DNA of 64,000 nt from Promethearchaeota archaeon (lineage in GTDB: Archaea > Asgardarchaeota > Lokiarchaeia > Sigyniarchaeales > SOKP01): positions 54,086-118,085 of the forward strand of contig JAHLWP010000010.1 in the NCBI GenBank assembly GCA_019057865.1, in the 5' to 3' direction. This document shows, piece by piece, positions 1-64,000 of this stretch. Both the position numbers and the translations under genes were made by a program. Under the pieces are notes generated by a model. It was not told where the DNA came from and did not search any database. It worked only from the letters and a program-made list of their open reading frames with translations. Positions within the stretch are counted from its first letter, which is position 1. Every line of letters starts with the position of its first letter.

Positions 1-449
1 GTTCCTCCATGAAAATTATGAGTATCCTCAGCACATAAAAGAGTTGTTGGAGGTTCATGAATATCTTCTTTATCTCGAATCAATTCTTGAAGTTCATCTA
101 AGTTTGGCATAGCTTTATTTGATGAATAAGTACAAATCATTAATCCTCCGATTCGAGCAGCACTTCCTACCTCATGACCATAAATATGACTAAGTTCCTC
201 AACCATTATTTCATCTCCAGGTGTGGTTTGAGATAATAAAGAAACAAGGTTTCCTTGTGTTCCTGAAGTGACAAATAATGCTGCTTCTTTTCCAACTATC
301 TTTGCTGCTTTATCTTCCAACTCATTAACAGTTGGATCTTCTCTTTCAACATCATCACCTATCTTTGTATTATCCAACGATTTAACTACTTCCCACATTT
401 CGGGAGATGGTTTTGTTACAGTATCAGAACGGAGATCAACAATTTTCAT
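1..449 (-). CDS. ltaE: Low-specificity L-threonine aldolase (runs off window start)
   Basis: Hand translation from ATG 449: MKIVDLRSDTVTKPSPEMWEVV...GDDVEREDPTVNELEDKAAKIVGKEAALFVTSGTQGNLVS...EDTHNFHGG. DLRSDTVT and SGTQGN are family signatures. Missing from the ORF track. Confidence 0.9.
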   Translation of the reverse strand, partial: MKIVDLRSDTVTKPSPEMWEVVKSLDNTKIGDDVEREDPTVNELEDKAAKIVGKEAALFVTSGTQGNLVSLLSQTTPGDEIMVEELSHIYGHEVGSAARIGGLMICTYSSNKAMPNLDELQELIRDKEDIHEPPTTLLCAEDTHNFHGG

Positions 450-543
450 TTTAATCAAAATCTTAAGTATATTATTTTATGTTTTTATAATGTATCATAG
501 AAATAAAAAATTATTAACAGTATTTTTCATTGAAGTTTTTAAT

Positions 544-930
544 ATGAACAATTTTAGAAAAATTGACGAAAACATACAGTTTCCAGAAGTTACCGGTAAT
601 TTTATTGTGGTCTATGAAGATCAGGACATCTATTTATATGGATGGATTGCACTTGATAAGACTTTTGATAATTTTTGCTCTTTTTTACAAGAAGAAATAG
701 AATATTCCTGGGGTTTTGAATACGCAGATATGAACGATTACTTAATTTTCTATATTAATATGAATGATAAAAATCAATTAAAAGAAATATCTGATAATCA
801 ATATTATCAAAATATTCGAAAGCAAGATGAAATTTTCATAGTAGTATTACATAAAAAAATCAAATATCGAATTATAGAAAATATTCCACCAGTATACGAT
901 TGGTTTATGGAAGATTTTTCAAGTTTTTAA
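544..930 (+). CDS. Hypothetical protein
   Basis: 3' part of ORF 268..930. ATG 544 (MNNFRKIDEN) avoids overlap with ltaE. Confidence 0.55.
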   Translation: MNNFRKIDENIQFPEVTGNFIVVYEDQDIYLYGWIALDKTFDNFCSFLQEEIEYSWGFEYADMNDYLIFYINMNDKNQLKEISDNQYYQNIRKQDEIFIVVLHKKIKYRIIENIPPVYDWFMEDFSSF

Positions 931-1030
931 TCTTCTACTTAAAATTTCAAAAAATTCAGAAAAAAAAAAAAAATTAAAGATTATTTTTTTAATAATTTCC
1001 CGTTATTTTTATTTGAGGTTCTTTGACAAA

Positions 1031-1783
1031 TTACAAACCTGGAATTCCTGTCCGTTTGTGGATGATCTCCAGTATCTTGGTGATAAATGTGATTGTAATT
1101 AAAAAGATCATAGTTGTAAGGACGTATGTAGTGAGTGGATAAAACGTCTTATGAGCGATAACGTCTGCCTGAAAAAATAATTCCTCCACTCCTCCAATAA
1201 AATAGATAAGGACAGTATATTTTGGAAGATAAGCAGCTTCATTGGACCAAGCAGGGATAACACGGCGCAAAGCTTGTGGTAATACGATATGGTGAATACT
1301 AGCAATACGTGACATTCCCAGCGAGCGTGCAGCTTCTAATTACCCAGTTCCAACAGAAATAATGGCTCCACGGAGATATTCAGCTTGATAAACCGCACTA
1401 TTAAGACTCAGCGTGAGTATACCCACAAATATTGGGTAATCCATAAGCTTCAGAGTGATGTCTCTATCTAGCATTCTAAAGCTAGTCTTTAAACTCCAAC
1501 TTCCAACAGGGATATTTAAGCTAACGGGAAGAAAATAAATGAATAATAATTGCGCGAGCAAAGGTGTACCACGTATAATCTCAATGTACCCAGTAGCAAT
1601 CCGTGAAAGAATCCTCCCTCCGTACTGGCGAAGTATGCTAAGGATAAGACCAAGCAAAAAGCCCATCAAAAGTGCGCATCCATACAACCACATCGTCAAT
1701 AAAAAACCTGAGAAGATATGATCCCAGGATTTCAGTACAGCAAAAATTTCCTTAATGGGGTTGGGACTAGCTTGAAATATCAT
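1031..1783 (-). pseudogene. Polar amino-acid ABC permease with one in-frame nonsense codon
   Basis: ORFs 1340..1783 and 1031..1315 are in the same frame: ...VGTG-TAA-LEAARSLGMSR. The paralog at 4790..5539 has Q (CAA) here. Confidence 0.85.
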
Positions 1784-2510
1784 TTACTTTCCTCCTCATA
1801 TGATTGCTTTAAAAGCCCTTCATGGCTTCCATATAATATCTGAAGCTGTTTGAGAAATTTTTTTACTCGATCAGACTTAGGCGAGGTGAAGAAATGTTTA
1901 GGAGTTCCCCGTTCTAAGATAACTCCATCACCGAGAAAAATCATTTCTGATGCAACAGCTCTCGCGAAACCCATTTCGTGAGTGACAACTATCATTGTAG
2001 TACCTGCTTTAGCAATATCCAACATCACTTGGAGTACTTCGCCAATCAGTTCAGGATCTAAAGCAGAAGTAGGCTCGTCAAACAAGATTACATCTGGCTC
2101 CATGGCCAAAGCACATGCAATACCTACACGTTGTTGTTGTCCACCGGATAGTTCTGCAGGATAGTGATCAGCCCATTGCTCCATTTTAACTTGTTGCAAT
2201 GCCTCTAGTGCCTTTGCGCGAGCTTCTTCCTTTAAAAGACCTTTCACCCGGCGAAGCCCTATACTAACATTATCTATCGCTTTGAGATGAGCAAATAGAT
2301 TAAAATGTTGGAATACCATGCCGATCCTTGCTCGTATCGTATTAAGATTTATTCCAGATGCCATAAGATTCTGTCCACGAAGATATACTTCACCCTTATC
2401 TGGTGGGCTTAGCATATTGATGCAACGAAGTAGTGTACTTTTACCAGAACCACTTGGCCCAAATATTATCTTGACTTCTCGCTCTGCTACTTCGAGTGAA
2501 ACACCCTTAA
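1780..2510 (-). pseudogene. Polar amino-acid ABC ATPase (GlnQ-like), N-terminus missing
   Basis: [29 protein letters not shown]. Similarity to 5536..6327 ends at about 2510 and the first ~20 codons are absent. Confidence 0.8.
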
Positions 2511-3085
2511 TAAATCCGGAGCAATTCCAAGGTAAAGATTTAATGGTATTTCCCTGTTTAGTGTCACATTCAAAATTTTCTCAGAGGGGAATTGGGAAAC
2601 AATTAATTGAAGCGGCAGAGAAAGAAACTTTCAATCAAAAGCGAAAGGGAATTGCAACGATTGGTTATTTTTGGGATTTTTGGTTTATGCCTGCAAAGTA
2701 TTTTTTAAACCTTGGTTTTAAAGTCGTGGTAAGGAGGGGTGAAGAAGCAATATTATGGAAACAGTTTGATCAAACTGCAGAACCACCTACATTTAGGGAA
2801 GAAAACTATAAATTTAAACCCATTAAAGGAAAAGTGGTAATAGATCTATTTTGGAGTACTTTCTGTTTAACCAGTGATGTTGAAGCCCAAAGAGTTCGAG
2901 AAATAGTCTCAGAATATGGAGGTACTGTGATTTTAAATGAATATTCTGCTGATAATCAATCAATTTTACAACAATATGGTATTTCTCGAAGAATCTATGT
3001 GAATGGTAAAATAGTTGAAGTGGGTCCAGAAATAGAAAAAGAAGAGCTTAGACAAGAAATTGAAAATGCTAAAATAAAGATTTAG
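2511..3085 (+). pseudogene. GNAT acetyltransferase, N-terminally truncated
   Basis: [15 protein letters not shown] acetyl-CoA motif and YFLNLGF. The upstream part of ORF 2318..3085 is only antisense of the ATPase. Confidence 0.7.
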
Positions 3086-4218
3086 CTTTGCGAATTTTTT
3101 AACTCCATAAGTAATTCATGTATGCGACTAAGTGCTTGGGTAAGGTAATCTTGCGGCAGTCCAAAACCAATCCGAAGGAACTTGTCCATACCGAAAAAAT
3201 CCCCTGGTATAATGAGTACATTCTTTTCCTTTCGCAAACGCTCTGCAAATTCAGTAGAATTGATATCTAAGTGATAACGTAAGAAAAGGATTGCAGCTGC
3301 TTGTGGAGGTATAAAACTGAATGTATTTTTGTGGTTATCCATCCATGATTGTAAAACCAGATATCCATTACGAATGAACTTACGAGTACGCTTGATAATG
3401 CGCGGTCTTACTTTAGGGGACAAGGCGATCGCAGCGAGTTTGTTTGATAACATCGTGGCACTGATTGTAGTATACTCGTGTCTAGCCCAAATATTATCTA
3501 TAGTATCAATAGGACCGAGTACCCAGCCAATACGAAGTCCAGGTAAACCATATGCTTTACTCATACTACCCACCGCTAGTACTTTGTCGTATCGTCCATA
3601 AAATGAAGGAGTTTGATCGTTTATCAAACGTTCAGCACCAATATAGACTTCATCGGCCAAAATCCATGCACCAACTCGTTCTGCTGCATTAACAATAGCA
3701 TCCATTTCATTCTCAGTAAGGATATAACCAGTAGGGTTATTAGGATTACATACGGCGATGAGTTTGGTATTTTTTGTCACTTTTTCTTGTAATTCATCTA
3801 AGTCAGGTGCCCAACCATTTTCCTCGAGTAGATGGAGTTTTCTTAACCTAAAATTATTGTTCTTGGCAATACCCCAAATTTGCATGTAATTTGGTAGCAT
3901 CATGACGATTTCATCACCAGCAGCAAGTAACGTACGGATAGCATTATAATTGGCTTCAATTGCCCCTACCGTAACCAAAACATTGTCCGCCGTAGCACCA
4001 TCATATAACGCAGCAATATTTTCCCTTAGTTCGGGGATGCCATTAACATGTGGATAATTCAGATCAGTAGCAAGAAGATGATTGATATAATCTGGATCAT
4101 CTGAAAGTAATTCGCTGAGCGACATTGGATGAACACTACTTTCGGTCAGGTTGAACTCAACATCCTGCTCAAACTTGGACATCCAGCGTTCTTTAGCAAA
4201 GGGTTGAAATTTTTGCAT
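3082..4218 (-). CDS. PLP-dependent aminotransferase class I/II
   Basis: CNPNNPTG, ILADEVY, SMSKAYGLPGLRIGW motifs. Confidence 0.92.
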   Translation of the reverse strand: MQKFQPFAKERWMSKFEQDVEFNLTESSVHPMSLSELLSDDPDYINHLLATDLNYPHVNGIPELRENIAALYDGATADNVLVTVGAIEANYNAIRTLLAAGDEIVMMLPNYMQIWGIAKNNNFRLRKLHLLEENGWAPDLDELQEKVTKNTKLIAVCNPNNPTGYILTENEMDAIVNAAERVGAWILADEVYIGAERLINDQTPSFYGRYDKVLAVGSMSKAYGLPGLRIGWVLGPIDTIDNIWARHEYTTISATMLSNKLAAIALSPKVRPRIIKRTRKFIRNGYLVLQSWMDNHKNTFSFIPPQAAAILFLRYHLDINSTEFAERLRKEKNVLIIPGDFFGMDKFLRIGFGLPQDYLTQALSRIHELLMELKNSQS

Positions 4219-4397
4219 TTTATTGTTTTACTATTTGGAATTAATTTAAAAGAGTATTAAATCTATTTTAAATCTTCTTTGATCTATTATTTTTCTTAAT
4301 CAATTGTACAATTATTCTAGTTGATAAATCGAAGTATGTCTCTAGGTTACCTTAAATCAACATTTCAATTAAGAATTTCAATATTATTCTAATATAT

Positions 4398-4616
4398 CTA
4401 TATACGTATATACGTGACAATTCCTTCTAATGTGTCTGTTGAAATCACGCTTCCAGTACTAAAATGGTCTGATGTTACCCAGTTTGGATTTATCAAGATT
4501 TTTTCTTCTGAATTGGTGATAAAATCTTTTAAAGGGATCAATTTAAGGGTTCTTAAAACTACCGCTTGAGTCGTTTCATGAGATCCTCTTTTAACAACGT
4601 AGACTTTCGTTTTCAT
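4398..4616 (-). pseudogene. N-terminal fragment of DUF362-like protein
   Basis: KILINPNWV...STDTLEGIV resembles the DUF362 N-terminus; the ORF stops after 72 aa. Confidence 0.5.
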
Positions 4617-4789
4617 TTTTGTAACATTTAATTCAAATGAAAGGATTAAAATATCAAATTATATAAATTACTGAACTAAAAACGATAGGTGTTAAAAAAA
4701 AAAAAATTTTATAATTTAATTATTATCTTTTACATAACTAAAAGTTGAGGGCTCTCATTTTTTTCAATAGGTAGTAATTATTGGGCATC

Positions 4790-5539
4790 CTACAATCCCG
4801 GAATCGCCGTTCGTTTGTGGATGACATCTAGTACTTTGGAAACAGTTGAGATCAAGACTATAAAGATGATAGCGATAATAATGAATGTAGCCTCTGGGAT
4901 AAACTCCCTAAATACGAGATAGTGAGCCTTGCCAAAAAGTTCTGGTACTCCAATATACCAGACAACTATAGTATATTTCGGAAGATAGGCGGCTTCGTTG
5001 GACCATGCAGGAATAACACGGCGTAAAGCCTGTGGCAACACGATATGGACTATACCCGCCCGACGAGACATACCCAGCGATTGGGCAGCTACTAGTTGCT
5101 CAGTACCAACAGATGTAATAGCACCACGGAGGTATTCAGCTTGATAAGCCGCACTATTAAGACCTAAAGCGAGGATACCTACTAAAATTTCTGGATTTAA
5201 AAAGATGAAAGTCATCTCCCTATTACTGATTCTAAAGTTAGTGTAGAAGGCCCACCTTTTAATGGGGATATTCAAGCTATAAGGGAGAAAGTATAGGAGT
5301 AATATCTGTGCTAGTAAAGGTGTACCCCGCACAATTTCGATGTACCCAGTAGCAATCCGTGAAATAATTGCCCCCCCATATTGGCGAAGAATGGCGAGGA
5401 AAAGGCCAAGAAAAAAGCCTATCACTAGTGCCCATACATATAACCAAATCATCATTGTAAAACCTTCTAGGATTTCATCCCAGTATTCTAGTACGGTAAG
5501 TAAGTCCTGAATTTCCTGAGGGAGAGCTTGGAACATCAT
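4790..5539 (-). CDS. Polar amino-acid ABC transporter permease
   Basis: YIEIVRGTPLLAQ, NSAAYQAEYLRG, IVLPQALR. Confidence 0.92.
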   Translation of the reverse strand: MMFQALPQEIQDLLTVLEYWDEILEGFTMMIWLYVWALVIGFFLGLFLAILRQYGGAIISRIATGYIEIVRGTPLLAQILLLYFLPYSLNIPIKRWAFYTNFRISNREMTFIFLNPEILVGILALGLNSAAYQAEYLRGAITSVGTEQLVAAQSLGMSRRAGIVHIVLPQALRRVIPAWSNEAAYLPKYTIVVWYIGVPELFGKAHYLVFREFIPEATFIIIAIIFIVLISTVSKVLDVIHKRTAIPGL

Positions 5540-6327
5540 TTGTTTTCGTCCTCATTTGACAATTTCAGAAGTCCTTCATGGCCTCCGTATAAAATATCAA
5601 GTTGCTTAAGAAAAGCTTTCACACGATCAGACTTTGGTGAGACGAAGAAATGTTGCGGGGTTCCTCGTTCTATTATGACGCCATCACCGAGGAAAAGCAT
5701 TTCTGATGAAACAGCTCTTGCGAATCCCATTTCGTGAGTTACTACTATCATTGTAGTACCAGTTTTAGCAAGATCCAACATTGCTTGAAGTACTTCACCA
5801 ATCAGTTCAGGATCCAAAGCAGAGGTTGGTTCATCAAACAAAATAACTTCAGGCTCCATTACCAATGCACGTGCAATACCTACACGCTGTTGTTGACCAC
5901 CGGATAATTGTGCAGGATAATGATCAGCCCATTCCGCCATCCTTACTTGATGTAAAGCTTTCGATGCCTTCGAGCGAGCCTCTTCCTTTGATACACCTTT
6001 TACTCGGTGAAGACCGATACTAACGTTATCTATTGCTCTGAGATGCGCAAAAAGATTAAAATGTTGGAATACCATACCGATATTTGCTCGCATTTTGTTA
6101 AGATTGATTCCAGGCTCCATTAGATTCTGTTCCGAGAGATATACCTCTCCTTGGTCTGGTGGATCCAGCATATTGATGCAACGAAGCAATGTGCTCTTAC
6201 CAGAGCCGCTTGGTCCAAAGATAACCTTCACCTCTCGTTCCATTAACTCAAATGAGATCCCCTTAAGAACCTCCAATTCTCCATATGATTTCCACACATC
6301 AACGATGCGTAGCACGGATTTACCCAT
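5536..6327 (-). CDS. Polar amino-acid ABC transporter ATP-binding protein
   Basis: Walker [19 protein letters not shown] signature, [11 protein letters not shown]. Confidence 0.95.
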   Translation of the reverse strand: MGKSVLRIVDVWKSYGELEVLKGISFELMEREVKVIFGPSGSGKSTLLRCINMLDPPDQGEVYLSEQNLMEPGINLNKMRANIGMVFQHFNLFAHLRAIDNVSIGLHRVKGVSKEEARSKASKALHQVRMAEWADHYPAQLSGGQQQRVGIARALVMEPEVILFDEPTSALDPELIGEVLQAMLDLAKTGTTMIVVTHEMGFARAVSSEMLFLGDGVIIERGTPQHFFVSPKSDRVKAFLKQLDILYGGHEGLLKLSNEDENK

Positions 6328-6329
6328 CT

Positions 6330-7058
6330 TTATCCACCTCCCATTCCCAACTCTTCAAGTTTCTTGGTTTGCCGTTCGCCAAATAATCTTGTTATAGGAT
6401 AGGTGAATAGAAAATATATAATCGCCACAATACCTATGGATAGAGCCCATAAATCAACGAAATTTGATGATATCTGTAAGGACGCGTTCGTCATCTCGAC
6501 AATTCCAACCGTGAGGGCAAAGGATGAATCCTTGATGACCACCGCATATTCATTCGACCAGCTAGGAACCGCTAGCCGTAAGGCTTGTGGTAATATAATA
6601 GTTCGTAAAGCTTGGAAACGGCTCATCCCCAATGCACGAGCAGCCTCCTCCTGCCCTGGATTCACAGATAGAAGAGCGCCCCGAAAAATCTGAGATTGGT
6701 AAGCACCACTGCGAAGGGCAAGTGCCAAAATTACACCGACAAGCGGCCTATAACGTAGCTCTATGCCATAACATCTATTACCAAAGCAAATCTCATACAA
6801 ATAAGTTAGATAAATAGCAAAAATGAATATCAGAACCAGAATTGGGATTCCACGAAATATTTTTTCATAGCCACTCGCTAACCAATTAAGTTCTTTACCA
6901 CCATAAACGCGCATAATTGCCAGTGATAAACCTATCACAAACCCACCTAATAGACCTAGAGCTGTGAGCAATAATGTTGCAGGCAATCCTTTCGAAAGAA
7001 TATAAAAAAAAATTTCAGCGGAATTGGGAGGATTCGGAATGCTGTTCACCCAAACCAT
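6330..7058 (-). CDS. Polar amino-acid ABC transporter permease
   Basis: FRGIPILV, GQEEAARALGM (EAA loop), IKDSS. Confidence 0.92.
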   Translation of the reverse strand: MVWVNSIPNPPNSAEIFFYILSKGLPATLLLTALGLLGGFVIGLSLAIMRVYGGKELNWLASGYEKIFRGIPILVLIFIFAIYLTYLYEICFGNRCYGIELRYRPLVGVILALALRSGAYQSQIFRGALLSVNPGQEEAARALGMSRFQALRTIILPQALRLAVPSWSNEYAVVIKDSSFALTVGIVEMTNASLQISSNFVDLWALSIGIVAIIYFLFTYPITRLFGERQTKKLEELGMGGG

Positions 7059-7843
7059 TTTTCGATGAGTAAATCCATAGTTCCATCTCCAAAGGCATTA
7101 AGGATGACTGTATTGATTTCTTTCATCAGCTCGGGTTCTTCCCAACGACACCAAAGTGCTGTAGGCTCAGCTGGTACTGTGAATATAGACTTAAATGCGT
7201 ATGTTTTGGCATAGACGGTAAAAACTGGTTCATCTACAAATGCAGCATCAATCGTTCCAGCATCTAATGCGGCCATAAGTATGTTAGCTTTAGGGTATAC
7301 TAAAAGATCTACGCCTTCAGTCATGCCGAGGTCTAATAAGGTATCATGCTGTGTGGTACCCGATTGAACACCAACAGTGTAAGCTGTAATTTCATCTAAA
7401 CTAGTGATATTAATCGTTGAGGCAGTCTTGACGATGACAACCTCAGTTACACGAATGTAGGGCACGGAATGCGCGAGTTGTTCTGCACGAGTTGGTGTAA
7501 CCATCATTGCAGCCGCAATCATATCGATAGTGCCTGCTTTACAAGCACCAATCAAGATATCAAAATCCATATCTGTCATCCTTAGGCTAACATTGAGATG
7601 CGCAGCTATCATGGCTGACAGATCGACGTCGAAACCTTGCCACTCATCCGCAGTAACATTAAATATCTCAAAAGGGGGCCATGGTTCATCAGTTCCCACA
7701 TAAATATAGCCTCGATCCTGAATCTCCTCGAGTAATGTCTTCCCTTCTGGTTCTGCGGTAAGAAGTGGAGGTATAAACCATCCAAGACCGAATCCAACTG
7801 CGAGACCAACTATAATACCTAATATAGCAAATTCTCTTTTCAT
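7046..7843 (-). CDS. Amino-acid ABC transporter substrate-binding protein (family 3)
   Basis: N-terminal TM anchor, VGTDEPWPPFE, GFDVDL, VGVQSGTT, LIEKWF. Confidence 0.92.
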   Translation of the reverse strand: MKREFAILGIIVGLAVGFGLGWFIPPLLTAEPEGKTLLEEIQDRGYIYVGTDEPWPPFEIFNVTADEWQGFDVDLSAMIAAHLNVSLRMTDMDFDILIGACKAGTIDMIAAAMMVTPTRAEQLAHSVPYIRVTEVVIVKTASTINITSLDEITAYTVGVQSGTTQHDTLLDLGMTEGVDLLVYPKANILMAALDAGTIDAAFVDEPVFTVYAKTYAFKSIFTVPAEPTALWCRWEEPELMKEINTVILNAFGDGTMDLLIEKWFG

Positions 7844-8160
7844 ATAATTATCATCTCCTTATTTTTAATTATAGATAATTTCTGTATTGTTATTTTTGGA
7901 AAAATTTCTATGTTGAAATATTCAATGAGTAAACTTATAAAGATTTCCATCTTTGTTTTAACAATATTAATTATTTCTATCCTTAAAATTTTTATTGAGT
8001 AATCGAAATAGTATATATTATATTTCATTATTTATCGTAAATTTGTAAGATATAACTAAATGTAGGGGAAATGTTACATTTCTTTACTATTTTTAGTTCA
8101 AATAACAATCATAAAAAAACAATTATATTATAAAAAAGAAAAAAAATTTGTAAAATCTAA

Positions 8161-8532
8161 TTAATTTGCTTTTAAAACTAATGTTATAGCTCTCGTTAAA
8201 CGAATAATATCCATTACTTTACCTTTCTCTACATTAATTTCTTCACGACTAATGGCATGCGTGAAATCACCTTTTCCATTACAAATTTTAACGATTGAAT
8301 TAGGATCTCCAGACATAACAATAACTGAATCTGATTTGGTCCCTTCTAACAAAATTGCTTTGCGGTTTTTAATATCTACATAAAAAGGGTCTTCAATATC
8401 AAGGTTGAATTGAAATGACATTTCCCAATCAACGTCCTTCCCAGCAATATTAGTTACAAAAACAACTTGAGCTTTTTCATTTTGGTTTATTTTTTCAATA
8501 ATTTTTGTTAAATTATCTCTTGCTATACCCAT
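8161..8532 (-). CDS. SCP2 sterol/lipid-binding domain protein
   Basis: FQFNLD..PFYVDI..., GDFTHAISREEINVEKG pattern; lies in a thiolase-DUF35 operon. Confidence 0.7.
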   Translation of the reverse strand: MGIARDNLTKIIEKINQNEKAQVVFVTNIAGKDVDWEMSFQFNLDIEDPFYVDIKNRKAILLEGTKSDSVIVMSGDPNSIVKICNGKGDFTHAISREEINVEKGKVMDIIRLTRAITLVLKAN

Positions 8533-8534
8533 TT

Positions 8535-9029
8535 TTACTTCCCTCCTTCATATTCAGGTTTATTAATCCAGTTTTCATATTCATCTTCTGGAACAAAGAA
8601 GAAATCTGTCATTTTCCCTTCTCTTACTTTGTTAAAAACAGCTCTAACTCTTCTTCCTTTTTTAATCTTAGAAGGAACTAAATTTTCTGAAAAAATTCCT
8701 TGAAGTAATGCGGTTTCTGCTCCATCTAATTTTATAAAGCCTATACTATAAGGTACGGCTTTTATAAATGCAGAAGTTGTATACCATACAATTGTGCTAA
8801 CTTCTATAGTTCCTGTTTGGTTCAATTCTACCCATTTAGCAGGAGCAAAACAATCAGAGCAATTGATCCTTGGAGGCATCCATGTCTTTCCACATTTAGT
8901 ACATTTTGTGCCCAATAGTTTTTTATTTTTCATTAATTCTAAAAAGAATTTGGATTGTCCTCCCATTGTGTATTTGTAGTTGATCCTTATTACATCTCTT
9001 ATTTGATGCTCCTGAAATTCTTCGCTCAT
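8535..9029 (-). CDS. DUF35 Zn-ribbon/OB-fold protein (thiolase partner)
   Basis: GTKCTKCGKTWMPPRINCSDC, IKLDGA, RVRAVF. Confidence 0.9.
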   Translation of the reverse strand: MSEEFQEHQIRDVIRINYKYTMGGQSKFFLELMKNKKLLGTKCTKCGKTWMPPRINCSDCFAPAKWVELNQTGTIEVSTIVWYTTSAFIKAVPYSIGFIKLDGAETALLQGIFSENLVPSKIKKGRRVRAVFNKVREGKMTDFFFVPEDEYENWINKPEYEGGK

Positions 9030-10375
9030 GGTTTTTTCAACCCCTCCTCATTTGTCATTACTATAACCGCAGCATATGCCGCTCCAGGGCCTCCTATTGA
9101 GTGAGCAATAGCTCTGCCATTTTCAATTGTTTTTATTTGATGCTTTCCAGCATCCTCTCTAAGCTGAAGTGCTGCTTCACCTGTAGACATTATCCCGGTA
9201 GCACCAACAGCATGACCACATCCAATTAATCCACCGCAAGGGCAACATGGTAATTCACCATCTAACCATGGCCCCTCCCCTGGTTTTTCAAAGGATTTTT
9301 CAATCCATGGACCACCTTCCCCAAAAGGAACAAACCCAAGCTCCTCATAAGAGATGACTTCTTATCCAGAGAATATCGAACTGATATTCATTGTCCTGAG
9401 AAGGCATCATGGAGCTCTGCTAAATCAATTTGTTCCTTTATTTTATTATAGTCTAAGCCTGCCATCTTATACGCGGCTTTTGCAGCAAAAATATTTGAAT
9501 ATAACCTTCCCATATCTTCTCTATTTCCTATAAAACAATCGGTATTTGCTGCTGCGACACCAGTAATCCAAATCGGCTTTTCAATTTTTAATTCTCTTAC
9601 TTTTTCTTCACTTGCGAGAATTAATGCTGCTGATGCTTCTGAATATAAACAACAATCAAGCATCTTGAAGGGATGACAAATTATCCTTGAGTATAGGACA
9701 TCATCTAAGGAAATTTTCATAGGGGATTGTGCTTTTGGATTGAGCATAGCATTCCCATGGTTTTTTACGCTAACTTTAGCCAATTTTAACTAATTGTTAA
9801 GATTTAAAGCCATTTGTTCTTCGGTAGGATTACCGAATTCTTCATAATGGGCGTTTACCATAGAAACGTACGAGGTTGCTGCCATCATTCCCATAGGATA
9901 TTTACGAAATATGTAGAACTTACACCATTTTTTCGTAAGTCATATCAGTAGAATAGGCGATGGCATTCAAAACTTCAGGTGTCGTAGTTCCTGTTTGTTC
10001 GTCATAGCAATCATTGCATTTTTCGACTCCTATACATAAACATAAGTCAGATAAGCCAGAAGCTACTTCTGCAAAAGCCATTCGGACAGTATATCCTCCT
10101 GTTGCTCCTCCTGTTGCTATACGAGTACCAGGTTTATTATTCATCCCTATATAGGAATTACAAAAAATATCTGGCATAAATTGTCTTTCAAATAGCTCAT
10201 TATAGATTCCATATACCGTAGATTGTAAATCCTTATGAGTTATTTCAGCACCGTTATTATTTGCGTCCTCAAGTGCTAATTTTGTTGCATCATATGCTAA
10301 TTCAAAATATGTCTTATCTAAATACTGGGCTTTAAAAGGAGTAATTCCTATACCTATAATCGCAACTTTCTTCAC
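9026..10375 (-). CDS. Thiolase-superfamily (SCP-x/Ltp-like) protein, 4 exons (10375-9932, 9900-9806, 9775-9393, 9363-9026), 419 aa after removing three predicted BHB introns
   Basis: 1350 nt minus 31+30+29 nt = 1260 nt = 419 codons plus stop. Spliced junctions read DMTYE/YPMG, EEQMAL/VSVKNH and ELHDAFSGQ/EVISYEELG. C-terminal GGLIGCGHAVGATG. The stop overlaps the DUF35 ATG (ATGA). Confidence 0.88.
9364..9392 (-). other. Predicted BHB mRNA intron 3 of thiolase 1 (29 nt)
   Basis: mRNA: GAUGCCUUCU-CAGG-AC^A-AUGAAUAUC(AGUUC)GAUAUUCU-CUGG-AU^A-AGAAGUCAUC. Exon stem 9/10 bp; central helix has one A.G mismatch. Removal restores the frame. Confidence 0.75.
9776..9805 (-). other. Predicted BHB mRNA intron 2 of thiolase 1 (30 nt)
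   Basis: mRNA: AAU-GGCU-UU^A-AAUCUUAAC(AAUUA)GUUAAAAUU-GGCU-AA^A-GUU. Contains an in-frame UAG. Spliced product is MALVSVKNH. Confidence 0.85.
9901..9931 (-). other. Predicted BHB mRNA intron 1 of thiolase 1 (31 nt)
   Basis: mRNA: U-UACG-AA^A-AAAUGGUGUA(AGUUC)UACAUAUUU-CGUA-AA^U-A. Perfect 4-bp central helix. Spliced product is TYEYPMG. Confidence 0.85.
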
Positions 10376-10542
10376 ATTTTTTCACATTTTATATTATTTT
10401 ATGTTTTTTGATATTAGATATATTTATTATATATTCTTTTCCAATTTTTTTTAGAGAGTAAATCGTTAAAAGTTTAAATCTTACATTATTTAATTCTATA
10501 ATTGTATTATAATTAACAGTTTGTTAACAAAAGTGAAAAAAA

Positions 10543-11577
10543 TTGGTTTTAGAGACAAATATAACTGAAATGTTAGGAATTAAGCATCCAATTGTTGGAG
10601 CACCTATGGGACCTTTTTATACAACTGAATTAACGGTAGCAGTATCTGAAGCGGGAGGATTAGGAGTTTTAAGTCATACTAATTTATTCGGTAAAAGCAG
10701 TACTGAAGAAATGAAGAAAAATATGGAATATGTTATTGAACATACAGATAAACCTTTTGGTTTTAATATTAGAACAGCAAGGATGCAAATGGATGCTATA
10801 AAACTTTGTAGAGAAATACCCAAGTTCATTATGAGCAAACCAAAATTAAGGGAACAGGTAAGATATGCAATAACTTCTGCTGGTTCCGCTCGTATGTTGC
10901 TAAGAAGTAAAAATTACCAGAAATTAAAAGAAGTGTCTGATATCAGAAATTTCCATGTAGCTCCAGCATTTTGGTTAGCTAGAAAATGCGTAGAGGCAGG
11001 AGTTGATGGGCTTGTAGTAACTGGATTTGAAGGGGGTGGTCATCAATCATATGAGAAAACATCTACCTTAGTTTTGATTCAACAGGTAAAACAAGCATTT
11101 CCTGATATTCCCATAATTGCATGTGGAGGATTTGCAACGGGTGTAGGGCTTGCTGGAGCATTAGCAATGGGAGCAGGAGCGATAGCTATGGGAACTAGAT
11201 TCATTGCATCAAAAGATAGTGAATTTCATGAAAATTATAAACAAATTGTAGCTCCTGCGAAAGCTCCTGATACAACAGTAGTCACAGGATTTATAGCTCC
11301 AATAAGATTATGGAAAAATACATACACATCCCATCATGATACTGTGAAAAATAAAAATGAGAAACTCGTAAAGGAGAGTGAAATGTTAATACAAGATTTG
11401 CTTATTGATCAAAAGAATTATGAAATGGTATATGAAGGGTATATAGAAAATAGTGCTGTTCCTTTAGGTCAAAGTTGTGGTATAATCAATAGTATCGATA
11501 ATGTAAAAGATATTATTGAAAATATAGTAAAAGATGCAGAAATTTACCTTAAAAATTCAAATAACTTTATAAAATAA
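10543..11577 (+). CDS. Nitronate monooxygenase / FabK-like flavoprotein
   Basis: PIVGAPM, AVSEAGGLG, GFEGGGH, IACGG, MGTRF. Confidence 0.9.
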   Translation: MVLETNITEMLGIKHPIVGAPMGPFYTTELTVAVSEAGGLGVLSHTNLFGKSSTEEMKKNMEYVIEHTDKPFGFNIRTARMQMDAIKLCREIPKFIMSKPKLREQVRYAITSAGSARMLLRSKNYQKLKEVSDIRNFHVAPAFWLARKCVEAGVDGLVVTGFEGGGHQSYEKTSTLVLIQQVKQAFPDIPIIACGGFATGVGLAGALAMGAGAIAMGTRFIASKDSEFHENYKQIVAPAKAPDTTVVTGFIAPIRLWKNTYTSHHDTVKNKNEKLVKESEMLIQDLLIDQKNYEMVYEGYIENSAVPLGQSCGIINSIDNVKDIIENIVKDAEIYLKNSNNFIK

Positions 11578-11606
11578 ATTGATATTATAAAAAAAAATAA
11601 TTTTGA

Positions 11607-13385
11607 TTATTCTTTAGTTCTTAATTCACGCCGTAATATTTTACCTACTACAGACTTGGGCAATTCTGGGATAATTTCTATTATCCTTGGATATTTAAAT
11701 GCTGAAATATTAGTTTTACACCATTCCATTAGGTCTTCTTTTGAAACTTTATCTTGATATTCAGGTTTAAGCGAGACATAAGCTTTTATATTCTCTTCCA
11801 CTTCTGGATCTGGAACTCCAACAACGCCAACTTCATTAATAGCTTCATGAAGATACATTAGATCTTCAACTTCTCTTGGAAATACAGAGTGTCCCTTATA
11901 TTTAATCATATCTCTTTTACGGTCCTTGATATGTAGGTATCCATCGTGGTCTATACAACCAATATCCGTCGTATAATACCAAGTTCTTCCTTTTGAATCT
12001 TTTCTCAATGCATATTCAGTAGCTTCTGGTCTATTTAAATAACCTAGAAATACTTGGGGTCCACAACCACAAATTTCTCCAATATATTTTGCCTCATCTG
12101 GTCCGCAGTCATCACAATTATCATTAGGGCATTGAGGCAAAATTTTTGTGCCATCTTCAGGATCAACAATTTTTATCAATGTATCTGAAACGGGGAAGCC
12201 TACTGTATTTTCCTTATATTTATGGAATGGTGTGACCGTTAATATTGGACTTGTCTCGCTCATTCCAAAACCTTCTACGATTAACGCACCAGTGATATCT
12301 TCAAATTCCTGTTTCACCTCTAAAGGGAGAGCAGAAGCCCCACTTAAGCATGCAATAAGAGAATCAAGTTTTCCTTTATACTTGATGGAACCTGGGTCTT
12401 GACTAATCTTATTCCATAAAGTTGGCACACCAGGACCAAAAGCTATGCTTTCTTGTTTAATCATTTTTAATATCTTTGAAAGCTTAGCAGGTGGTTTTAT
12501 AAATAAAACTAGTTTATATCCATGATACACTCCAATATTCATTGCTATTGATAATGCAAATTCATGTGCTAAAGGTAATACAACAAACATTCCCCCTTTA
12601 CCTAAAGTTTCTTCTACTTTTGGTAGTTGAGTTCGCACAAAAGTGCTACCCTGTTGCGCGTTTACCACAAAATTAAAATGTGACATCATACACCCTTTTG
12701 GAAGCCCTGTAGTACCTCCAGTATATATCAAAGTAGAAACGTCTTCTATAGGATTTATATTCACGGCTGGTAACTCTATCGGAAGTCCTCTTGTTAAAAA
12801 GTCTTGAAATTTATGGAAATTCACATCTCCAACTTTTGTTGGCCATTTTTTCATTCTTGGAACCTTTCCTAAAGCGGTCCCTAATTTAGCCTTCATTGGG
12901 GGCAGATATTCAGCAATTCCAGTCAATATAATATCCTTTAATGTAGGCATTTTACTCAATTCATTGCCATGTAAATATTCTTCATAGAGTATATCTAAAA
13001 TAATCAAAACTTTTCCTTTAGAATCATTTGTTTGATGAACAATTTCTGTAAATCTATTTAATGGAATGATGGGATTAGCAATAGCACCAATTCGAACTAT
13101 ACCAAAATATGTAATTACAAATTGAGGGACATTAGGTAAATCTATAAGTATAACATCCCCCTTTTTAATTCCCATTCTTGCGAGGGCTGTAGCAAATTGA
13201 TCTGCTGCTTCATCTAATTCTTTATATGTCATCTGAAATCCTTCAAAATAAATAGCTTGACTTTCTGGGTACGTCTCAGCTGTATTTCTTAACATCTGTC
13301 CTAAGGATATTTCATCATAGTCAATATGGCGAGGTGTTTCTTTAGGCCATAACTTCATCCAATACTCAGTAATTTCATCACTCAT
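11607..13385 (-). CDS. Long-chain fatty acid-CoA ligase (AMP-binding)
   Basis: YTGGTTGLPKG, EGFGMSETSP, DRKRDMI, PKSVVGKILRR. Confidence 0.93.
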   Translation of the reverse strand: MSDEITEYWMKLWPKETPRHIDYDEISLGQMLRNTAETYPESQAIYFEGFQMTYKELDEAADQFATALARMGIKKGDVILIDLPNVPQFVITYFGIVRIGAIANPIIPLNRFTEIVHQTNDSKGKVLIILDILYEEYLHGNELSKMPTLKDIILTGIAEYLPPMKAKLGTALGKVPRMKKWPTKVGDVNFHKFQDFLTRGLPIELPAVNINPIEDVSTLIYTGGTTGLPKGCMMSHFNFVVNAQQGSTFVRTQLPKVEETLGKGGMFVVLPLAHEFALSIAMNIGVYHGYKLVLFIKPPAKLSKILKMIKQESIAFGPGVPTLWNKISQDPGSIKYKGKLDSLIACLSGASALPLEVKQEFEDITGALIVEGFGMSETSPILTVTPFHKYKENTVGFPVSDTLIKIVDPEDGTKILPQCPNDNCDDCGPDEAKYIGEICGCGPQVFLGYLNRPEATEYALRKDSKGRTWYYTTDIGCIDHDGYLHIKDRKRDMIKYKGHSVFPREVEDLMYLHEAINEVGVVGVPDPEVEENIKAYVSLKPEYQDKVSKEDLMEWCKTNISAFKYPRIIEIIPELPKSVVGKILRRELRTKE

Positions 13386-13504
13386 ATTAAATCAATTTTG
13401 AATTTTCTGTAAATATGAATAATATTAATTCAATGAATATTTAAAATTTTAATAAAAATCAGAGTCAATTTCAGAATAAATATTAATATAGAACAATACC
13501 TAAG

Positions 13505-13942
13505 TTATATTCTCATCTTATATAAATTTTTATCAGGGACATAACTCATCATAATCAAATCATCTCTTATATCCCAGCCCAAATTAAAATAAAAATCTAC
13601 AACCTGCTTATTATATTTTTCAATGAATAAATGAACTTTATGTACTCTCATTTTATGAAACCTTGCAATTAATTCATCTATCAACATTTTACCATATCTT
13701 CTTTTTTGGTAATCAGGTTCTACAGCTAGATGATGGATATATCCTCTTCTTCCATCGAATCCTCCCATTACAACACCAATGATTTTCTCATTTACCCTAC
13801 CTATTAGGAAAAGATTTGGATTTCTTTTAAGCATTCTTTGGATTTCCTCTCTCGTATCAGTGGAACCTGCACTAATTCCTGCCTTTCTCCAAAGATTAAT
13901 TACATCTTCATATAATTCCATAGAAAATTTTTCGATTTTCAT
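13505..13942 (-). CDS. GNAT acetyltransferase (YpeA-like)
   Basis: GGFDGRRGYIHHLAVEPDYQKRRYGK. Confidence 0.9.
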   Translation of the reverse strand: MKIEKFSMELYEDVINLWRKAGISAGSTDTREEIQRMLKRNPNLFLIGRVNEKIIGVVMGGFDGRRGYIHHLAVEPDYQKRRYGKMLIDELIARFHKMRVHKVHLFIEKYNKQVVDFYFNLGWDIRDDLIMMSYVPDKNLYKMRI

Positions 13943-13990
13943 CTTATTGAGATATTTAACAAACTTTTTAAGTTTTTTATTAGGAATATT

Positions 13991-16075
13991 TTAGTTATTA
14001 AAAGATTCTAGAGATAATCTGGATATATTTTTCCTTACTTCTGTTTTATCATCAACAATCTTTTTTACATATTCTGAGATTTCTTTTCTTTTATTAATGT
14101 CCGAGGAGATTGGTAAGATTACGTCCATAATTCTGTTTCCAATCGTTGCAATTGTTCCTTGAACAAAAGTAATTGCTTGAATTTGTTTTTGCACAATATC
14201 TAAATTCAATAAATATAAAAGGAGATAAGAATCAATAAATTCATTATTTTCTAATACTTTTATCTGGAATATATGACTTTGAATTATTATTTTAGTATCT
14301 AAGCTAGTTATATAAGCAGTTTTTCCAATCAAATTAGGCCCACCATCCTTAACTAATAGGATGTCTCCTTCTTCTATATTCTGTTTTAGTTTATAATGCT
14401 TATAAACTTCTTCACTTGTCTTTTTATATGAATCTAAATTTATTTCCCAATTATTTATTTCACTGGTCCGAATAAATGGAATATCACCTAAACCATAAAC
14501 ATGAGATCCTATTTCATCTCCTCGAGGGAGATAACCACCCTTATTAGTATAAATTATTTTTTGGTTTGTTAAATTTTTAATACTTAAAAGTGTGAAATTT
14601 TTATCATCTGCCAGTCTCTTTAAAGTTTTTTCTACACCGATATAATAAATCGGGATGAAAATTTTATCTTTAATCTGGCTAAATTTAATCTTAAAGATTT
14701 TTTGTTCCTTTAAATAGTCAAATTCTTCAGCCTTTCTTATTTTTAAGTGTAAACCTATGAGGTCATCGTTTACTATTGGATAGCCTGCAGAATCTAATTT
14801 TTTACTTCCATCTTTATTCAATTTATATGAAACCTTACCATCTTTATCATGTCCCACATTTTCCACAATTGCAAAATCAATTGTATAATCTGCCGGAATA
14901 TTATTTAATTTTTGAAAGAATAAAATACTTGTTTTATTACATGTATAAGGTTGAAAGGTATTCTGATCTAATGAGATAATAGCTAAGATTTTACCATTAG
15001 AAGTTAAATATTCCCAGATATAGCGATCTGTAGGATTTCCGAATATCCCTTCTGGTAAGACAATACCTAGCTTTCCTCCATCTTTAAGGAACTGAATGCA
15101 CCTTTCAATAAATAAAACTTGGGGTGGTTGTTGTTTTACTAACTTTTCTTGCATTTTCCACTCATCACCAATATTTTTCCAAATATGACCAAGCTTGTAA
15201 TCTTTTAAAATTTCTTTATCGTTTATAGGAATTTTAACACCAAACGGAGGATTAGTAAAAATATAATCAAAGAAATTGTCTTTTATTACTTCTTTTGCTT
15301 GAGTTCCATAACTTTTGGGATCCAAAGAATCCTCACAAAAAATATTAGATTTTCCATTACTCAATATTTCTAAGTATAATTTACTAATTTTTGCTAAGAA
15401 GAGGTCTTTATCAATACCAAATAAATTTGAAATAGAATTAATTCTTTTTTCTTCAGAGCTGATTTTTGACCATAACAATTCCTTTACTTCAAGAAGGAAC
15501 CCGCCATGACCACACCCGGGATCTAGTAGTTTTGCATCAACAGTAGGATCTAAATAATGTACCATGAATTCAATGATATTTGGAGGGGTAAAAAATTGCC
15601 CTCCTTCATCTTTTAAAATCTTACTTACAAAAATCTCAAAAGCATCACTTAATATGTCTTTAGAGGATTTTAATAATGAAATCTGCTGTAATTCTTTCAC
15701 AATTAGGTATAAAAGTTCTTTATTTAGGCTAATTTGCTCGTTTTCACTAATTATATCCTTATATTTTTCTTTAACATTTTTTTCGAATAGTTTTTGTATT
15801 CTTTCAAATAAATCTTCTATTGATTCACCTTTTTTAATACAAAAATCCACAATTTCATTATCATCCTTGCTAATTTCATCAGTTAATTTACAAAGTAAGA
15901 GATTTATTATTTCTTTAGATCTTGTCCTTGTATCTGTATCAGTTTGTTTTAATTTAGCATATAAATGTTGATTAATTGAGATAAAGGTCTTCTTTAAATT
16001 TGGAGACTTTATTAGATCTTCTTTTTTAATTCCATTGGACCCTATTTCTAAGAAATCGGTAATGTGAACAGGCAT
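13991..16075 (-). CDS. N6-adenine DNA methyltransferase (HsdM-like) fused to a specificity (TRD) domain
   Basis: GQFFTP, LDPGCGHGGFL (motif I), NPPF (motif IV), VLPEG; C-terminal IPFIRTSEI..GDILL..IGKTA HsdS-like region. Confidence 0.88.
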   Translation of the reverse strand: MPVHITDFLEIGSNGIKKEDLIKSPNLKKTFISINQHLYAKLKQTDTDTRTRSKEIINLLLCKLTDEISKDDNEIVDFCIKKGESIEDLFERIQKLFEKNVKEKYKDIISENEQISLNKELLYLIVKELQQISLLKSSKDILSDAFEIFVSKILKDEGGQFFTPPNIIEFMVHYLDPTVDAKLLDPGCGHGGFLLEVKELLWSKISSEEKRINSISNLFGIDKDLFLAKISKLYLEILSNGKSNIFCEDSLDPKSYGTQAKEVIKDNFFDYIFTNPPFGVKIPINDKEILKDYKLGHIWKNIGDEWKMQEKLVKQQPPQVLFIERCIQFLKDGGKLGIVLPEGIFGNPTDRYIWEYLTSNGKILAIISLDQNTFQPYTCNKTSILFFQKLNNIPADYTIDFAIVENVGHDKDGKVSYKLNKDGSKKLDSAGYPIVNDDLIGLHLKIRKAEEFDYLKEQKIFKIKFSQIKDKIFIPIYYIGVEKTLKRLADDKNFTLLSIKNLTNQKIIYTNKGGYLPRGDEIGSHVYGLGDIPFIRTSEINNWEINLDSYKKTSEEVYKHYKLKQNIEEGDILLVKDGGPNLIGKTAYITSLDTKIIIQSHIFQIKVLENNEFIDSYLLLYLLNLDIVQKQIQAITFVQGTIATIGNRIMDVILPISSDINKRKEISEYVKKIVDDKTEVRKNISRLSLESFNN

Positions 16076-16162
16076 ATTTTTTATATATTAAAAATTACCT
16101 ATTACTCACTATATTCAATAAGACTATTATTATTTTTTATTAAATGAAAATTAATTTTATAT

Positions 16163-16945
16163 ATGTCTCTAAAAGATCTCGATATCGGAGAATACATTGA
16201 ATTTAATGTAAAGAAGAGATTTGCAATAATAACACTTAATAGGGTTCATAGATCAAATGCATTTACAATTGAGCAATTAAGATTCTTAAAAAAAGCAATA
16301 GAATATTGTCAAAATTCAGAAAAAATTCGAGGTTTAATCCTAACTGCAAATGGAACAACTTTTAGTACAGGTATGGACTTGGATTTTATTGATGGTAGTG
16401 ATCATAATGCTGTAAAAGACCTTGAGAGAACTGCTGCTGAGATTTGTATGTTATTATTTAATGGAAAGCCTGCGATTGCGGCTATAAATGGCCGTTGTTT
16501 AGGTGAGGGTGTTGTATTTCTTTTATGTTGTGATTATAGGATAAATGTTAAAGACACTTATTTCCAATATCCTGAAATCTTTTCTGGTATTTTTCCGGGT
16601 ACAGGTTGTATAGTATTAATGACTAGAATTATCGGGATTCCTTGGACAAAAAGGATGTTAATGCTAGCTGAAAAGATTAGCTCTGAAAAGGCGTTAGAAA
16701 TTGGGTTAATTGATCAAATAGTTGATTCCAAAGAAGAATTGATGCAAGCTGCTATTGATAAGGCAAAATTTCTCTTTCCTAAAAATCAAACTGTTCTTAA
16801 TGCTATTAAATTGTGTTCAAATCATTTACTTGATAAAATTTATCATAAAGCTTACGAATTAGAAAAAGAGGCTTCAGGGTGGTTTGAATATGATAATAAA
16901 AATAAATTCATAAGTGATTTTAGAGAAAAGTTATCATCATTATAA
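16163..16945 (+). CDS. Enoyl-CoA hydratase/isomerase family protein
   Basis: ITLNR..NA, FSTGMDL, KPAIAAING, PE..GIFPG. Confidence 0.9.
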   Translation: MSLKDLDIGEYIEFNVKKRFAIITLNRVHRSNAFTIEQLRFLKKAIEYCQNSEKIRGLILTANGTTFSTGMDLDFIDGSDHNAVKDLERTAAEICMLLFNGKPAIAAINGRCLGEGVVFLLCCDYRINVKDTYFQYPEIFSGIFPGTGCIVLMTRIIGIPWTKRMLMLAEKISSEKALEIGLIDQIVDSKEELMQAAIDKAKFLFPKNQTVLNAIKLCSNHLLDKIYHKAYELEKEASGWFEYDNKNKFISDFREKLSSL

Positions 16946-16988
16946 TTTTAATGATATTGAAAAGAAAAAAAAGTGAAAAAGAATAAAA

Positions 16989-17765
16989 ATGTCATTTGAA
17001 GGTTTAGAATTTGGAGAATTTATAGAATTTTCTATAAAAAAAAGATTTGGAATAATTACCCTAAATAGAGCAGAACGAGCAAATGCTTTAACTACTGAAA
17101 TGTTAAAAGATTTGAAAAGAGCAATTGAGTATTGTATGGATAATGTAAAAATAAGAGGAATTATATTGACTGGAAATGGTTCAAGTTTTACAACGGGAAT
17201 GGATATTGATTCTATAGATGGAAGTAATCATGCTGCTGTTAAAGAATATGAACAAACCGCTGCCTTTATCGCGAAATCAATATATTATGGAAAACCAACC
17301 ATTTGTGCTATTAATGGTAAGGCAATGGGTGATGGTGTTGCCTATTCTCTATGCTCTGATTATCGAATAGCTGTTAAAGAAAGTTTTTTTATGATGCCTG
17401 AAATAAATTTAGGTATTTTTCCTGGAACTGGAACAATTGTGTTAATGACAAGAGTTATTGGGATACCTTGGACAAAAAAAATACTTATGTTTGCTGAAAA
17501 ATTAAGCTCTGAAAAAGCGTTAGAAATTGGATTAATTGATCAAATAGTTGATTCCCAAGAAGAATTGATGCAAGCTGCTATTGATAAAGCAAAATTTCTC
17601 TTTCCTAAAAATCAAACTGTTCTTAATGCTATTAAATTATGTAGTAACCATTTACTTGATAAATCATATAAAGAAGCATATGAATTAGAAAAATATGGGT
17701 CTGCTTGGTATGAGTATGAAGATAGAGATCAATATATTAAGGATTTTAGAAAGAGACTCTATTAA
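16989..17765 (+). CDS. Enoyl-CoA hydratase/isomerase family protein (tandem paralog)
   Basis: ITLNRAERANAL, FTTGMDI, KPTICAING, MPEINLGIFPG. Confidence 0.9.
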   Translation: MSFEGLEFGEFIEFSIKKRFGIITLNRAERANALTTEMLKDLKRAIEYCMDNVKIRGIILTGNGSSFTTGMDIDSIDGSNHAAVKEYEQTAAFIAKSIYYGKPTICAINGKAMGDGVAYSLCSDYRIAVKESFFMMPEINLGIFPGTGTIVLMTRVIGIPWTKKILMFAEKLSSEKALEIGLIDQIVDSQEELMQAAIDKAKFLFPKNQTVLNAIKLCSNHLLDKSYKEAYELEKYGSAWYEYEDRDQYIKDFRKRLY

Positions 17766-17888
17766 AAGAAAGACTTTTTTGAAGATAATAATTAATCAAA
17801 AAAGTCGATAATCTCAAATAAATTAAAACTTTTTAACTAATTCTATCAATATTAATTATTAACAACTTCATTTTATTAAAAATTAAAG

Positions 17889-19619
17889 GTGGATATTGTA
17901 AACATGTCAAGTCCTTATAAAGACCGATTCTGGCGAAAATATTGGGACGAGGGATTAACTGATTTGGATCCTAGTTTATGGAAAATTTCATATACGGAAG
18001 CCGTGAAGGATACTATTGAAAAGTTTCCTAAGAAAATGGCGTTAGCATATCAAGGCTTAGAAATAAATTATGGTGAATTAGATAAATATTCAAATCAATT
18101 TGCTAATATGTTGATTAAACAAGGGTTTAAGAAAGGAGATGTTGTAGGAATAAACTTACCAAATATACCTGAATACGTGATTGCTCTTCTTGGTACTCTT
18201 AAAGCAGGATGCATTGTTTCTGGAGTAAGTCCACTCATGTCAGATGTCCAAATGCATTACCAATTAAATGATTTAGGAGCGGGTGAAAAAAATGTTGCTC
18301 TGGTAACTTTAGACGCAATTTTCCAGCATAGATTAAAAAATATAGAATCAAAATTGCCTCAATTGAAGTTAATAGTATGGACTAGTGTTATTGGGATTTT
18401 TCCAAAAGAACAACAAGATAAAATTCGAGCTGTTAGAGATATTCCTTCAGGAGAGGTCACTCCATTAGAGGGAAAAACTGTTCTTGACTTTCATGATGAC
18501 GTCCTAGCTCAATACTCTACTGACGTACCTAAGGTCAATGTAACTCCTGATGATATAGCATTTATTCAATATACTGGAGGAACAACAGGACCTCCTAAAG
18601 GTGCTATGTTATCACATAGAAACAGTGTTTCGGATTTGTTAATTGTCCAAAAATGGCTTAGTTGGGAAAGTGGAGCAAAAATTGCACTTTCAGGATTTCC
18701 TTTTTTCCATATCGCGGGTACATTTTTCTGTGAAAACTGTATTTATCTAGGATGGGGACAAGTGCTTATACCTGATCCTAGAGATGCCTTACATATTTGT
18801 AATGAGATTAAGAAATATAAACCAACTGCTCTTGTAAATGTGCCTTCACTATTTCAAATTTTGATTAATACACGAAAATTTAAGCGATTAGATCATTCAA
18901 GTTTAGAATTCTGCATTTCTGCTGCTTCACCATTTCCAGAAGAATCGCAGAAACAATTAGAAGGTATTATAGGTGAAGGTAAATTATTAGAAGTTTATGG
19001 AATGACCGAAACTTCTCCCCTTACTACAATGAATCCTATGAAAGGCAAGAGGAAATTAGGTTCAATAGGATTACCGTTATTAAACACGGAATTAAAAATA
19101 GTTGATCCTGATACTGGAGAAGAAGTTCCCTTAGGGGAACCAGGAGAAATATGGGTAAAAGGCCCTATGGTAATGAAAGGATATTATAATAAACCTGAAG
19201 AAACTAAAAAAGCTATTGACCAAGACGGATATATACGTACTGGAGATGTCGCGATTATGGATGATAGAGGTTACCTTAGAATTGTAGATCGTACAAAAGA
19301 TATGATAATAGTAGGGGGTTATAAGTTGTTTTCTACTAAAGTTGAAGATATATTATCTAAACATCCTGCTATTGGAATGATTGCTCTAATCGGGTTGCCA
19401 AATCCAGATAGGCCGGGTTCCGAAATTGTGAAAGCTTATATACAAATAGATCCTGAGTACGAATTTGATGGAAATGAAGATGCATTAAAAGAAAATATAA
19501 TAAAATTCGCTAAAGAGAATTGTTCCCCTTATGAAGTTCCTAAAGTAGTTGAATTTTCAAAAGAGCTCCCTCTTACTGTGGTAGGAAAGATTGATAAAAA
19601 GTTATTACGCAAAGAGTAA
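17889..19619 (+). CDS. Long-chain fatty acid-CoA ligase (AMP-binding)
   Basis: YTGGTTGPPKG, YGMTETSP, RTGD, DRTKDMI, VGKIDKK. Confidence 0.93.
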   Translation: MDIVNMSSPYKDRFWRKYWDEGLTDLDPSLWKISYTEAVKDTIEKFPKKMALAYQGLEINYGELDKYSNQFANMLIKQGFKKGDVVGINLPNIPEYVIALLGTLKAGCIVSGVSPLMSDVQMHYQLNDLGAGEKNVALVTLDAIFQHRLKNIESKLPQLKLIVWTSVIGIFPKEQQDKIRAVRDIPSGEVTPLEGKTVLDFHDDVLAQYSTDVPKVNVTPDDIAFIQYTGGTTGPPKGAMLSHRNSVSDLLIVQKWLSWESGAKIALSGFPFFHIAGTFFCENCIYLGWGQVLIPDPRDALHICNEIKKYKPTALVNVPSLFQILINTRKFKRLDHSSLEFCISAASPFPEESQKQLEGIIGEGKLLEVYGMTETSPLTTMNPMKGKRKLGSIGLPLLNTELKIVDPDTGEEVPLGEPGEIWVKGPMVMKGYYNKPEETKKAIDQDGYIRTGDVAIMDDRGYLRIVDRTKDMIIVGGYKLFSTKVEDILSKHPAIGMIALIGLPNPDRPGSEIVKAYIQIDPEYEFDGNEDALKENIIKFAKENCSPYEVPKVVEFSKELPLTVVGKIDKKLLRKE

Positions 19620-19893
19620 AAATAAATTTAAAATTCATTTTTTTTATCTTTTTAATGATTCAAGATTTAATTTGAAATAATAAGAGTATTTCACACTATA
19701 ATTCATTGAATCATTATATTATCCTAATATTTTCAAAGATATTATAAAATTACAAAATCTTAAAAACTGAATATGGTTTATAACACATAATTATCTATAG
19801 ATAATTGGCATTTAAAACACATATAAGGAATACAAAAGATTAGAAAGCATAAAAAAGAAAGGTATAAACCAAGCATAGAAAAGGTGAGAATTA

Positions 19894-20178
19894 ATGGCTA
19901 ATGATGATGACTCAAAAGTTTTTATTGGTAAGAAGAGGTCAATGAATTATGTAATGGCTGCTATGGTTGTTCTAAATGAAAAACCAGTGAGATTACTAGC
20001 TCGAGGACGATCTATATCCCGAGCAGTTGATGTAGCAGAAATTGTTATTAATAATTTTATTAAAGGAAGTACTTATGGAGAAATCATAATTGACACTGAG
20101 ACATTTACTAATGATGATGGGACTTCTAGCAACGTCTCATCAATCGACATTGAAATCTTACCACCAGAAAAGAAGTAA
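19894..20178 (+). CDS. albA: Alba DNA/RNA-binding protein
   Basis: VFIGKK..MNYV, ARGRSISRAVDVAE, SNVSSIDI; GGTGA SD upstream. Confidence 0.93.
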   Translation: MANDDDSKVFIGKKRSMNYVMAAMVVLNEKPVRLLARGRSISRAVDVAEIVINNFIKGSTYGEIIIDTETFTNDDGTSSNVSSIDIEILPPEKK

Positions 20179-20257
20179 TAATTAGTTAAAAATCTTCAGG
20201 AGAAAATCAGGAGACTTTCTCGCATCTTTTTTTTATTTTATTTTGTAGAAGGATTAA

Positions 20258-21118
20258 TTACTTAAGGACAAATTGAAATTCATCTACGTCAATTACAGAG
20301 CGATAACCAACTTTTTGATAAATACTGTTCGACGTGGGATTCATTAAGTCTTAAATAAGAAACAAAATCGATTTCCCTCTTCTAATATGTTTTTACTTAA
20401 TTTAGCTACACACTCAGTTGCATATCCCCTTCTTCTTAATTCTGGTGGAGTATAAACAAAGTTCACTAAATTTCTATTAGGTGTTTTTCCTGCTTTTTGT
20501 ACCATTGAAACTGGTTTATTATTATCTAATAATAAAAAAATTTTTCCCTTTCCTAATTGCCTTCGCTATTTTTTTTATTGATTGTTCTATCATTTCGTTG
20601 GTTCTTTCTTGAAATGCTTCTATCAAAAACTCTTTTGCCCATTGCAGAATTTTATTCTCATATAACCTTGTGGCTTTAATAAATTCATTTTTACCTAAAG
20701 TTTCTTCTGCTACACGTTCTAATTTATAAATTCTTTCATTTGTAACTAATTCAGCGCTAATCCCTTTCTTTTTACACCATTGCTTAATAAACTTTTTTGC
20801 TCCTTCTTTAAAACCCAAAACACCAGGTAATTTAATATTCTTTTTAATAAGTACATCAATTAAAACATCAATAGTTTGTAAATTATCCGTATACGATATA
20901 ATTTGGTTATGGGGAGGAGTTCTTATAGAAACTAATTTTATCTTGTCATTCTCAGTAATAGAAGTAAAAATTGGTTTATTATCTCCATATCTATATAAGT
21001 CTTCCTTTAGAGAGTTAAGAATCGAGAAAAGCAGATTATTTTCTGCTTCATACTTTAATAAAAATGGAAATACCATCTCATTAAATCGGTTGAGATCTTC
21101 ATAAAATTCTACTTTCAT
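20258..21118 (-). pseudogene. GNAT acetyltransferase with two frameshifts
   Basis: ORF continues in another frame after a homopolymer near 20540 (VYTPPELRRRGYATECV), then shifts again near 20352 (F-[T]-DLMNPTSNSIYQKVGY). Confidence 0.8.
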
Positions 21119-21262
21119 AAATACACTAGATAATTATTTTGATTTAAATTCTCTTAATCTTCTTTTAATTAACCATTCTATTTAATCAGTATAAAAAAGG
21201 AGAGTATTTTGAACTGTCATTATATTAATAAAATAAGTTTAGACATTAATAAATTATAAATA

Positions 21263-21496
21263 TTAAGATCTGCAAAATAATGTTAAACTGGACGGATTCG
21301 AAAGTGAATAAAATATGATTAGAGAAAGAAAATTGACTATTTTCCTTATAATTATACTTTTACGTGCATAAGTTAAATTTTTCTCTTGATAGCCAAGGTC
21401 TAAGGCAACTAGAGTTGAAACTAAATCTACCAGATTTAAGATTAAAAATATTCCAAATAAGATGTAATTAATAATTTTTAGTCTCATGCATATCAA
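21263..21496 (-). CDS. Small membrane protein (DUF5658-like)
   Basis: LNLVDLVSTLVALDLGYQEKN pattern, hydrophobic. Confidence 0.5.
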   Translation of the reverse strand: MICMRLKIINYILFGIFLILNLVDLVSTLVALDLGYQEKNLTYARKSIIIRKIVNFLSLIIFYSLSNPSSLTLFCRS

Positions 21497-21815
21497 TTAA
21501 ATAAATCTTTTTAAAAATATTAAAATATATAAGATTTCTGATTCTTTTTTAGTCATGATAAGGATTTAGAGTCTGTCAATTTGTAGCAAGCAAATAATTC
21601 TTCAACATTATTATTCAATTATATTCAATAGAAAACCTGAAGAAGTATAAAAGTAGTAAACGAGCAGATAAAACTTATTAATAGAAAAAGTGCAAGTATA
21701 CCTTTTATACCCTCATTTGTACTATATCTCAGAAAAACTAAACAGAGAAGTAATGTGGTACCATAAAAAAAAGAAGTTATTACACAAAAAGGATTTAACC
21801 AAGAATAACATTCAC

Positions 21816-23336
21816 TTAAAGCACTAAATGATACATCAGATATCGTTCAAATAAAAAAGTAAGTAAATAATATGGACCTAAGCAAAACAGATACCATGCT
21901 CCTAGCACAATACAAAGAGTTAAAATGTACAAAATTATTGTCTTGATTAATTTCACTATTGAAGGAAGGACTTGTCTTAATTTAAAGGTAAATGAGAAAG
22001 CAAATTTTCGAACTTTTCGCTTGAAAGAAATTTTCTTTTGTGGCATAAGAGACTGAAGAGATACAGATTCTGGAGAAAATCCATCAGGATTTGTTAAATA
22101 TATTATACCACTCTTAGTTATTATAATGTATTTAAAGGCTCTGCCATTATTATCTCTAAAAGAAGTGGATAAAAAACATCTGTTAATGAGTTCCGAAATT
22201 TTTTGTTTTATTTGCTTGTTATATTGTTTCTTATGATACTGTTTAGCTCTTTTAGATAGCTGATTAATCTCTCCTAAAAATTTTTTTGCTTGTGGAATAG
22301 AATCATATATAAAATCAGATCTTATTGCTTTTTCTGGCTGATTGTAAATAGCTCTTAATATATCAGTATTTTCTATTGTCGGTAATGGGATTATCTTTTG
22401 AGGTTTATAAGGTCTCTTTTTGTGAGAAGGGCGTGACTTTTTATAATATATACGTTTTGAAGGTCTTTTATACGATACAAAATTCGGATAATAAGTTCCC
22501 TTATAGGCAGCATTTGTATCTTCTAAATTAACTACTTTACCTTGCTTTTTATTCTCAGATCTAAGCTGAGTGAAAGTCGAGTTAATAAAAAACATTTTTG
22601 AGACCTGATCTTCATGATGACATAATGTATGATGTTCATTGTTATTATTGAATCCTGAAATGAGATTTTCCTTTGTAAAATATAATCTCAAAATATTATT
22701 ATATGAAGCACAAAAAATCAATACTTGTAAAAATTTAATCTCACCTTCAAGATAACGTCCATGATTTTTATTCTCATCAATATAATTGAATATCATAAAA
22801 TTTAAACCATCATATATAAAATCTCCTTCTTTTGGCAATTCAAAGGGCATTTTCTCTTCAAATTTTTTAATCATTTCATGATACAATGAAAAGGTAGGTT
22901 CTCGGTCAAAAAAATAATGTGTATGAAAATATTCAATAAATTTTCGAATATTTAAGAGATATTCTTTAGGTATTTCAATTAATTTGTCCCAGAATCCATC
23001 TTCTAATGCCTCATACCACACTTTTCTACCTTTAGTAGTAAATGTAAAAATAGGATACTCAATTTCATGTTGTCTGTGCCTTCTTCCTTTATCAGGTGGC
23101 TTTAATAAATCAATAGTTCTATTTCCTAATTGGATACGAGATAGATTAAAACAAGTCTGGAAGATAACGTGTTTTCTTTTATACTCTTTAAAAAGTAATC
23201 CTATGTTTTTTTTTTTAAAATCTAAAAACCCTTTCCAGCAAAAAAAGTAGAGATCAGGAGCGAAATTAAATGTAATGAGTTTTAATATTTCCTTGTTTCG
23301 TAAATTATCTAATTTATAAATTCTATCATCTATCAT
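21816..23336 (-). CDS. Hypothetical protein with C-terminal TM segment
   Basis: 506-aa ORF with hydrophobic C-terminus; no recognised motif. Confidence 0.7.
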   Translation of the reverse strand: MIDDRIYKLDNLRNKEILKLITFNFAPDLYFFCWKGFLDFKKKNIGLLFKEYKRKHVIFQTCFNLSRIQLGNRTIDLLKPPDKGRRHRQHEIEYPIFTFTTKGRKVWYEALEDGFWDKLIEIPKEYLLNIRKFIEYFHTHYFFDREPTFSLYHEMIKKFEEKMPFELPKEGDFIYDGLNFMIFNYIDENKNHGRYLEGEIKFLQVLIFCASYNNILRLYFTKENLISGFNNNNEHHTLCHHEDQVSKMFFINSTFTQLRSENKKQGKVVNLEDTNAAYKGTYYPNFVSYKRPSKRIYYKKSRPSHKKRPYKPQKIIPLPTIENTDILRAIYNQPEKAIRSDFIYDSIPQAKKFLGEINQLSKRAKQYHKKQYNKQIKQKISELINRCFLSTSFRDNNGRAFKYIIITKSGIIYLTNPDGFSPESVSLQSLMPQKKISFKRKVRKFAFSFTFKLRQVLPSIVKLIKTIILYILTLCIVLGAWYLFCLGPYYLLTFLFERYLMYHLVL

Positions 23337-23365
23337 TCTTATTTTTACTATTCAATATTAATTAT

Positions 23366-24406
23366 TTAGTCTAAATTTATTTTAATTTGAGAACTATCTT
23401 TGTAATAATAATAAATCTCAGAGAGATCTTCACACACAGTAATGAGTGAAATGTTTCTATACCGAAACTCATCACAGATCAAATCCTCAAACATCCTTTC
23501 AAGCTGGATATTAAAAAGATATTCTTTATCTCCATAGACTCCTTCTAACTGTTCCTTGGTAAGAAAATAATTCTCCTCTTCAATCCTTCTAAAATAGTCT
23601 CTGTTCATGATAAAATTTTTCCTATAGTCTTCATGAGGAGGTTTTTTTAATATCTTATCAGCGTCCTCTAAAACAATAATGCCACGAAGGACATCTGAAT
23701 TCCTAATGGGTATAAGATTTTTAATGGTTTGAAGTAGAAAAGTCACTAAAACTTTCTGGTAAAAAAGATCACATCCAGATAAATCAATACATATTGCCTT
23801 ACCCTCACTCCATAATTTTAACCATTCGGGTACTTCCAGCAGAATCTCTAATGTTCTTTCTAAAACAGGATCATTTTCGAATAAATGAATTGCTTTTTCA
23901 ATGCTTCTTATATTACTCTCTGTAAAATTATCTGAATATGGATGCTCGATTAGATTGGTCTTTAAATCCTCCAGTAAATCTACTAAGGAGCTAGGAAATT
24001 CTCCCGTCTTATAATGGTGTAGTAAACATCCCATAACAATTGTCATCTCAGGATGAAATCCAAAAATAGCGTTAATATATTCTTCAAATTGCTCTCTATT
24101 ACGTGCATCAAATTGCTCTTTGATGAAATAGGGAATTACTAAATCAGAATCTCCATACTTATACACTTTGTCAAGATGATACAGATACAAATCCTCATTC
24201 GATTTTAGCTTGATAAATAAAACTCCAATATCAGGTAATCTTACGTATAACTGGTTTAAAATGTAAGATAGTGTCGCATTCCTCTCTGCTCGGTTCTTTC
24301 CTGTAATTAAGAGGTTGTACATAAAATATCTAAGAGGAATGTTTGAAATCTCGCCTCCATTTTCATAATCCCATACCATCATACCAAGATCTATTTTTAT
24401 TGACAT
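23366..24406 (-). CDS. HerA/VirB4-like P-loop protein with degenerate Walker A
   Basis: NLLITGKNRAERN at the Walker A position, ICIDLS, IIVLEDAD (Walker B-like), EFRYRNISLITVCE. Confidence 0.6.
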   Translation of the reverse strand: MSIKIDLGMMVWDYENGGEISNIPLRYFMYNLLITGKNRAERNATLSYILNQLYVRLPDIGVLFIKLKSNEDLYLYHLDKVYKYGDSDLVIPYFIKEQFDARNREQFEEYINAIFGFHPEMTIVMGCLLHHYKTGEFPSSLVDLLEDLKTNLIEHPYSDNFTESNIRSIEKAIHLFENDPVLERTLEILLEVPEWLKLWSEGKAICIDLSGCDLFYQKVLVTFLLQTIKNLIPIRNSDVLRGIIVLEDADKILKKPPHEDYRKNFIMNRDYFRRIEEENYFLTKEQLEGVYGDKEYLFNIQLERMFEDLICDEFRYRNISLITVCEDLSEIYYYYKDSSQIKINLD

Positions 24407-24529
24407 GATTTTCGACCTTATATACTAAACTTTCGTGTCTTTAATTACTGTATTATTATTTATATTTAAAGAAAAATTAAATTCGGAATATTAAATTGAA
24501 AAATTAAAACTTCTATCATTCTTGATGGT

Positions 24530-24856
24530 TCACTTCCTTAAAAAATCATTAATCTCATCATATATCTTGACTAATTCGTTAAAGAACTCTTCATAAAAAT
24601 AATCATCCTCTCTTACATTCTCTTGTAAAAATTTGAAGGTCTTTTCTATGGTTGTTTTCAACACTTCTACTTTAATACTGTTTACTTTATTCATTTCTAA
24701 CAAAATATCGCACATTCGATTAATGACATCTCGATAACTAGGAAATTCAATACCAAATTTCAGCTTGACTTGGTCTATTTTATCCAATAGTTCCTCATTA
24801 ACTGGGATTGCCGTTCTCAATTTCTTAACTCCTCTTTTAATTGGGCAAGAATTCAT
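24530..24856 (-). CDS. Hypothetical protein, possible ribbon-helix-helix DNA binder
   Basis: TAIPVNEELLDKIDQVK...SYRDVINRM. Confidence 0.5.
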   Translation of the reverse strand: MNSCPIKRGVKKLRTAIPVNEELLDKIDQVKLKFGIEFPSYRDVINRMCDILLEMNKVNSIKVEVLKTTIEKTFKFLQENVREDDYFYEEFFNELVKIYDEINDFLRK

Positions 24857-25133
24857 TCTTTAAATTCCTGAGAGCAATTTGCTTATCTTTCTCAGATAAT
24901 TGGTCAAATTCTTCTCCAATTTTACTGTATTCATAAGGTGGGAGAGCTGTAAAGTACGAAATAACAAGTAATATACCATTTTTAACAATTTCTCTGTCTT
25001 CTTTTGTGTCCAGAATCTTCATTAGCTTTAGTAATATCTGACTCACTGAAATTATAATCGACTTGCGATTCAAACTCCTACTCTCAATATATTCAATGAT
25101 TTTCATATAGCAATTTACATCAAAATGATCCAT
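24837..25133 (-). CDS. Hypothetical protein
   Basis: 98-aa ORF with GGTGA SD upstream; overlaps the next gene. Confidence 0.55.
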   Translation of the reverse strand: MDHFDVNCYMKIIEYIESRSLNRKSIIISVSQILLKLMKILDTKEDREIVKNGILLVISYFTALPPYEYSKIGEEFDQLSEKDKQIALRNLKNEFLPN

Positions 25134-25299
25134 TATTATCTTTCTTCACCTACTATTGAAAACACCAAGATTTTTGCATATTTTTAAATGTTAAAAATCT
25201 GGGATCGTTTCATTCTCATTATGATTCTGTTCATTATTATAGATTTATTATAAATATTTAAATGTTATGATTTCATTATAAATATAGAACGATTTTGAT

Positions 25300-25497
25300 G
25301 TGATACTAAAAGTGAACGGACACCCAACTAAATACTTGTTTTATGAATCCAATAAAAAAAGCATCGTTACTGTACCACGAGCGATAATTGATGCTGCTAA
25401 TCTAAATTGGAATCATCAAGACCAAATAAATATAATCGTAAAAACTATAGATGAACAACCAGGCTTATTTCTATTTAAAAAGAAAAATAATAAATAA
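25300..25497 (+). CDS. Small AbrB/MazE-like DNA-binding protein
   Basis: SIVTVPRAIIDAANLNWNHQDQINI looped-hinge-helix pattern. Confidence 0.6.
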   Translation: MILKVNGHPTKYLFYESNKKSIVTVPRAIIDAANLNWNHQDQINIIVKTIDEQPGLFLFKKKNNK

Positions 25498-25527
25498 TAA
25501 TATTGCCTAAATTTATGATGATGTTAT

Positions 25528-26946
25528 TTGAAGGAAATGGATGAGCTTGTTCAATTTATAAAGGCTGATATAGACTTAATAAATAAAGGAATACAAAAAG
25601 ATAATCCATTGCTTTTGGATAATATTGAAAAAAATAAACATTTGTTATTTATAGAAAAAGATTTTATGATAGATTTACTCAATAAATATTGCTTTCAATC
25701 TTTACCACTGAACTATAATTATTATAAAGGCTACGTTCCTAAGGATCGGTTGGAATTATTTGAGAGTCTTTTTACTTCAGGAATAAAGAAATCCGAAATC
25801 TATAATGTTAGTTATGTAAATGGAGGTACATTTATATATTCAATGGAACAGCTTTATATTAGATTGTTCTTAACAATCTACATTGAATCTCTAATCACAT
25901 CTTTAGAAATAAAGGTTATAATTAAAAAATTATTGGATAACTGGAAATTTTTTTTGGAAGAACAAAAACTACCAGTTGAAATTTTAACATTTTTGCCTGA
26001 AGTTTTTATTGAAAAAGAAGCTGTAAAATTACCCAATAACTTTGAGATCAAAACTATTTCAAGTTTTCTACATTTTGAAAAAACAGGATCTGAATTAAGT
26101 AAAGGATTTGAAGTTTTTGGACCAATGGGCTCTTTTCTTATTTTTAAAACAGAAATTTCATGTAATCATAATTTTATAAAAGATCATCAGAAACTTAGCA
26201 ATATTGATCAAAAAATACTTATTGAAGAATGGAAAAAAAAAATGAAATCTCTTAAAGAATTAACATTTAGTCTACTTCTAGGAGGTATTAATTTTACTAA
26301 TGAATCTACAGTACTATCATTGCCTTGGTGGTTTGGAGATCAAGAACTAAAATTTAAGAGAAAAAATATAAGTATAGGGGCTATAACAATTACAGATAAA
26401 TATTTAAAACTCGTAAATGAAATCTATGAAATGGTATTAAAATTGGATATTATAAATGATAAGGAACTTGAGTTAGCACTTTTCAAATATGGTTACCTTC
26501 TTAAAAAAAAATTTTTATATGATATGATTCTAGATGAATTTATAATCCTCGAATCTATTTTTTCAAAAGGAGGGACTTCAGAAGTCTCATACCGTCTCTC
26601 ATCTAATTTAGCCTTTTTTCTTGCCGAAGACATTGAATATTTTAAGGAAATTTATAATTGTATAAAGGATCTCTATAGCATTAGAAATAAAATTGCACAC
26701 GGAGAGGATTGGACAAAAGGATTATCAAAAGAAAAATATAGAAAGCATTTAGGAATTGATGATCCTAATGCTAAAGCTGAAACAATAGCTAAAGGGATAT
26801 ATTCTAAATTGAGATATTTTATTGATGAAGTGCTGAAAAAAATAATAGAAATGAAGTATGAAAGGATTGAGGCTAGTAAAGACCCAAACATAATGAAGGA
26901 TTTTAAAGGTACCTATTTTATAGAAAATAGTAATATGTATAAATAA
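25528..26946 (+). CDS. HEPN domain protein (ApeA-like/MAE_28990 type)
   Basis: IILESIF..EVSYRLS..LAFFL..IKDLYSIRNKIAHG with Rx4H motif. Confidence 0.8.
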   Translation: MKEMDELVQFIKADIDLINKGIQKDNPLLLDNIEKNKHLLFIEKDFMIDLLNKYCFQSLPLNYNYYKGYVPKDRLELFESLFTSGIKKSEIYNVSYVNGGTFIYSMEQLYIRLFLTIYIESLITSLEIKVIIKKLLDNWKFFLEEQKLPVEILTFLPEVFIEKEAVKLPNNFEIKTISSFLHFEKTGSELSKGFEVFGPMGSFLIFKTEISCNHNFIKDHQKLSNIDQKILIEEWKKKMKSLKELTFSLLLGGINFTNESTVLSLPWWFGDQELKFKRKNISIGAITITDKYLKLVNEIYEMVLKLDIINDKELELALFKYGYLLKKKFLYDMILDEFIILESIFSKGGTSEVSYRLSSNLAFFLAEDIEYFKEIYNCIKDLYSIRNKIAHGEDWTKGLSKEKYRKHLGIDDPNAKAETIAKGIYSKLRYFIDEVLKKIIEMKYERIEASKDPNIMKDFKGTYFIENSNMYK

Positions 26947-27192
26947 CAGAAATAAAGATAATGTAAATGAATCCAGAAGCATTTAATTGCTAGGAAAGGT
27001 AAGAAATGGTCTTAATTAATGATGAAGTAATGAAAAATCCCAAAAAACAGTTTGAAAAATATATGAAAACCTATGAGACCGTTAAAAATTAATTTAAGGC
27101 TGTTGTTTCACCAAATTTAATTCATCACCAAAATTTATAAAAACTTTAATCAATTTTTAAAATATTCAAAACCAAGAGACTTAAGGATATAA

Positions 27193-28440
27193 ATGTCTGA
27201 ACAAAAAATAATTCAAGGAAAATTTTGCAAAACTAAAACAATTGGAGAAGGTAAATCGGGTAAAATTTTTGAAGTATTAGTCCTAAGAGACATTATATAC
27301 GCAAATAAAGGGGATAAATTAGCTATAAAAGAATATAAAGCTTGGGTCTTAGAAGAGCCATTCCAAACAATTAGAATTGCAAGAGAATGGACCACTGGTT
27401 CGAAAATAATATCTAATCATTTAGTAAAGACATATGAAATAATCGAAGAACAAGGAAATACCTATTTAGTGATGGAATTATTGGACGGTATTTCCTTATC
27501 CAAATATTTAGAAAATAATCCAATACTGAGTTTCCCAGAACTTATTGATATTTGTTCAGGAATTTTAGAAGGTTTACACCAACTTCATAAAAATAATTTA
27601 ATTCACAGGGATATTAAACCAGCCAATATAATGATAACAAGTAGAGGACCAGTTATTACGGATTTTGGTGTAATTAAAGATCTGAATGAATCAAATACAA
27701 TTACAGGGAGCAATCAATTTTTAGGTACAATAAAATACGCAGCTCCAGAATTATTATTTGGTAAGAGTAAAGATGATAAATCAATAAATATCTATAGTTT
27801 TGGAATGATATTATATGAATTAATTTTTAAGAAACCGTATTTTGATAAAAGCATGTATTGGAGCGAAATTATAATCCTAAAAAAAAACCCTATTACATTT
27901 CCCTTATTTTTAAATTCAGAAATATGGCGGCGTTTTGGATTTCGAGAATCACTTTTTCTATCATCAATTTTACAAGGCAGTTTAACAAAACCAGACTTAC
28001 GTTTAACTAGCGAACAATTATATACAGCATTCAGTAATAATATTTGGAAAAATTATTTTTTACATTATGTGAATTCGGATGTTATATCAATTTGGCCAGA
28101 TAATCCTGAAATATTAAAAACAAAACTTCATACATTACTTATTAAATTAGAAAAGGAAGCACCATCTGAAATTGAAGATATTATAAAAAACTTGTATTAT
28201 AACGCAGCTATAATAGAAGATTATGGATTTTACAAAATAATTGGTGTTGATGATACAGAAGGTTGGCTATATCGCTTAAGTGAATTAGGATTAATATCAG
28301 AATTAATTAATTATGAAAAAGAGTATTGGGATGAAAGAGTAGGATTTATGACTAATTTAGGATGGCAGTTTTTATTAAAATATTCCCAAGATGTTGAAAA
28401 ATTAATCCAAGACGTTAGAATCAATAGCAGTATCAAATAA
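27193..28440 (+). CDS. Hanks-type Ser/Thr protein kinase
   Basis: IGEGKSG, AIKE, HRDIKPANI, DFG, GTIKYAAPE. Confidence 0.93.
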   Translation: MSEQKIIQGKFCKTKTIGEGKSGKIFEVLVLRDIIYANKGDKLAIKEYKAWVLEEPFQTIRIAREWTTGSKIISNHLVKTYEIIEEQGNTYLVMELLDGISLSKYLENNPILSFPELIDICSGILEGLHQLHKNNLIHRDIKPANIMITSRGPVITDFGVIKDLNESNTITGSNQFLGTIKYAAPELLFGKSKDDKSINIYSFGMILYELIFKKPYFDKSMYWSEIIILKKNPITFPLFLNSEIWRRFGFRESLFLSSILQGSLTKPDLRLTSEQLYTAFSNNIWKNYFLHYVNSDVISIWPDNPEILKTKLHTLLIKLEKEAPSEIEDIIKNLYYNAAIIEDYGFYKIIGVDDTEGWLYRLSELGLISELINYEKEYWDERVGFMTNLGWQFLLKYSQDVEKLIQDVRINSSIK

Positions 28441-28658
28441 AATTGTAATAAATATTTCCAATAATCCTTAATTTCCTTAATACTTTAATTTAGAAATATC
28501 TTCGCGGACTTGTTGTGATCTATTTTTTAATCCTAATTGTTCATAAATTTCTAGGGCACTTTCGAAATTTTGAAGTTCTATGTCGATAATCTAAAGTTAT
28601 CCACGCTATTACTTGACATCTTACCTATAAATAAGCAAAAATAAGAAAATCTAAACAA

Positions 28659-28826
28659 TTAGTAAAGTGTTCTCCTTTCTAACTTATTTAACTTGATGAC
28701 ATATTCAGAACAAATTTTACATTCAGGTATCTTACATATCGCTTGATTTTTCGGCAAGATGCATGAATGAACAAATGGACATTCGAACACTATAATTTTT
28801 GGCTTATCTTTGGTTCTGCTCATCAT
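28659..28826 (-). CDS. Small Cys-rich protein (55 aa)
   Basis: Hand translation: MMSRTKDKPKIIVFECPFVHSCILPKNQAICKIPECKICSEYVIKLNKLERRTLY. Confidence 0.55.
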   Translation of the reverse strand: MMSRTKDKPKIIVFECPFVHSCILPKNQAICKIPECKICSEYVIKLNKLERRTLY

Positions 28827-29079
28827 TACTAATGATATTTGTTAAATTATATAAATAAAAAACGAGTGTTTGAATTTTAAAAAAAGAGGAGGGGAACAAT
28901 TTAATAATTAATCGTCCTGGTATTGACTTTTTTTATTTAAATGATAATAATAATTGGCTAGGTAAAGAAAAATGTGAGAGTCACTCTCAATAACTAGTTA
29001 ATAAATGCCTCATCATTTAAATAGTCGAAATCTCATGTCTAGGCTAGAGAGAAAAATTATTTTAGAGAGGAAATAAAGG

Positions 29080-29205
29080 ATGTGTAAAGAGTGTAATGAC
29101 ACTGGAAAAATTAGAATCTATAGGAATGATTTAGAGGAATTTGAAGAAATACCCTGTGATGCGTGTCATCAAGTTTATCCAGAAAGTATCTCAACTTACC
29201 ATTAA
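29080..29205 (+). CDS. Small zinc-finger protein (41 aa)
   Basis: MCKECNDTGKIRIYRNDLEEFEEIPCDACHQVYPESISTYH; CxxC...CxxC; GAGG upstream. Confidence 0.6.
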   Translation: MCKECNDTGKIRIYRNDLEEFEEIPCDACHQVYPESISTYH

Positions 29206-29379
29206 AATTCCTAAGTATAAAGCTGTTTTTGAAGTTCTCTTATCCTCACTCGTAAGGTAGCATCTGTAAAACCTATTCGGAAGCAGTAAATATTCTCTTA
29301 TTATTTTATGAAGAAAAGAAGAAATCAAATTCTAAATAAATTGACTAAATAAATAAATAGACTAATTAAATTAATGAGC

Positions 29380-30615
29380 CTATATTTCTTCTACTCTTTT
29401 GAATTTTTTTATAATATCATCTTTTATACTCTTAGCGGTATTCAATGAATTTAGAACGCTTTCTATTTCAGATATAGATAACCCGTAATACTTAAATACG
29501 TAAACATCTACTAAATTTTCATAATTTTGAATTATAGTATCCAAATGAATTGGATCTTTAATTCTTAATTGGTATCTAGCATTAAATTTAGCTTTTGCAT
29601 ATTTAACTAAATTAAAAGATTTTTCCCAAATATTTGGTTTAATTACAGATATAATAGTCTTTGAAAAAATATCATTTAAGCTTTTAACTCTTTTTCTTGA
29701 ATTTAGTAATTGTAACATTTCAAGATATATAATATCTCTAAATTCTGGTAATTTAGTCTCAAAAATCAGTAAAGGTATCTCATCAGCACCTTTAATTCCG
29801 TAGAGTTCTAAAGTAGAATTACCATCTATAATTAATCTATATTGGTTGAATTCAGTAAATAATACTTCTTCTTCACCATCCGGAAAAATATTAATATCTG
29901 ATATCCATACTTCATCAAATTCACCATTCTGAATTTTTATTTTGTCATCAAGAACAAGTTTCTTAAATGTCTTGGTACCATTTCTATATTTCTCAGAAAG
30001 TTCAATCCAAATCTGATAAAATTCAGTAAACAATTTTTTACTTCTCGATATACTTGAAATAATTCTACCTAATTTAACTTGTTCTTTGTCTGAAGCTATA
30101 TATATCGGCATTCTACCTAAAGGCGTCGCAAAAAATTCCCATATAAGACCTTTTGCTTTTCCTGCTATTTTATACCAAAATGTTAATAATTTAGAATTCA
30201 AAATTCCCAAAAGATAATTTAAATCAATTTGAAAATTATTCTTAGGAGTAATTGCATACATATCTGAAGTTCCAAAATAACCAATTTCATCTAGCGCAAA
30301 ACTATTCTCGGGAGCTCGATATGGACACAAAATTTTTATATTGGAGTTTTCAAACAATTCTATATTCTGAATTCTTTGATATCCATACCAAGGATATTTT
30401 TCTTCTTTATCATCATAATCATATCTCTCCTTTAATTCATCTTCATATACTTTTAAATAACTCAATACTCCAGAATAGTCGTCAATTTTGAATCGTCCAT
30501 CCTGTAATGGACCAGTATATACAAGATATTCATCACTTTTAATTAAATAATATTTCTTAATACCACTATTAGTGATTAATGGTTTTATAAATGGAAATTC
30601 TATCTTATGAGATTT
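29380..30615 (-). pseudogene. C-terminal remnant (TaqI-C-like TRD) of a Type II/IIG R-M methyltransferase
   Basis: Frame is open upstream of 30465 without a start (KPLITNSGIKKY...). FALDE, YLLGILNSKLLTFWY, PLGRMPI, DVYVFKYYGLS. No methyltransferase motifs remain. Confidence 0.7.
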
Positions 30616-30962
30616 TTTTTTTTAAAGTTCTAAGTAGCGTCATTTAAGAAAGTCTAATTTATTTTATTTCAGTTCATTCTATTTTGATCATATTACATTT
30701 AAATTAAAAAATGTTTATTAACTATGGAATAACTATCATTAATCTTAGTTTAATATTCAAATCACTCTTATTTAAAGAAAAAGGATTTTGGAAAAAATAA
30801 AAGAATCAGAGGAAAGAGGGGGAGTTGATATAAAAATTAAGCAATCCATAAATGATTTTGGCTTTAATGGATTAAGAACCCATCAAAAAGTATGTTGTTA
30901 GGTTTTATTTGGTTTTAAATTTGACTTTCGTATATAAAAACAAAGATACAAAGAGTTATAAT

Positions 30963-31020
30963 GTATTACGTTAATTTTTAAGGGAATATTTCGTATTACG
31001 GTATTTTTGAGGGAATTTAA
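30963..31020. repeat. Imperfect 30-bp tandem direct repeat (2 copies)
   Basis: GTATTACGTTAATTTTTAAGGGAATATTTC / GTATTACGGTATTTTTGAGGGAATTTAA. Confidence 0.6.
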
Positions 31021-31187
31021 GAAGTTTCCCTACTTATTTTGGATTTTTAACCACGGAAAATATTTTTTTAAAATAATAGGTCTATTTTAATAAATTTGTG
31101 TGGAAAATAGAAAAGATTTAAATAATTTTTTAAGATATTTTTATATAGAGTAAAATTTGGATTAAATACATTTCAAAAGGTTAATAA

Positions 31188-32123
31188 ATGTCTCAAAGTT
31201 TAAGTCCTTTAATTAGTATTCAAGGATTAACAAAAAAATATAATAAATTAGTTGCTGTTGATAATCTATATCTTGATATCCATGAATCTTGCTTTGCACT
31301 ACTAGGTTCTAATGGTGCAGGAAAGACAACAATAATGTTAATGTTGCTAGGATTAGTTAAACCTACCAATGGAACTGCTTTTATTTTAGGAAAAAAGATA
31401 TCCAAAAATCTAACTAATACTTATAAAATTGGTTTTTTACCCGAGAATGTAGGATTTTATCCAAATTCAACAGGTCGAGAACATATCGAGTTATTATTTG
31501 GTCTTCGGAATAATATGAAAGATAGAAGAAAAAATGCAGAATTACTTTTAAAATGGTGTGGGTTAAAAAAGGAATTTTGGGCCAAGAAAGTTTCTACATA
31601 TTCCAAAGGAATGCGCCAACGTTTAGGAATAGCACAAGCATTTGCTGGAGATCCTAAAATCGTAATTTTAGACGAACCATTATCCAATATTGACCCCTTG
31701 GGCAGAGATGAATTAATTAAGAAAATTCAAGAAAAAATTAAAGAAGGAATAATTATTCTTATTTCAAGCCATATAGTCTCTGAGATAGAACAAATTTCAG
31801 ATTCAGTTGCCATTATTGATAATGGGAAAATAAAAGCATCAGGTAACATTTTTGCTTTAGCACAATCTTATGGATTCAATGAATATGAAATAAATATTAT
31901 AAATAAAAATTCAAGAATATCCTTGAATGAGCTTAATGAAATTCTTTTTTCTGAAAAAGACCTTTTTATGGAAAAACCGAAAGTTTTAAGCGAAAAAATC
32001 ATTTTTAGAAGTGATAATCCTAATGAAATTAAAAATAATTTGAAGAAATATGAGGATTTTGAGATTAAACCTTTATATGGAACTTTAGGGAAGATTTATA
32101 AAAAAGTAATAAAAAAAAAATGA
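31188..32123 (+). CDS. ABC-2 type exporter ATP-binding protein
   Basis: GSNGAGKTT, YSKGMRQRL, ILDEP, ISSH. Confidence 0.92.
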   Translation: MSQSLSPLISIQGLTKKYNKLVAVDNLYLDIHESCFALLGSNGAGKTTIMLMLLGLVKPTNGTAFILGKKISKNLTNTYKIGFLPENVGFYPNSTGREHIELLFGLRNNMKDRRKNAELLLKWCGLKKEFWAKKVSTYSKGMRQRLGIAQAFAGDPKIVILDEPLSNIDPLGRDELIKKIQEKIKEGIIILISSHIVSEIEQISDSVAIIDNGKIKASGNIFALAQSYGFNEYEINIINKNSRISLNELNEILFSEKDLFMEKPKVLSEKIIFRSDNPNEIKNNLKKYEDFEIKPLYGTLGKIYKKVIKKK

Positions 32124-32918
32124 AAAAGGTGTAAATCAATTAAACCTTATTTTTATTCAGAAAGAATCTTAATTTCATTTTATCTTAAAAAATATTTTAA
32201 AAGTTTTCGCACTATTTTATGCTTTCTTTTAATTTTAATTCCCGTTGTATATAGTTTTTATCATATACAAACTCTTAAAAAATCTTCAGTTGAGTTCAAT
32301 CAGACATATATAGATACTTCAATTTTTTTACCTGGATTGATATTAAATTTTATTTTATTTATAGGAATATTTACTATTATTACTTCATGTGATATTATTT
32401 CATATGATTTCTCCCATAACATGGCAATGATTCTGTATTCGACAATTTCTCGGAAAAACATTTTAATATCGAAATTGGTATCTGTAATATTGTATTTAGT
32501 TTTTCTTGAATTGATTACTTTTCTCTCTTTTGATATTTTATTATCAATTACATTACTTTCTTCAGTATCCACAAGTGTATTCTTTATAGGGTTTTTCTTA
32601 ATTTTCTTTTATATTCTTTTTGTATTCTCATTAACCTTCTTTTTTTCAACCATAACGCGAAATACGGTTTATGCATTTGTGATACCTTTATTTTATCTTT
32701 ATTCCGAACCATTACTAGTTATTTTTGACTTGAAAATTCTCTCATACACTGAACAAGTAACCATAATTGCTCGTTTTATTCAAAACATTATTATTAATGG
32801 AAATGTAGTAATTAATTATAACGAATTAACTATTAGTCTTATTATTTTTTTCGGTCTCCCTTTAATCTTTTTTCTTATTAGTTTTTATATATTTAAACAA
32901 TTAGATATTCGTACATAA
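32120..32918 (+). CDS. ABC-2 type permease (probable 5' frameshift or unusual start)
   Basis: Frame of ORF 32337..32918 is open back to 32124. The overlapping ATG at 32120 is 1 nt out of frame across an A run. Multi-TM, YSTISRKNILISK. Confidence 0.7.
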
Positions 32919-33076
32919 TTATTGGTGATAAGAATTTTCATTAAATTAAAATAACAATATTTGGTTGGGAGAGAAAAATTCAAACTAAGGAGAAGATTAT
33001 TTTACCTTTTATTGTTCTTTTTTCAAAAATAAGTGCTGTTGTAATATTTATTCCGTTTCCAAAGACCGAGGTAATA

Positions 33077-33487
33077 ATGAGATTGGGGGATTATGATTTT
33101 CTTAAAGGAGTTACTCACTTTGGACATCTAAAATATCCTTGGCGATCATACAAACAAGTAATATTTATTAATCTAACAGCAAGAGAGGGCGTTTTTTCTC
33201 TATTAATTCTTGATCAAAATGCTTTTATAAATTGGAGTAATAATCTCTCTTTCCAACCATATTTTGAAACTGGAAATATTACAGAAATAGACGAAAAAAT
33301 AACGATAAAACCCCCTAATCATGATAGAATAACTATAATAATTATCGCTGAAGAATATTTAGCAATTTCTGGAATGATAATAACAAAATATTTAGATTAC
33401 TACACAAATTATGGCTTTTTCTCTCTTGTAATTGTAGCTGTCCTTATATTTTATTATTTATATGAAAAATATAGAAAAGGATTATGA
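33077..33487 (+). CDS. Hypothetical membrane-anchored protein
   Basis: C-terminal TM plus basic tail; the N-terminal TM may be frameshifted upstream. Confidence 0.5.
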   Translation: MRLGDYDFLKGVTHFGHLKYPWRSYKQVIFINLTAREGVFSLLILDQNAFINWSNNLSFQPYFETGNITEIDEKITIKPPNHDRITIIIIAEEYLAISGMIITKYLDYYTNYGFFSLVIVAVLIFYYLYEKYRKGL

Positions 33488-33876
33488 TTTTGTATAGTAC
33501 GAAAGTAACAACTAATATTTAATTTTTTATAACTTAAAAGAACTTAATTTTTAGAAATTTTTTTTTAGTTTAGGACAAATTATTAAAATGGTTGAAAATA
33601 TATCGAAGAAAAATTCTGTATCTTGATAAATACAGAAGAGTTTATAGGAGCAGAATGTGTAAAAGAAATTAATAATTTCAAAGAAGAACAATGACTTAAC
33701 ATCTTTTTTTATTTTTAGAGAAGAATGTAAAGATGCAACAGTAAAGAGAAAAATTTTATAAATTATAATTTCTTAATTACTTTTACAGAAATGTATTCTT
33801 AATTCAATTTTCTTTAATCAAAAAAATTTTTAAGTAGAAATCTACAAATACAAAAATTAAGAGAATTTTTGTTAAG

Positions 33877-34962
33877 GTGATAAAAATGAAAAAGATTAAA
33901 AACTTTAAATTGCTTTCGATTGGATTTTTATCTTTATTTATCTTAATTTTCCTAATACCCATTGTTCATGCTGATGACGTTACGTTATTGGTTGAGGAAT
34001 CTGAATCCAATTACTATCTTCATAGTACTCTGACTGTATGGAAAAGAGAAGATGCTGATCCTAATAAAGATTATTACGCGGTTAAACTTACTGTTGCTGA
34101 ACATTACGCACAAAATAATATTTTTATCGAAATAATGAGAATGGGTGCAGGTCTTAATGTGTATCACCCCGCTGTTGGTGGTGGTATAATTAATCGAGCC
34201 GAACGTAAACCTAGTGCTGGAATTCATCTTGGAGGAACGATTTATATAGGATTTGGGGGGATTACTATTGCCTGTGGGCTACCCACAGGAGTGGTAACTT
34301 TGGCAACAGACACAAATACTGAACAACATTGGGCTGTATCTAGCTGCCTTGCAATTAATTGTTTGGATTTTGTAATCAAGGTCTCTACACCTGAAGGACA
34401 AGGACTCTACATATCTAGTTGGTGTGGGGCTCACTGGTTCACTTTCACGGGCCTTGGTTATTGGCTTCCAGATAGAGAAGGTTATGGTCCTAGTCACTAT
34501 ATATATGTTGGACCCGAGAGGGACGGAGGTGGTTGTCCAATTCTTTCTGTATATAATGGAACAGATTATATAGAAGAAGGATTGCTAAATATTCATAGTC
34601 CATCTTTTGATATTAAAAATGAACATACCTTAATCATGAAACCTGAAGCGGTAGACAATCGATATCTCCTTAGACTTACTGAACACTACAAAACCATCTC
34701 ACATATAGATAATGTAAAGCTATTTGGGAGGTTATCGAATGGTGTATTGATTCCATTACAATTAACATCAGCATTCCATTCTGCAATTGGTAATGTCATT
34801 GATACTTTATGGCTTAGTGATGACAACCGAGTGGACGTTTTAGGTGCGGATCATAATGATGGCATATCTGAGTTTATTGATTTAGAATTTAATGCCCACA
34901 ATGGTCAGAGTTTCATAGAATTCTTATTTGTGATTGAAGGCTATAATGCGTTCGTAAAATAA
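33877..34962 (+). CDS. Secreted protein with C-terminal GGGCP domain
   Basis: Signal peptide ending VHA; C-terminal GGGCPILSVYNG..EGLLNIH..SHIDNVKL..FVIEGYN. Confidence 0.75.
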   Translation: MIKMKKIKNFKLLSIGFLSLFILIFLIPIVHADDVTLLVEESESNYYLHSTLTVWKREDADPNKDYYAVKLTVAEHYAQNNIFIEIMRMGAGLNVYHPAVGGGIINRAERKPSAGIHLGGTIYIGFGGITIACGLPTGVVTLATDTNTEQHWAVSSCLAINCLDFVIKVSTPEGQGLYISSWCGAHWFTFTGLGYWLPDREGYGPSHYIYVGPERDGGGCPILSVYNGTDYIEEGLLNIHSPSFDIKNEHTLIMKPEAVDNRYLLRLTEHYKTISHIDNVKLFGRLSNGVLIPLQLTSAFHSAIGNVIDTLWLSDDNRVDVLGADHNDGISEFIDLEFNAHNGQSFIEFLFVIEGYNAFVK

Positions 34963-35137
34963 TAGTCAAAATATTTATTCATAAATTAATTTTTTTTTTT
35001 TTCTTAAAATATACTATTTCATATGTTATATTTTTAAATTTTTTTGAAAGAAATTCTTAGTTTTCTTTACATTTTTTCCAAAGAACTGTGAACCAAATGA
35101 GTCTATAAATCTTCAAATAACGGCAAATCAATCACCA

Positions 35138-35434
35138 GTGGAAAATGCTACTATAACTGTTATGAAAGATGGAGATCTTTTATGGAAAGGAAATACATCA
35201 GAAACTGGAGAGATTGAAGTACCTTATAAGCAAGAGCAAATAGATGGAATGATCTTAACTGCAAGTAAAAACGGTTATATACCTTTTCAAACTCTACAAG
35301 ATATCCCTTATGAGGATTCTAAGCTGATCACTGGATATGACATGGTTATAACTTATATCATTCTTCTTGGTTTTATAAGCATATCTGTTGTTTACATTAA
35401 AAAATTTAAAGGACAAAATAAGAAAGTTAATTAA
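35138..35434 (+). pseudogene. C-terminal remnant of a surface protein with Loki-CTERM-like sorting tail
   Basis: Ig-like VENATITV...LTASKNGYIP, then ITGYD + TM + KKFK. Confidence 0.5.
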
Positions 35435-35470
35435 GCCTCTTTAATCTAAATACATTCTTTTTTTACTTTT

Positions 35471-35776
35471 TTATGATTTAAGGGTTTCTTTCAATTTTTC
35501 TAAACTTTTTTGGAATTTTTCAATTTCAGCCTTATTTAAAGTATTATCATTGATTTTTTTAACTAGATTAATAAAATCTTTCACCAAGGGATGTTCAAGG
35601 ACTACACAAGTTTGGTTTAAGGTATTAACATCTAATATTAGACCTGAATCTATAATCTCACCAATACCTAATATATCTTTGAATAGTAATTCATTATTCT
35701 CTGTATATGATAATACCACAATATCCTCTAATATTTGGGAACCATCGTTTTGTTTTATAATCTTAAATTCGCACAA
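35471..35776 (-). CDS. cooT: CooT family nickel-binding protein
   Basis: MCEFKI...ILEDIV...KDILG; divergent from the ACDS genes. Confidence 0.75.
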   Translation of the reverse strand: MCEFKIIKQNDGSQILEDIVVLSYTENNELLFKDILGIGEIIDSGLILDVNTLNQTCVVLEHPLVKDFINLVKKINDNTLNKAEIEKFQKSLEKLKETLKS

Positions 35777-35930
35777 CTTAAATTTTTCACTTCTTTTATA
35801 TTTAATTCATCTTACTTTTTAGTTTAATTTAATAAAAACAATTTTTTTAAATTGTCTTTAATAAATCTAAGTATAGCAATTATTTTAAAAGTTATAACTT
35901 AAACTAAAACCAGAGAAAATTGATGGAAAA

Positions 35931-36461
35931 ATGGCAAGACCTTATCAAAAAGCGAATATTCCCGGTCCAGAGATGGGCACGTCTGTCTATGATCCGAAAG
36001 TAATGGCGAATATTCTAAAAGCACAGAAAAAGAAGGTTTTTGTTATCGGCTCAGAATCTCTAAACTGGGAGCTAGATGGTAAAAAAGTCGCTGATTATTT
36101 CATAGATATTGCAAAAAAGCTAGATTGTCATGTTATATCAACAGGTCATACTTATGGATATCTAAAGGAATTTTATCCTTTAGATAAATTATGGGATATG
36201 TCTCTAATTAATGTTACTGGAAGACTAGTGGATAAAGAGTGGAAAGGATTAGATGGAAAAGGACAATATGAAATGGCTATTTTTGGTGGACATCTCGTAT
36301 ATTATGTTTCACAAACAATGAGTCGAATAAAAAACTTTTCAAATTGGGTAAGAACAGTTGATTTAGACCGATATTCACATCCTAACGCTAGATTTAGCTT
36401 ACCAAATTTAAGTGACAATGATTGGAAAGCCTTTTTAGAAAAATTAATTGAAAATTTATAA
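35931..36461 (+). CDS. cdhB: CO dehydrogenase/acetyl-CoA synthase epsilon subunit
   Basis: PYQKANIPGP, WKGLDGKGQY, YYVSQ, HPNARFSLPNL. Confidence 0.9.
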   Translation: MARPYQKANIPGPEMGTSVYDPKVMANILKAQKKKVFVIGSESLNWELDGKKVADYFIDIAKKLDCHVISTGHTYGYLKEFYPLDKLWDMSLINVTGRLVDKEWKGLDGKGQYEMAIFGGHLVYYVSQTMSRIKNFSNWVRTVDLDRYSHPNARFSLPNLSDNDWKAFLEKLIENL

Positions 36462-36500
36462 TTATTAAAAATACAAAAAAAATTAGAGGAGAATTATTAA

Positions 36501-37931
36501 ATGAGTTTTTCAGATATGCCCGTTGATGTAGGTCCTGTATATGAAGGTGAGCGCATCAGGGGTAATCAAATGTATGTAGAGCTCGGCGGACCTAAGATTA
36601 AAAAGCATTTTGAACTCGTGAGGGTTAAATCAGCCAAGGAAATTAAGGATGGTGATGTTAGACTAATTGGTCCAGATTTGACCGACATGGAAGAGGGAGA
36701 AAGGTACCCTATTGGAATTTTAGTGGAAGTTGCTGGACCTGAATTAGAAGAAGATTTAGAAGCAGTATTTGAAAGGAGAGTCCATGAATTTTGTAATTTT
36801 GTAAATGGAATAATGCATTTAAATCAACGGTATACAAACTGGATGCGAATTTCTAAGTCTGCTTTCGCAAAAGGGTTAAATAATTTTGAGATGTTAGGGA
36901 CAATCCTGATTAGGCTCTATAAAGCAGAATTATCAATTATTAAACAAGCACAAGTGACATTTTATACAGATGCTAAAGAAATTGAAAAGCCTTATGAAAT
37001 GGCAATGCAAATATATGAAAAGAGAGATGAAAGAGCCAGAACAATTCATGATGAGGATGTAGATATGTTTTATGGGTGTGTTTTATGCCAGTCTTTTGCA
37101 CCAACCCACGCTTGTTGTATAACACCAGACAGAACTTCTCTTTGTGGTTCAATCAATTGGTTTGATGCCCGAGCAGCAGCTAAAGTCGACCCGAAGGGTC
37201 CTCTGTTCGAGGTACCTCCAGGCGAGTGTCTAAATGAGGAAGCTGGAGAATTTACAGGTGTTAACCAAATGATTAAGAAACGGTCACTCGGAGAAATTGA
37301 GAGAATTTACTTATATTCGGGCATGGAATTTCCACATACATCATGTGGCTGTTTTGAAGCGATTGATTTTTATATCCCTGAAGTAAATGGTCATGGAATA
37401 GTTGATAGAAATTTCGATGGAGTCGCTATCAATGGTTTGCCCTTCTCAGCTATGGCAAATCAGACTGGTGGGGGTAAGCAGATGCCCGGTTTTAATGGTG
37501 TGAGTATCCAATACATTGTATCACCAAAATACCAATCTTATGACGGACTACAAATGGGCCTTGATGGAGGCATTTATACAATCGTATGGATGCCGAAAGC
37601 AGTAAAAGATCGAGTTGGTGAGTTCCTCCCTGAAGACCTTGTTAACAAAATTGCTACAGAAGAAGAGGTTCAAGATCTTAACAAACTAAAAGATTGGTTG
37701 AAAGAAAACAATCATCCTGTTGTTGAGACTTGGGCTGAATTAGAAGCTATGGAAGAAGAGGAAGAAGAGGAATGGGAGGAAGCAGGTGCTATGGTCCCAA
37801 TGGGTACAGTTGGAATGACAATTCCTGGAATTGGTGGAGCAGGAGGTTTTAAAGTCATCTTAAAGAATTGTAAAATTCATGCTGAATCAATTATCATCAA
37901 GAAGATTGAACCTAAAAGAAGAAAAAAATAG
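36501..37931 (+). CDS. cdhC: CO dehydrogenase/acetyl-CoA synthase beta subunit
   Basis: PVDVGPVYEGERIR, ERRVHEF, GCVLCQSFAPTH, HTSCGCFE, IVWMPK. Confidence 0.96.
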   Translation: MSFSDMPVDVGPVYEGERIRGNQMYVELGGPKIKKHFELVRVKSAKEIKDGDVRLIGPDLTDMEEGERYPIGILVEVAGPELEEDLEAVFERRVHEFCNFVNGIMHLNQRYTNWMRISKSAFAKGLNNFEMLGTILIRLYKAELSIIKQAQVTFYTDAKEIEKPYEMAMQIYEKRDERARTIHDEDVDMFYGCVLCQSFAPTHACCITPDRTSLCGSINWFDARAAAKVDPKGPLFEVPPGECLNEEAGEFTGVNQMIKKRSLGEIERIYLYSGMEFPHTSCGCFEAIDFYIPEVNGHGIVDRNFDGVAINGLPFSAMANQTGGGKQMPGFNGVSIQYIVSPKYQSYDGLQMGLDGGIYTIVWMPKAVKDRVGEFLPEDLVNKIATEEEVQDLNKLKDWLKENNHPVVETWAELEAMEEEEEEEWEEAGAMVPMGTVGMTIPGIGGAGGFKVILKNCKIHAESIIIKKIEPKRRKK

Positions 37932-38447
37932 ATTATTATTTTTTTTGCTTTTTATTTTTATTTTTATTGTTTAAACTATTTCTATATGAAGACAATTAAA
38001 AACTTTTGAGCTCATTTCTAAAAACAAAGGAAGAAATAAATATTAAAATATTTTTTATTAAATTTTTTTACTAAAAAGTTAGTTCCTATATATTAATCCA
38101 ATAATCCTAAAACTTTAAGATTCTTTAACTTCGATTTTTTCTGGAAACCTGTAAGTAGATATGTCATCAATGAGTTCTTTATTCTCATTTTTGGGAAGCT
38201 GAGTTAAATGTCCTTCGGCTATAAGTAGTGGCATTTGGTCTTTATTCAAGCGATTTAATAGACCGGTATTCTCAGTTATCATCATAATATGATCCAGAGA
38301 CAACAAAAAATTTCTAAGTAATTCCATATATCAAAAATCAATAGAGTAAATAGAGTTAGTGATCATAAAAGTATAAAAATTTATAAATTAAATTTACTAA
38401 TAAAATTAAGAGGATAATTTTTCTTTAGAATCAAATAGGGTGGAAAA

Positions 38448-38954
38448 ATGCTTAAAAGGTCAATGAATTCAGCTATTATAGGTATTTTGTTTCTATTATT
38501 TTCACTAGTCTTGCAAATTATAGAGAAAAAAAAAACATTAGCTCTATTCTTAGGAATAATAGCTCTTTTTTCAATCATTTTTGGCCTTTCTCTTGACTAT
38601 AGAGATTTATTTTTTACTGTGAAAGAATTCAGATTAGGGAGAGCTGAGGAATATGAGGTTAATGCGGTTGGTCCGTATCTTTCAGGCATAATCTTACTTT
38701 CTATCAGTCTCTTTGATTTTCGCTTTATTTTGAACTTACATAATCTTTTTGATATGATTATCTTTATAACCTGGATTTTAAGTATTATCGCCTTAATTGG
38801 TGCTATAATATTTTGGAAGTTGCAGACGAGTCTAGGAAAGAGTCCAAGAAAAAGGAAAAAAGACACCTGTCCCAAATGTGGAGTAAAAGTACAGCCTGGA
38901 TATAATATCTGTTCTCATTGTGGAGAAAGAATTTCATATGAAGAAGAAAATTAA
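38448..38954 (+). CDS. Membrane protein with C-terminal zinc ribbon
   Basis: About 4 TM segments, CPKCG...CSHCG. Confidence 0.75.
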   Translation: MLKRSMNSAIIGILFLLFSLVLQIIEKKKTLALFLGIIALFSIIFGLSLDYRDLFFTVKEFRLGRAEEYEVNAVGPYLSGIILLSISLFDFRFILNLHNLFDMIIFITWILSIIALIGAIIFWKLQTSLGKSPRKRKKDTCPKCGVKVQPGYNICSHCGERISYEEEN

Positions 38955-39438
38955 ACAGAATTATTATTTTTAATGGGATCTTTATTTAGCTATTTTTACT
39001 TTTTGATGGTTCCATGAAGGCTGACATTAGGGTCCTTTTTAAGCTCTTCAATTCGTTTTACATTTGTTTCTTGGCACTCATTTATAATTTTATCCATCCT
39101 TTTTTGATTTAAGTATCTTTTAGCTCATCATCGTTAAAGTCCATGACTTCAGGATCTTTCTATTGAAATATGGATTCCCTATTTTCTTCTACTTCTTCAA
39201 GAATACCAATTTCTAAAAAGTAATCAAACATTTTCTTTATTTCTATCCTGATTTTAATTTTATATTTTCCTTTTCATTCTCTTCTTGAAAGAATAATAGG
39301 AAGGAATTCCTTCCTTATTTTTTTTTAGAAAATATTTAAACATATCTGAATTTTCTTACAATTGGCTATATATCTAGGTGATATTTATATTTGACTAGAT
39401 GAACTCGCTTTTTATCTTTTTGTCTTTTCTTCCATTTA

Positions 39439-39735
39439 TTAAAGCTTATTACCACAATCAGGGCAATATTCTAAATTTTTATCTACTATAGGGTTTGAAC
39501 ATTCTGAACACCTTTTATAGATCTTTATCTTTCCATATGATACTCCTCTCCGGTCAGCTGTGGATTTAGAATAATATTTTAAAATCGTGCCAATTATCCC
39601 TAAAGATAACATGATAATCCCTGCTATGGTATAGGTTGATGCACCCGCACCCCATGGACCAATGATAACAACAACTATTAAACAAGAGATCCCCATTCCT
39701 ATTAGACACCCAGTAAAAGAACGATAGTAAACCAT
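39439..39735 (-). CDS. Membrane protein with C-terminal zinc ribbon
   Basis: Likely start ATG 39735 after GGGTG; 2 TM segments, CSECS...YCPDCG. Confidence 0.7.
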   Translation of the reverse strand: MVYYRSFTGCLIGMGISCLIVVVIIGPWGAGASTYTIAGIIMLSLGIIGTILKYYSKSTADRRGVSYGKIKIYKRCSECSNPIVDKNLEYCPDCGNKL

Positions 39736-40172
39736 AATCCGCACCCTAATTAATTTTATAAATATTTTTATTTTTTCAGTTGTACTATTATCTAAAATTA
39801 TCAATCACATTTAATATTTTTTACAGGGATAACTAGATTCTTCTAATGAATTATTTAAAATCCCTTCAATAACTCTAATTCTTCCAAACATAATTTATAT
39901 TCTCTTTAAATTTCTTATATCTGGTTATGATACTTCAGTGAGAATATTTACTAATAAATTTTGCCGTAGGCTCCATGCCAAATCGGTATTAGTGATCATC
40001 AAGTAAATTGCGCATAACCAGGTGTCGTATGGTCTATTTGAATATAATTAAAAAATTTTAAGCTCATTTCTGAAAAGTGAATTTTATAACAATTACTGTA
40101 AGAATGATGTGCCTATTAAATCTTTAAATACGTATTTTGAGTATTTTCTAATCAATAAATGTCAAAAAAGAA

Positions 40173-40598
40173 TTATTCTTCGATATCTCTTCGCAAGGCG
40201 GACATTTGACTTAAATATTTTAAATATTCAAGGCCTTTACCTTTAATTTTACGCGTTAAAATTTTTTTTCTTATATCTTTACTTGAAAGTGTTCCATCAC
40301 CAATTTCTCTAAAGTTTTGTCTTGTAGTTTGCATATAACCGTCCCATCCTACTATTTCTTTTGAAATATCTTCTTTAGGAGTGTTTTTCATTCCATGTAC
40401 AGAAACAATACCTTTATCAACACTAATTATCGCTGCAAATTCTCCATCTTTTGGATTTAAGAGTATTTTAAAGGTCTCATCTTTGAATTGCTCTTTGAAT
40501 TTTTCATTATTATTTAATGATTCATAATTCTTTTTTATAGATTTAACAAACTCATCTTCAATTTCACTACCCATTTCTTGTACTGCCATAAGCATCAA
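40173..40598 (-). CDS. SCP2-like lipid-binding protein
   Basis: FKILLNPKDG..AIISVDKG...WDGYMQTT...RKIKGKG. Confidence 0.5.
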   Translation of the reverse strand: MMLMAVQEMGSEIEDEFVKSIKKNYESLNNNEKFKEQFKDETFKILLNPKDGEFAAIISVDKGIVSVHGMKNTPKEDISKEIVGWDGYMQTTRQNFREIGDGTLSSKDIRKKILTRKIKGKGLEYLKYLSQMSALRRDIEE

Positions 40599-40764
40599 TT
40601 TTTCTTTTATTGGATTTAATTATGTTTACCAACAAAAATTATTATACGAACATATTTAAATTTTTGACAAATTTATATAAAACTGCAAGAACTTTTTTTA
40701 TTTTAAAATATTTAATAAATAGGGGAAAGTATTCAATTTCGTTTAACTAAAGAAGAATTTAGAT

Positions 40765-41349
40765 TTATTCTTGTTTTTTACTTATGATTTTTATTCTATT
40801 TATAATATCCCATTTTTTCATGAGTTTTACTACACTGGTAGGGAGTAAATGTTCCCATGGCTTACCATTAATCATTGCATCCCGAATATCACTTGAGCTT
40901 AATTCTTTTTCTTCCAAAGAAACTTCCCATAATACGTGGACATTGAGTCCTAGCGATTCTAAATATTTTTTTTTCTGTCTACCCCAATCGTCATAGATCG
41001 ATAAAAAAAATACGGCATCCATAGGAACATAATATTTAATAAGTTCAGGTATATTAATCGGAAAAGGTACAATAGAAAACTCGGACAATTTAAATCCTTT
41101 TTCCTTAAATATTTCTCTTATCATCACATAACGTTCATAATAGGACAATGGATTTGCAAGGGGAGTACTACGTTGGGGATTTGTTTTTGAATCTCTTGTT
41201 AGAGAAGGATCTGGATTTGTGATACCTATTATTAAATGATTACATAAATTTTTTCCAGCTAATAGATATTTCATATGATCATTATGTAATATTTGGAATC
41301 GACCATGAATTACACCAATATTATATTTAATTTCTTTATCTTGAATCAT
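40765..41349 (-). CDS. Nicotinamide/nicotinate-nucleotide adenylyltransferase
   Basis: HGRFQILHNDH, NPLSYYER, SSSDIR. Confidence 0.85.
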   Translation of the reverse strand: MIQDKEIKYNIGVIHGRFQILHNDHMKYLLAGKNLCNHLIIGITNPDPSLTRDSKTNPQRSTPLANPLSYYERYVMIREIFKEKGFKLSEFSIVPFPINIPELIKYYVPMDAVFFLSIYDDWGRQKKKYLESLGLNVHVLWEVSLEEKELSSSDIRDAMINGKPWEHLLPTSVVKLMKKWDIINRIKIISKKQE

Positions 41350-41531
41350 AATTATAAGAATATTTTCACGTAATCGTAAGTCAAATAATTCAAAAAATAT
41401 TAATAATTTTGCTAATCAGAAATATCGAGATATTTTAGGGTTATTCACTACATCTTCAGGCTTTTATTATTTATAAATCTGAATATGATATTCAAAATAT
41501 CGTATAAAACTTTCAGAATTTTATAATTTAC

Positions 41532-42710
41532 ATGTTGGACTTTAACCTTTTCAAACACAAACTAGGAAGCTATCAAAACTGCGTTCAATATAATCAAGAC
41601 AGAGTACAGTTTATACACGCTAGCGATATTCATCTGGGATCTCATCAATACAGAAATGATTATCGAGCAGACGACTTTGTTCGTGTATTTCAAGAGATAC
41701 TAGAACTAGCAATTGCTTATCATGTTGATTTTATATTACTAGGTGGCGATGTATTTACTTCATTGGAAATGCTTCCAGGAAAGCTAGATAAGATTGTTAA
41801 TATATTAAAAGAATTTTACCAATATACAAATGAGACAATTTCAATCATTGCAATTGAAGGAAATCATGATATTCGTAAATTTTCTAGAGGGGTACAATTT
41901 AAACAGCGGGGGCAATCTTGGCTTAAATTACTTGCTAGTTTAGGATTGATAATACTTTTAGATGCTAATCTTGAAGCTCCACCAATGGAAATGTTTAAAC
42001 CTTATAATTTCAAAACAAGAAAAGGAGGTAAAATTCAAATAAAGAATTTAATGATATATGGTACTCGCTTTCTCGGTGAAAAGCCAATTTCCTATCTATC
42101 AAAAATAAGAAAAGGGATCCAAAATGATGATGGATTATTTCATATCCTATTACAACATTTTGGGATTGAAGGACAGATGGAAAATGTTCCTGGTATCAAT
42201 ATAGACTATATTCAACCCCTCAAGCATAGAATTGATTATTTAGCATTAGGTCATTTTCATAAACAATTTATACTTGATGGTTGGATTTATAATCCTGGGT
42301 CTCCGGAAGCTGTTTGCTCAATTGATACATCATTTAAACGGGGAGTATTTCTTGTTGAAATTATTGGTAAAGAGAAATATATTAAAAAAGTCCATATGAT
42401 TCGGTTAAATAATCGAAATCATCTCTGGGAAACTATTGTCTGTAAAAGGTATAGAAATAAATTTGATTTTTATAAATACATCATCCAAAAACTTAAGCAT
42501 TCTTTAAAGGCTCTAAATCCCAATATCGAACCTTCTAATTCTATGATGCCTGTTCTATATCTTATATTAAAGGGATTAAAACCATCAAAATCTTGTAATA
42601 TTAAGGAGAGAGAATTAAGTAAATTAATAATTGATGAAATCCCTGTGGTTGATGTTAAAATTTATCGAAAATTTACAAATTCTTCAAAATCTTTAGATAA
42701 ATATTTATAG
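41532..42710 (+). CDS. Mre11/SbcD-family DNA repair nuclease
   Basis: SDIHLG, GGDVF, IEGNHD, YLALGHFH, YNPGSPE. Confidence 0.88.
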   Translation: MLDFNLFKHKLGSYQNCVQYNQDRVQFIHASDIHLGSHQYRNDYRADDFVRVFQEILELAIAYHVDFILLGGDVFTSLEMLPGKLDKIVNILKEFYQYTNETISIIAIEGNHDIRKFSRGVQFKQRGQSWLKLLASLGLIILLDANLEAPPMEMFKPYNFKTRKGGKIQIKNLMIYGTRFLGEKPISYLSKIRKGIQNDDGLFHILLQHFGIEGQMENVPGINIDYIQPLKHRIDYLALGHFHKQFILDGWIYNPGSPEAVCSIDTSFKRGVFLVEIIGKEKYIKKVHMIRLNNRNHLWETIVCKRYRNKFDFYKYIIQKLKHSLKALNPNIEPSNSMMPVLYLILKGLKPSKSCNIKERELSKLIIDEIPVVDVKIYRKFTNSSKSLDKYL

Positions 42711-42785
42711 ACTTGAAATTATCATATCTCTAATTTTTTTTTTTAATATTGAATCTTAATATATAATCGAATCAAATCTTATATC

Positions 42786-44390
42786 ATGTCATTAGGGAGT
42801 GCAATAAAAAAAAATAAGCCACTTTCTATTATTACAGCATTCTTTTCAATTTGGATTATATTTTTGATAATATTAAGTGTAATAAATAAAAGAGAAATAA
42901 TATTTTATGATGCTCTTTCCCAAAATGATGTATCTTCAGATTATGCTTCTTCTATTCCATTAGAAAGATATTTTGTTGAACCATTTGTAGGATTAGCTTA
43001 CATTTTTGGGATGGAATTCCTTTGGCTTATAGCTTTTTTCATAATATATCTTGTTTTTAGGATTATTTATTTATGTTTTAAAAGAATTGGTATTATTAAA
43101 TCAGAGAAATATAAAACCCTAATGTATCCAATTGATGATTGGATTAGATTTGTTTTTAAGCTCTTCTCTATAGTAGTATTAGTAATCGGTACTATTATTC
43201 TTTTAGGATATCTAATTTTAGGATTTTATTTTGTATCTCGTTATTTTATGGTTTTTGTTCAATTAGGAATAAGGATTGCTTTCATAATCTTACTTATTAA
43301 GACTTCTTATATCATAATAAAACTATTACATCCTAATTTCAAATTAAATTATGAATCTAATAAAAGGAAAAAATTATCTAAAAAAGAGGGAAAAGTTTCA
43401 AATTCTTTAAGAGTGGGAAAAAGGGAATTAATATATATGTTAGGAACAGCCTACTTATTTCTTGTCGCTAATATCCTTTTAATTTCTACTCCATTTCCAA
43501 CTCATCGTATAGAAACAGATTTAGCTGCTGATGAATTTTTATTTGACTTTCATTGTCATACAACTATGTCTGATGGCTGGTTAACTGTTGAACAAAGAGT
43601 TATGTATTACATTGAGCATGGGATATCAGGAGCAGCCTTTTCAGATCATGATAATATTCGTGGAGCAAAAGCAGCTCAAAAATTTGTAGAGGAGAGAGGT
43701 TTTGATTTCGTAGTCTTTATGGCTGCAGAGTGGACTGATAATGAGCATGACATCCATTTGAATTATTTTGGTCTTGAAGAAACAATAGTACCGCCTATGT
43801 CAGATAATCCATTCACAATAGTTATGAATGCCTCTGATATGATAAAATATGTAAAAAGTAAAGGAGGTTATGTAATTGTTAATCACTACAATGCTAGACC
43901 AAATAAAAACGAAGGATTAGGAGTTCCCTATAATTTTACTGATTTAATGAATTGGGGTGTCGATGGTTTCGAAATTGTTAATGGAGATAGCATACAGGAT
44001 AGAGAAATACGAGAATTTTGCTTAAACAATAGCTTAATTTGCTTTGGAGGTTCGGATGTCCACACCAACGAAGATTTAAACTGCATAGTGAAATTAAGGT
44101 TAGACGATCCAACTAATATGTCTATTGCAAATATTTTTCAAAATTTAGCGCGCAATGATCATGAAGTTATCGTGATAAAACTTCATAGTAATGTAGTTAA
44201 TTTCCCAGATGATATCAATGATCTTGGATTTGAAATTTTTGAAGATTATATGAATTATCTTTTAAATCTTAATTCAATCCAAGTTTTATCATGGATTTTT
44301 TGGTCCTGCCTAGTGTATATATTATTTTTTTTAAGTTATAGAAAAGTGAAAAAGTCAAATTTGAATCGTTTAAGATATAAAATAACTTAA
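42786..44390 (+). CDS. Membrane-anchored PHP-family phosphoesterase
   Basis: TM helices, then DFHCHTTMSDG, SDHD, VNHY, GFEIVNG, GGSDVH. Confidence 0.85.
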   Translation: MSLGSAIKKNKPLSIITAFFSIWIIFLIILSVINKREIIFYDALSQNDVSSDYASSIPLERYFVEPFVGLAYIFGMEFLWLIAFFIIYLVFRIIYLCFKRIGIIKSEKYKTLMYPIDDWIRFVFKLFSIVVLVIGTIILLGYLILGFYFVSRYFMVFVQLGIRIAFIILLIKTSYIIIKLLHPNFKLNYESNKRKKLSKKEGKVSNSLRVGKRELIYMLGTAYLFLVANILLISTPFPTHRIETDLAADEFLFDFHCHTTMSDGWLTVEQRVMYYIEHGISGAAFSDHDNIRGAKAAQKFVEERGFDFVVFMAAEWTDNEHDIHLNYFGLEETIVPPMSDNPFTIVMNASDMIKYVKSKGGYVIVNHYNARPNKNEGLGVPYNFTDLMNWGVDGFEIVNGDSIQDREIREFCLNNSLICFGGSDVHTNEDLNCIVKLRLDDPTNMSIANIFQNLARNDHEVIVIKLHSNVVNFPDDINDLGFEIFEDYMNYLLNLNSIQVLSWIFWSCLVYILFFLSYRKVKKSNLNRLRYKIT

Positions 44391-44452
44391 AAAACTTTTT
44401 TTATTAATATTCTAAAAAGAGTTGGTATTAGTTATAAAATTCAAATAGTGTG

Positions 44453-44911
44453 TTAAATATAATATCCTGTGTTATCTTCTTTTTGTTTATCTCTCTCATC
44501 ATCATTGTCTTCGTCATCATCTCCAAGGAATTTCTTGTAGAAGTATTTTAACATCTTTTCTGGATCTCCATTAAAATCCTTTAAATCTCGTGGATCTATT
44601 CTTATTATACCTCCTTTTTTAAAAGGTATAACTCTACTTCGAATTTCTTTCTCAAGCCTTTCTTGTTCCTTAGCATTAAGGGCCAATTCTTTTTTCATTA
44701 ACTCTTTAAGTTCATTTGCAACAAGGGTATCTAAACGCTCAGGTTCAAAGTCCAATAGTGCTTTTATTCCATAAATCTTAGTAACCCTTTTGATTGCCCT
44801 CTCTTTTTTAAACTCAGAAATTTGTTTAATCCTTTCAAGTTTTAACAAATTTAAAATGTTTAACCAGTCTAGCTTAATTGTCCATGAGAAATCGTTATCA
44901 TTTTCTGCCAT
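44453..44911 (-). CDS. Hypothetical protein
   Basis: 152-aa ORF with acidic tail ending GYYI. Confidence 0.7.
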   Translation of the reverse strand: MAENDNDFSWTIKLDWLNILNLLKLERIKQISEFKKERAIKRVTKIYGIKALLDFEPERLDTLVANELKELMKKELALNAKEQERLEKEIRSRVIPFKKGGIIRIDPRDLKDFNGDPEKMLKYFYKKFLGDDDEDNDDERDKQKEDNTGYYI

Positions 44912-45128
44912 TTTTAGCTTCAGAATTTTTTACAATTAATGTAATGTTTAGTAAAAATTAAATATTATTTTTTTGAACACTATTATAATACAATGGATAA
45001 ATGAAACTTTTAAATTTATTTCTTTTATCCTATAAAAATTAATCATCTTGTTTTTATTTCAAAATTATGAAAATACGGAAATAATTTATTTTTAATTAAT
45101 AGAAAGAAATTTTCCCTTAAGATAATAG

Positions 45129-45983
45129 CTATTTTAGAATAAATTCTTTAATACTAGATATTATTAAATCAGGGTCGTCATGTGTAATCCAATGAGAAGA
45201 ATTCTCACTTCGCACTATCTTTAAATTTTTAACATAATCAGATAATCCTTCCAGTTGTTGTGGTAATAAAGCTACATCTTTCATACCCCAAATTACTAAT
45301 GTTGGTACTTCTATGATTCCTGTCAATTCATCGAAACTCGTATTAGCTCTATAGTAATTAACACCTCCTAATATTGCTCCTGGTTGAGACCATGCTTCTA
45401 TATATTTATCTTTATCGAATTCGGTAAAATTAGTTTTACTGTACATGTCTTCAAAAACAACCTTTTTTAATCTTCTGTAATCATCCTCATATAATTTTTT
45501 TTCTGCCTGTGGTTTTAAAAATTCAAATATATAAGAACTAGCTTCTTGCTGTTTTTTGTCTGTTCTGAGGCTTTTCTGAAAAATTTTTGGATGTGGAGCA
45601 TTTAAAATTATTAATTTTTTCAGTAATTCAGGATATGATTTTTCCGCAAATGCCCAAGCTACTACTCCACCCCAATCATGACCCGCAAGATAAACTCGTT
45701 TTAAATTTAACTCTTCGATTAATCCTTTTATATCTCCAATTAAATACTCCATTTTGTATTTTTTAACATCGTTTGGTTTATCAGATAAATTATATCCTCG
45801 CATATCAGGAATTATTAATTTAAACTTCTCTTTTAACCCAGGAATAACACTTTTCCAACAATACCAGAATTCAGGGAAGCCATGTAGTAAAATTAGTGGT
45901 TCTCCAGAGCCAATAACAATAGTATGAAGCTTAATTCCATTGGTATCAATATATACATCTTTAATTTCTTTAAAAAAGTCCAT
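45129..45983 (-). CDS. Alpha/beta hydrolase (epoxide hydrolase-like)
   Basis: LHGFPEFWYCW, PDMRGYNLSDKP, GHDWGG, NYYRA, SSHW. Confidence 0.92.
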   Translation of the reverse strand: MDFFKEIKDVYIDTNGIKLHTIVIGSGEPLILLHGFPEFWYCWKSVIPGLKEKFKLIIPDMRGYNLSDKPNDVKKYKMEYLIGDIKGLIEELNLKRVYLAGHDWGGVVAWAFAEKSYPELLKKLIILNAPHPKIFQKSLRTDKKQQEASSYIFEFLKPQAEKKLYEDDYRRLKKVVFEDMYSKTNFTEFDKDKYIEAWSQPGAILGGVNYYRANTSFDELTGIIEVPTLVIWGMKDVALLPQQLEGLSDYVKNLKIVRSENSSHWITHDDPDLIISSIKEFILK

Positions 45984-46186
45984 ATTTATTTTCTCTTGAT
46001 TTTACATTTTAAAATTAAGTTATATCTTAATTAGTATACTTAATTTTTAAATTAAGGGATTAAATTTTAAAAAAGATCCTTAAAAATTGATTTTGGTTTT
46101 TTTAATCCAATTGTAACCAAAAGAAAGTAAATAAAAATCTTTAAAATATATAATTAGAATAAAATTTTTGTAGTTTTATAGATAAC

Positions 46187-46396
46187 TTATTCAAAAAATG
46201 CTTTAAATGATTTTTCAAAGTCCTTTATATAAGAATTATCTACTTCACCGAATTTATACCGGCCACGTGGTAGACGTTCCTTACCTGAAAAATGTTTCTT
46301 TAAAGAAATCTCAAAGTCATTCATACACATGCTATTTTCTTCTGCGAATTTGATCTCTCCAAATTTTAACAGAAAATCGGGATCAATAATGCTCAC
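46187..46396 (-). CDS. Small hypothetical protein
   Basis: GTG start after GAGGTG SD. Confidence 0.5.
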   Translation of the reverse strand: MSIIDPDFLLKFGEIKFAEENSMCMNDFEISLKKHFSGKERLPRGRYKFGEVDNSYIKDFEKSFKAFFE

Positions 46397-46735
46397 CTTT
46401 AATATTCACCTCTAATGACTGATTTTATTTTGTTCAAATATGTTTTTATATAAATTAATTATTAAGTTAAGAAGTTAATCAACTATTTAAATATTTTCAT
46501 ACAATTAAAACTGTTATTTATTTTTGAAATTTGACAAAATTTTCTATAAAATGTCGAAAATGCGACATAAAATAAAATAATTTTATCAATTCCCATCATT
46601 TTCCCCGTTATCCTGTACATAATTGTCAATTTAATTCAAATATATGAAAATGGATGATCAGTTATAATTATAAGCAATAATTTCAAACTATAATTGAACC
46701 CTATACAATTATTAAAAACTTGAGCTTGAAATAAG

Positions 46736-47686
46736 ATGAAAAGACAAATTGATGATAGAACTTACCTAAATTATTTATTACAATCCTTAAATGTTAATGA
46801 TCTAAAACATTTATGCCGAGATTTTGAGATTAAAGGGTTCTCAAAGCTAAAAAAATTAGAATTGATTGATTCTATTTTGGACTCTTTAGCAGAGGAGGAA
46901 TATGAGGAGCTTCTTAAACAGAAAGAATTAGAGATAATTTCATCAGAAATTAATTTAGCAATCAAGAAGATAAAAGTTGAAGATCGAGAGAGTCTAGTTG
47001 AAGTAAAAGTGGTAAATCCAGATGAACATGAGATTGAATTATTATTTAAGGGATGGAATTGGGAAAATACTTCGTTCTTGTCGATAACTCCAAATAATAT
47101 TAACAATCCTGAAAGAGATTGTGATTGTCGGATAGGATCAAATATGGGTTTTTGTAGTCATTTCTGGGTAGGTTTCATATTTTCTTTAAAGCAAAACTAT
47201 TTTAAACTTAAAGATTGGACTTTAACAATACTACCAGAAGATTTTGAGAAAAAGATAGGAACTATTGTGTTAACATCTAAACTCGCAACAGAGAAGGGAG
47301 CTGAAGGCGCAGAGACTATCAGTCTAGTCGAAGAAGGCTCAGAAGCTTATCAATATAGTGAATATATTGATAAAAGCATTACAATTTATGAAGGAGAAAT
47401 AACTAAGTTAGAGAAGAAACAACAAGAATTTCAAGGGAACATAACAACTTATTATCTACTTACGTTAAAAGATGTTAAAATTGGACCAAGAGTAGAAAAA
47501 AAGAGTGACTTTAAAGAAGAAGAAATAACAATTGTAGATAGTATAAATCTTAGAATCAGTGAAAGACTTCATAATGAGAATGATTTAAAGATCGGGGATA
47601 AACTGGGTGCTAATGGAAAACTCACAAAAGATAATTTTCTAAAATTGTATATCGTAAAAAACATACGAAAGATTCAAAAAGTATAA
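46736..47686 (+). CDS. SAP/Rho-N-like + SWIM zinc finger + OB-fold protein
   Basis: LNVNDLKHLCRDFEIKGFSKLKKLELID; CDC..CSH SWIM; C-terminal LKIGDKLGANGKL. Confidence 0.7.
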   Translation: MKRQIDDRTYLNYLLQSLNVNDLKHLCRDFEIKGFSKLKKLELIDSILDSLAEEEYEELLKQKELEIISSEINLAIKKIKVEDRESLVEVKVVNPDEHEIELLFKGWNWENTSFLSITPNNINNPERDCDCRIGSNMGFCSHFWVGFIFSLKQNYFKLKDWTLTILPEDFEKKIGTIVLTSKLATEKGAEGAETISLVEEGSEAYQYSEYIDKSITIYEGEITKLEKKQQEFQGNITTYYLLTLKDVKIGPRVEKKSDFKEEEITIVDSINLRISERLHNENDLKIGDKLGANGKLTKDNFLKLYIVKNIRKIQKV

Positions 47687-47806
47687 AATTTTAGGCTTTA
47701 TTTTGTTTACAATTTTACTAATTTTTTTAAATATATGAAAAAGGTTTATAATAAAGAAAACCTAAGTAATAAACTAAATTATTTTAAAATATATCGTTGA
47801 GAAGAA

Positions 47807-49189
47807 ATGGATGATATGAAATCTGGTTTTATTGACGATATTAATATGATTCTTGCTACTGATTTTTATCAGTTAACTATGTGTGCTGCTTACTATCAAT
47901 ATAATCTAGAAAACGGCATTGAAGAAAAAGACGATGATTTAGCTACCTTTGAACTTTTTATAAGGCAATTTCCAAAAAATCGAAATTATTTAATTTTTGC
48001 AGGTTTAGAGCAAGCTATTTATTATTTGCTTAATGCCAGATTTACTGAAAAAACAATTGAATTCTTAAGAAAAAAGCAAGTTTTTAGAAATATCGATTCA
48101 AGTTTTTTTGAAGAGTATTTACCTAATTTTAAATTTAATTTGGATGTATGGGCAATGAAGGAGGGAAATTTCTTTTTTCCTAATGAACCAATTATAAGAA
48201 TTCATGGTCCAATGATCCACGCACAATTAGCAGAAACATTTTTACTTAATGTTATAAATTTTCAAACATTAATTGCTTCAAAGGCTTCGAGAATTAAAAA
48301 TATCGCACCAGATAAAGCTCTTCTCGAATTTGGTACAAGAAGATCTCATAGTCCGCTTGCGGGGGTATATGCTGCTAGAGCTAGCTATATCGCAGGATTT
48401 AATGGGACTAGTAATGTAATTGCTGATATGGAATTAGGGATTAATTCTACAGGAACTATGGCACATAGTTTTGTCCAAAAATTTGATAATGAAATCGATA
48501 GCTTCAATACATTTTATAACATTTATGATGAAAACTCAATTCTATTAATTGATACATATGATACGGAAAAGGGAGCTCAAAAGTGTAGTAAATTTGGTAA
48601 TAAAATAAAAGGTGTAAGAATTGATTCAGGAGATCTTATAGAACATGCTAAAAAAGTTCGAAAAATTTTAGATGAAGTAGGATGTAAAAAAGTCATAATC
48701 GTAGCTAGTTCTGATTTAAATGAATATAAAATAAAAGAGATTATTGACAAGAATGCTCCAATAGATGCATTTGGTATTGGAACAGAACTAGCAACTTCAA
48801 GTGATGATCCAACAATTTCTGGAGTATATAAATTAATAGAACATAATTATAAACCTAAAATAAAAATTAGTGAAGAAAAAATGACTTATCCGGGAATAAA
48901 ACAAACTTTTCGAATTTATGATGAAAACAGAGTTTTTAAAGAAGACTTACTAGCTCTTGCTGATGAAGCCCCACCTTCTAATTCTGAACCTTTATTAGTC
49001 CCAATAATGAAGAATGGTAAGTTAATATATAAATTGCCCAAAATTGATGATATACAAGATTATTATCTAAAAAATATCAAGAAATTACCTAATAATTATA
49101 AACAATTAGAACAGATTAATATCTCCAGCTTAAAAATATCAAAGAAGTTAAAAGAACTTACAGATTCTTTAAAAAAAAAATTTATTTGA
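47807..49189 (+). CDS. pncB: Nicotinate phosphoribosyltransferase
   Basis: TDFYQLTM, EFGTRR, GTSNV, GTMAHS, LIDTYD, VRIDSGD, VYKL. Confidence 0.95.
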   Translation: MDDMKSGFIDDINMILATDFYQLTMCAAYYQYNLENGIEEKDDDLATFELFIRQFPKNRNYLIFAGLEQAIYYLLNARFTEKTIEFLRKKQVFRNIDSSFFEEYLPNFKFNLDVWAMKEGNFFFPNEPIIRIHGPMIHAQLAETFLLNVINFQTLIASKASRIKNIAPDKALLEFGTRRSHSPLAGVYAARASYIAGFNGTSNVIADMELGINSTGTMAHSFVQKFDNEIDSFNTFYNIYDENSILLIDTYDTEKGAQKCSKFGNKIKGVRIDSGDLIEHAKKVRKILDEVGCKKVIIVASSDLNEYKIKEIIDKNAPIDAFGIGTELATSSDDPTISGVYKLIEHNYKPKIKISEEKMTYPGIKQTFRIYDENRVFKEDLLALADEAPPSNSEPLLVPIMKNGKLIYKLPKIDDIQDYYLKNIKKLPNNYKQLEQINISSLKISKKLKELTDSLKKKFI

Positions 49190-49581
49190 AATTTAGAAAG
49201 AAAATTAAAATGGAATATTAGCAATTAGTTCTGGAATAGCAGTTGCTAAAGAAATGATAACGCTAAAAAATACTTTGAAATCAAAGAACCAATGCCTTAT
49301 TTCATAGATTTTCCTTAAAAAGTTTATTTTAATTTAATCTTCTATAAGCAAGATTTTAAATAAGTTTGCAAAATTTTTGCTTAAATTATTATATTCAACT
49401 AAATAATTAAACAATTAAAATGCCATATTTTGATAGTAGATAATGAGAGAAGCAATTTTTTAAACTTTACGAACTTTCAGAATATTATTATTAATAATCG
49501 TAATCATCGTAAAAAATTTAAAAATCATCAAATGAATCTTTGTATAAATTAATATTTTAATAAATTTGGAGATACTTTAAA

Positions 49582-51321
49582 ATGTACCATTTAGACGGTT
49601 CAGATTATTTGAATAAAAAATATTACAAAAAGACCTTTAGCATATGCCCAGAATGTATGGAACGTATTCCTGCAGTTATAAAAGAAGATGATGATGAAAA
49701 AATCTATATGTATAAAACATGCCCAGAACATGGAGATTTCAAGGATGTAATCAGTTCTAGCGCCAAGTATTATAAATGGACTCATTATGCGATAAAAGAT
49801 GAAAATGGAAATGTAGTTTGGCAATTTGAAAAGAATGGTGAAGTAAATCCTCCTGATTGTAGTGCAGAAGATCCAAGGGGTTGTCCATATAATTGCGGGT
49901 TGTGCCCAGAACATCTTTCTGCATGCTCATTAGCGCTTATTGATCTAACAAATCGTTGTAATTTTAATTGTAACTTTTGTTATGCTAATGTTTTACAAAG
50001 TGGTTATCTGGTAGAACCATCATTAGAAGAAATTGATAGAATTATGCGTCATTTCAGAGAAAAACCAATGCCTGCGGTAGCTATAATGTTTACAGGTGGA
50101 GAACCTACAGTAAGAAAAGATTTTCCCGAAATTTGTAAAATGGCGAAAGATCACGGTTTTCAAGAAGTTATCGTCGCTACAAATGGATATGGATTTCAGC
50201 AAAAAAAAGGAGGCCTTGAATGGACGAAAAAAGTCTATGAAATGGGTTTAGATACACTTTATTTTCAATTCGATGGGATCAACAACGTTACTTATGAAAA
50301 AACCCGTGGCATAAAAAATCTAATGAAGTATAAAATGCGAGTCGTTGAAAATTGTAGAAAAGTAGGATTATCATCAATTAATTTAGTTGCTACAATTGCA
50401 CGTGGAATTACAGACATCGAGGTTGGCAACATTATCCAATTTGCAATTGATAATATTGATGTAGTTAGAGGAATTACCTTCCAACCAGTTTCTCTATGTG
50501 GCAGAATTGCTTATGAAGAAAGGACAGAATTAAGAATTACTAATGCCGATATTCTTAAAGAAATAGAGATACAAACGGGAGGTAAAATAAGTATGGAAAA
50601 CGCGTGGTATCCGCTTAGTACCATTGTTGAACTCGGTAGAGTAATCGCCTACTTATCTGATGTTGAACCTATCGAGTTTACCTGTCATCCAGATTGTGGA
50701 TTTGCAACATACATGGCTGTAGATCCTGATACTGGTGAATTGGTGCCACTAATGGAATATTTTGATCCATTGAAAGTTATTGATTTTGCCAATCGGTTTT
50801 GGGAGAAGATTAAGCATAAGGAAAAACAACCGATTAAGATTTTTGAAAATCTTTTGGGAGATTTCGGTAAAACATTGGATAAGGGTCTCAATTTTCTTGA
50901 TAAGACACAACTCCGCGCAAGGTTCTTGTTGGGAGTACTACAATACGTAAGGAAGCCTGGTAAGATGATGGAAATGTTTTCTCGACTGCTATTGAATGGA
51001 GATTGGGAGAGTATAAGCTCATTTACACATGGAACATTATTACTTTCAAGCATGCATTTCCAAGATGCTTATAATATGGATATTGAAAGAGTTAGAAGGT
51101 GTATTGTCCATTTTGGAGTAGCCATGCCCGACGGATCAGTAAAAACGATTTCCTTCTGTACAATGAACTCTCTTCATCGTAGTCATATAGAAAAGCAAAT
51201 TGCTAAAAAAGTAACACAAAAAGTTAGAGAAGAATTTGATACTTCAACAGGACGAGAAATGGTGGAAATTGAGCAGGAAATAGCTCGTAATGGCGGAATT
51301 AAAAAGGAGAGTGATGAGTAG
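49582..51321 (+). CDS. tes: Radical SAM enzyme, tetraether lipid synthase (Tes/GDGT-MAS, MJ0619-like)
   Basis: SICPEC..KTCPEHG, GCPYNCGLCPEH, CNFNCNFC, FTCHPDCG, MHFQDAYNMDIERVRRC, FCTMN. Confidence 0.85.
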   Translation: MYHLDGSDYLNKKYYKKTFSICPECMERIPAVIKEDDDEKIYMYKTCPEHGDFKDVISSSAKYYKWTHYAIKDENGNVVWQFEKNGEVNPPDCSAEDPRGCPYNCGLCPEHLSACSLALIDLTNRCNFNCNFCYANVLQSGYLVEPSLEEIDRIMRHFREKPMPAVAIMFTGGEPTVRKDFPEICKMAKDHGFQEVIVATNGYGFQQKKGGLEWTKKVYEMGLDTLYFQFDGINNVTYEKTRGIKNLMKYKMRVVENCRKVGLSSINLVATIARGITDIEVGNIIQFAIDNIDVVRGITFQPVSLCGRIAYEERTELRITNADILKEIEIQTGGKISMENAWYPLSTIVELGRVIAYLSDVEPIEFTCHPDCGFATYMAVDPDTGELVPLMEYFDPLKVIDFANRFWEKIKHKEKQPIKIFENLLGDFGKTLDKGLNFLDKTQLRARFLLGVLQYVRKPGKMMEMFSRLLLNGDWESISSFTHGTLLLSSMHFQDAYNMDIERVRRCIVHFGVAMPDGSVKTISFCTMNSLHRSHIEKQIAKKVTQKVREEFDTSTGREMVEIEQEIARNGGIKKESDE

Positions 51322-51609
51322 ATGGCTTCTGAGTTTGTTGAAGATAAAAACGGTATGAAAATCCGTAAATTAGTGGAGTTAAAAACTGATACAGCTAAAA
51401 AATACCAAGATGCAATGCTTGGAAGGGTAGAATATTTCAAAAAAAAAAATCAAGAAAAGAGTCAATTTAATAGTGTTATTCAAAATACTATAATTAATTC
51501 TCTAAGTACCATTTTAGACTTGAAACCGAATATTGATAAATCACTTGGGGAAGAAAATTTGGAGAAAGTCCACAAAATTATAGATAGTATTCTTTTGTTT
51601 GGATTATAA
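51322..51609 (+). CDS. Hypothetical protein abutting tes
   Basis: ATG immediately after the tes stop; GGAG upstream. Confidence 0.65.
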   Translation: MASEFVEDKNGMKIRKLVELKTDTAKKYQDAMLGRVEYFKKKNQEKSQFNSVIQNTIINSLSTILDLKPNIDKSLGEENLEKVHKIIDSILLFGL

Positions 51610-51705
51610 TTTTTTCTTTTCTTTTATTATTTTTTAAAACTCTTTTATTAATTATCTGCTTTTTTCAAAAGATATTTTTGATATAGTATTTTAATTTAGA
51701 TTACG

Positions 51706-52785
51706 ATGTTTTTTAATATAATTTCTTTACCCGTAACAATACTCTTTATCGTTGTTGGGTGTGGTTTATTTTATTACGCTATTAAATTAAGAAAAAGATT
51801 TCCAGAGCAGCATAATTTTATAAATAGTATTTTGACTTTTATTCTATGGATATTAGCTGGGTTGGTATATCCGATCCTTTTTTGGACCGATAATATGAAT
51901 TTTGAATTGTTTCAAGTCTTATCTACATTTTTCATATGTATCTTTACACCTGGATTGATATTTTTCATATTATATTATCAATTTCAATTTGTAGTAAAAA
52001 AAAATCCAGGTATTAAGGCAAGGAGAAATATAGAGAATTTTCTAAATAGTTTTGATAAACAAGAGGGAGAAAGAAATAGATTAGGGTCTCATACACTTAA
52101 AACAGATATCCATAGAAAAGCATTGCATTTATTCCCAGCAGGATTGATTATTTTTCTATGGATTTTTGCAGTATATATTTGGGATGGTTTATGGAATGCA
52201 GATGATCTATGGGGTATATCAGGAGAGGAATTTGGAAGATTTTTAATATTAACTGCTGGGTACTCAGGAATTATAGTTTTTGCTGGATTAGATTATATAA
52301 GATTATCTTTTATCTTTGAGAATCGAAATCTATATCATCTTCTCCCTGATAAAGTGTCAAATATATTAGGAAGGACAATGAAGCGTAATGAAATTTATGA
52401 ATATACCAGACCCGCTGTCATTGCATTATCTTTTACACCTATACTTTTTCTTCCTTTTGGAGTATTTTGTGCAGCAACATTAATAGCTACCATTGGAGAT
52501 GGAGCAGCCTCTATTTTTGGGTTTAAATTTGGAAAAAAAAAATTTCCAAAATCATCTAAAAAGACAATTATTGGCTACATTGCTGGTTTTATAGCCTCTT
52601 TTGGAGTAAGTATATTTGCTTTATGGTTATTTGAGCCTAAAATACTATTGATAAAGAAAATAATTATTTCCATTAGTGGAGCATTGATGTTTTTTCTTAT
52701 AGATATAATCAACCTGAAAGTTGATGATAATATTTTAAATCCAATATTTTGCGGGTTGTTAATGTGGATAGTATATATTATCTAA
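51706..52785 (+). CDS. CTP-dependent polyprenol/diacylglycerol kinase family (dolichol/phytol kinase-like)
   Basis: HRKALH, IGDGAASIFG..FG, KKTIIG, VDDNILNP. Confidence 0.8.
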   Translation: MFFNIISLPVTILFIVVGCGLFYYAIKLRKRFPEQHNFINSILTFILWILAGLVYPILFWTDNMNFELFQVLSTFFICIFTPGLIFFILYYQFQFVVKKNPGIKARRNIENFLNSFDKQEGERNRLGSHTLKTDIHRKALHLFPAGLIIFLWIFAVYIWDGLWNADDLWGISGEEFGRFLILTAGYSGIIVFAGLDYIRLSFIFENRNLYHLLPDKVSNILGRTMKRNEIYEYTRPAVIALSFTPILFLPFGVFCAATLIATIGDGAASIFGFKFGKKKFPKSSKKTIIGYIAGFIASFGVSIFALWLFEPKILLIKKIIISISGALMFFLIDIINLKVDDNILNPIFCGLLMWIVYII

Positions 52786-53007
52786 TTTTTTTCATTAATC
52801 GATTTAGGAATTACCTTAGTATACGATTTCACCTAATCTATTAAAATTTAAGTTTTTTATAATTATTTTACTTCACTTATTATATTAGTCAATTTTAAAT
52901 TCAAAAATTCAATTAGCTCACTAAGTTTATATTTCAACAATATCTTTATTTTTCTAAACGATATTTTTAGAAATTCCACAGCAAAATCACTAATTAAATT
53001 AAGATAA

Positions 53008-54471
53008 ATGACTTTTAAAAATAATTTTAATCAATTATATTGTTCTAATAATCCAAATCGAAAGAAAAAACAACCTTGCAATCTTCTTTTTCAAGAACAA
53101 AACTCTGAAAAATTAAAATTTAATTCAAGAAATTTAAAGAAAAGAGAAAGTGGTTTTCCATTTGATGAGGAAATAATAGTAAAAGATTTAAATGGTATTG
53201 TTCGCAAGGTTCAAATAGGATCTATGGAGAATTCATGGCAAGGTCTAAAAGTATTATCAATTAATAAGGATGAAAAGCAATTTGGTTCTCCAAAATTTAT
53301 TCCTATTAAGGATTTTAATAAAGGAGAATCTTCATTTCTCTTAAAAATTCGCTTAGCTGATGGAAGACAAATCATATGCAGCCCAAATCAAATCATTCCT
53401 ATATTAGTGATTTTTATTCGTATTCATGCATATAATAATCCAAAGAATACTTGGTCTATTGATTATAAAAAAGCTCAAGACATAAGAAATGGAGATAATA
53501 TGTTAGTGCTTCATAAGATTCCATTCTCCTCAAATGTCTCATACTATCTTTTTATTCCTAGAATTCTAAATTGGGAGAATCGATGGGTTGGAATCCATAG
53601 GAAAGATTATTTAAAATTTTCATTTAGAAAAAATCAAAAGACTGAGGATCCACTAATAAAATTAATTAATTCTAAATTTCAATATTCCAAACCAGCTAAA
53701 ATATATAGAACACTTTGGTCAAATCTATCGGTTTCAGAAAAATATTTGCTTGAAATGGAAGCAAGAAGAAACCAAGTTAAGATTCTAGTAAAAATCCATG
53801 AAAAAGTAGGCTATTGGTATTCTTCAATTATTCCATTAACAAATGATTTTTTTAGATATCTGGGATGGTATGTCGCAGAAGGGTCCAAGGATAAAAATAG
53901 AATTACTATTACCCAATCGAAAGAAAAAAATTACACTAATTGGCAAGAAATCATTAATCTCCTTGATAATTTAAATTTTCCTTCAAGTGTATCAGGAGAA
54001 AAATCTATTAGAATAAATTCTAATATCTTGGCTAAATTAACAGTCAAATTGTGCTCAAAATTAGCTCAAAATAAGAAAATCCCTTTTGAATTGTTTAATA
54101 TTGAAAGAGCGAATGCTTTTTTAGACGCATATTACAAAGGAGATGGATGTCAAAAAACAGCTGGATTAAAAAAATTCACAACAGCAAGTCAACAATTAAA
54201 GAATGATTTAGTGAGTATTCTTGGAGCAACAGGATATTATTGTTCTATATGGTATCCTTCTCCTTCTGATAATTGTTATCGTATAACTGAGATAAATGAC
54301 AAACATTACAGGAGAAAATTTATGGGACTTATTAAATTCAATAGCACAACTCCTTTAAGGGTGAAGTATGTTAAAATAATTGAAAAAAATCTTGAAATAT
54401 TTAATTTAAAGACTGAACATGGTTGGTTTGTCTCTACAAATGGAATATTAATTTATAATAATTTACCATAA
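53008..54471 (+). CDS. Free-standing intein-like protein (Hint + LAGLIDADG homing endonuclease)
   Basis: Block A-like GFPFDEEIIV, block B-like IRLADGRQIICSPNQ, LGWYVAEGS, FLDAYYKGDG, FTTASQQLKNDL, C-terminal IFNLKT..WFVSTNGILIYN. Confidence 0.8.
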   Translation: MTFKNNFNQLYCSNNPNRKKKQPCNLLFQEQNSEKLKFNSRNLKKRESGFPFDEEIIVKDLNGIVRKVQIGSMENSWQGLKVLSINKDEKQFGSPKFIPIKDFNKGESSFLLKIRLADGRQIICSPNQIIPILVIFIRIHAYNNPKNTWSIDYKKAQDIRNGDNMLVLHKIPFSSNVSYYLFIPRILNWENRWVGIHRKDYLKFSFRKNQKTEDPLIKLINSKFQYSKPAKIYRTLWSNLSVSEKYLLEMEARRNQVKILVKIHEKVGYWYSSIIPLTNDFFRYLGWYVAEGSKDKNRITITQSKEKNYTNWQEIINLLDNLNFPSSVSGEKSIRINSNILAKLTVKLCSKLAQNKKIPFELFNIERANAFLDAYYKGDGCQKTAGLKKFTTASQQLKNDLVSILGATGYYCSIWYPSPSDNCYRITEINDKHYRRKFMGLIKFNSTTPLRVKYVKIIEKNLEIFNLKTEHGWFVSTNGILIYNNLP

Positions 54472-54501
54472 AATGCAAATTTTTTTTGCATTCAATTGTA
54501 G

Positions 54502-57474
54502 TTAGAAAAGTTTTTTTTGACTTGTCTGCAATTCTTTTTTCTTTTGATAACCTCTTAAAATTATTTCTTCATAATCGATACCTAAAGCATCTAATAGCTG
54601 TTCTAATGCTGATCTCAATAATTCTCTATATTTTTTAACATCTAAATCTCTAAAGATGGCCAATTCAAAAGCTTTAGCTCCAATTTTATCATTACTTTTA
54701 ATAAACTTAATATTTTCTCCTTTTTGTAATTCTTTTCCTGTTGCATCTCTTAATGCTAGAGCAGCCCTAACATGCTGAGGAATTGTTTTGTCATATGAAT
54801 CAAGTGATTTTTGCATACTTATATTAATTGAATAATCTTCTAAGGTGAACTCTCCCTCTTTACCAATTTTTTTTCTGTTTTTTTTTATAACCTCAATAAT
54901 GGATTTTCTTGCTTTTAAAAAATCTTCATTATCATTAATGTCCTTTAAAATTTCAATCAGGTCGTTAAACACTGTTTTAATAAATTCTGGTGTGTTTTTT
55001 TTTTTCGCAACTAAACCTTTCTTATCAACAAACTTAGTATCTTTATAAATACCTAAATAGTTCTTTTTTCTATCTGAAAGAGCTAAAAATTGATATGTTT
55101 TTTCTTCTTCTAAATCAAGATCAAGTTCTTCTTTACTCCATTTACTTATTTCATTCATTTGTGCTTGTGAAGGATTTTTAAGAAAAATGGAATCTGTATC
55201 TCCATAAAGAACTTCTATCCCAATTTGCTCTGCTTTTTTAATAGTTTGCTTTATGGAATATTGTCCTATTCCCGTAATACTTTCTGCTACAGGTAAGCAA
55301 TATAAAGGGAAATTTTGCGAACCAAAAACTCCGTATGAGGCATTAATGAATACTTTAAGTGCTTGTTGAATTGTTTGATAATAATTTCGTTGTTTTTCAG
55401 ATAGAGTTTTATCACTTGATTTTGGTTTGAAGTACTTTACTCTAATATCTCGGAAGAAACCAACTACATAAGCAAAGATTCCCATTTTATGAGTACATGC
55501 ATGATAAGGACTGGCTTTTAATAGATTATCTTTACAATCGTTGTGAGGACATAGTACAGTCTCATATGAAAGGTTATATTCTTTTATTATCGAAGGATAA
55601 AGTGATGCGTAATCCATAACTACAACATCAAAATGAATCCCCGGTACAGGTGGAAAAACGTAAGCACCTGCGAATGCTTTTCCTTCTATAACTGCTTTTG
55701 AATAGCCCCCTGTTTTTAATTCAGCTATTTCAGATCGCCGAGGTATTAGATAATTTTTTCGACGATGTTCAAAATAAAAAATACTTTGTATCCAAGTGGA
55801 TATCTGGCGTCTTACAGTTTCATGGATTGGCATTTTAGTAATCCGACATAATAAGATAATTAAGTTCCATACAAGGGAGTTGTTAAATTTGGTCAATTCT
55901 AAAGTTAATATGGAATCTTTTAGATTATACCAGGTAAGAATATCATATTCCATTTCATGTATCTCTTCTTCGTGCTCATACTTTTTTTCACCCAATAATG
56001 CTCCACTAATAGCGTTTAAAGAACTGCTTTCATAAACACCACCAAATGCATATCCAGAAATACTTCTATTAAAGAATAGATTAAATAAATCGATATGAAT
56101 TCCTTTTCTAAGATCACAATCTGACCTCGATAAAAAACCAAAACCCCTCTTAATATGAATAGGATTTAAATCTCTTTCAATTTTTAATTTATTTGCTCTA
56201 TGAAACATATAATTTAAATCAAAATTATCTCCGTTAAATGTAATAATTACAGGGTACTCCCATAAAAGACGAAAGGTTTCAGTTAATAAGTTCTTCTCAC
56301 TTTTAAAAAAAATTAATTTTGCTTCAGAAGGAAATTTTTGATGAAGCCCTCGATAAGAGAATCCTTCTCTTTCTAATGCATATACTAATTTTAAACCATC
56401 TGTAGATACAAAGGATATACTTATTATTTCTTGATTCGCTTGACGGGGATCTGGGATACCAAGATCTTCTGGACCTAAATTCACTTCAATGTCCATAGCC
56501 AATCTTTTAAAATCTGGAATTGGAGTTAAAAATATATCTAAAAACTTTTCTGAAAATTCTTGAATTTCTGAAGCTTCATCTTTAAATAGATTCCGTAATT
56601 CAATGGCCATTTTTTTGGATTCTTCTGAATCCTCTTCAAAACTTAATTTTTGAATTTGCCCATTCTTAATACTATAAATTAATCCAGGAATTAATTGTGT
56701 ATCATAGATATAATTTAAATGATATCTAATATCTGCCTCCCAAGCTTTTATGTCATGTTCCCCTAAAATATTCCGAATATTTTTTCCAGATCCTCCAATA
56801 TCGGATGGTGTTTTACCATAAATTTTTGTTATTGTAAGTTCTTTATCTTCTAATAGGTCTACTTTCTTTATTTCTTCAAATCTTGTGAATCCATCATAAC
56901 TTGTTAAATCTCTATTATTTTCCAAATCTGATTTTGATTCTTTACTTAAACAATAAGGTTCGTGGTTTGTTGTATCAATCCATAACTTAATTTCATCTTT
57001 GTCCAAATCATAGAATTTACAGAATGCTTTATTTTGTCCACCATCATAATCAACGTCAAGTAATAACCCTCTTTTCAGATTTTCTACAATCTCCCCTTTT
57101 TTGATTAAATATCGAATATATTTTGAAGTAACTGTTTCTCGTGTCACTTTATCTAATTCAATGATTCCTTCCTTTAATCCAAAAGGTACATCATTCCCTT
57201 TAAAAAATAAATCTTGAGGGATTTCTTTTGTCTCAACTTTTTGTTTTATTTTTTCCTCTTCTATTTTCTCTGTTTTTTTGGTAGTAATTTCCTTTTTTGG
57301 TTCTTCTTCAACTAATTCTTTAATTTCCTCTTTTTTGGGTTTTTTTTCTCCTATCTTCTTTTTTGGAGTTTCTTCTTTCACAAAACTAAAAAGTGAGGTC
57401 TGTGCTTTCTCCTCATCTGATTTCTTTTTAGATTTTTTTGGAGCTGGCAATTTTATAACCAATAGAAATTTCAA
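54502..57474 (-). CDS. polB: Family B DNA polymerase (PolB1-like); true start possibly TTG 57450
   Basis: MDIEV (ExoI), FNGDNFD (ExoII), DYASLYPSII, KVFINASYG, YGDTDS, KKNY. Confidence 0.95.
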   Translation of the reverse strand: MKFLLVIKLPAPKKSKKKSDEEKAQTSLFSFVKEETPKKKIGEKKPKKEEIKELVEEEPKKEITTKKTEKIEEEKIKQKVETKEIPQDLFFKGNDVPFGLKEGIIELDKVTRETVTSKYIRYLIKKGEIVENLKRGLLLDVDYDGGQNKAFCKFYDLDKDEIKLWIDTTNHEPYCLSKESKSDLENNRDLTSYDGFTRFEEIKKVDLLEDKELTITKIYGKTPSDIGGSGKNIRNILGEHDIKAWEADIRYHLNYIYDTQLIPGLIYSIKNGQIQKLSFEEDSEESKKMAIELRNLFKDEASEIQEFSEKFLDIFLTPIPDFKRLAMDIEVNLGPEDLGIPDPRQANQEIISISFVSTDGLKLVYALEREGFSYRGLHQKFPSEAKLIFFKSEKNLLTETFRLLWEYPVIITFNGDNFDLNYMFHRANKLKIERDLNPIHIKRGFGFLSRSDCDLRKGIHIDLFNLFFNRSISGYAFGGVYESSSLNAISGALLGEKKYEHEEEIHEMEYDILTWYNLKDSILTLELTKFNNSLVWNLIILLCRITKMPIHETVRRQISTWIQSIFYFEHRRKNYLIPRRSEIAELKTGGYSKAVIEGKAFAGAYVFPPVPGIHFDVVVMDYASLYPSIIKEYNLSYETVLCPHNDCKDNLLKASPYHACTHKMGIFAYVVGFFRDIRVKYFKPKSSDKTLSEKQRNYYQTIQQALKVFINASYGVFGSQNFPLYCLPVAESITGIGQYSIKQTIKKAEQIGIEVLYGDTDSIFLKNPSQAQMNEISKWSKEELDLDLEEEKTYQFLALSDRKKNYLGIYKDTKFVDKKGLVAKKKNTPEFIKTVFNDLIEILKDINDNEDFLKARKSIIEVIKKNRKKIGKEGEFTLEDYSINISMQKSLDSYDKTIPQHVRAALALRDATGKELQKGENIKFIKSNDKIGAKAFELAIFRDLDVKKYRELLRSALEQLLDALGIDYEEIILRGYQKKKELQTSQKKLF

Positions 57475-57591
57475 ATTTGTTTGAGCTATTAATTAATATG
57501 ATAATATTTATTTTAATCTCAACTATTTTGAGTTTAATATTTATTTTATTAAATAAAAAATAGAATTGATAAAACTACCTTTTTTCCTAAT

Positions 57592-57735
57592 TTATTTAGT
57601 GCCTGTTGTCATTTTAATATCTTCAATAAGCATAAAAGGAGCAAAAACAACGTTATTAGCAGGACTCAACCATGTAGATACTTGTTTTAAAGTTTTTCCT
57701 AAAGCTATTGTATGTTCAAGTATATGAAGATGATT
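57592..57735 (-). pseudogene. Short C-terminal remnant, TldD/PmbA-like
   Basis: Hand translation ...ILEHTIALGKTLKQVSTW...VFAPFMLIEDIKMTTGTK*; no start codon. Confidence 0.4.
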
Positions 57736-57774
57736 TGAATAATATTAGAAGTTGTTTATTAAGGAAAAGATTTT

Positions 57775-58119
57775 TTATTTCTTATTTTGGGAAATTGTAT
57801 TCTTAATCTCATCTAATAAAAGCTTTTTTTCTGCTATGTACCAATCAAGCTGGCTTTTTGAAGGATTCTCATGATAAATAATTTCTGCAACGTCCCGAAT
57901 TTCATCCTCAGAGGCTTTAATTAAAGCACCATCAACATCCTCTCGGATTAGTAAAACTAAATTATCAGTCTCTAATGGTTTAATATCATATCCGTTTTTT
58001 ACATTTTTATTAATTATAACACAAAGTTGAGCAAGACGCCAAATAGACTTATCTAAGCTCTTGTTCTCCTTGTAGATTTTAAAAGCCAATCTAGTTACAT
58101 CCTCTTTTGAGAAAGGCAT
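57775..58119 (-). CDS. Hypothetical protein with two DUF2934-like helical repeats
   Basis: SKEDVTRLAFKIY..W.LA.. and SEDEIRDVAEIIY..WYIAE. Confidence 0.65.
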   Translation of the reverse strand: MPFSKEDVTRLAFKIYKENKSLDKSIWRLAQLCVIINKNVKNGYDIKPLETDNLVLLIREDVDGALIKASEDEIRDVAEIIYHENPSKSQLDWYIAEKKLLLDEIKNTISQNKK

Positions 58120-58300
58120 AATAATTCAAAATATTCTATTATAATTCTTTATATAATGACAGTTATACTGATGGGTATCAAAAAGATAATTAAACTTTTA
58201 ATTATTTGTGTTTACTTTTATAGCTAATTAAAAACACAAAATTAATAATTTATTCATTTTTACTATCTTTAAATAAATGCCTCCGTAGCTTAGCGGTATA

Positions 58301-58330
58301 ACTACTATTATTTTATAATCGCAGGACTAT
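58301..58330 (+). other. tRNA intron at position 23/24 (D-arm), 30 nt, relaxed BHB
   Basis: GGUA-UA^A-CUACUAUUA(UUUUA)UAAUCGCAG-GACU-AU^G. Removal restores the D stem. Confidence 0.75.
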
Positions 58331-58366
58331 GCATCCGACTTGTAATCGGAAGGTCGGGGGTTCAAA

Positions 58367-58395
58367 ATGACAATGCATTCGCATTGTAATGAAAA
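58367..58395 (+). other. tRNA intron at position 59/60 (T-loop), 29 nt, canonical BHB
   Basis: GGGGG-UUCA-AA^A-UGACAAUGC(AUUC)GCAUUGUAA-UGAA-AA^U-CCCCC. Confidence 0.92.
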
Positions 58396-58601
58396 TCCCC
58401 CCGGGGGCTTCTATATTTTATGATGAATACTATTTAACATTTTTCTGGATTATGTTGATTATGGCTGGAATTCAATTTCTAAGTTTTCTAATATTTAAAA
58501 CGATCAACAGAAAAGAATATGAACATAAACATATTTTAAAGAAATACAATATAATACAATAAAATCTCAATTATTTCCATAGCTCCCATTTTTAATTTAT
58601 T

Positions 58602-60176
58602 ATGAATAAAATAAATCGTATAATTCTTTGTATAATTGATGATGTTAGATCCAAGCATTTTTTTAATTTTATTGATAAAGGATTACTCCCCAATTTTAAA
58701 AAATTAATGGAAAATGGACTATATTCTAAGAATTGCATAACAGATTTCCCTTCCATTACTTATCCTACCCAAATATCTATTAATACTGGTACATACACAG
58801 GAGATTATCGTAAAGAATTATGTCATGGGATACCTTTAGCAAAATGGATGGGGCGAGATACTAAACCTCCTTTTTTGAGAGATTATGCCTCTAAAGATAT
58901 GCAAATATATAAGTTGAACGAAGATGTTGGCAATAATTGTCAAACTATCCTTGAAATGGTTGGTGATGAGAATAATGCTAGTATAAGCCAATTTTTAATT
59001 AAAGGTGCAAAGTACTTCTTCCCTGAGAGAAAGACAAAACTCGCAATGCTTTATCTCCTTCTAATGCTTCTACGAAATAGAAAAAGAATAATGATTAGAG
59101 CAAATTCGGTGATTGTTCAGAAGTTATTAGAGACTTTTAAAAGTCCAAAAAAGTTTTTTGACGTCAATGAACCTCCTATAGCCTCTTTACTTTGCTTTAT
59201 ATCTTCTGATTTATTAATGCATGTGTATGGATTCGATTCAAAAATATATAAATTAAATTTATTACATATCGATAAAGTTATAGGCTATTTAATTGAGAAG
59301 TTAGATGAGATGGGCTATTTAAATGATACTGCTATTGCTATTACCTCAGATCATGGGAATTATAAAGCGAAGAAAGTGGGAGACCTAACAGATTTTTTTA
59401 TAGCAAATAAATTAACTCACTATCATCCTCATAAGAATAGAAAAGGAAATATGGACCTCGCTGAATATGGTGGTGTTGGTTTTTTTAATTTTAAAGGAAA
59501 GGTTAAATCGGATAGCTATAAATTTTGGCTACAACCAACTATAAAAGAGCTTGAAAATTATGGGAAAAAACGAGTAAATTTACTAAAGGAATTATTCAAC
59601 ATTAAGGGAACCCAATTAATGTACTATAGAGATGATGAAAATACAAATAAAAATGGAAAAATCTATTTAAAGAGGAAATATATAGATACAAATAAAATTA
59701 TAACAGGAATAATTGAATATAGAGGAACTGGACATAATTTTAAGACAAAATATATTATAGAAAATGATGAAAATGATGTTTTCAATTATTTAACTGATCC
59801 TAAAGCTAGTAAATTGATAGATGGCAAATTTCATTCAATAAATGAATGGTTAATTGCAACATCTCATCTTGATTTTCCATTATATCCAGATTTAATTCCT
59901 CGCCATTTTAAAAATCCAAGAAGTTGTGATATTATTCTTAGTAATGAGGGGACTATTATTTATAATATTGAACATGGAAAGAAAAAAAGGAGGACCAGAT
60001 ATTTTCACGATATCGGGTTAAGAAAGAGTTCAGTTGTTCCCTTGATTATAGGAGGATCATTAGAAATACCTCATAAAGAGGTACAATTTTGCAAAATTGT
60101 TGATATTGTTCCAACTCTATTAAAATTTTTAGGTAAAACACCTCATAAAAGTGTGATTGGGGAAAGTCTGGTTTAG
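58602..60176 (+). CDS. Alkaline phosphatase superfamily (nucleotide pyrophosphatase/phosphodiesterase)
   Basis: CIIDDVR, FPSITYP, DLLMH, ITSDHG, IVDIVPT. Confidence 0.85.
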   Translation: MNKINRIILCIIDDVRSKHFFNFIDKGLLPNFKKLMENGLYSKNCITDFPSITYPTQISINTGTYTGDYRKELCHGIPLAKWMGRDTKPPFLRDYASKDMQIYKLNEDVGNNCQTILEMVGDENNASISQFLIKGAKYFFPERKTKLAMLYLLLMLLRNRKRIMIRANSVIVQKLLETFKSPKKFFDVNEPPIASLLCFISSDLLMHVYGFDSKIYKLNLLHIDKVIGYLIEKLDEMGYLNDTAIAITSDHGNYKAKKVGDLTDFFIANKLTHYHPHKNRKGNMDLAEYGGVGFFNFKGKVKSDSYKFWLQPTIKELENYGKKRVNLLKELFNIKGTQLMYYRDDENTNKNGKIYLKRKYIDTNKIITGIIEYRGTGHNFKTKYIIENDENDVFNYLTDPKASKLIDGKFHSINEWLIATSHLDFPLYPDLIPRHFKNPRSCDIILSNEGTIIYNIEHGKKKRRTRYFHDIGLRKSSVVPLIIGGSLEIPHKEVQFCKIVDIVPTLLKFLGKTPHKSVIGESLV

Positions 60177-60204
60177 AATAACTAAAACAAATTTGGTCAA
60201 TAAA

Positions 60205-61611
60205 TTGGAATTAAAAATATTATATATAAATGACCTACATAGTAGATATGAAGAACTTGCTAAAATTGCAACCATTATTAAAAAACTCAAAGATGATAAT
60301 ACACTTATCTTTGATGCAGGTGATACTACAGATCCATGGCGCATAGAAGTTATAGGAACTAAAGGGAATATTATTTCGGATATTCTTAATTACATTGGTT
60401 TCAACACAAGAATCATTGGAAATACTGAAGGTTTTTCAGATAAAGATATATTTGAAGAAATTATAGAGAGTTCAAATTTTCCAGTAATCACATGCAATAT
60501 TTACAATATAAAAGGTAAAAAGATTAAAAATGTAAAGGATTATGTTATTTTTGATATTAATGGTTTAAAAGTTTTGGTGACTGGCGTAACACCTGCTTAT
60601 AATGAGTTTTACCACCTTTTTAATATTCATATAGAGGATCCAACTAAAGATTTAAAGCGAGTTCTTTCCAAAATTGACAAAAATCAATTAGATCTTGTAA
60701 TTGTTATATCTCACTTGGGCTTAGACGGTGATAAAGAATTAGCAAAAAAATTATCTAATATTGACATTATCATTGGAGGACATTCTCATACAGTTCTTAA
60801 TGAATGTCTTGTTAAAAACAATGCAATTATATGCCAAGCTGGAAATTTCGGTGAATATGTAGGAGAACTTATTATAGACTATGATTTTAAAGAGGGATTA
60901 ATAAAGAGTTTTAAAAATAGATTAATTTCAACTAAAGATTATCCTGAGGATCCTAAAGTTATTGAGCTTATAAAACAAAACTCAAAAATAGCTATAGCCA
61001 ACATGTCTCGCCCTTTATATAAAATTGATCTTAATTTGAAACACTCTTTTACTGAAGAAAGTCAAATAGGCAATCTTTTGGCTGACGGTTTAAGGGATTT
61101 CTTTAAATATGATATTGGTATAATAAATAGTGGGGTTTTGAATCATGGAATCGAAAAAGGTTATGTTACAAGATTAATTCTACATAAAATTTGTCCTTCA
61201 CCATTAAATCCAACTTTAGTTGAAATTAAAGGAAGTGACTTGTTACTAACCTTAGAAAAATCTTTACTTCAAGAGTTTCAATTAAGTGATGGTGCAGGAG
61301 CAGGATTTAGAGGAAGCTTCCTAGGAAATATTCAAGTATCTGATAATGTTCAAATATATTATAATCCAGCAGACAAGCCACTAAACAAAATACAAGCTGT
61401 AAAGATCAATAATGAATTATTAGATCCCCTAAAATGGTATATCGCAGGAACATCCGATTATCTACAACGTGGAACTGGCTATGAGGAATTTGGTAATTGT
61501 AAAAATGAAATTTATAGACGGGAGTGGTTAAGGGACATCCTTGAGAATTATTTAAAAAAAAGAAAATATGTCAAAAAAGCTTTAATTAAACGGTTTATCC
61601 AAACTGTATAA
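60205..61611 (+). CDS. Bifunctional metallophosphatase / 5'-nucleotidase
   Basis: INDLHS, FDAGD, ISHLG, IIGGHSH, QAG, INSG; likely start TTG 60205. Confidence 0.9.
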   Translation: MELKILYINDLHSRYEELAKIATIIKKLKDDNTLIFDAGDTTDPWRIEVIGTKGNIISDILNYIGFNTRIIGNTEGFSDKDIFEEIIESSNFPVITCNIYNIKGKKIKNVKDYVIFDINGLKVLVTGVTPAYNEFYHLFNIHIEDPTKDLKRVLSKIDKNQLDLVIVISHLGLDGDKELAKKLSNIDIIIGGHSHTVLNECLVKNNAIICQAGNFGEYVGELIIDYDFKEGLIKSFKNRLISTKDYPEDPKVIELIKQNSKIAIANMSRPLYKIDLNLKHSFTEESQIGNLLADGLRDFFKYDIGIINSGVLNHGIEKGYVTRLILHKICPSPLNPTLVEIKGSDLLLTLEKSLLQEFQLSDGAGAGFRGSFLGNIQVSDNVQIYYNPADKPLNKIQAVKINNELLDPLKWYIAGTSDYLQRGTGYEEFGNCKNEIYRREWLRDILENYLKKRKYVKKALIKRFIQTV

Positions 61612-61648
61612 TATTCCTTTAAATTCGGAAAAAAAGGTTAAAAAAAAA

Positions 61649-62101
61649 TTATATTGGGCGAAAATATTCAATATCTAATATTCGCTTTCTTGGTTTTTCT
61701 TTAAAAACAGCTTTTACTTGCATACCCACTTTTAATTGTTTAGGATCTCCGATATTTATAATATGTACAATATCAGTGTCCGCACCATCTAATCTAATTA
61801 TTGCATAGGAGTAAGGTGGTTCAAGAGGCATTACTGGTGTTGAATGCGCAATTGTAGTAAAGCCTACAACTGTACCTTGATTTCCAACCTCTATCCATTC
61901 TTCCATTTTTTCAAAACATTCTACACAAATCATTCTGGGAGGAACAAATACTTTACTACACTTAGGACATTTTACACCCATAATTCTTTTATTTTTTCCA
62001 ATTTCGGTTATAAACCGTTCAACATATGCTCCTGCTGTGTGTTTGTAGGGTACTTTTATTTTTCCTCTAAATATTTTCTTTTCATCAATCAGGTTATCCA
62101 C
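61649..62101 (-). CDS. DUF35 Zn-ribbon/OB-fold protein
   Basis: GVKCPKCSKVFVPPRMICVEC, IRLDGAD. Confidence 0.92.
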   Translation of the reverse strand: MDNLIDEKKIFRGKIKVPYKHTAGAYVERFITEIGKNKRIMGVKCPKCSKVFVPPRMICVECFEKMEEWIEVGNQGTVVGFTTIAHSTPVMPLEPPYSYAIIRLDGADTDIVHIINIGDPKQLKVGMQVKAVFKEKPRKRILDIEYFRPI

Positions 62102-62114
62102 TTTTTCTCACCCT

Positions 62115-62603
62115 TTATGGTTTTTGTACCTCTCTAATAACTTTAAAGTATATTATATCCCCTATATTTCCTTTCCTTTCATCTTTAAATACAGCCTCAA
62201 CACGCATCCCTACTTTTAATTTAGTATAGTCCGTTTCATCTATAAAATGCATTGTAAAAGTATCAGCGCCATCTAATTTGAATAATGCATAGCCATAAGG
62301 AAAAGGACGTAGACCTCCTGTCTGAGGATCTACAAAAGGATAATTAACTACCGTGAAGCCATGCAAAGTTCCTTTTTTATCCAATTCAACTAGATCCTTT
62401 AACTCCATTTTAATAAAACATTCTGCACATACAGTTCTGGGTGGAAAATGCACTTTACCGCATTTTGGACACTTGCTTCCTAATAATTTTTTGTTTTCCT
62501 TTAGCTCTTCAAAAAATTTAACCGATAACTTACCTATGGAATACCTATAAGGTAGATCGGTTTTCCATTTAATCTCAAAAGGCTTTTCTTTCTGTTTGCT
62601 CAT
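62115..62603 (-). CDS. DUF35 Zn-ribbon/OB-fold protein
   Basis: GSKCPKCGKVHFPPRTVCAEC, KLDGAD. Confidence 0.92.
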   Translation of the reverse strand: MSKQKEKPFEIKWKTDLPYRYSIGKLSVKFFEELKENKKLLGSKCPKCGKVHFPPRTVCAECFIKMELKDLVELDKKGTLHGFTVVNYPFVDPQTGGLRPFPYGYALFKLDGADTFTMHFIDETDYTKLKVGMRVEAVFKDERKGNIGDIIYFKVIREVQKP

Positions 62604-62612
62604 ATTTTTTAT

Positions 62613-63809
62613 TCACCTCATAGGTTCTTTTCCTAATATTAGTATTTCTGTCCAAAGTGAACCGCCAAATCCCATTGCTAAAGCATTTTCTGCATCAGGT
62701 ACTTGACGTTTTTCACCTCTGCCCATTACTTGAGTTGCTGCCTCAGCTACTCGAATTAATGCTGTAGCACCTATAGGATTAGTACTCAATACACCTCCCG
62801 ATGGATTAACTGGTAATTCTCCACTCATTTCAGTAATTCCCTCATCTAACAACTTCCCTCCTTCACCAAATTTAGCAAATCCTAGGGCTTCTGTCCATGC
62901 TAATTCGCTCCAACTTGTGGGTTCATATATTTCAGCGACATCTAAATCTTTTATTGGATTAGTGATTCCTGCTTTTTTATAAGCTTTCTTTGAAGCAATC
63001 GTAGCTGTAGGGAGATTATACATTGCATCATCAGTCCCAAAGGTATAATAATGAGCAGTTTCTAAGGCTTTAAACCATGCCGGATTATCTGTTATCTTCT
63101 TAGCTTCTTCTTTATTTGCATAAATTAGAGCACATGCTCCTTCACTCTGTGGACAGCAATCATGTAATCTTAATGGATATGATATCATCTGTGAACTCAT
63201 AACATAATCTACAGTAATATCAGGCATTTGTAGATGTGCAAATGGATTATTAGCGGCATTACGACGATTTTTTACAGTAACTTTTGCTGCTTGTTCTGGT
63301 GTTGCGCCATATTTATCTTGATACATAGATGCCATAAGGGCTAGTGGACCGAGAGCACCAGCTAAAGATGGTCTTTCCCATACCGGATCAAATGCTGTTA
63401 TTATACCGGTAGTAGCTCCACCTTCTTTTAATTTTTCCCAACCAACAACTAAAACCTTGTTATAAATTCCTGAGGCAACATTGTGATAACCACATATAGC
63501 TAAGGAACTACCCGTTGTGCCACCTGTTGCAACCTTAACTACAGGTTTTAAATATCCAGGAGCTCCTTCAATTCCACAGAATAATTCAGAGAAATTAATT
63601 CCTTCAAAATGGTCCATTTAGTATTTAATCTCGAGATGAAATTAAATATTACCAATGACGATCGCATCAATCTCTTTAGGTTCAAGTTGAGCATCATCAA
63701 GAGCCATCTTTACGGCTTCGTATACCATCTCAGGGATATTAACATCTCTTCTCTTACTCCTAAATTTAGTCTGACCTATGCCGACTACGGCTACATCATG
63801 TCTCGGCGT
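62613..63809 (-). CDS. Thiolase-superfamily (SCP-x/Ltp-like) protein, 2 exons (63809-63648, 63617-62613), 388 aa after removing one predicted BHB intron
   Basis: Exon 1 reads (ACG)PRHDVAVVGIGQTKF...DAQLEPKEIDAIVIGN and joins MDHFEGIN... of ORF 62613..63617. VKNRRNA, AEIYEP, PVNPSGG, NPIGATA. Confidence 0.88.
63618..63647 (-). other. Predicted BHB mRNA intron of thiolase 2 (30 nt)
   Basis: mRNA: GGUA-AU^A-UUUAAUUUC(AUCUC)GAGAUUAAA-UACU-AA^A-UGGAC. 9-bp intron stem; in-frame UAA. Spliced product is IGNMDHF. Confidence 0.87.
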
Positions 63810-63816
63810 TTTAAAT

Positions 63817-63825
63817 TCCCTCCTT
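63817..63825 (-). promoter_or_regulatory. Shine-Dalgarno site for thiolase 2
   Basis: AAGGAGGGA, 7 nt upstream of ACG 63809. Confidence 0.65.
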
Positions 63826-64000
63826 ACTGTTATTATTAAAGTCTATTTTTATTTTCATATTTTCTTATTAAATCGTTCGTGTATTTAATACTTATTATAT
63901 TGTCAAAATAGACTATTCGATTTTTTTGTCTAATTCTTTTTTTTCTATATTAGTATTCAAGTATTTATTTTTTTTTCTATTAATTTCCGTGGTCGGAAAG

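Follow-up and report, generated by a model that had tools for sequence, protein, structure and literature searches.

Short tRNA-type introns in mRNAs and a tRNA of a Lokiarchaeia genome: a common plan and probable spread by same-site recombination

Six short inserts interrupt two thiolase-family genes and one tRNA gene in a stretch of 64,000 nucleotides (the window) from a Promethearchaeia (Lokiarchaeia) metagenome-assembled genome (MAG). The original prediction regarded them as one mobile family of micro-introns that spans tRNA and mRNA and spreads by reverse splicing or a templated mechanism. Are these inserts introns, are they built alike, and how did they reach their sites? Comparison with relatives partly confirmed the observation and partly supported its interpretation. 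The features concerned are:

9026..10375, minus strand: thiolase-family gene 1, 419 aa with three introns removed
9901..9931, minus strand: intron A, 31 nt, helix UACG/CGUA 4/4, loop AGUUC, frame-breaking
9776..9805, minus strand: intron B, 30 nt, helix GGCU/GGCU 4/4 (two G-U), loop AAUUA, in frame with a stop
9364..9392, minus strand: intron C, 29 nt, helix CAGG/CUGG 3/4, loop AGUUC, frame-breaking
62613..63809, minus strand: thiolase-family gene 2, its 5' part a tract apparently imported from another genus
63618..63647, minus strand: intron D, 30 nt, helix GGUA/UACU 4/4, loop AUCUC, in frame with stops
58279..58409, plus strand: gene for tRNA-Thr(UGU), not detected by ARAGORN or Rfam, with two non-canonical introns
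58301..58330, plus strand: D-arm intron (~23/24) of this tRNA, 30 nt, helix 3/4, weak hairpin
58367..58395, plus strand: T-loop intron (59/60) of this tRNA, 29 nt, helix UUCA/UGAA 4/4, loop AUUC

Judged from sequence, the six inserts are tRNA-type introns and belong to a genome-wide set built on one plan. They exist at the lengths claimed (31, 30, 29 and 30 nt in the thiolase genes, 30 and 29 nt in tRNA-Thr(UGU)), begin with A, end with AA or AU and contain the five loops named beforehand (AGUUC, AAUUA, AGUUC, AUCUC and AUUC). Their assignment to the bulge-helix-bulge (BHB) class is based on a 4-bp exon-intron helix between two 3-nt bulges. In four window introns the 4-nt strand pairs completely with its own exon (4/4), as had been proposed for all six; intron C and the D-arm intron reach 3/4 in the canonical register, and intron C can form 5 bp in a shifted one. 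The AU-rich hairpin of 22-24 nt was found as far as the length of the inner segments is concerned. Its stability was not confirmed for three introns: Folding is poor for the D-arm intron, with an inner MFE of 0.0 and a z of -0.05 in context, and introns A and B show no stability above that of shuffled sequences (z -1.0 and -0.5). Predicted precise excision yields a conserved ORF or a cloverleaf that is uninterrupted in relatives. Removal of A, B and C gives a single 419-aa thiolase collinear with 28 of 29 insert-free homologues, encoded upstream of a ChsH2-like Zn-ribbon/OB-fold gene, and removal of D restores the junction present in about 47 intron-less homologues. ARAGORN and Rfam found no match in the whole window. 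The source genome encodes two EndA-family proteins (PF01974; frames of 208 and 214 aa) and one RtcB. Geometry and gene content suggest ORF-less BHB micro-introns that would be removed from tRNA and mRNA by host EndA and RtcB.

The blueprint assumed to be common to mRNA and non-canonical tRNA introns holds, in length and architecture, in a much larger set. The source genome contains at least 27 mRNA introns; they lie in about 18 genes, a single gene having as many as five, and interrupt essential genes such as EF-2, rpoA1, S12, leuS and that of an initiation-factor GTPase. Across the family, about 395 matches to T-loop tRNA introns were found. The length mode is 30 nt, and the 5-nt loop, which often ends with UC, 15 nt before the 3' cut, sits on a stem of about 9 bp. 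Frame-breaking insertions, detected without any motif, cluster at 28-34 nt; stop-free in-frame indels span 12-231 nt. The own-exon helix is complete (4/4) at 27 of 38 mRNA sites compared to 3.5% with swapped exons, and it is a perfect Watson-Crick helix at only seven of these 38. Both the length peak and the own-exon pairing exceed chance. The initial A, true of the six, is a tendency in 33 mRNA introns (A in 19, U in 12), and 19 of 32 loops open with A.

The UC ending was spotted post hoc. It lies 14-16 nt from the 3' end in 26 of 33 mRNA introns (shuffle mean 5.6, maximum 15 in 5000 shuffles) and at the same spacing in 10/10 intron D orthologues and in 195 of 395 T-loop matches, where the CT control reaches 118 with loops that are partly the same. 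Both length and loop bias, whose absence from a larger set was to count against the original prediction, are present, the loop bias being weaker in two held-out sets (6/18 thiolase-1 introns of other genomes and 6/28 non-canonical tRNA introns of G000 and G006). In the ten intron D orthologues UC is invariant and the length is fixed at 30 nt, while stems, with compensatory changes, and other loop bases vary. Introns of 40 and 34 nt still hold the loop 15 nt from the 3' cut. The loop of the T-loop intron in tRNA-Thr(UGU), which has orthologues in G030 and G091, also ends 15 nt before it. A count of 4/28 had suggested that tRNA introns are without the UC loop; the family-wide T-loop search speaks against this. 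Since the canonical anticodon-loop introns of the same genomes measure 17-46 nt and are motif-free (0/12), the splicing enzymes need neither 30 nt nor a UC loop. The fixed length and the UC loop suggest a generator or a recognition factor shared by these introns.

As stated originally, the stems differ in sequence, and none is shared between sites. Because of this, explicit structural tests were used in place of a covariance model. A strict BHB scan recovered 0/6 window introns, as these introns often lack the outer exon helix, and de novo scanning of the whole genome, with its 54,563 candidates, is unusable on its own. The full-plan filter left 12 candidates in the 28-33 nt UC class, seven of them known beforehand; the new ones have no homologue support, save one shifted placement of a known intron.

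Presence/absence differences among relatives were found, as foreseen for a mobile element. Each mRNA intron stays at its own site and is scattered over the gene tree; carriers make up 2-18% of the homologues and are unclustered. In a 57-gene tree, the 10 carriers of intron D require 10 changes, nine of them forced by starred branches; the mean after shuffling is 9.5. For the thiolase-1 sites, the ratios of changes to carriers are 3/4, 3/4, 2/2, 3/3, 3/4, 5/6 and 7/9, with the 'site 911' introns of L280 and L281 assigned to site C; eight different sites are occupied across the homologues. A homologous intron is present at site A in L309, L320, G114 and G134, intron B has same-site copies that are 27-28/30 identical in hosts 79% identical, and site C is occupied in eight metagenome homologues, too. 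Site D is filled in nine other genomes from six other genera, and intron D is 30/30 identical in two genera.

This second copy is located in L056 (= G114). Its intron matches that of the window, whose host gene is 86% identical, and is several bases off that of the closer relative L008. Overall, L056 and its intron-less sister L009 are 1.3% divergent, yet 6/31 bases directly before the intron differ (P about 1e-5), and the altered tract is that of the carrier, not of the sister. Window gene 2 matches genus g28 between about -105 and +255 and genus g1 in the remainder. In 26 pooled pairs of a carrier and its nearest intron-less relative, exon divergence beside the intron is 2.1 and 1.8 times the expectation and drops to 1.2-1.3 at 200 nt (controls 1.2; 0/5000 resamples reach the observed value). 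This pooled signal, from MAGs whose relatives are not independent, does not distinguish gain from loss; the direction is clear for L056 and window gene 2 only. Carrier-carrier pairs show a weak dip only (0.90-0.94), and intron D carriers share the upstream exon haplotype no more than random sets. Recombination is common here anyway, since intron-free mosaic tracts exist in the partner thiolase gene on C22. The comparison of relatives shows what appears to be same-site transfer together with exon flanks, between species as well as genera.

Same-site lateral spread with co-converted flanks is the pattern expected of homing. No free-standing nuclease gene was found within 3 kb of intron D in nine carriers, and 30 nt cannot encode one; LAGLIDADG domains are present elsewhere in the source genome. 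Target-site duplication as a general mechanism, as in DNA transposons, was rejected on a bulge identity at null level (54 versus 56.7, P 0.79). Self-complementary target tetramers number 12 versus 7.1 (P 0.04), and two thirds of the sites are not self-complementary.

Transfer between unlike sites presents a different picture. In G000, and in G000 plus G006, cross-site identity equals that of a structure-preserving null (maximum 0.76 versus a null mean maximum of 0.73), and none reaches >=0.8. Only one of about 4400 different-site pairs is >=0.8 identical, in a pool that includes two misplaced entries (L280 and L281). Class-wide searches with the cores of introns A, B, C and D and of one T-loop family returned intron contexts only at the same site or in T-loops, and the cores of B and D had no exact match in viral contigs. 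Three apparent ectopic matches were rejected: That in G029 is intergenic and AT-rich, that in G084 has one mismatch and unmatched flanks, and a T-arm-plus-intron lookalike in G030/G108 is conserved coding sequence also present in G000 and G006. One sequence family that jumps between mRNA sites or between tRNA and mRNA was not borne out. Spread by reverse splicing is unsupported because no intron is common to different mRNA sites or to tRNA and mRNA.

Mobility as such is supported, as same-site transfer between genera and as copying between T-loops of tRNA genes. Near-identical introns at different loci do occur in T-loops of different tRNA genes and were not found at unrelated mRNA sites. G147 has T-loop introns that are 27/30 identical in two tRNAs with different acceptor arms, and G095 has introns 25/30 identical in tandem Ser and Lys tRNAs. 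These introns were compared by eye from family-wide matches, and the T-loop type is the only one surveyed family-wide. Within G000, no near-identical (>=0.8) introns were found in different tRNA types, and G000 plus G006 showed no copies at unlike tRNA nucleotide positions. The D-arm intron is not present in the G006 orthologue of tRNA-Thr, which carries a different intron.

Taken as a whole, the data are probably best explained by micro-introns on one plan that are removed by EndA and RtcB and spread as DNA by same-site recombination. The plan would comprise A/U, a stem of about 9 bp with a 5-nt loop that tends to R-N-N-U-C, a 9-nt arm, a 4-nt exon-pairing strand and A-A/U. Once at a site, an intron would spread as DNA: Homologous recombination could move it, along with a flanking exon stretch of tens to hundreds of bases, into the corresponding codon of that gene in other species or genera. 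Because it arrives with its matching exon, templating is not needed during spread. In tRNAs, whose T-arm flanks are nearly identical, the same recombination might copy an intron into another tRNA gene. Such tRNA-to-tRNA copies are seen directly; recombination as their mechanism is what we infer. Whether a trans-acting nuclease (homing) drives the spread or whether it is passive is about evenly balanced. A more far-reaching version is doubtful and can be put forward only tentatively: In Lokiarchaeia, a dedicated and still active mechanism might make or recognize 30-nt introns with a 9-bp stem, an NNNUC loop and a fixed cut distance, place them in tRNAs and conserved mRNA codons and spread them between genera by homing in trans. 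This would be a minimal selfish intron system without ORF or ribozyme.

Spread as DNA has to be weighed against convergence without common origin, in which unrelated hairpins survive if EndA can cleave them, enzyme preferences create the common look and passive recombination shuffles alleles. The stems unrelated between sites and the intron-free mosaic tracts agree with this, bulge A's and a 4-bp helix are known EndA requirements (PMC12397907, PMC4090602), and no copying route was found in other Asgard classes (preprint 10.64898/2026.10.13.758758). It is unlikely in view of the variable, motif-free canonical introns, of the loop distance kept by the 40- and 34-nt introns and of a UC that persists in intron D orthologues despite varying stems and loop bases. 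Quite unlikely is one RNA-mobile family, whose intron circles would reverse-splice into tRNAs and mRNAs matching the four helix-strand bases, or whose strand would be templated on arrival, with reverse transcription fixing the product. Length and UC loop common to mRNA and T-loop introns, near-identical introns in different tRNAs, the eight occupied thiolase-1 sites and one gene with a reverse-transcriptase domain in the source genome speak for it. Against it stand the cross-site copies not beyond the null, the core searches without an ectopic intron and the few perfect Watson-Crick helices. Moreover, the T-loop intron pool is large, yet its target GUUC is found at 0/38 and UUCR at 1/38 mRNA sites. 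The missing cross-site copies are no proof against RNA mobility, because old jumps could have decayed.

Ancestral introns inherited vertically and lost many times independently would explain why same-site introns are homologous across genera (median identity 0.78), and loss via an intron-less copy has been proposed for cbf5 (PMC2738675). Such a history is very improbable given the few, unclustered carriers; for intron D it is largely refuted by the L056 intron, which is identical to that of the window but not to that of the closer L008, and by a changed tract located in the carrier. Equally hard to believe is that the inserts are assembly artefacts or gene-killing insertions. It is true that all genomes are MAGs and that gene 2, separated from its partner, has ACG at the position of the relatives' ATG. 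But the same inserts with covarying stems occur at exact codons in independent assemblies, and the interrupted essential genes have flanks 88% identical to orthologues.

The set indicates that an Asgard lineage tolerates multi-intron mRNAs through a chemistry unrelated to that of spliceosomal introns. EndA and RtcB act by a chemistry that has nothing in common with the lariat pathway of group II introns and the spliceosome, and any bearing on the origin of spliceosomal introns would be by analogy only. In the literature searched, tRNA-type splicing within archaeal coding sequence is documented for cbf5 only. A 2026 preprint considers the arrival route of Asgard tRNA introns the central open problem (10.64898/2026.10.13.758758). 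The present set offers a testable partial answer: same-site lateral transfer with exon tracts and T-arm copying between tRNAs. Length, UC loop and 15-nt spacing provide a sequence handle on the factor that makes or reads the introns. A practical consequence is that essential genes of Lokiarchaeia are split or cut short by gene callers at such inserts.

Among known systems, homing introns and inteins share with this set a fixed site in a conserved motif, a patchy distribution and a foreign exon tract around the element. The plant cox1 group I intron, for instance, is a homing intron with a co-conversion tract. Archaeal rRNA BHB introns with LAGLIDADG ORFs are homing introns as well (PMC2738675). 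In contrast, the introns described here encode no endonuclease, none was seen beside intron D, and tracts occur without introns, too. In the Thermoproteales, with which the inserts had been compared, different tRNA genes within a genome carry closely similar introns (Sugahara 2008; Fujishima 2010, as far as reported in PMC4090602). This likeness holds for G147 and G095; however, every copy here sits at the equivalent T-loop site between shared flanks, and none was found at an unlike position or in mRNA. Like other Asgard non-canonical tRNA introns (PMC11291895; bioRxiv 10.64898/2026.10.13.758758), the present set includes numerous BHB introns in D-arms and T-arms that standard tools overlook, and it shows repeated recent gains. 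The preprint focuses on Jordarchaeia and Atabeyarchaeia, with a median of 22-23 nt and 1.5% of introns shared across tRNA types, and the word 'mRNA' is absent from its main text; in the present set, lengths peak at 30 nt, introns have entered mRNAs as well, and there are copies across tRNAs. No parallel with numerous introns in coding genes was found for Microcaldus: In PMC8784108, the word 'intron' turns up only among the references. A further related system is the BHB intron of cbf5 pre-mRNA in Crenarchaeota (Watanabe 2002; Yoshinari 2006; Yokobori 2009), which is confined to one gene and one site, measures 16-44 nt and tracked host phylogeny in A. pernix isolates (PMC2738675). Both are short ORF-less introns of coding genes with strict or relaxed BHB ends, a hetero-oligomeric EndA and a site in a conserved motif. 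In the Lokiarchaeia genome, by contrast, about 18 genes contain at least 27 introns, as many as five in one gene; these introns keep closely to 30 nt, have a loop motif and were apparently transferred between genera.

Six inserts interrupt two thiolase genes and one tRNA gene of the window:

9026-10375, minus strand, thiolase gene 1, which holds introns A, B and C
9901-9931, minus strand, intron A, in thiolase gene 1
9776-9805, minus strand, intron B, in thiolase gene 1
9364-9392, minus strand, intron C, in thiolase gene 1
58279-58409, tRNA-Thr(UGU) gene, with two introns
58301-58330, D-arm intron of tRNA-Thr(UGU)
58367-58395, T-loop intron of tRNA-Thr(UGU)
63618-63647, intron D, in thiolase gene 2

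The six inserts agree with the original prediction in length, terminal bases and loop. Its further claim that every intron carries a 4-nt strand complementary to its own exon applies in full to four of the six; intron C and the D-arm intron form 3 of 4 bp. ARAGORN and Rfam yielded no match anywhere in the window. The window's closest thiolase homologues are found in Promethearchaeota (Lokiarchaeia) MAGs. Without A, B and C, thiolase gene 1 encodes 419 aa. Of 29 homologues, 28 are insert-free and collinear with this protein, and the 29th has two inserts at sites differing from A, B and C. Intron D is missing in about 47 thiolase-2 homologues. Nine others are occupied at the same codon, each time by 30 nt with compensatory stem changes. 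The source genome, G000, in which the window spans C7:54086-118085, encodes two EndA-family proteins and RtcB. Thiolase gene 2 carries ACG (63807-63809), preceded by a good ribosome-binding site, at the position of ATG in its relatives. It is split from its usual upstream partner gene, located at C22:5638-6768. A repeat of ~70 nt at the contig end (63931-64000), common to the ends of contigs C17, C18 and C25, is probably an insertion-sequence end.

The shared blueprint is real and extends to a larger set of mRNA and tRNA introns. In a motif-free census, proteins of the same-genus genome G006 (2.8 of 3.34 Mb) were aligned to G000 and vice versa. Frame-breaking insertions peak at 28-34 nt, whereas harmless in-frame indels lack such a peak. 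The curated set comprises at least 27 mRNA introns in G000 and 6 in G006; tRNA genes of the two genomes add 28 non-canonical introns and 12 canonical ones. The length mode is 30 nt for both mRNA and non-canonical tRNA introns; canonical ones range from 17 to 46 nt. The mRNA introns tend to begin with A or U (19 and 12 of 33) and 29 have a penultimate A, which fits the known bulge preferences of EndA. They hit all three codon phases and lie in conserved motifs (identity 88% locally vs 76% over the whole protein, with some detection bias). As judged from sequence, these are precise insertions bounded by bulge-helix-bulge (BHB) motifs and built on one plan in mRNA and tRNA. Two further genes of G000 harbour multiple introns: an acetyl-CoA synthetase gene (C82:97-579) has five, three of them in frame without a stop, and a leucyl-tRNA synthetase gene (C49:5260-6156) has four. 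A 65-nt insertion with two hairpins in the gene of the largest RNA polymerase subunit (C27:30414-30478) possibly represents two micro-introns, nested or tandem.

The 5-nt loop tends toward R-N-N-U-C, with its end 14-16 nt upstream of the 3' cut; introns of 34 and 40 nt keep this spacing. Of the 33 mRNA introns, 26 have UC at this position, against a mean of 5.6 in shuffles. Since this motif was spotted post hoc, other intron sets served as test: It is present in 10/10 D orthologues, 195/395 family-wide T-loop matches (CT control 118), 6/18 thiolase-1 introns from other genomes and, in G000 and G006, 6/28 non-canonical tRNA introns. The UC loop is strongly favoured but not universal. Length and loop exceed the needs of the canonical introns of the same cell.

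In the original prediction, the six inserts form one mobile family spanning tRNA and mRNA, spread by reverse splicing or a templated mechanism. Jumps of a single family from one RNA class to the other through reverse splicing are unsupported: Among 39 G000 introns, the highest pairwise identity is 0.76 and no pair reaches 0.8; under a null preserving loops and base pairs, the maximum averages 0.73. When about 95 introns are pooled, median identity is 0.78 for same-site vs 0.42 for different-site pairs, and a single one of about 4400 different-site pairs reaches 0.83. Core sequences of introns A to D, used as queries against 161 genomes, had intron contexts at the same thiolase codons only. No signal of target-site duplication was detected at intron sites. 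The target tetramer of T-loop introns occurs at 0-1 of 38 mRNA sites despite their abundance, and a T-loop family core used as query matched no mRNA intron. Identical introns in G006 (C1 near 337487 and 691070) belong to two copies of one gene and reflect gene duplication rather than an intron jump. Mobility as such is real, between species at fixed mRNA sites and among T-loops; no site-to-site jumps in mRNA were found. In genome G147, two tRNAs with differing acceptor arms carry T-loop introns alike at 27/30 bases, a pair also seen in sister genomes, and in G095 tandem Ser and Lys tRNAs have introns identical at 25/30 (both counted by eye from matched sequences). Such similarity indicates copying of T-loop introns between tRNAs. 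Because the flanks are nearly identical, it could stem from ectopic gene conversion or from reinsertion at the RNA level. The 30-nt D-loop intron of tRNA-Arg(UCU) (G000, C80 near 4395-4500), apparently repeats of the neighbouring exon hexamer GCCUAG, looks like the sole case templated from its own exon.

Between species, the introns move at fixed sites. In a tree of 57 thiolase-2 genes, the 10 genes with intron D, from seven genera, require 10 changes, no fewer than with shuffled labels. The homologue L056 (genus g28) has an intron D identical letter for letter to that of the window, while overall identity of the two genes is 86%. L009, a sister of L056 with 98% identity, lacks the intron; of the 31 bases immediately upstream, 6 differ, and there L009 retains the state of its relatives. 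Thiolase gene 2 of the window is g28-like around the intron, between about -105 and +255, and own-genus-like elsewhere; the imported piece reaches into the partner gene, in total about 0.85 kb. Among 109 thiolase-1 homologues, about 88 are intron-free. Eight sites, A, B and C among them, hold 28-34-nt introns, and each multi-carrier site is scattered over the tree. The introns cluster, with two to four apiece in L108, L273, L298, L309, L320 and L321. In 26 pooled pairs of carrier and nearest intron-less gene, exon divergence peaks beside the intron, exceeding expectation 2.1- and 1.8-fold against 1.2-fold in controls, and fades by about 200 nt; pooling gives no polarity of gain or loss. The comparisons show lateral transfer of introns at the same site together with tracts of exon. 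Intron-free mosaic tracts are also present in the partner thiolase gene. The G000 copy (C22:5637-6768) combines genus g1-like, L008-like and L009/L056-like segments, indicating that recombination between genera is frequent. No nuclease gene was seen adjoining intron D. Elsewhere, G000 encodes LAGLIDADG domains and one reverse-transcriptase domain, the latter central in a 1033-aa open frame (C11:8998-12100) with a methyltransferase-like motif near its start.

We propose that homologous recombination would be the vehicle of same-site transfer and that EndA/RtcB would splice out the mRNA introns. The original prediction held that insertion would need site-matched or templated sequence, each helix strand being complementary to its own exon. 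As intron and exon travel together, this match is no puzzle for spread, but remains one for the birth of an intron.

The published Asgard work available to us deals with tRNA introns only and found no arrival route. By sequence-level criteria, the introns described here are BHB introns, and they would work like the cbf5 mRNA intron. Likeness to the tRNA intron transposition of Thermoproteales is confined to the T-loop introns. Although the introns lack a nuclease, their distribution is similar to that of homing introns.

Follow-up and report, generated by a model that had tools for sequence, protein, structure and literature searches.

Transfer RNA genes interrupted by several short introns have already been described in Asgard archaea. 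A recent preprint on Asgard tRNA genes that are heavily interrupted (Goswami et al. 2026, bioRxiv 10.64898/2026.10.13.758758), which builds on Valentin-Alvarado et al. (2024, PMC11291895), reports D-arm insertions missed by tRNAscan-SE, T-arm introns at canonical BHB motifs and repeated gains; its main text centers on Jordiarchaeia and Atabeyarchaeia, and Lokiarchaeia and Promethearchaeia are unnamed there. Asgard archaea are also reported to have an (alpha-beta)2 EndA with an L1 insert, and such inserts have been linked to the recognition and cleavage of relaxed motifs (Kaneta 2018, PMC5829648).

The tRNA-Thr(UGU) gene examined here resembles these systems (Goswami et al. 2026; PMC11291895; PMC5829648) in its Asgard host, in carrying several short introns, in a D-arm insertion that escapes annotators alongside a T-arm intron at a canonical BHB motif, in two EndA paralogues of predicted (alpha-beta)2 type, and in intron presence or absence that varies among close relatives. 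It differs from those of the Goswami preprint in belonging to a Promethearchaeota family and in its intron length, about 28-32 nt in this gene family against a median of 22-23 nt there. Interrupted Asgard tRNA genes are thus a kind already published, of which this gene is a further, very clean case. A second point of reference is the 2007 description of archaeal non-canonical tRNA introns, on which we draw as far as it is cited in the Goswami preprint: the likenesses are D-arm and T-loop sites, the combination of strict hBHBh' and relaxed HBh' motifs, and the need for an (alpha-beta)2 EndA that has the L1/CSL loop, while the differences are another phylum, a mesophile-like genome of 29% G+C, and the finding of no extra copy of either intron in the present genome.

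Locus and gene structure

The window (the whole 64,000-nt stretch of DNA that was analyzed, C7:54086-118085) belongs to a genome (G000) of 4.26 Mb in 87 contigs, with 29% G+C, whose assembly has a completeness of 99.67% and an estimated contamination of 5%. At 58279-58409 on the + strand lies a tRNA-Thr(UGU) gene in three exons, with the D arm and the T loop each interrupted:

58279-58300, + strand: exon 1, 22 nt, Sprinzl 1-23 with position 17 absent
58301-58330, + strand: intron 1, 30 nt, at Sprinzl 23/24 in the D arm, predicted relaxed HBh' motif
58331-58366, + strand: exon 2, 36 nt, Sprinzl 24-59
58367-58395, + strand: intron 2, 29 nt, at Sprinzl 59/60 in the T loop, predicted strict hBHBh' motif
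58396-58409, + strand: exon 3, 14 nt, comprising T60, the T-stem 3' strand CCCCC, the acceptor 3' strand CGGGGGC and the discriminator T73

Exon 1 holds the acceptor 5' strand GCCTCCG, U8 and A9, the D-stem 5' strand GCTT, the D-loop AGCGGTA, and T22 and A23. Exon 2 continues with G24, C25 and A26, the anticodon arm, the variable loop AGGTC, the T-stem 5' strand GGGGG and the T-loop TTCAAA, and is 100% identical in several congeneric genomes; CCA is not encoded. A 5-bp stem closes the 7-nt loop that holds the anticodon UGU (TCCGA CTTGTAA TCGGA), and since this loop is unbroken there is no 37/38 intron. The conserved cloverleaf positions U8, A14, G18 and G19, A21, U33, G53, T54, T55, C56, A58 and C61 are all present in the spliced product. 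The discriminator U73 and the acceptor sequence GCCTCYG are common to the Thr(UGU), Thr(GGU) and Thr(CGU) genes of the genome, so that Thr-type identity elements are in place and aminoacylation is predicted.

Run on the window as it stands, neither ARAGORN nor Rfam at its gathering score called any tRNA, and with permissive thresholds the interrupted locus reaches 22 bits on RF00005, under the 29-bit gathering cut-off. When both introns are removed, ARAGORN returns tRNA-Thr(tgt); when just one of the two is removed, it makes no call. The initial annotation had placed a tRNA-Thr(UGU) gene here with introns at 23/24 and 59/60 and none at 37/38, and had warned that standard finders may miss it. 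Coordinates, + strand and ARAGORN product all agree with that reading, and the silence of both programs bears out the warning.

The tRNA gene is flanked by a gene for a 114-aa protein with no assigned family, on the - strand, and one for a 524-aa type I phosphodiesterase-like protein, on the + strand. A 57-codon ORF (58389-58562, + strand) overlaps its 3' end and is most likely spurious.

Splice junctions and intron motifs

Junctions were sought by genome-wide enumeration of acceptor-stem pairs and all BHB-like segments, followed by ARAGORN and a cloverleaf score. The cloverleaf score was added because ARAGORN accepts many odd products, and the BHB score alone ranked splice solutions too ambiguously. 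By cloverleaf and BHB together, the top solution at this locus is the removal of raw positions 23-52 and 89-117. The D-arm cut thus falls after raw nucleotide 22; since position 17 is absent, this nucleotide is Sprinzl 23. A run of A leaves the intron 2 junction ambiguous by sequence alone, and BHB geometry places it at 59/60.

Intron 2 has the features of a strict hBHBh' archaeal intron, to which class we assign it from its pairing. The T stem supplies an outer helix of 5 bp, the T-loop sequence TTCA pairs with intron TGAA in a central helix of 4/4 Watson-Crick pairs, the bulges read AA|A and AA|T, and nine positions make up the inner helix TGACAATGC/GCATTGTAA, G x A being the one mismatch among them. 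Against shuffled sequences the local fold gives z = -4.25. In all 19 T-loop introns parsed from relatives' Thr genes, the four central positions all pair and the outer helix has 4-5 pairs. This is the geometry of the canonical archaeal 37/38 intron, with a 5-bp stem as the outer helix, the first four loop nucleotides in the central helix, and cuts after loop nucleotide 6 and before loop nucleotide 7; the difference is that intron 2 lies on the T arm and not on the anticodon arm, in a gene without a 37/38 intron.

At least six further tRNA genes of the genome also have a T-loop intron of 29-32 nt, placed at 59/60 or right beside it, for example on C5 (Arg CCU), C41 (Gln UUG), C87 (Gln CUG) and C18 (- strand, near 87745), and at C23:182370-182502 and C23:194835-194958. 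Because of this recurrence, the 59/60 region can be regarded as a hot spot.

Intron 1 is of a different kind. Relaxed HBh' introns were defined by a central helix, one proper 3-nt bulge, an intron helix h' and a second cut 2 nt beyond the central helix, with no exon helix h, and all of these are seen in intron 1. Its central helix joins D-loop GGTA to intron GACT with 3/4 pairs, and the constant A x G mismatch there puts it at the weak end of the class. The 5' cut lies inside the proper bulge TA|A, the inner hairpin CTACTATTAT/ATAATCGCAG has 10 positions with two mismatches, and the 3' cut follows AT (AT|G), 2 nt beyond the central helix, the outer helix being absent. We therefore read intron 1 as a probable relaxed HBh' archaeal intron, for which cleavage by EndA and ligation by RtcB are predicted.

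Taken by itself, this D-arm motif is weak. Motifs of the relaxed class are noted to occur by chance at many boundaries (Goswami et al. 2026), and thermodynamics alone lends intron 1 no support, because the D-arm motif is missing from the MFE fold of the full-length precursor and the local fold is no better than shuffles (z = +0.52). The case for it comes from orthologue comparison and covariation. In seven orthologues the intron is exactly 30 nt long and aligns without gaps, with the HBh' layout in 7/7; both sides have changed in 6/13 pairs, and 86.8% of cells pair in the stated structure, compared with 23-53% when the partner is slid. In a shuffle test the observed value was reached by 0/500 for four of five measures and by 1/500 for the fifth, counts that are to be taken as support and not as probabilities, the seven sequences being kin.

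The exact register of the D-arm cut deserves separate consideration. Cutting one base later, after raw nucleotide 23, would remove 29 nt and leave a 73-nt body with the D-stem strand TAAGC; this product is also valid for ARAGORN, gains a U13-A22 pair, and is in a register that scoring slightly prefers for three orthologues. The 29-nt cut, however, leaves an extra A in the product and pairs only 2/4 central positions, both as G-U. Only the 30-nt cut yields a product identical to the uninterrupted orthologues (GGTATA|GCATCC), with the D arm GCTT AGCGGTA TAGC that these and the Thr(CGU) gene of the same genome all share, and it is this register that gives one HBh' layout throughout the seven orthologues. 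We consider the later cut, or removal of the insert by an activity other than EndA, very unlikely. With the 30-nt register, pairing geometry and orthologues bear out the earlier expectation that one of the two introns is strict (intron 2, hBHBh') and the other relaxed (intron 1, HBh').

Comparison across the family

The 131-nt gene was compared by BLAST with 135 genomes of the same GTDB family. However many introns the tRNA gene has in a relative, homologues of both flanking genes lie on either side of it, and for this reason we treat these loci as orthologous. Within this single family, the syntenic Thr(UGU) gene ranges from uninterrupted to doubly interrupted, with about six different intron sites in all:

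Uninterrupted gene: for example L008, L012-L016, L021-L023 and L025-L027
One intron at 14/15: L007, L009, L010 and L017
One intron at or adjoining 23/24: L006, L018, L020 and L040
One intron at 29/30: L024, L028, L029, L038, L042, L043, L045 and L050
One T-loop intron: L019
Two introns: L001-L005, L031 and L039

A congeneric genome carries, at L008:1479-1550, an uninterrupted gene with exactly the sequence predicted for the spliced product; this gene reaches 73.5 bits on RF00005, and its first 22 nt are those of exon 1. The two-intron layout is kept in three other genomes at 80-97% identity. As judged from sequence, chance is excluded as the source of the twice-interrupted pattern, because the exons have 59% G+C in a region of about 28%, and because the locus shares product sequence and synteny with an intact gene elsewhere. 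The zero-, one- and two-intron states of one syntenic gene offer material for the study of intron gain and loss, as well as a benchmark for tRNA finders that miss D-arm introns.

Across the family's Thr(UGU) and Thr(CGU) genes (loci L001-L050), about 60 introns were parsed, nearly all of 28-32 nt at any position, with sites at 14/15, 20/21, 23/24, 27/28, 29/30, 31/32, 58/59 and 59/60.

Most relatives have a single syntenic copy of the Thr(UGU) gene, and some have two (G029 and G057). Both copies in G029, a genome of another genus, are interrupted (G029:C380:2375-2505 and G029:C203:525-656). One of them, on a 4-kb contig, is 95% identical to the G000 gene, introns included, which suggests a mis-binned contig or a recent transfer.

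Gene number and codon demand

The initial annotation had made the gene's value as a control depend on its being the cell's only tRNA-Thr(UGU), and no other is detectable in the assembly by 5' exon, anticodon-arm or enumeration searches. A Thr-type 5' exon occurs at three loci only, C7 (UGU), C39:493 (GGU) and C75:124715 (CGU), and among intact UGU anticodon arms the one on C7 alone stands in a tRNA context. BLAST with the whole gene gave no second match in the genome among the matches listed, down to about E 0.003, and the multi-intron loci that lack a firm call all have A73, where the three Thr genes have U73.

Two candidates for a further gene were rejected. The locus C75:64734-64836, labeled Thr(tgt) by ARAGORN -i, is a class II tRNA-Ser(UGA) with a long variable arm, G73 and a 19-nt 37/38 intron, after whose removal the loop reads CTTGAGA; the mislabel is a trap when Thr(UGU) genes are counted. 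The multi-intron locus C39:611-744, which has a low-scoring TGT alternative, reads by eye as tRNA-Met(CAU) with A73.

Codon usage places a demand on the gene. ACA makes up 40% of Thr codons and 18.6 per 1000 codons in 966 long ORFs. Under standard wobble rules, ACA is read by neither a GGU nor a CGU anticodon, so a Thr(UGU) gene is needed, and the one described here is very probably essential.

The sensitivity of our tRNA pipeline was incomplete, since about ten expected anticodons were missed by it. Together, pipeline and Infernal recovered about 36 anticodons, without Ala(GGC), Arg(GCG), Arg(CCG), Asn, Ile(CAU), one Met, Pro(GGG), Pro(CGG) and Trp. The missed genes are probably hidden by acceptor-stem or T-stem introns, or by three or more introns. 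Possible hiding loci include C41:57843-57998, C60:35717-35851 and C69:10645-10799 (in the orientation of the search script). Only about 12 tRNA genes in the genome are uninterrupted.

A second, uninterrupted tRNA-Thr(UGU) gene could lie in the unassembled part of the genome, which would make the locus dispensable and leave it with little to say about obligatory splicing. The assembly is a draft with some estimated contamination, and two copies do exist in some relatives; against this stand its near-complete status, the whole-gene BLAST result within the matches listed, the single syntenic copy of most relatives, and the interruption of both copies in G029, which together make such a gene highly improbable. 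That the locus is a decaying pseudogene with two acquired insertions and no working tRNA, as the absence of a call by standard finders and the low RF00005 score might suggest, is hardly credible given that its exons match intact orthologues base for base, the cut points set by the splice-motif geometry of both inserts restore the exact orthologue sequence, the intron helices covary, no other gene found can read ACA, and the two-intron layout persists in three other genomes.

We hold it to be highly probable that the locus is the functional, only-found tRNA-Thr(UGU) gene of this Promethearchaeota (Loki-type Asgard) archaeon and that both introns are spliced. The sequence anatomy, the match of the predicted product with an identical uninterrupted orthologue, the conserved gene neighborhood, the covarying intron helices, the enzyme genes and the finding of no other Thr(UGU) gene were obtained directly; transcription, both cleavages and their order we infer from sequence.

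Splicing machinery and proposed processing

Two EndA paralogues are encoded in the genome. The first, of 200 aa on C71, matches catalytic alpha subunits from crenarchaeal heterotetramers, namely that of A. pernix (3p1z_B, E 3e-35) and also those of S. tokodaii and P. aerophilum, retains the catalytic Tyr, His and Lys, and aligns without gaps to 3p1z_B through the loop named L1 by Kaneta et al. The second, of 207 aa on C69, has Ser in the place of the catalytic His of M. jannaschii EndA, a replacement that fits a structural beta subunit, which this protein would then be. Together they have the features of a two-subunit (alpha-beta)2 EndA with the L1 (Crenarchaea-specific) loop, and a heterotetramer is predicted. 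An RtcB gene is also present.

With these enzymes, the following route can be proposed. The locus would be transcribed as a precursor of about 131 nt that contains both introns. In the strict T-stem motif at 59/60, EndA would cut after the second nucleotide of each 3-nt bulge; it would also cut the relaxed HBh' motif of the D arm at 23/24, where D-loop GGTA is expected to pair with the 3' end of the intron. RtcB would then join the three exons into a 72-nt body, to which CCA would be added afterwards.

Relation to protein-gene inserts

On this reading of the gene, ACA can be read only after the excision of two introns of about 30 nt, the first at a relaxed and the second at a strict motif. The gene could accordingly serve as a built-in positive control for the claim that similar inserts of about 30 nt in protein genes are spliced from mRNA.

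The one such insert examined, at 63618-63647 on the - strand, is 30 nt long. It has a GGTA/TACT central helix with 4/4 pairs, a bulge AT|A, a 9-bp hairpin and AA|A at the 3' cut, with no outer helix. The HBh' layout of intron 1 matches that of this insert, so the proposal in the initial annotation that tRNA introns and mRNA inserts are of the same design holds for the pair compared, and a design shared by intron 1 and the protein-gene insert is supported at the level of predicted structure.

A shared origin of the tRNA introns and the protein-gene inserts is not supported. When the two tRNA introns were compared with the genome by BLAST, short AT-rich matches were the only hits, with no further copy of either intron and hence no sign of recent transposition within the genome. 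That the D-arm HBh' intron and the inserts of about 30 nt form one class of element, processed by the same EndA and RtcB and spread by a common route, we consider doubtful. If it were true, tRNA genes and mRNAs of Promethearchaeota would share one intron pool, and tRNA-Thr(UGU) would be an obligatory substrate that keeps relaxed-motif splicing under selection.

A likeness between introns of two isoacceptor genes was seen within the family. The 59/60 intron of the Thr(CGU) gene at L011 (G059:C29), ATGACAAACAACTCGCTTTGCTATGAAAA, is about 70% identical, by manual count, to the 59/60 intron of Thr(UGU), which hints at a common origin in the two isoacceptors or at gene conversion.

What the first reader, a model, noticed from the sequence alone, without database searches (positions are those of the whole stretch)
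63618..63647. Independent fourth mRNA micro-intron in a second thiolase 53 kb away
Central helix GGUA/UACU, bulges AUA and AAA, 9-bp stem, 5-nt loop, 30 nt. BHB-rule excision joins an unannotated 54-codon exon (VAVVGIGQTKF...IDAIVIGN) in frame to MDHFEG. It sits at a different position from the three introns in thiolase 1, so it is an independent insertion and the pattern is not confined to one locus.
Basis: partly seen in the sequence, partly recalled or inferred. Interest (0 to 1): 0.9.

Follow-up and report, generated by a model that had tools for sequence, protein, structure and literature searches.

The report
Mobile tRNA-type intron in Asgard gene
A 30-base insert that breaks a thiolase-like gene of an Asgard archaeon is very probably a real intron cut out of the mRNA by the tRNA-splicing enzymes, and it has recently moved between genera next to a selfish DNA-cutting gene; the papers I could search describe this kind of splicing inside only one archaeal coding gene (cbf5).

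Summary
Observation confirmed (minus strand). Removing 63618-63647 by the bulge-helix-bulge (BHB) rule restores IGN|MDHFEG, contiguous in 19 insert-free orthologs. The motif is the relaxed form, without an exon-side helix. Twenty distinct alleles from at least seven genera carry a homologous 30-nt insert at this site: 253/260 pairs kept, exon 1 under purifying selection (pN 0.07, pS 0.76). The genome encodes two-subunit EndA and RtcB; its single-copy uS12, RpoA' and aIF2-gamma genes carry similar inserts. No spliced RNA was found; the junction was not covered.

Corrections: the host is a Cys-less, Ltp3-like thiolase-fold gene with an ACG start, and the insert is not private. Intron-bearing alleles are polyphyletic (AU p=2e-6). 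Intron plus 288 nt of exon 2 are identical to a genome of another genus, while the rest differs by 20%. A free-standing LAGLIDADG gene lies about 300 nt upstream (join seen in a sister strain); it occurs at 4/18 intron-bearing and 0/19 intron-less loci. Best reading: a spliced mRNA micro-intron, probably spread by collaborative homing. This scan noted the intron class and the endonuclease link before on other DNA, including this genome.

The parts
63618..63647 (-). 30-nt BHB-type micro-intron (two in-frame TAA; stem 63646-63638 with 63632-63624, loop 63637-63633, central-helix 3' strand 63623-63620)
63648..63809 (-). Exon 1, 54 codons from an ACG start; supplies the central-helix 5' strand (63653-63650) and two bases of the 5' bulge
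   Evidence: purifying selection
63819..63823 (-). Shine-Dalgarno-like GGAGG, 9 nt upstream of the ACG
   Evidence: sequence; same spacing as in ATG-starting orthologs
62613..63617 (-). Exon 2, 334 codons; spliced product 388 aa, Cys-less thiolase-fold (Ltp3-like) protein
63330..63647 (-). Recently exchanged tract (intron + 288 nt of exon 2) identical to genome G114 of another genus; right breakpoint between 63339 and 63329
62115..62603 (-). DUF35 (ChsH2 zinc-ribbon + OB-fold) partner gene 1
61649..62101 (-). DUF35 partner gene 2
63810..64000 (-). AT-rich spacer that replaces the usual ltp4-like upstream gene; beyond the contig end it leads to a free-standing LAGLIDADG gene (G000 C22:234-1259; 296 nt upstream of the ACG in sister strain L033)
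   Evidence: the C7-C22 join is inferred from L033, not assembled in G000

Best explanation
The insert is an intron of the archaeal tRNA type inside a protein-coding mRNA. The pre-mRNA folds the relaxed BHB motif (shown by sequence and covariation). The two-subunit, specific-loop EndA cuts after the second base of each bulge and RtcB joins the exons (inferred from established archaeal tRNA/cbf5 splicing; both genes are present). The product is a 388-aa Ltp3-like protein started at an SD-led ACG (inferred). The intron has no ORF and cannot move alone. It spreads by DNA recombination between lineages (shown: polyphyly, identical cross-genus tract). The most likely driver is the adjacent free-standing LAGLIDADG endonuclease cutting intron-less alleles at or near the insertion site, as in collaborative homing (inferred; about 0.6 on its own).
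For: Precise restoration against 19 intron-less orthologs. 20 distinct alleles, all 30 nt, 253/260 standard pairs; on 8 of them covariation was reached by 2/500 shuffles, and slid registers pair 29-41% against 96%. Exon 1 pN 0.074 vs pS 0.76 over 105 intron-bearing pairs. Sister strain L033: 4 synonymous, 2 conservative changes, intron unchanged. Same class in single-copy uS12, RpoA' and aIF2-gamma and in the canonical EF-2; 13 of 22 shift the frame. EndA alpha with Tyr-His-Lys and a loop aligning to the A. pernix specific loop, a second subunit, one RtcB; PMC5829648 reports this loop in Asgard and ties it to relaxed motifs. Mobility: AU p=2e-6 against one clade, 9 changes; 0/288 differences from G114 in the tract vs 144/714 over the 3' part; 5' vs 3' discordance against G033, p=2e-8, control p=0.72. 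Endonuclease at 4/18 vs 0/19 loci; 7 inserts (5 distinct sites) in 26 kb of aligned endonuclease flanks vs 0.34 expected.
Against: No read or contig shows the spliced junction from this strain. The exon-side helix is missing, so cleavage needs a relaxed-specificity enzyme whose activity in Asgard was not tested here. This copy starts with ACG and is separated from its ltp4-like partner, so it could be poorly expressed. 12 of 18 intron-bearing loci have ltp4 directly upstream and no endonuclease, including G114; the 4/18 vs 0/19 contrast is weak (p=0.046, kin not independent). Most G000 introns have no endonuclease of this family on their contig. Scattered presence could partly reflect repeated precise loss. 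Two alleles have a mismatch in the central helix (L190, L250).
Confidence: 0.88

Rival explanations
1. Split gene: a 55-aa N-terminal peptide and the 334-aa MDHF protein are translated separately and assemble, with no splicing.
For: Exon 2 starts with a natural ATG; the second codon of the insert is a stop in 20/20 alleles; gene callers annotate two ORFs.
Against: No SD before the exon-2 ATG. It does not explain the fixed 30-nt length, the conserved BHB register or the compensatory changes. Same-class inserts elsewhere shift the frame in mid-motif, as in aIF2-gamma and RpoA'.
Confidence: 0.04
2. Pseudogene: a palindromic insertion plus loss of the ATG has inactivated a dispensable gene.
For: ACG start; operon broken from ltp4 (55); most orthologs lack the insert (44 of 55 genomes); the gene is not found with this query in most sampled genomes.
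Against: Both exons are under purifying selection across intron-bearing alleles at near-saturated synonymous distance. At least ten intron-bearing alleles have ATG and an intact operon. Non-ATG starts also occur in intron-less alleles. The same class interrupts essential single-copy genes.
Confidence: 0.04
3. Translational recoding: ribosome bypassing (T4 gene 60 or byp type) or stop readthrough spans the insert.
For: A stop right after the first insert codon followed by a hairpin resembles a hop element (PMC8211752).
Against: No matched landing codon leads into the exon-2 frame: the only in-frame match runs into TAA. Junction repeats are under 3 nt in 19 of 22 inserts. Readthrough would need three different stop codons across alleles and cannot serve 13 frameshifting inserts.
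Confidence: 0.03
4. Assembly artefact: the insert or the mosaic tract comes from a chimeric join in this metagenome-assembled genome.
For: Genome contamination 5.15% (7); the locus lies 380 nt from a contig end.
Against: An independent assembly of a 97%-identical strain has the same insert, ACG and upstream endonuclease; 20 alleles from other samples. The mosaic breakpoint falls in a 10-nt interval, shorter than the 55-nt contig overlaps of this assembly, though that uses relatives as proxies.
Confidence: 0.01

Closest known systems
BHB intron in the cbf5 pre-mRNA of Crenarchaeota (Watanabe 2002; Yokobori 2009, PMC2738675)
   Same: Short ORF-less intron in a coding sequence; cut between the second and third bulge residues; often relaxed motif; host with hetero-oligomeric EndA.
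   Different: Different phylum and host gene. One of at least 18 such inserts in this genome rather than a single gene. Evidence of recent cross-genus transfer and a neighbouring endonuclease. cbf5 splicing is shown by cDNA; this one is not.
EndA-processed element in the 5' UTR of Haloferax volcanii HVO_1309 (PMC7714728)
   Same: BHB cleavage of an mRNA by the tRNA splicing endonuclease.
   Different: That element is untranslated; here removal is needed to build the reading frame. That paper names cbf5 as the only other reported case.
Collaborative homing in phages (free-standing endonuclease beside an intron; described in PMC10448857)
   Same: [quoted passage not shown]
   Different: Cellular archaeal chromosome; LAGLIDADG family; 30-nt enzyme-spliced intron rather than the group I ribozymes of the phage cases (own knowledge); cleavage site untested.
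Homing-endonuclease-encoding BHB introns of archaeal rRNA genes (own knowledge; not checked in a paper here)
   Same: BHB splicing combined with LAGLIDADG-driven mobility.
   Different: There the endonuclease is inside the intron and the host is rRNA; here it is outside and the host is an mRNA.
Actinobacterial Ltp3/Ltp4 + DUF35 proteins of sterol side-chain degradation (PMC10398937 and its reference 17)
   Same: Pair of thiolase-fold genes plus DUF35 genes; no nucleophilic Cys; best profile PRK08313.
   Different: Score is below the curated cut-off (385 vs 514 for an intact ortholog); substrate unknown; no direct comparison with an Ltp3 sequence was run.

Membership tests
Archaeal EndA-type (BHB) intron | 4-bp central helix | tested here: met
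   4/4 at one of three placements; kept in 18 of 20 alleles
Archaeal EndA-type (BHB) intron | Cuts after the second base of each 3-nt bulge restore the mature sequence | tested here: met
   exact match to 19 intron-less orthologs; register test 17/22 vs 4.9% null
Archaeal EndA-type (BHB) intron | Intron-side helix with compensatory change | tested here: met
   9 bp; covariation 2/500 shuffles; both-side changes at three pairs among 20 alleles
Strict (canonical) BHB motif | Exon-side helix closing the second bulge | tested here: not met
   0 adjacent pairs here, 2 in most relatives: relaxed form only
Archaeal EndA-type (BHB) intron | Host has EndA able to cut relaxed motifs, and a ligase | tested here: met
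   two EndA subunits; catalytic Y-H-K and specific loop aligned to A. pernix 3P1Z/3AJV; RtcB. Presence only, not activity
Archaeal EndA-type (BHB) intron | Spliced RNA observed | tested here: inconclusive
   no contig from an intron-bearing strain covers the junction
Archaeal EndA-type (BHB) intron | Cleavage by EndA in vitro | not testable with these tools
   needs bench work
Collaborative homing unit | Free-standing homing endonuclease gene adjacent to the intron-bearing gene | tested here: met
   two LAGLIDADG-like motifs, open 342-aa frame; Pfam PF14528 E=2.6e-4, just under cut-off; atlas 0.93 (99); 249-375 nt upstream in four lineages
Collaborative homing unit | Endonuclease found only with the intron allele | tested here: inconclusive
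   4/4 endonuclease loci carry the intron, 0/19 intron-less loci carry it, p=0.046; 14 intron loci lack it in the DNA held
Collaborative homing unit | Co-conversion tract around the insertion site | tested here: met
   318-nt tract identical across genera with a sharp right border; but exon 1 differs from G114 at 14/153 and G114 lacks the endonuclease
Collaborative homing unit | Endonuclease cuts the intron-less site and spares the intron allele | not testable with these tools
   needs a cleavage assay
Translational bypass element | Matched take-off and landing codons leading into the downstream frame | tested here: not met
Group I / group II self-splicing intron | Ribozyme core | tested here: not met
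   30 nt; no Rfam match to E=1 in 63300-64000 (98)
Classical thiolase (host protein) | Nucleophilic Cys and GHP histidine | tested here: not met
   the motifs read VATGGTTG and STNP
Ltp3 subfamily (host protein) | Reaches the curated cut-off of its best profile; ltp4 and DUF35 neighbours | tested here: inconclusive
   best profile PRK08313, below cut-off; neighbours present in orthologous loci

The most novel reading that the evidence does not exclude
Loki-type Asgard archaea run tRNA-type splicing as a general mRNA-splicing system, and ORF-less 30-nt introns invade their genes as partners of free-standing LAGLIDADG endonucleases: the intron destroys the enzyme's target without harming the gene, and the pair spreads between genera today. 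This locus would be a caught-in-the-act example.
Probability: 0.55. Interest if true: 0.9.

Novelty: new variant of a known kind. Interest (0 to 1): 0.82.

Why it matters
In the papers I could search, cbf5 is the only archaeal coding sequence with a BHB intron (PMC7714728, PMC2738675), and six searches found no report for Asgard mRNAs; most subscription journals are not covered. If real, the closest archaeal relatives of eukaryotes tolerate many mRNA introns, including in core translation and transcription genes, and these genes are mis-annotated as split or truncated. This locus adds a testable route of intron spread: a named enzyme, a defined intron-less target, and a recent cross-genus tract. 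Splicing and homing can each be tested in vitro without culturing the organism.

Tried and rejected
RNA test: runs X17, X18 and X19 give no contig across the junction from an intron-bearing strain. The X19 and X6 contigs that stop at 63617 continue into exon-1 sequence of intron-less relatives, and X6 is DNA, so they are not splicing evidence; any future joined read needs strain-diagnostic variants. The X18 RNA-library contig (63205-63512) matches G114 at 17/17 listed variants, a weak hint of transcription in that lineage only (DNA carry-over not excluded).

Motif-only genome scan: 239 candidates, mostly chance joins of adjacent genes; replaced by homology-first detection.

ACG as a sign of pseudogenisation: rejected, since ACG, ATT, ATA, GTA and TTG occur at this start in other alleles with and without the intron (69, 96). 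In a genome-wide check ACG replaced ATG in only 1 of 120 orthologs, so it is rare.

'Recent private insertion': my first reading; overturned.

Exact look-up of exon 2 (57) and Rfam: nothing. The careful protein tree did not finish (quick tree only), so the DNA tree carries the phylogenetic claim; it omits L033 (too short) and L253 (out of register).

I made no more bulk requests; later loci are the match loci returned by the genome search and the look-up of encoding contigs.

No structure or complex prediction was run; none bears on the question.

Full report
The observation. On the minus strand, 63618-63647 is a 30-nt in-frame insert with two TAA stops. It separates a 54-codon frame from a 334-codon ORF that begins MDHFEG. 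The strand folds better than 197 of 200 shuffles. The exon-side helix of the strict motif is missing, so this is the relaxed form.

The organism and machinery. The genome is 4.26 Mb and 29% GC; close homologs are labelled Promethearchaeota and Lokiarchaeota. It encodes two EndA subunits. One has the Tyr-His-Lys catalytic residues and a loop that aligns with the Aeropyrum pernix specific loop; the other lacks the His-Lys pattern. PMC5829648 reports this enzyme type and loop in Asgard archaea and links the loop to cleavage of relaxed motifs. RtcB is present once.

The join is right. Ten orthologs in the genus (82-94% identical) read IGNMDHFEG without a gap, as do nine more. The two exons hit positions 5-54 and 57-386 of one profile. 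The product lacks the thiolase Cys and GHP His and is followed by two DUF35 genes. It is a thiolase-fold, Ltp3-like protein, a lead I took from earlier scan notes and only partly tested.

The insert is shared and constrained. Database homologs of 334-336 aa that begin at MDHF all traced to loci with a 55-codon ORF, a 24-nt gap and the same insert. A class-wide search found a 30-nt stop-containing insert in 11 of 55 genomes, in seven genera, and all ten others fetched have it at this site. Across 20 distinct alleles the length is always 30 and 253 of 260 pairs are standard. On eight alleles covariation was reached by 2 of 500 shuffles, and slid registers pair far less; relatedness inflates such tests. 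Exon 1 shows pN 0.074 against pS 0.76 among intron-bearing alleles. A 97%-identical strain shares insert and ACG, with mostly synonymous changes. Non-ATG starts occur in other alleles with and without the insert, so ACG does not mark a dead gene.

The class is genome-wide. Using homology alone to place inserts (paralogs plus 2.0 Mb of relative G006), I found 18 in this genome and 4 in G006. At the BHB register 17 of 22 have a 4/4 helix, against 4.9% by chance and at most 7 at other registers. Hosts include single-copy uS12, RpoA' and aIF2-gamma and the canonical EF-2; 13 of 22 shift the frame and 19 of 22 have junction repeats under 3 nt. Cells with these genes must remove the inserts, and neither readthrough nor matched-codon hopping can. 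This is the strongest indirect argument for splicing.

No direct RNA proof. Four runs were laid. None bridges the junction from an intron-bearing strain. Contigs that stop at 63617 continue into exon 1 of intron-less relatives, one of them in a DNA run, so the empty allele exists in the same habitats.

The intron moves. On a tree of the 3' part of the gene, intron-bearing alleles need 9 changes and their monophyly is rejected (AU p=2e-6); the quick protein tree agrees. This genome's copy is a mosaic: against its close relative G033 it differs at 85/414 bases 5' and 61/714 bases 3' (p=2e-8; control pair p=0.72). The intron and the next 288 nt are identical to G114, of another genus, which differs at 144/714 over the 3' part; the border lies between 63339 and 63329. 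The tract looks native to the G114 lineage, which makes this genome the likelier recipient. Exon 1 is closest to G114 but differs at 14/153, so more than one exchange is involved.

A likely driver. All 19 intron-less loci have the ltp4-like gene directly upstream. Here it lies on contig C22, about 5.6 kb from that contig's end, and the sister strain's contig joins C22 to this end of C7. The gene directly upstream encodes a 342-aa protein with two LAGLIDADG-like motifs. Homologs sit 249-375 nt upstream in three more lineages, all intron-bearing and all with non-ATG starts: 4/18 against 0/19, p=0.046. Flanks of 28 homologous endonuclease genes in other genomes hold 7 BHB-like inserts at 5 distinct sites in 26 kb of aligned sequence, against 0.34 expected at this genome's rate; one of the seven is this site. 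In this genome the fwdA-like intron lies 1.5 kb from a family member, and a 55-nt contig overlap puts the acs introns beside another. The arrangement matches collaborative homing as described in PMC10448857. Against it: most intron alleles have no endonuclease beside them today, and cleavage is untested. An earlier scan note on kae1 prompted me to look for the endonuclease.

Comparison and verdict. It works like the crenarchaeal cbf5 intron (PMC2738675) and meets every sequence-level feature of a relaxed EndA intron; spliced RNA is untested. PMC7714728 lists cbf5 as the only other reported case, and searches found no Asgard report. Earlier notes of this scan describe the class in this and other genomes and the endonuclease link at other loci; they are not independent support. 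Spliced intron 0.88; endonuclease-driven spread about 0.6; new variant of a known kind; interest 0.82.

Noticed in passing
window 9901-9931, 9775-9804, 9362-9390 (minus): The three inserts in thiolase 1: central helix 4/4, 4/4 and 3/4; homologs are contiguous at all three sites.
   Followed up: partly
L064:12613-12642, L065:16161-16190, L066:6488-6580: Thiolase-1 homologs in G076 and G025 share a further intron site with diverged sequence but the same central helix; G002 has two inserts a few codons apart.
   Followed up: partly
G000 C27:25030-25059, C27:30414-30478, C63:36100-36128, C82:40874-40903, C49:5260-5287 and 5689-5722, C28:11100-11130, C56:2607-2638, C75:2684-2714, C13:2735-2764, C24:539-582, C82:97-126 and 548-579, C3:127257-127287, C60:11315-11343: Further BHB-like inserts in uS12, RpoA', aIF2-gamma, EF-2, LeuRS, a Rab-like GTPase fusion, a roadblock protein, acs, an fwdA-like gene, a Zn-ADH (motif scan only) and others. 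The uS12 match is also 30 nt longer with one stop in G033 and G076.
   Followed up: partly
G006 C1:1129379-1129406, 1410020-1410049, 1505072-1505101, 1621948-1621977: Four inserts of the same kind in a relative, one in ribosomal protein uL11.
   Followed up: no
L208:1480-1511, L211:233-262, L213:1268-1297, L217:3390-3419, L222:224-253, L223:64-93: BHB-like inserts in genes flanking other LAGLIDADG homologs (aldolase-like, acyl-CoA ligase-like, phosphofructokinase-like).
   Followed up: partly
20 alleles of this intron: The second codon of the insert is a stop in all 20, using all three stop codons; it may be a fail-safe against translating unspliced RNA or a by-product of the stem.
   Followed up: no
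window 63807-63809; L196, L203, L253; G000 C54 near 167162: All four endonuclease-linked alleles start with a non-ATG codon (three ACG, one ATT); one other G000 gene has ACG behind an SD where its ortholog has ATG.
   Followed up: partly
G000 contig ends: 7 of 14 intron-bearing genes lie within 3 kb of a contig end (12% expected, p=5e-4), and most LAGLIDADG-family ORFs, several about 1000 aa long, also lie at contig ends.
   Followed up: partly
L225 (G018 C19): A LAGLIDADG homolog sits between an intron-less Zn-ADH gene and a duplicate of its last 36 codons, like a replaced gene end.
   Followed up: no
L253 (G106) exon 2 after codon 109; L251 (G099) upstream gene: G106 falls out of register in exon 2, and the ltp4-like gene of G099 is split into two ORFs; either may hold another insert.
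   Followed up: no
L190, L250: Two alleles have a mismatch in the central helix; in L190 it comes with a Gly-to-Asp change, possibly a decaying copy.
   Followed up: no
L033:686-10274: Upstream of the endonuclease the sister strain carries different cargo from G000: a four-gene cluster with an SMC-like ATPase (Wadjet-like by appearance, untested), an LRR protein and a kinase.
   Followed up: no
many inserts: Unrelated genes share nearly the same geometry (about 30 nt, 9-bp AU-rich stem, 5-nt loop), which may point to a common mechanism of origin.
   Followed up: no
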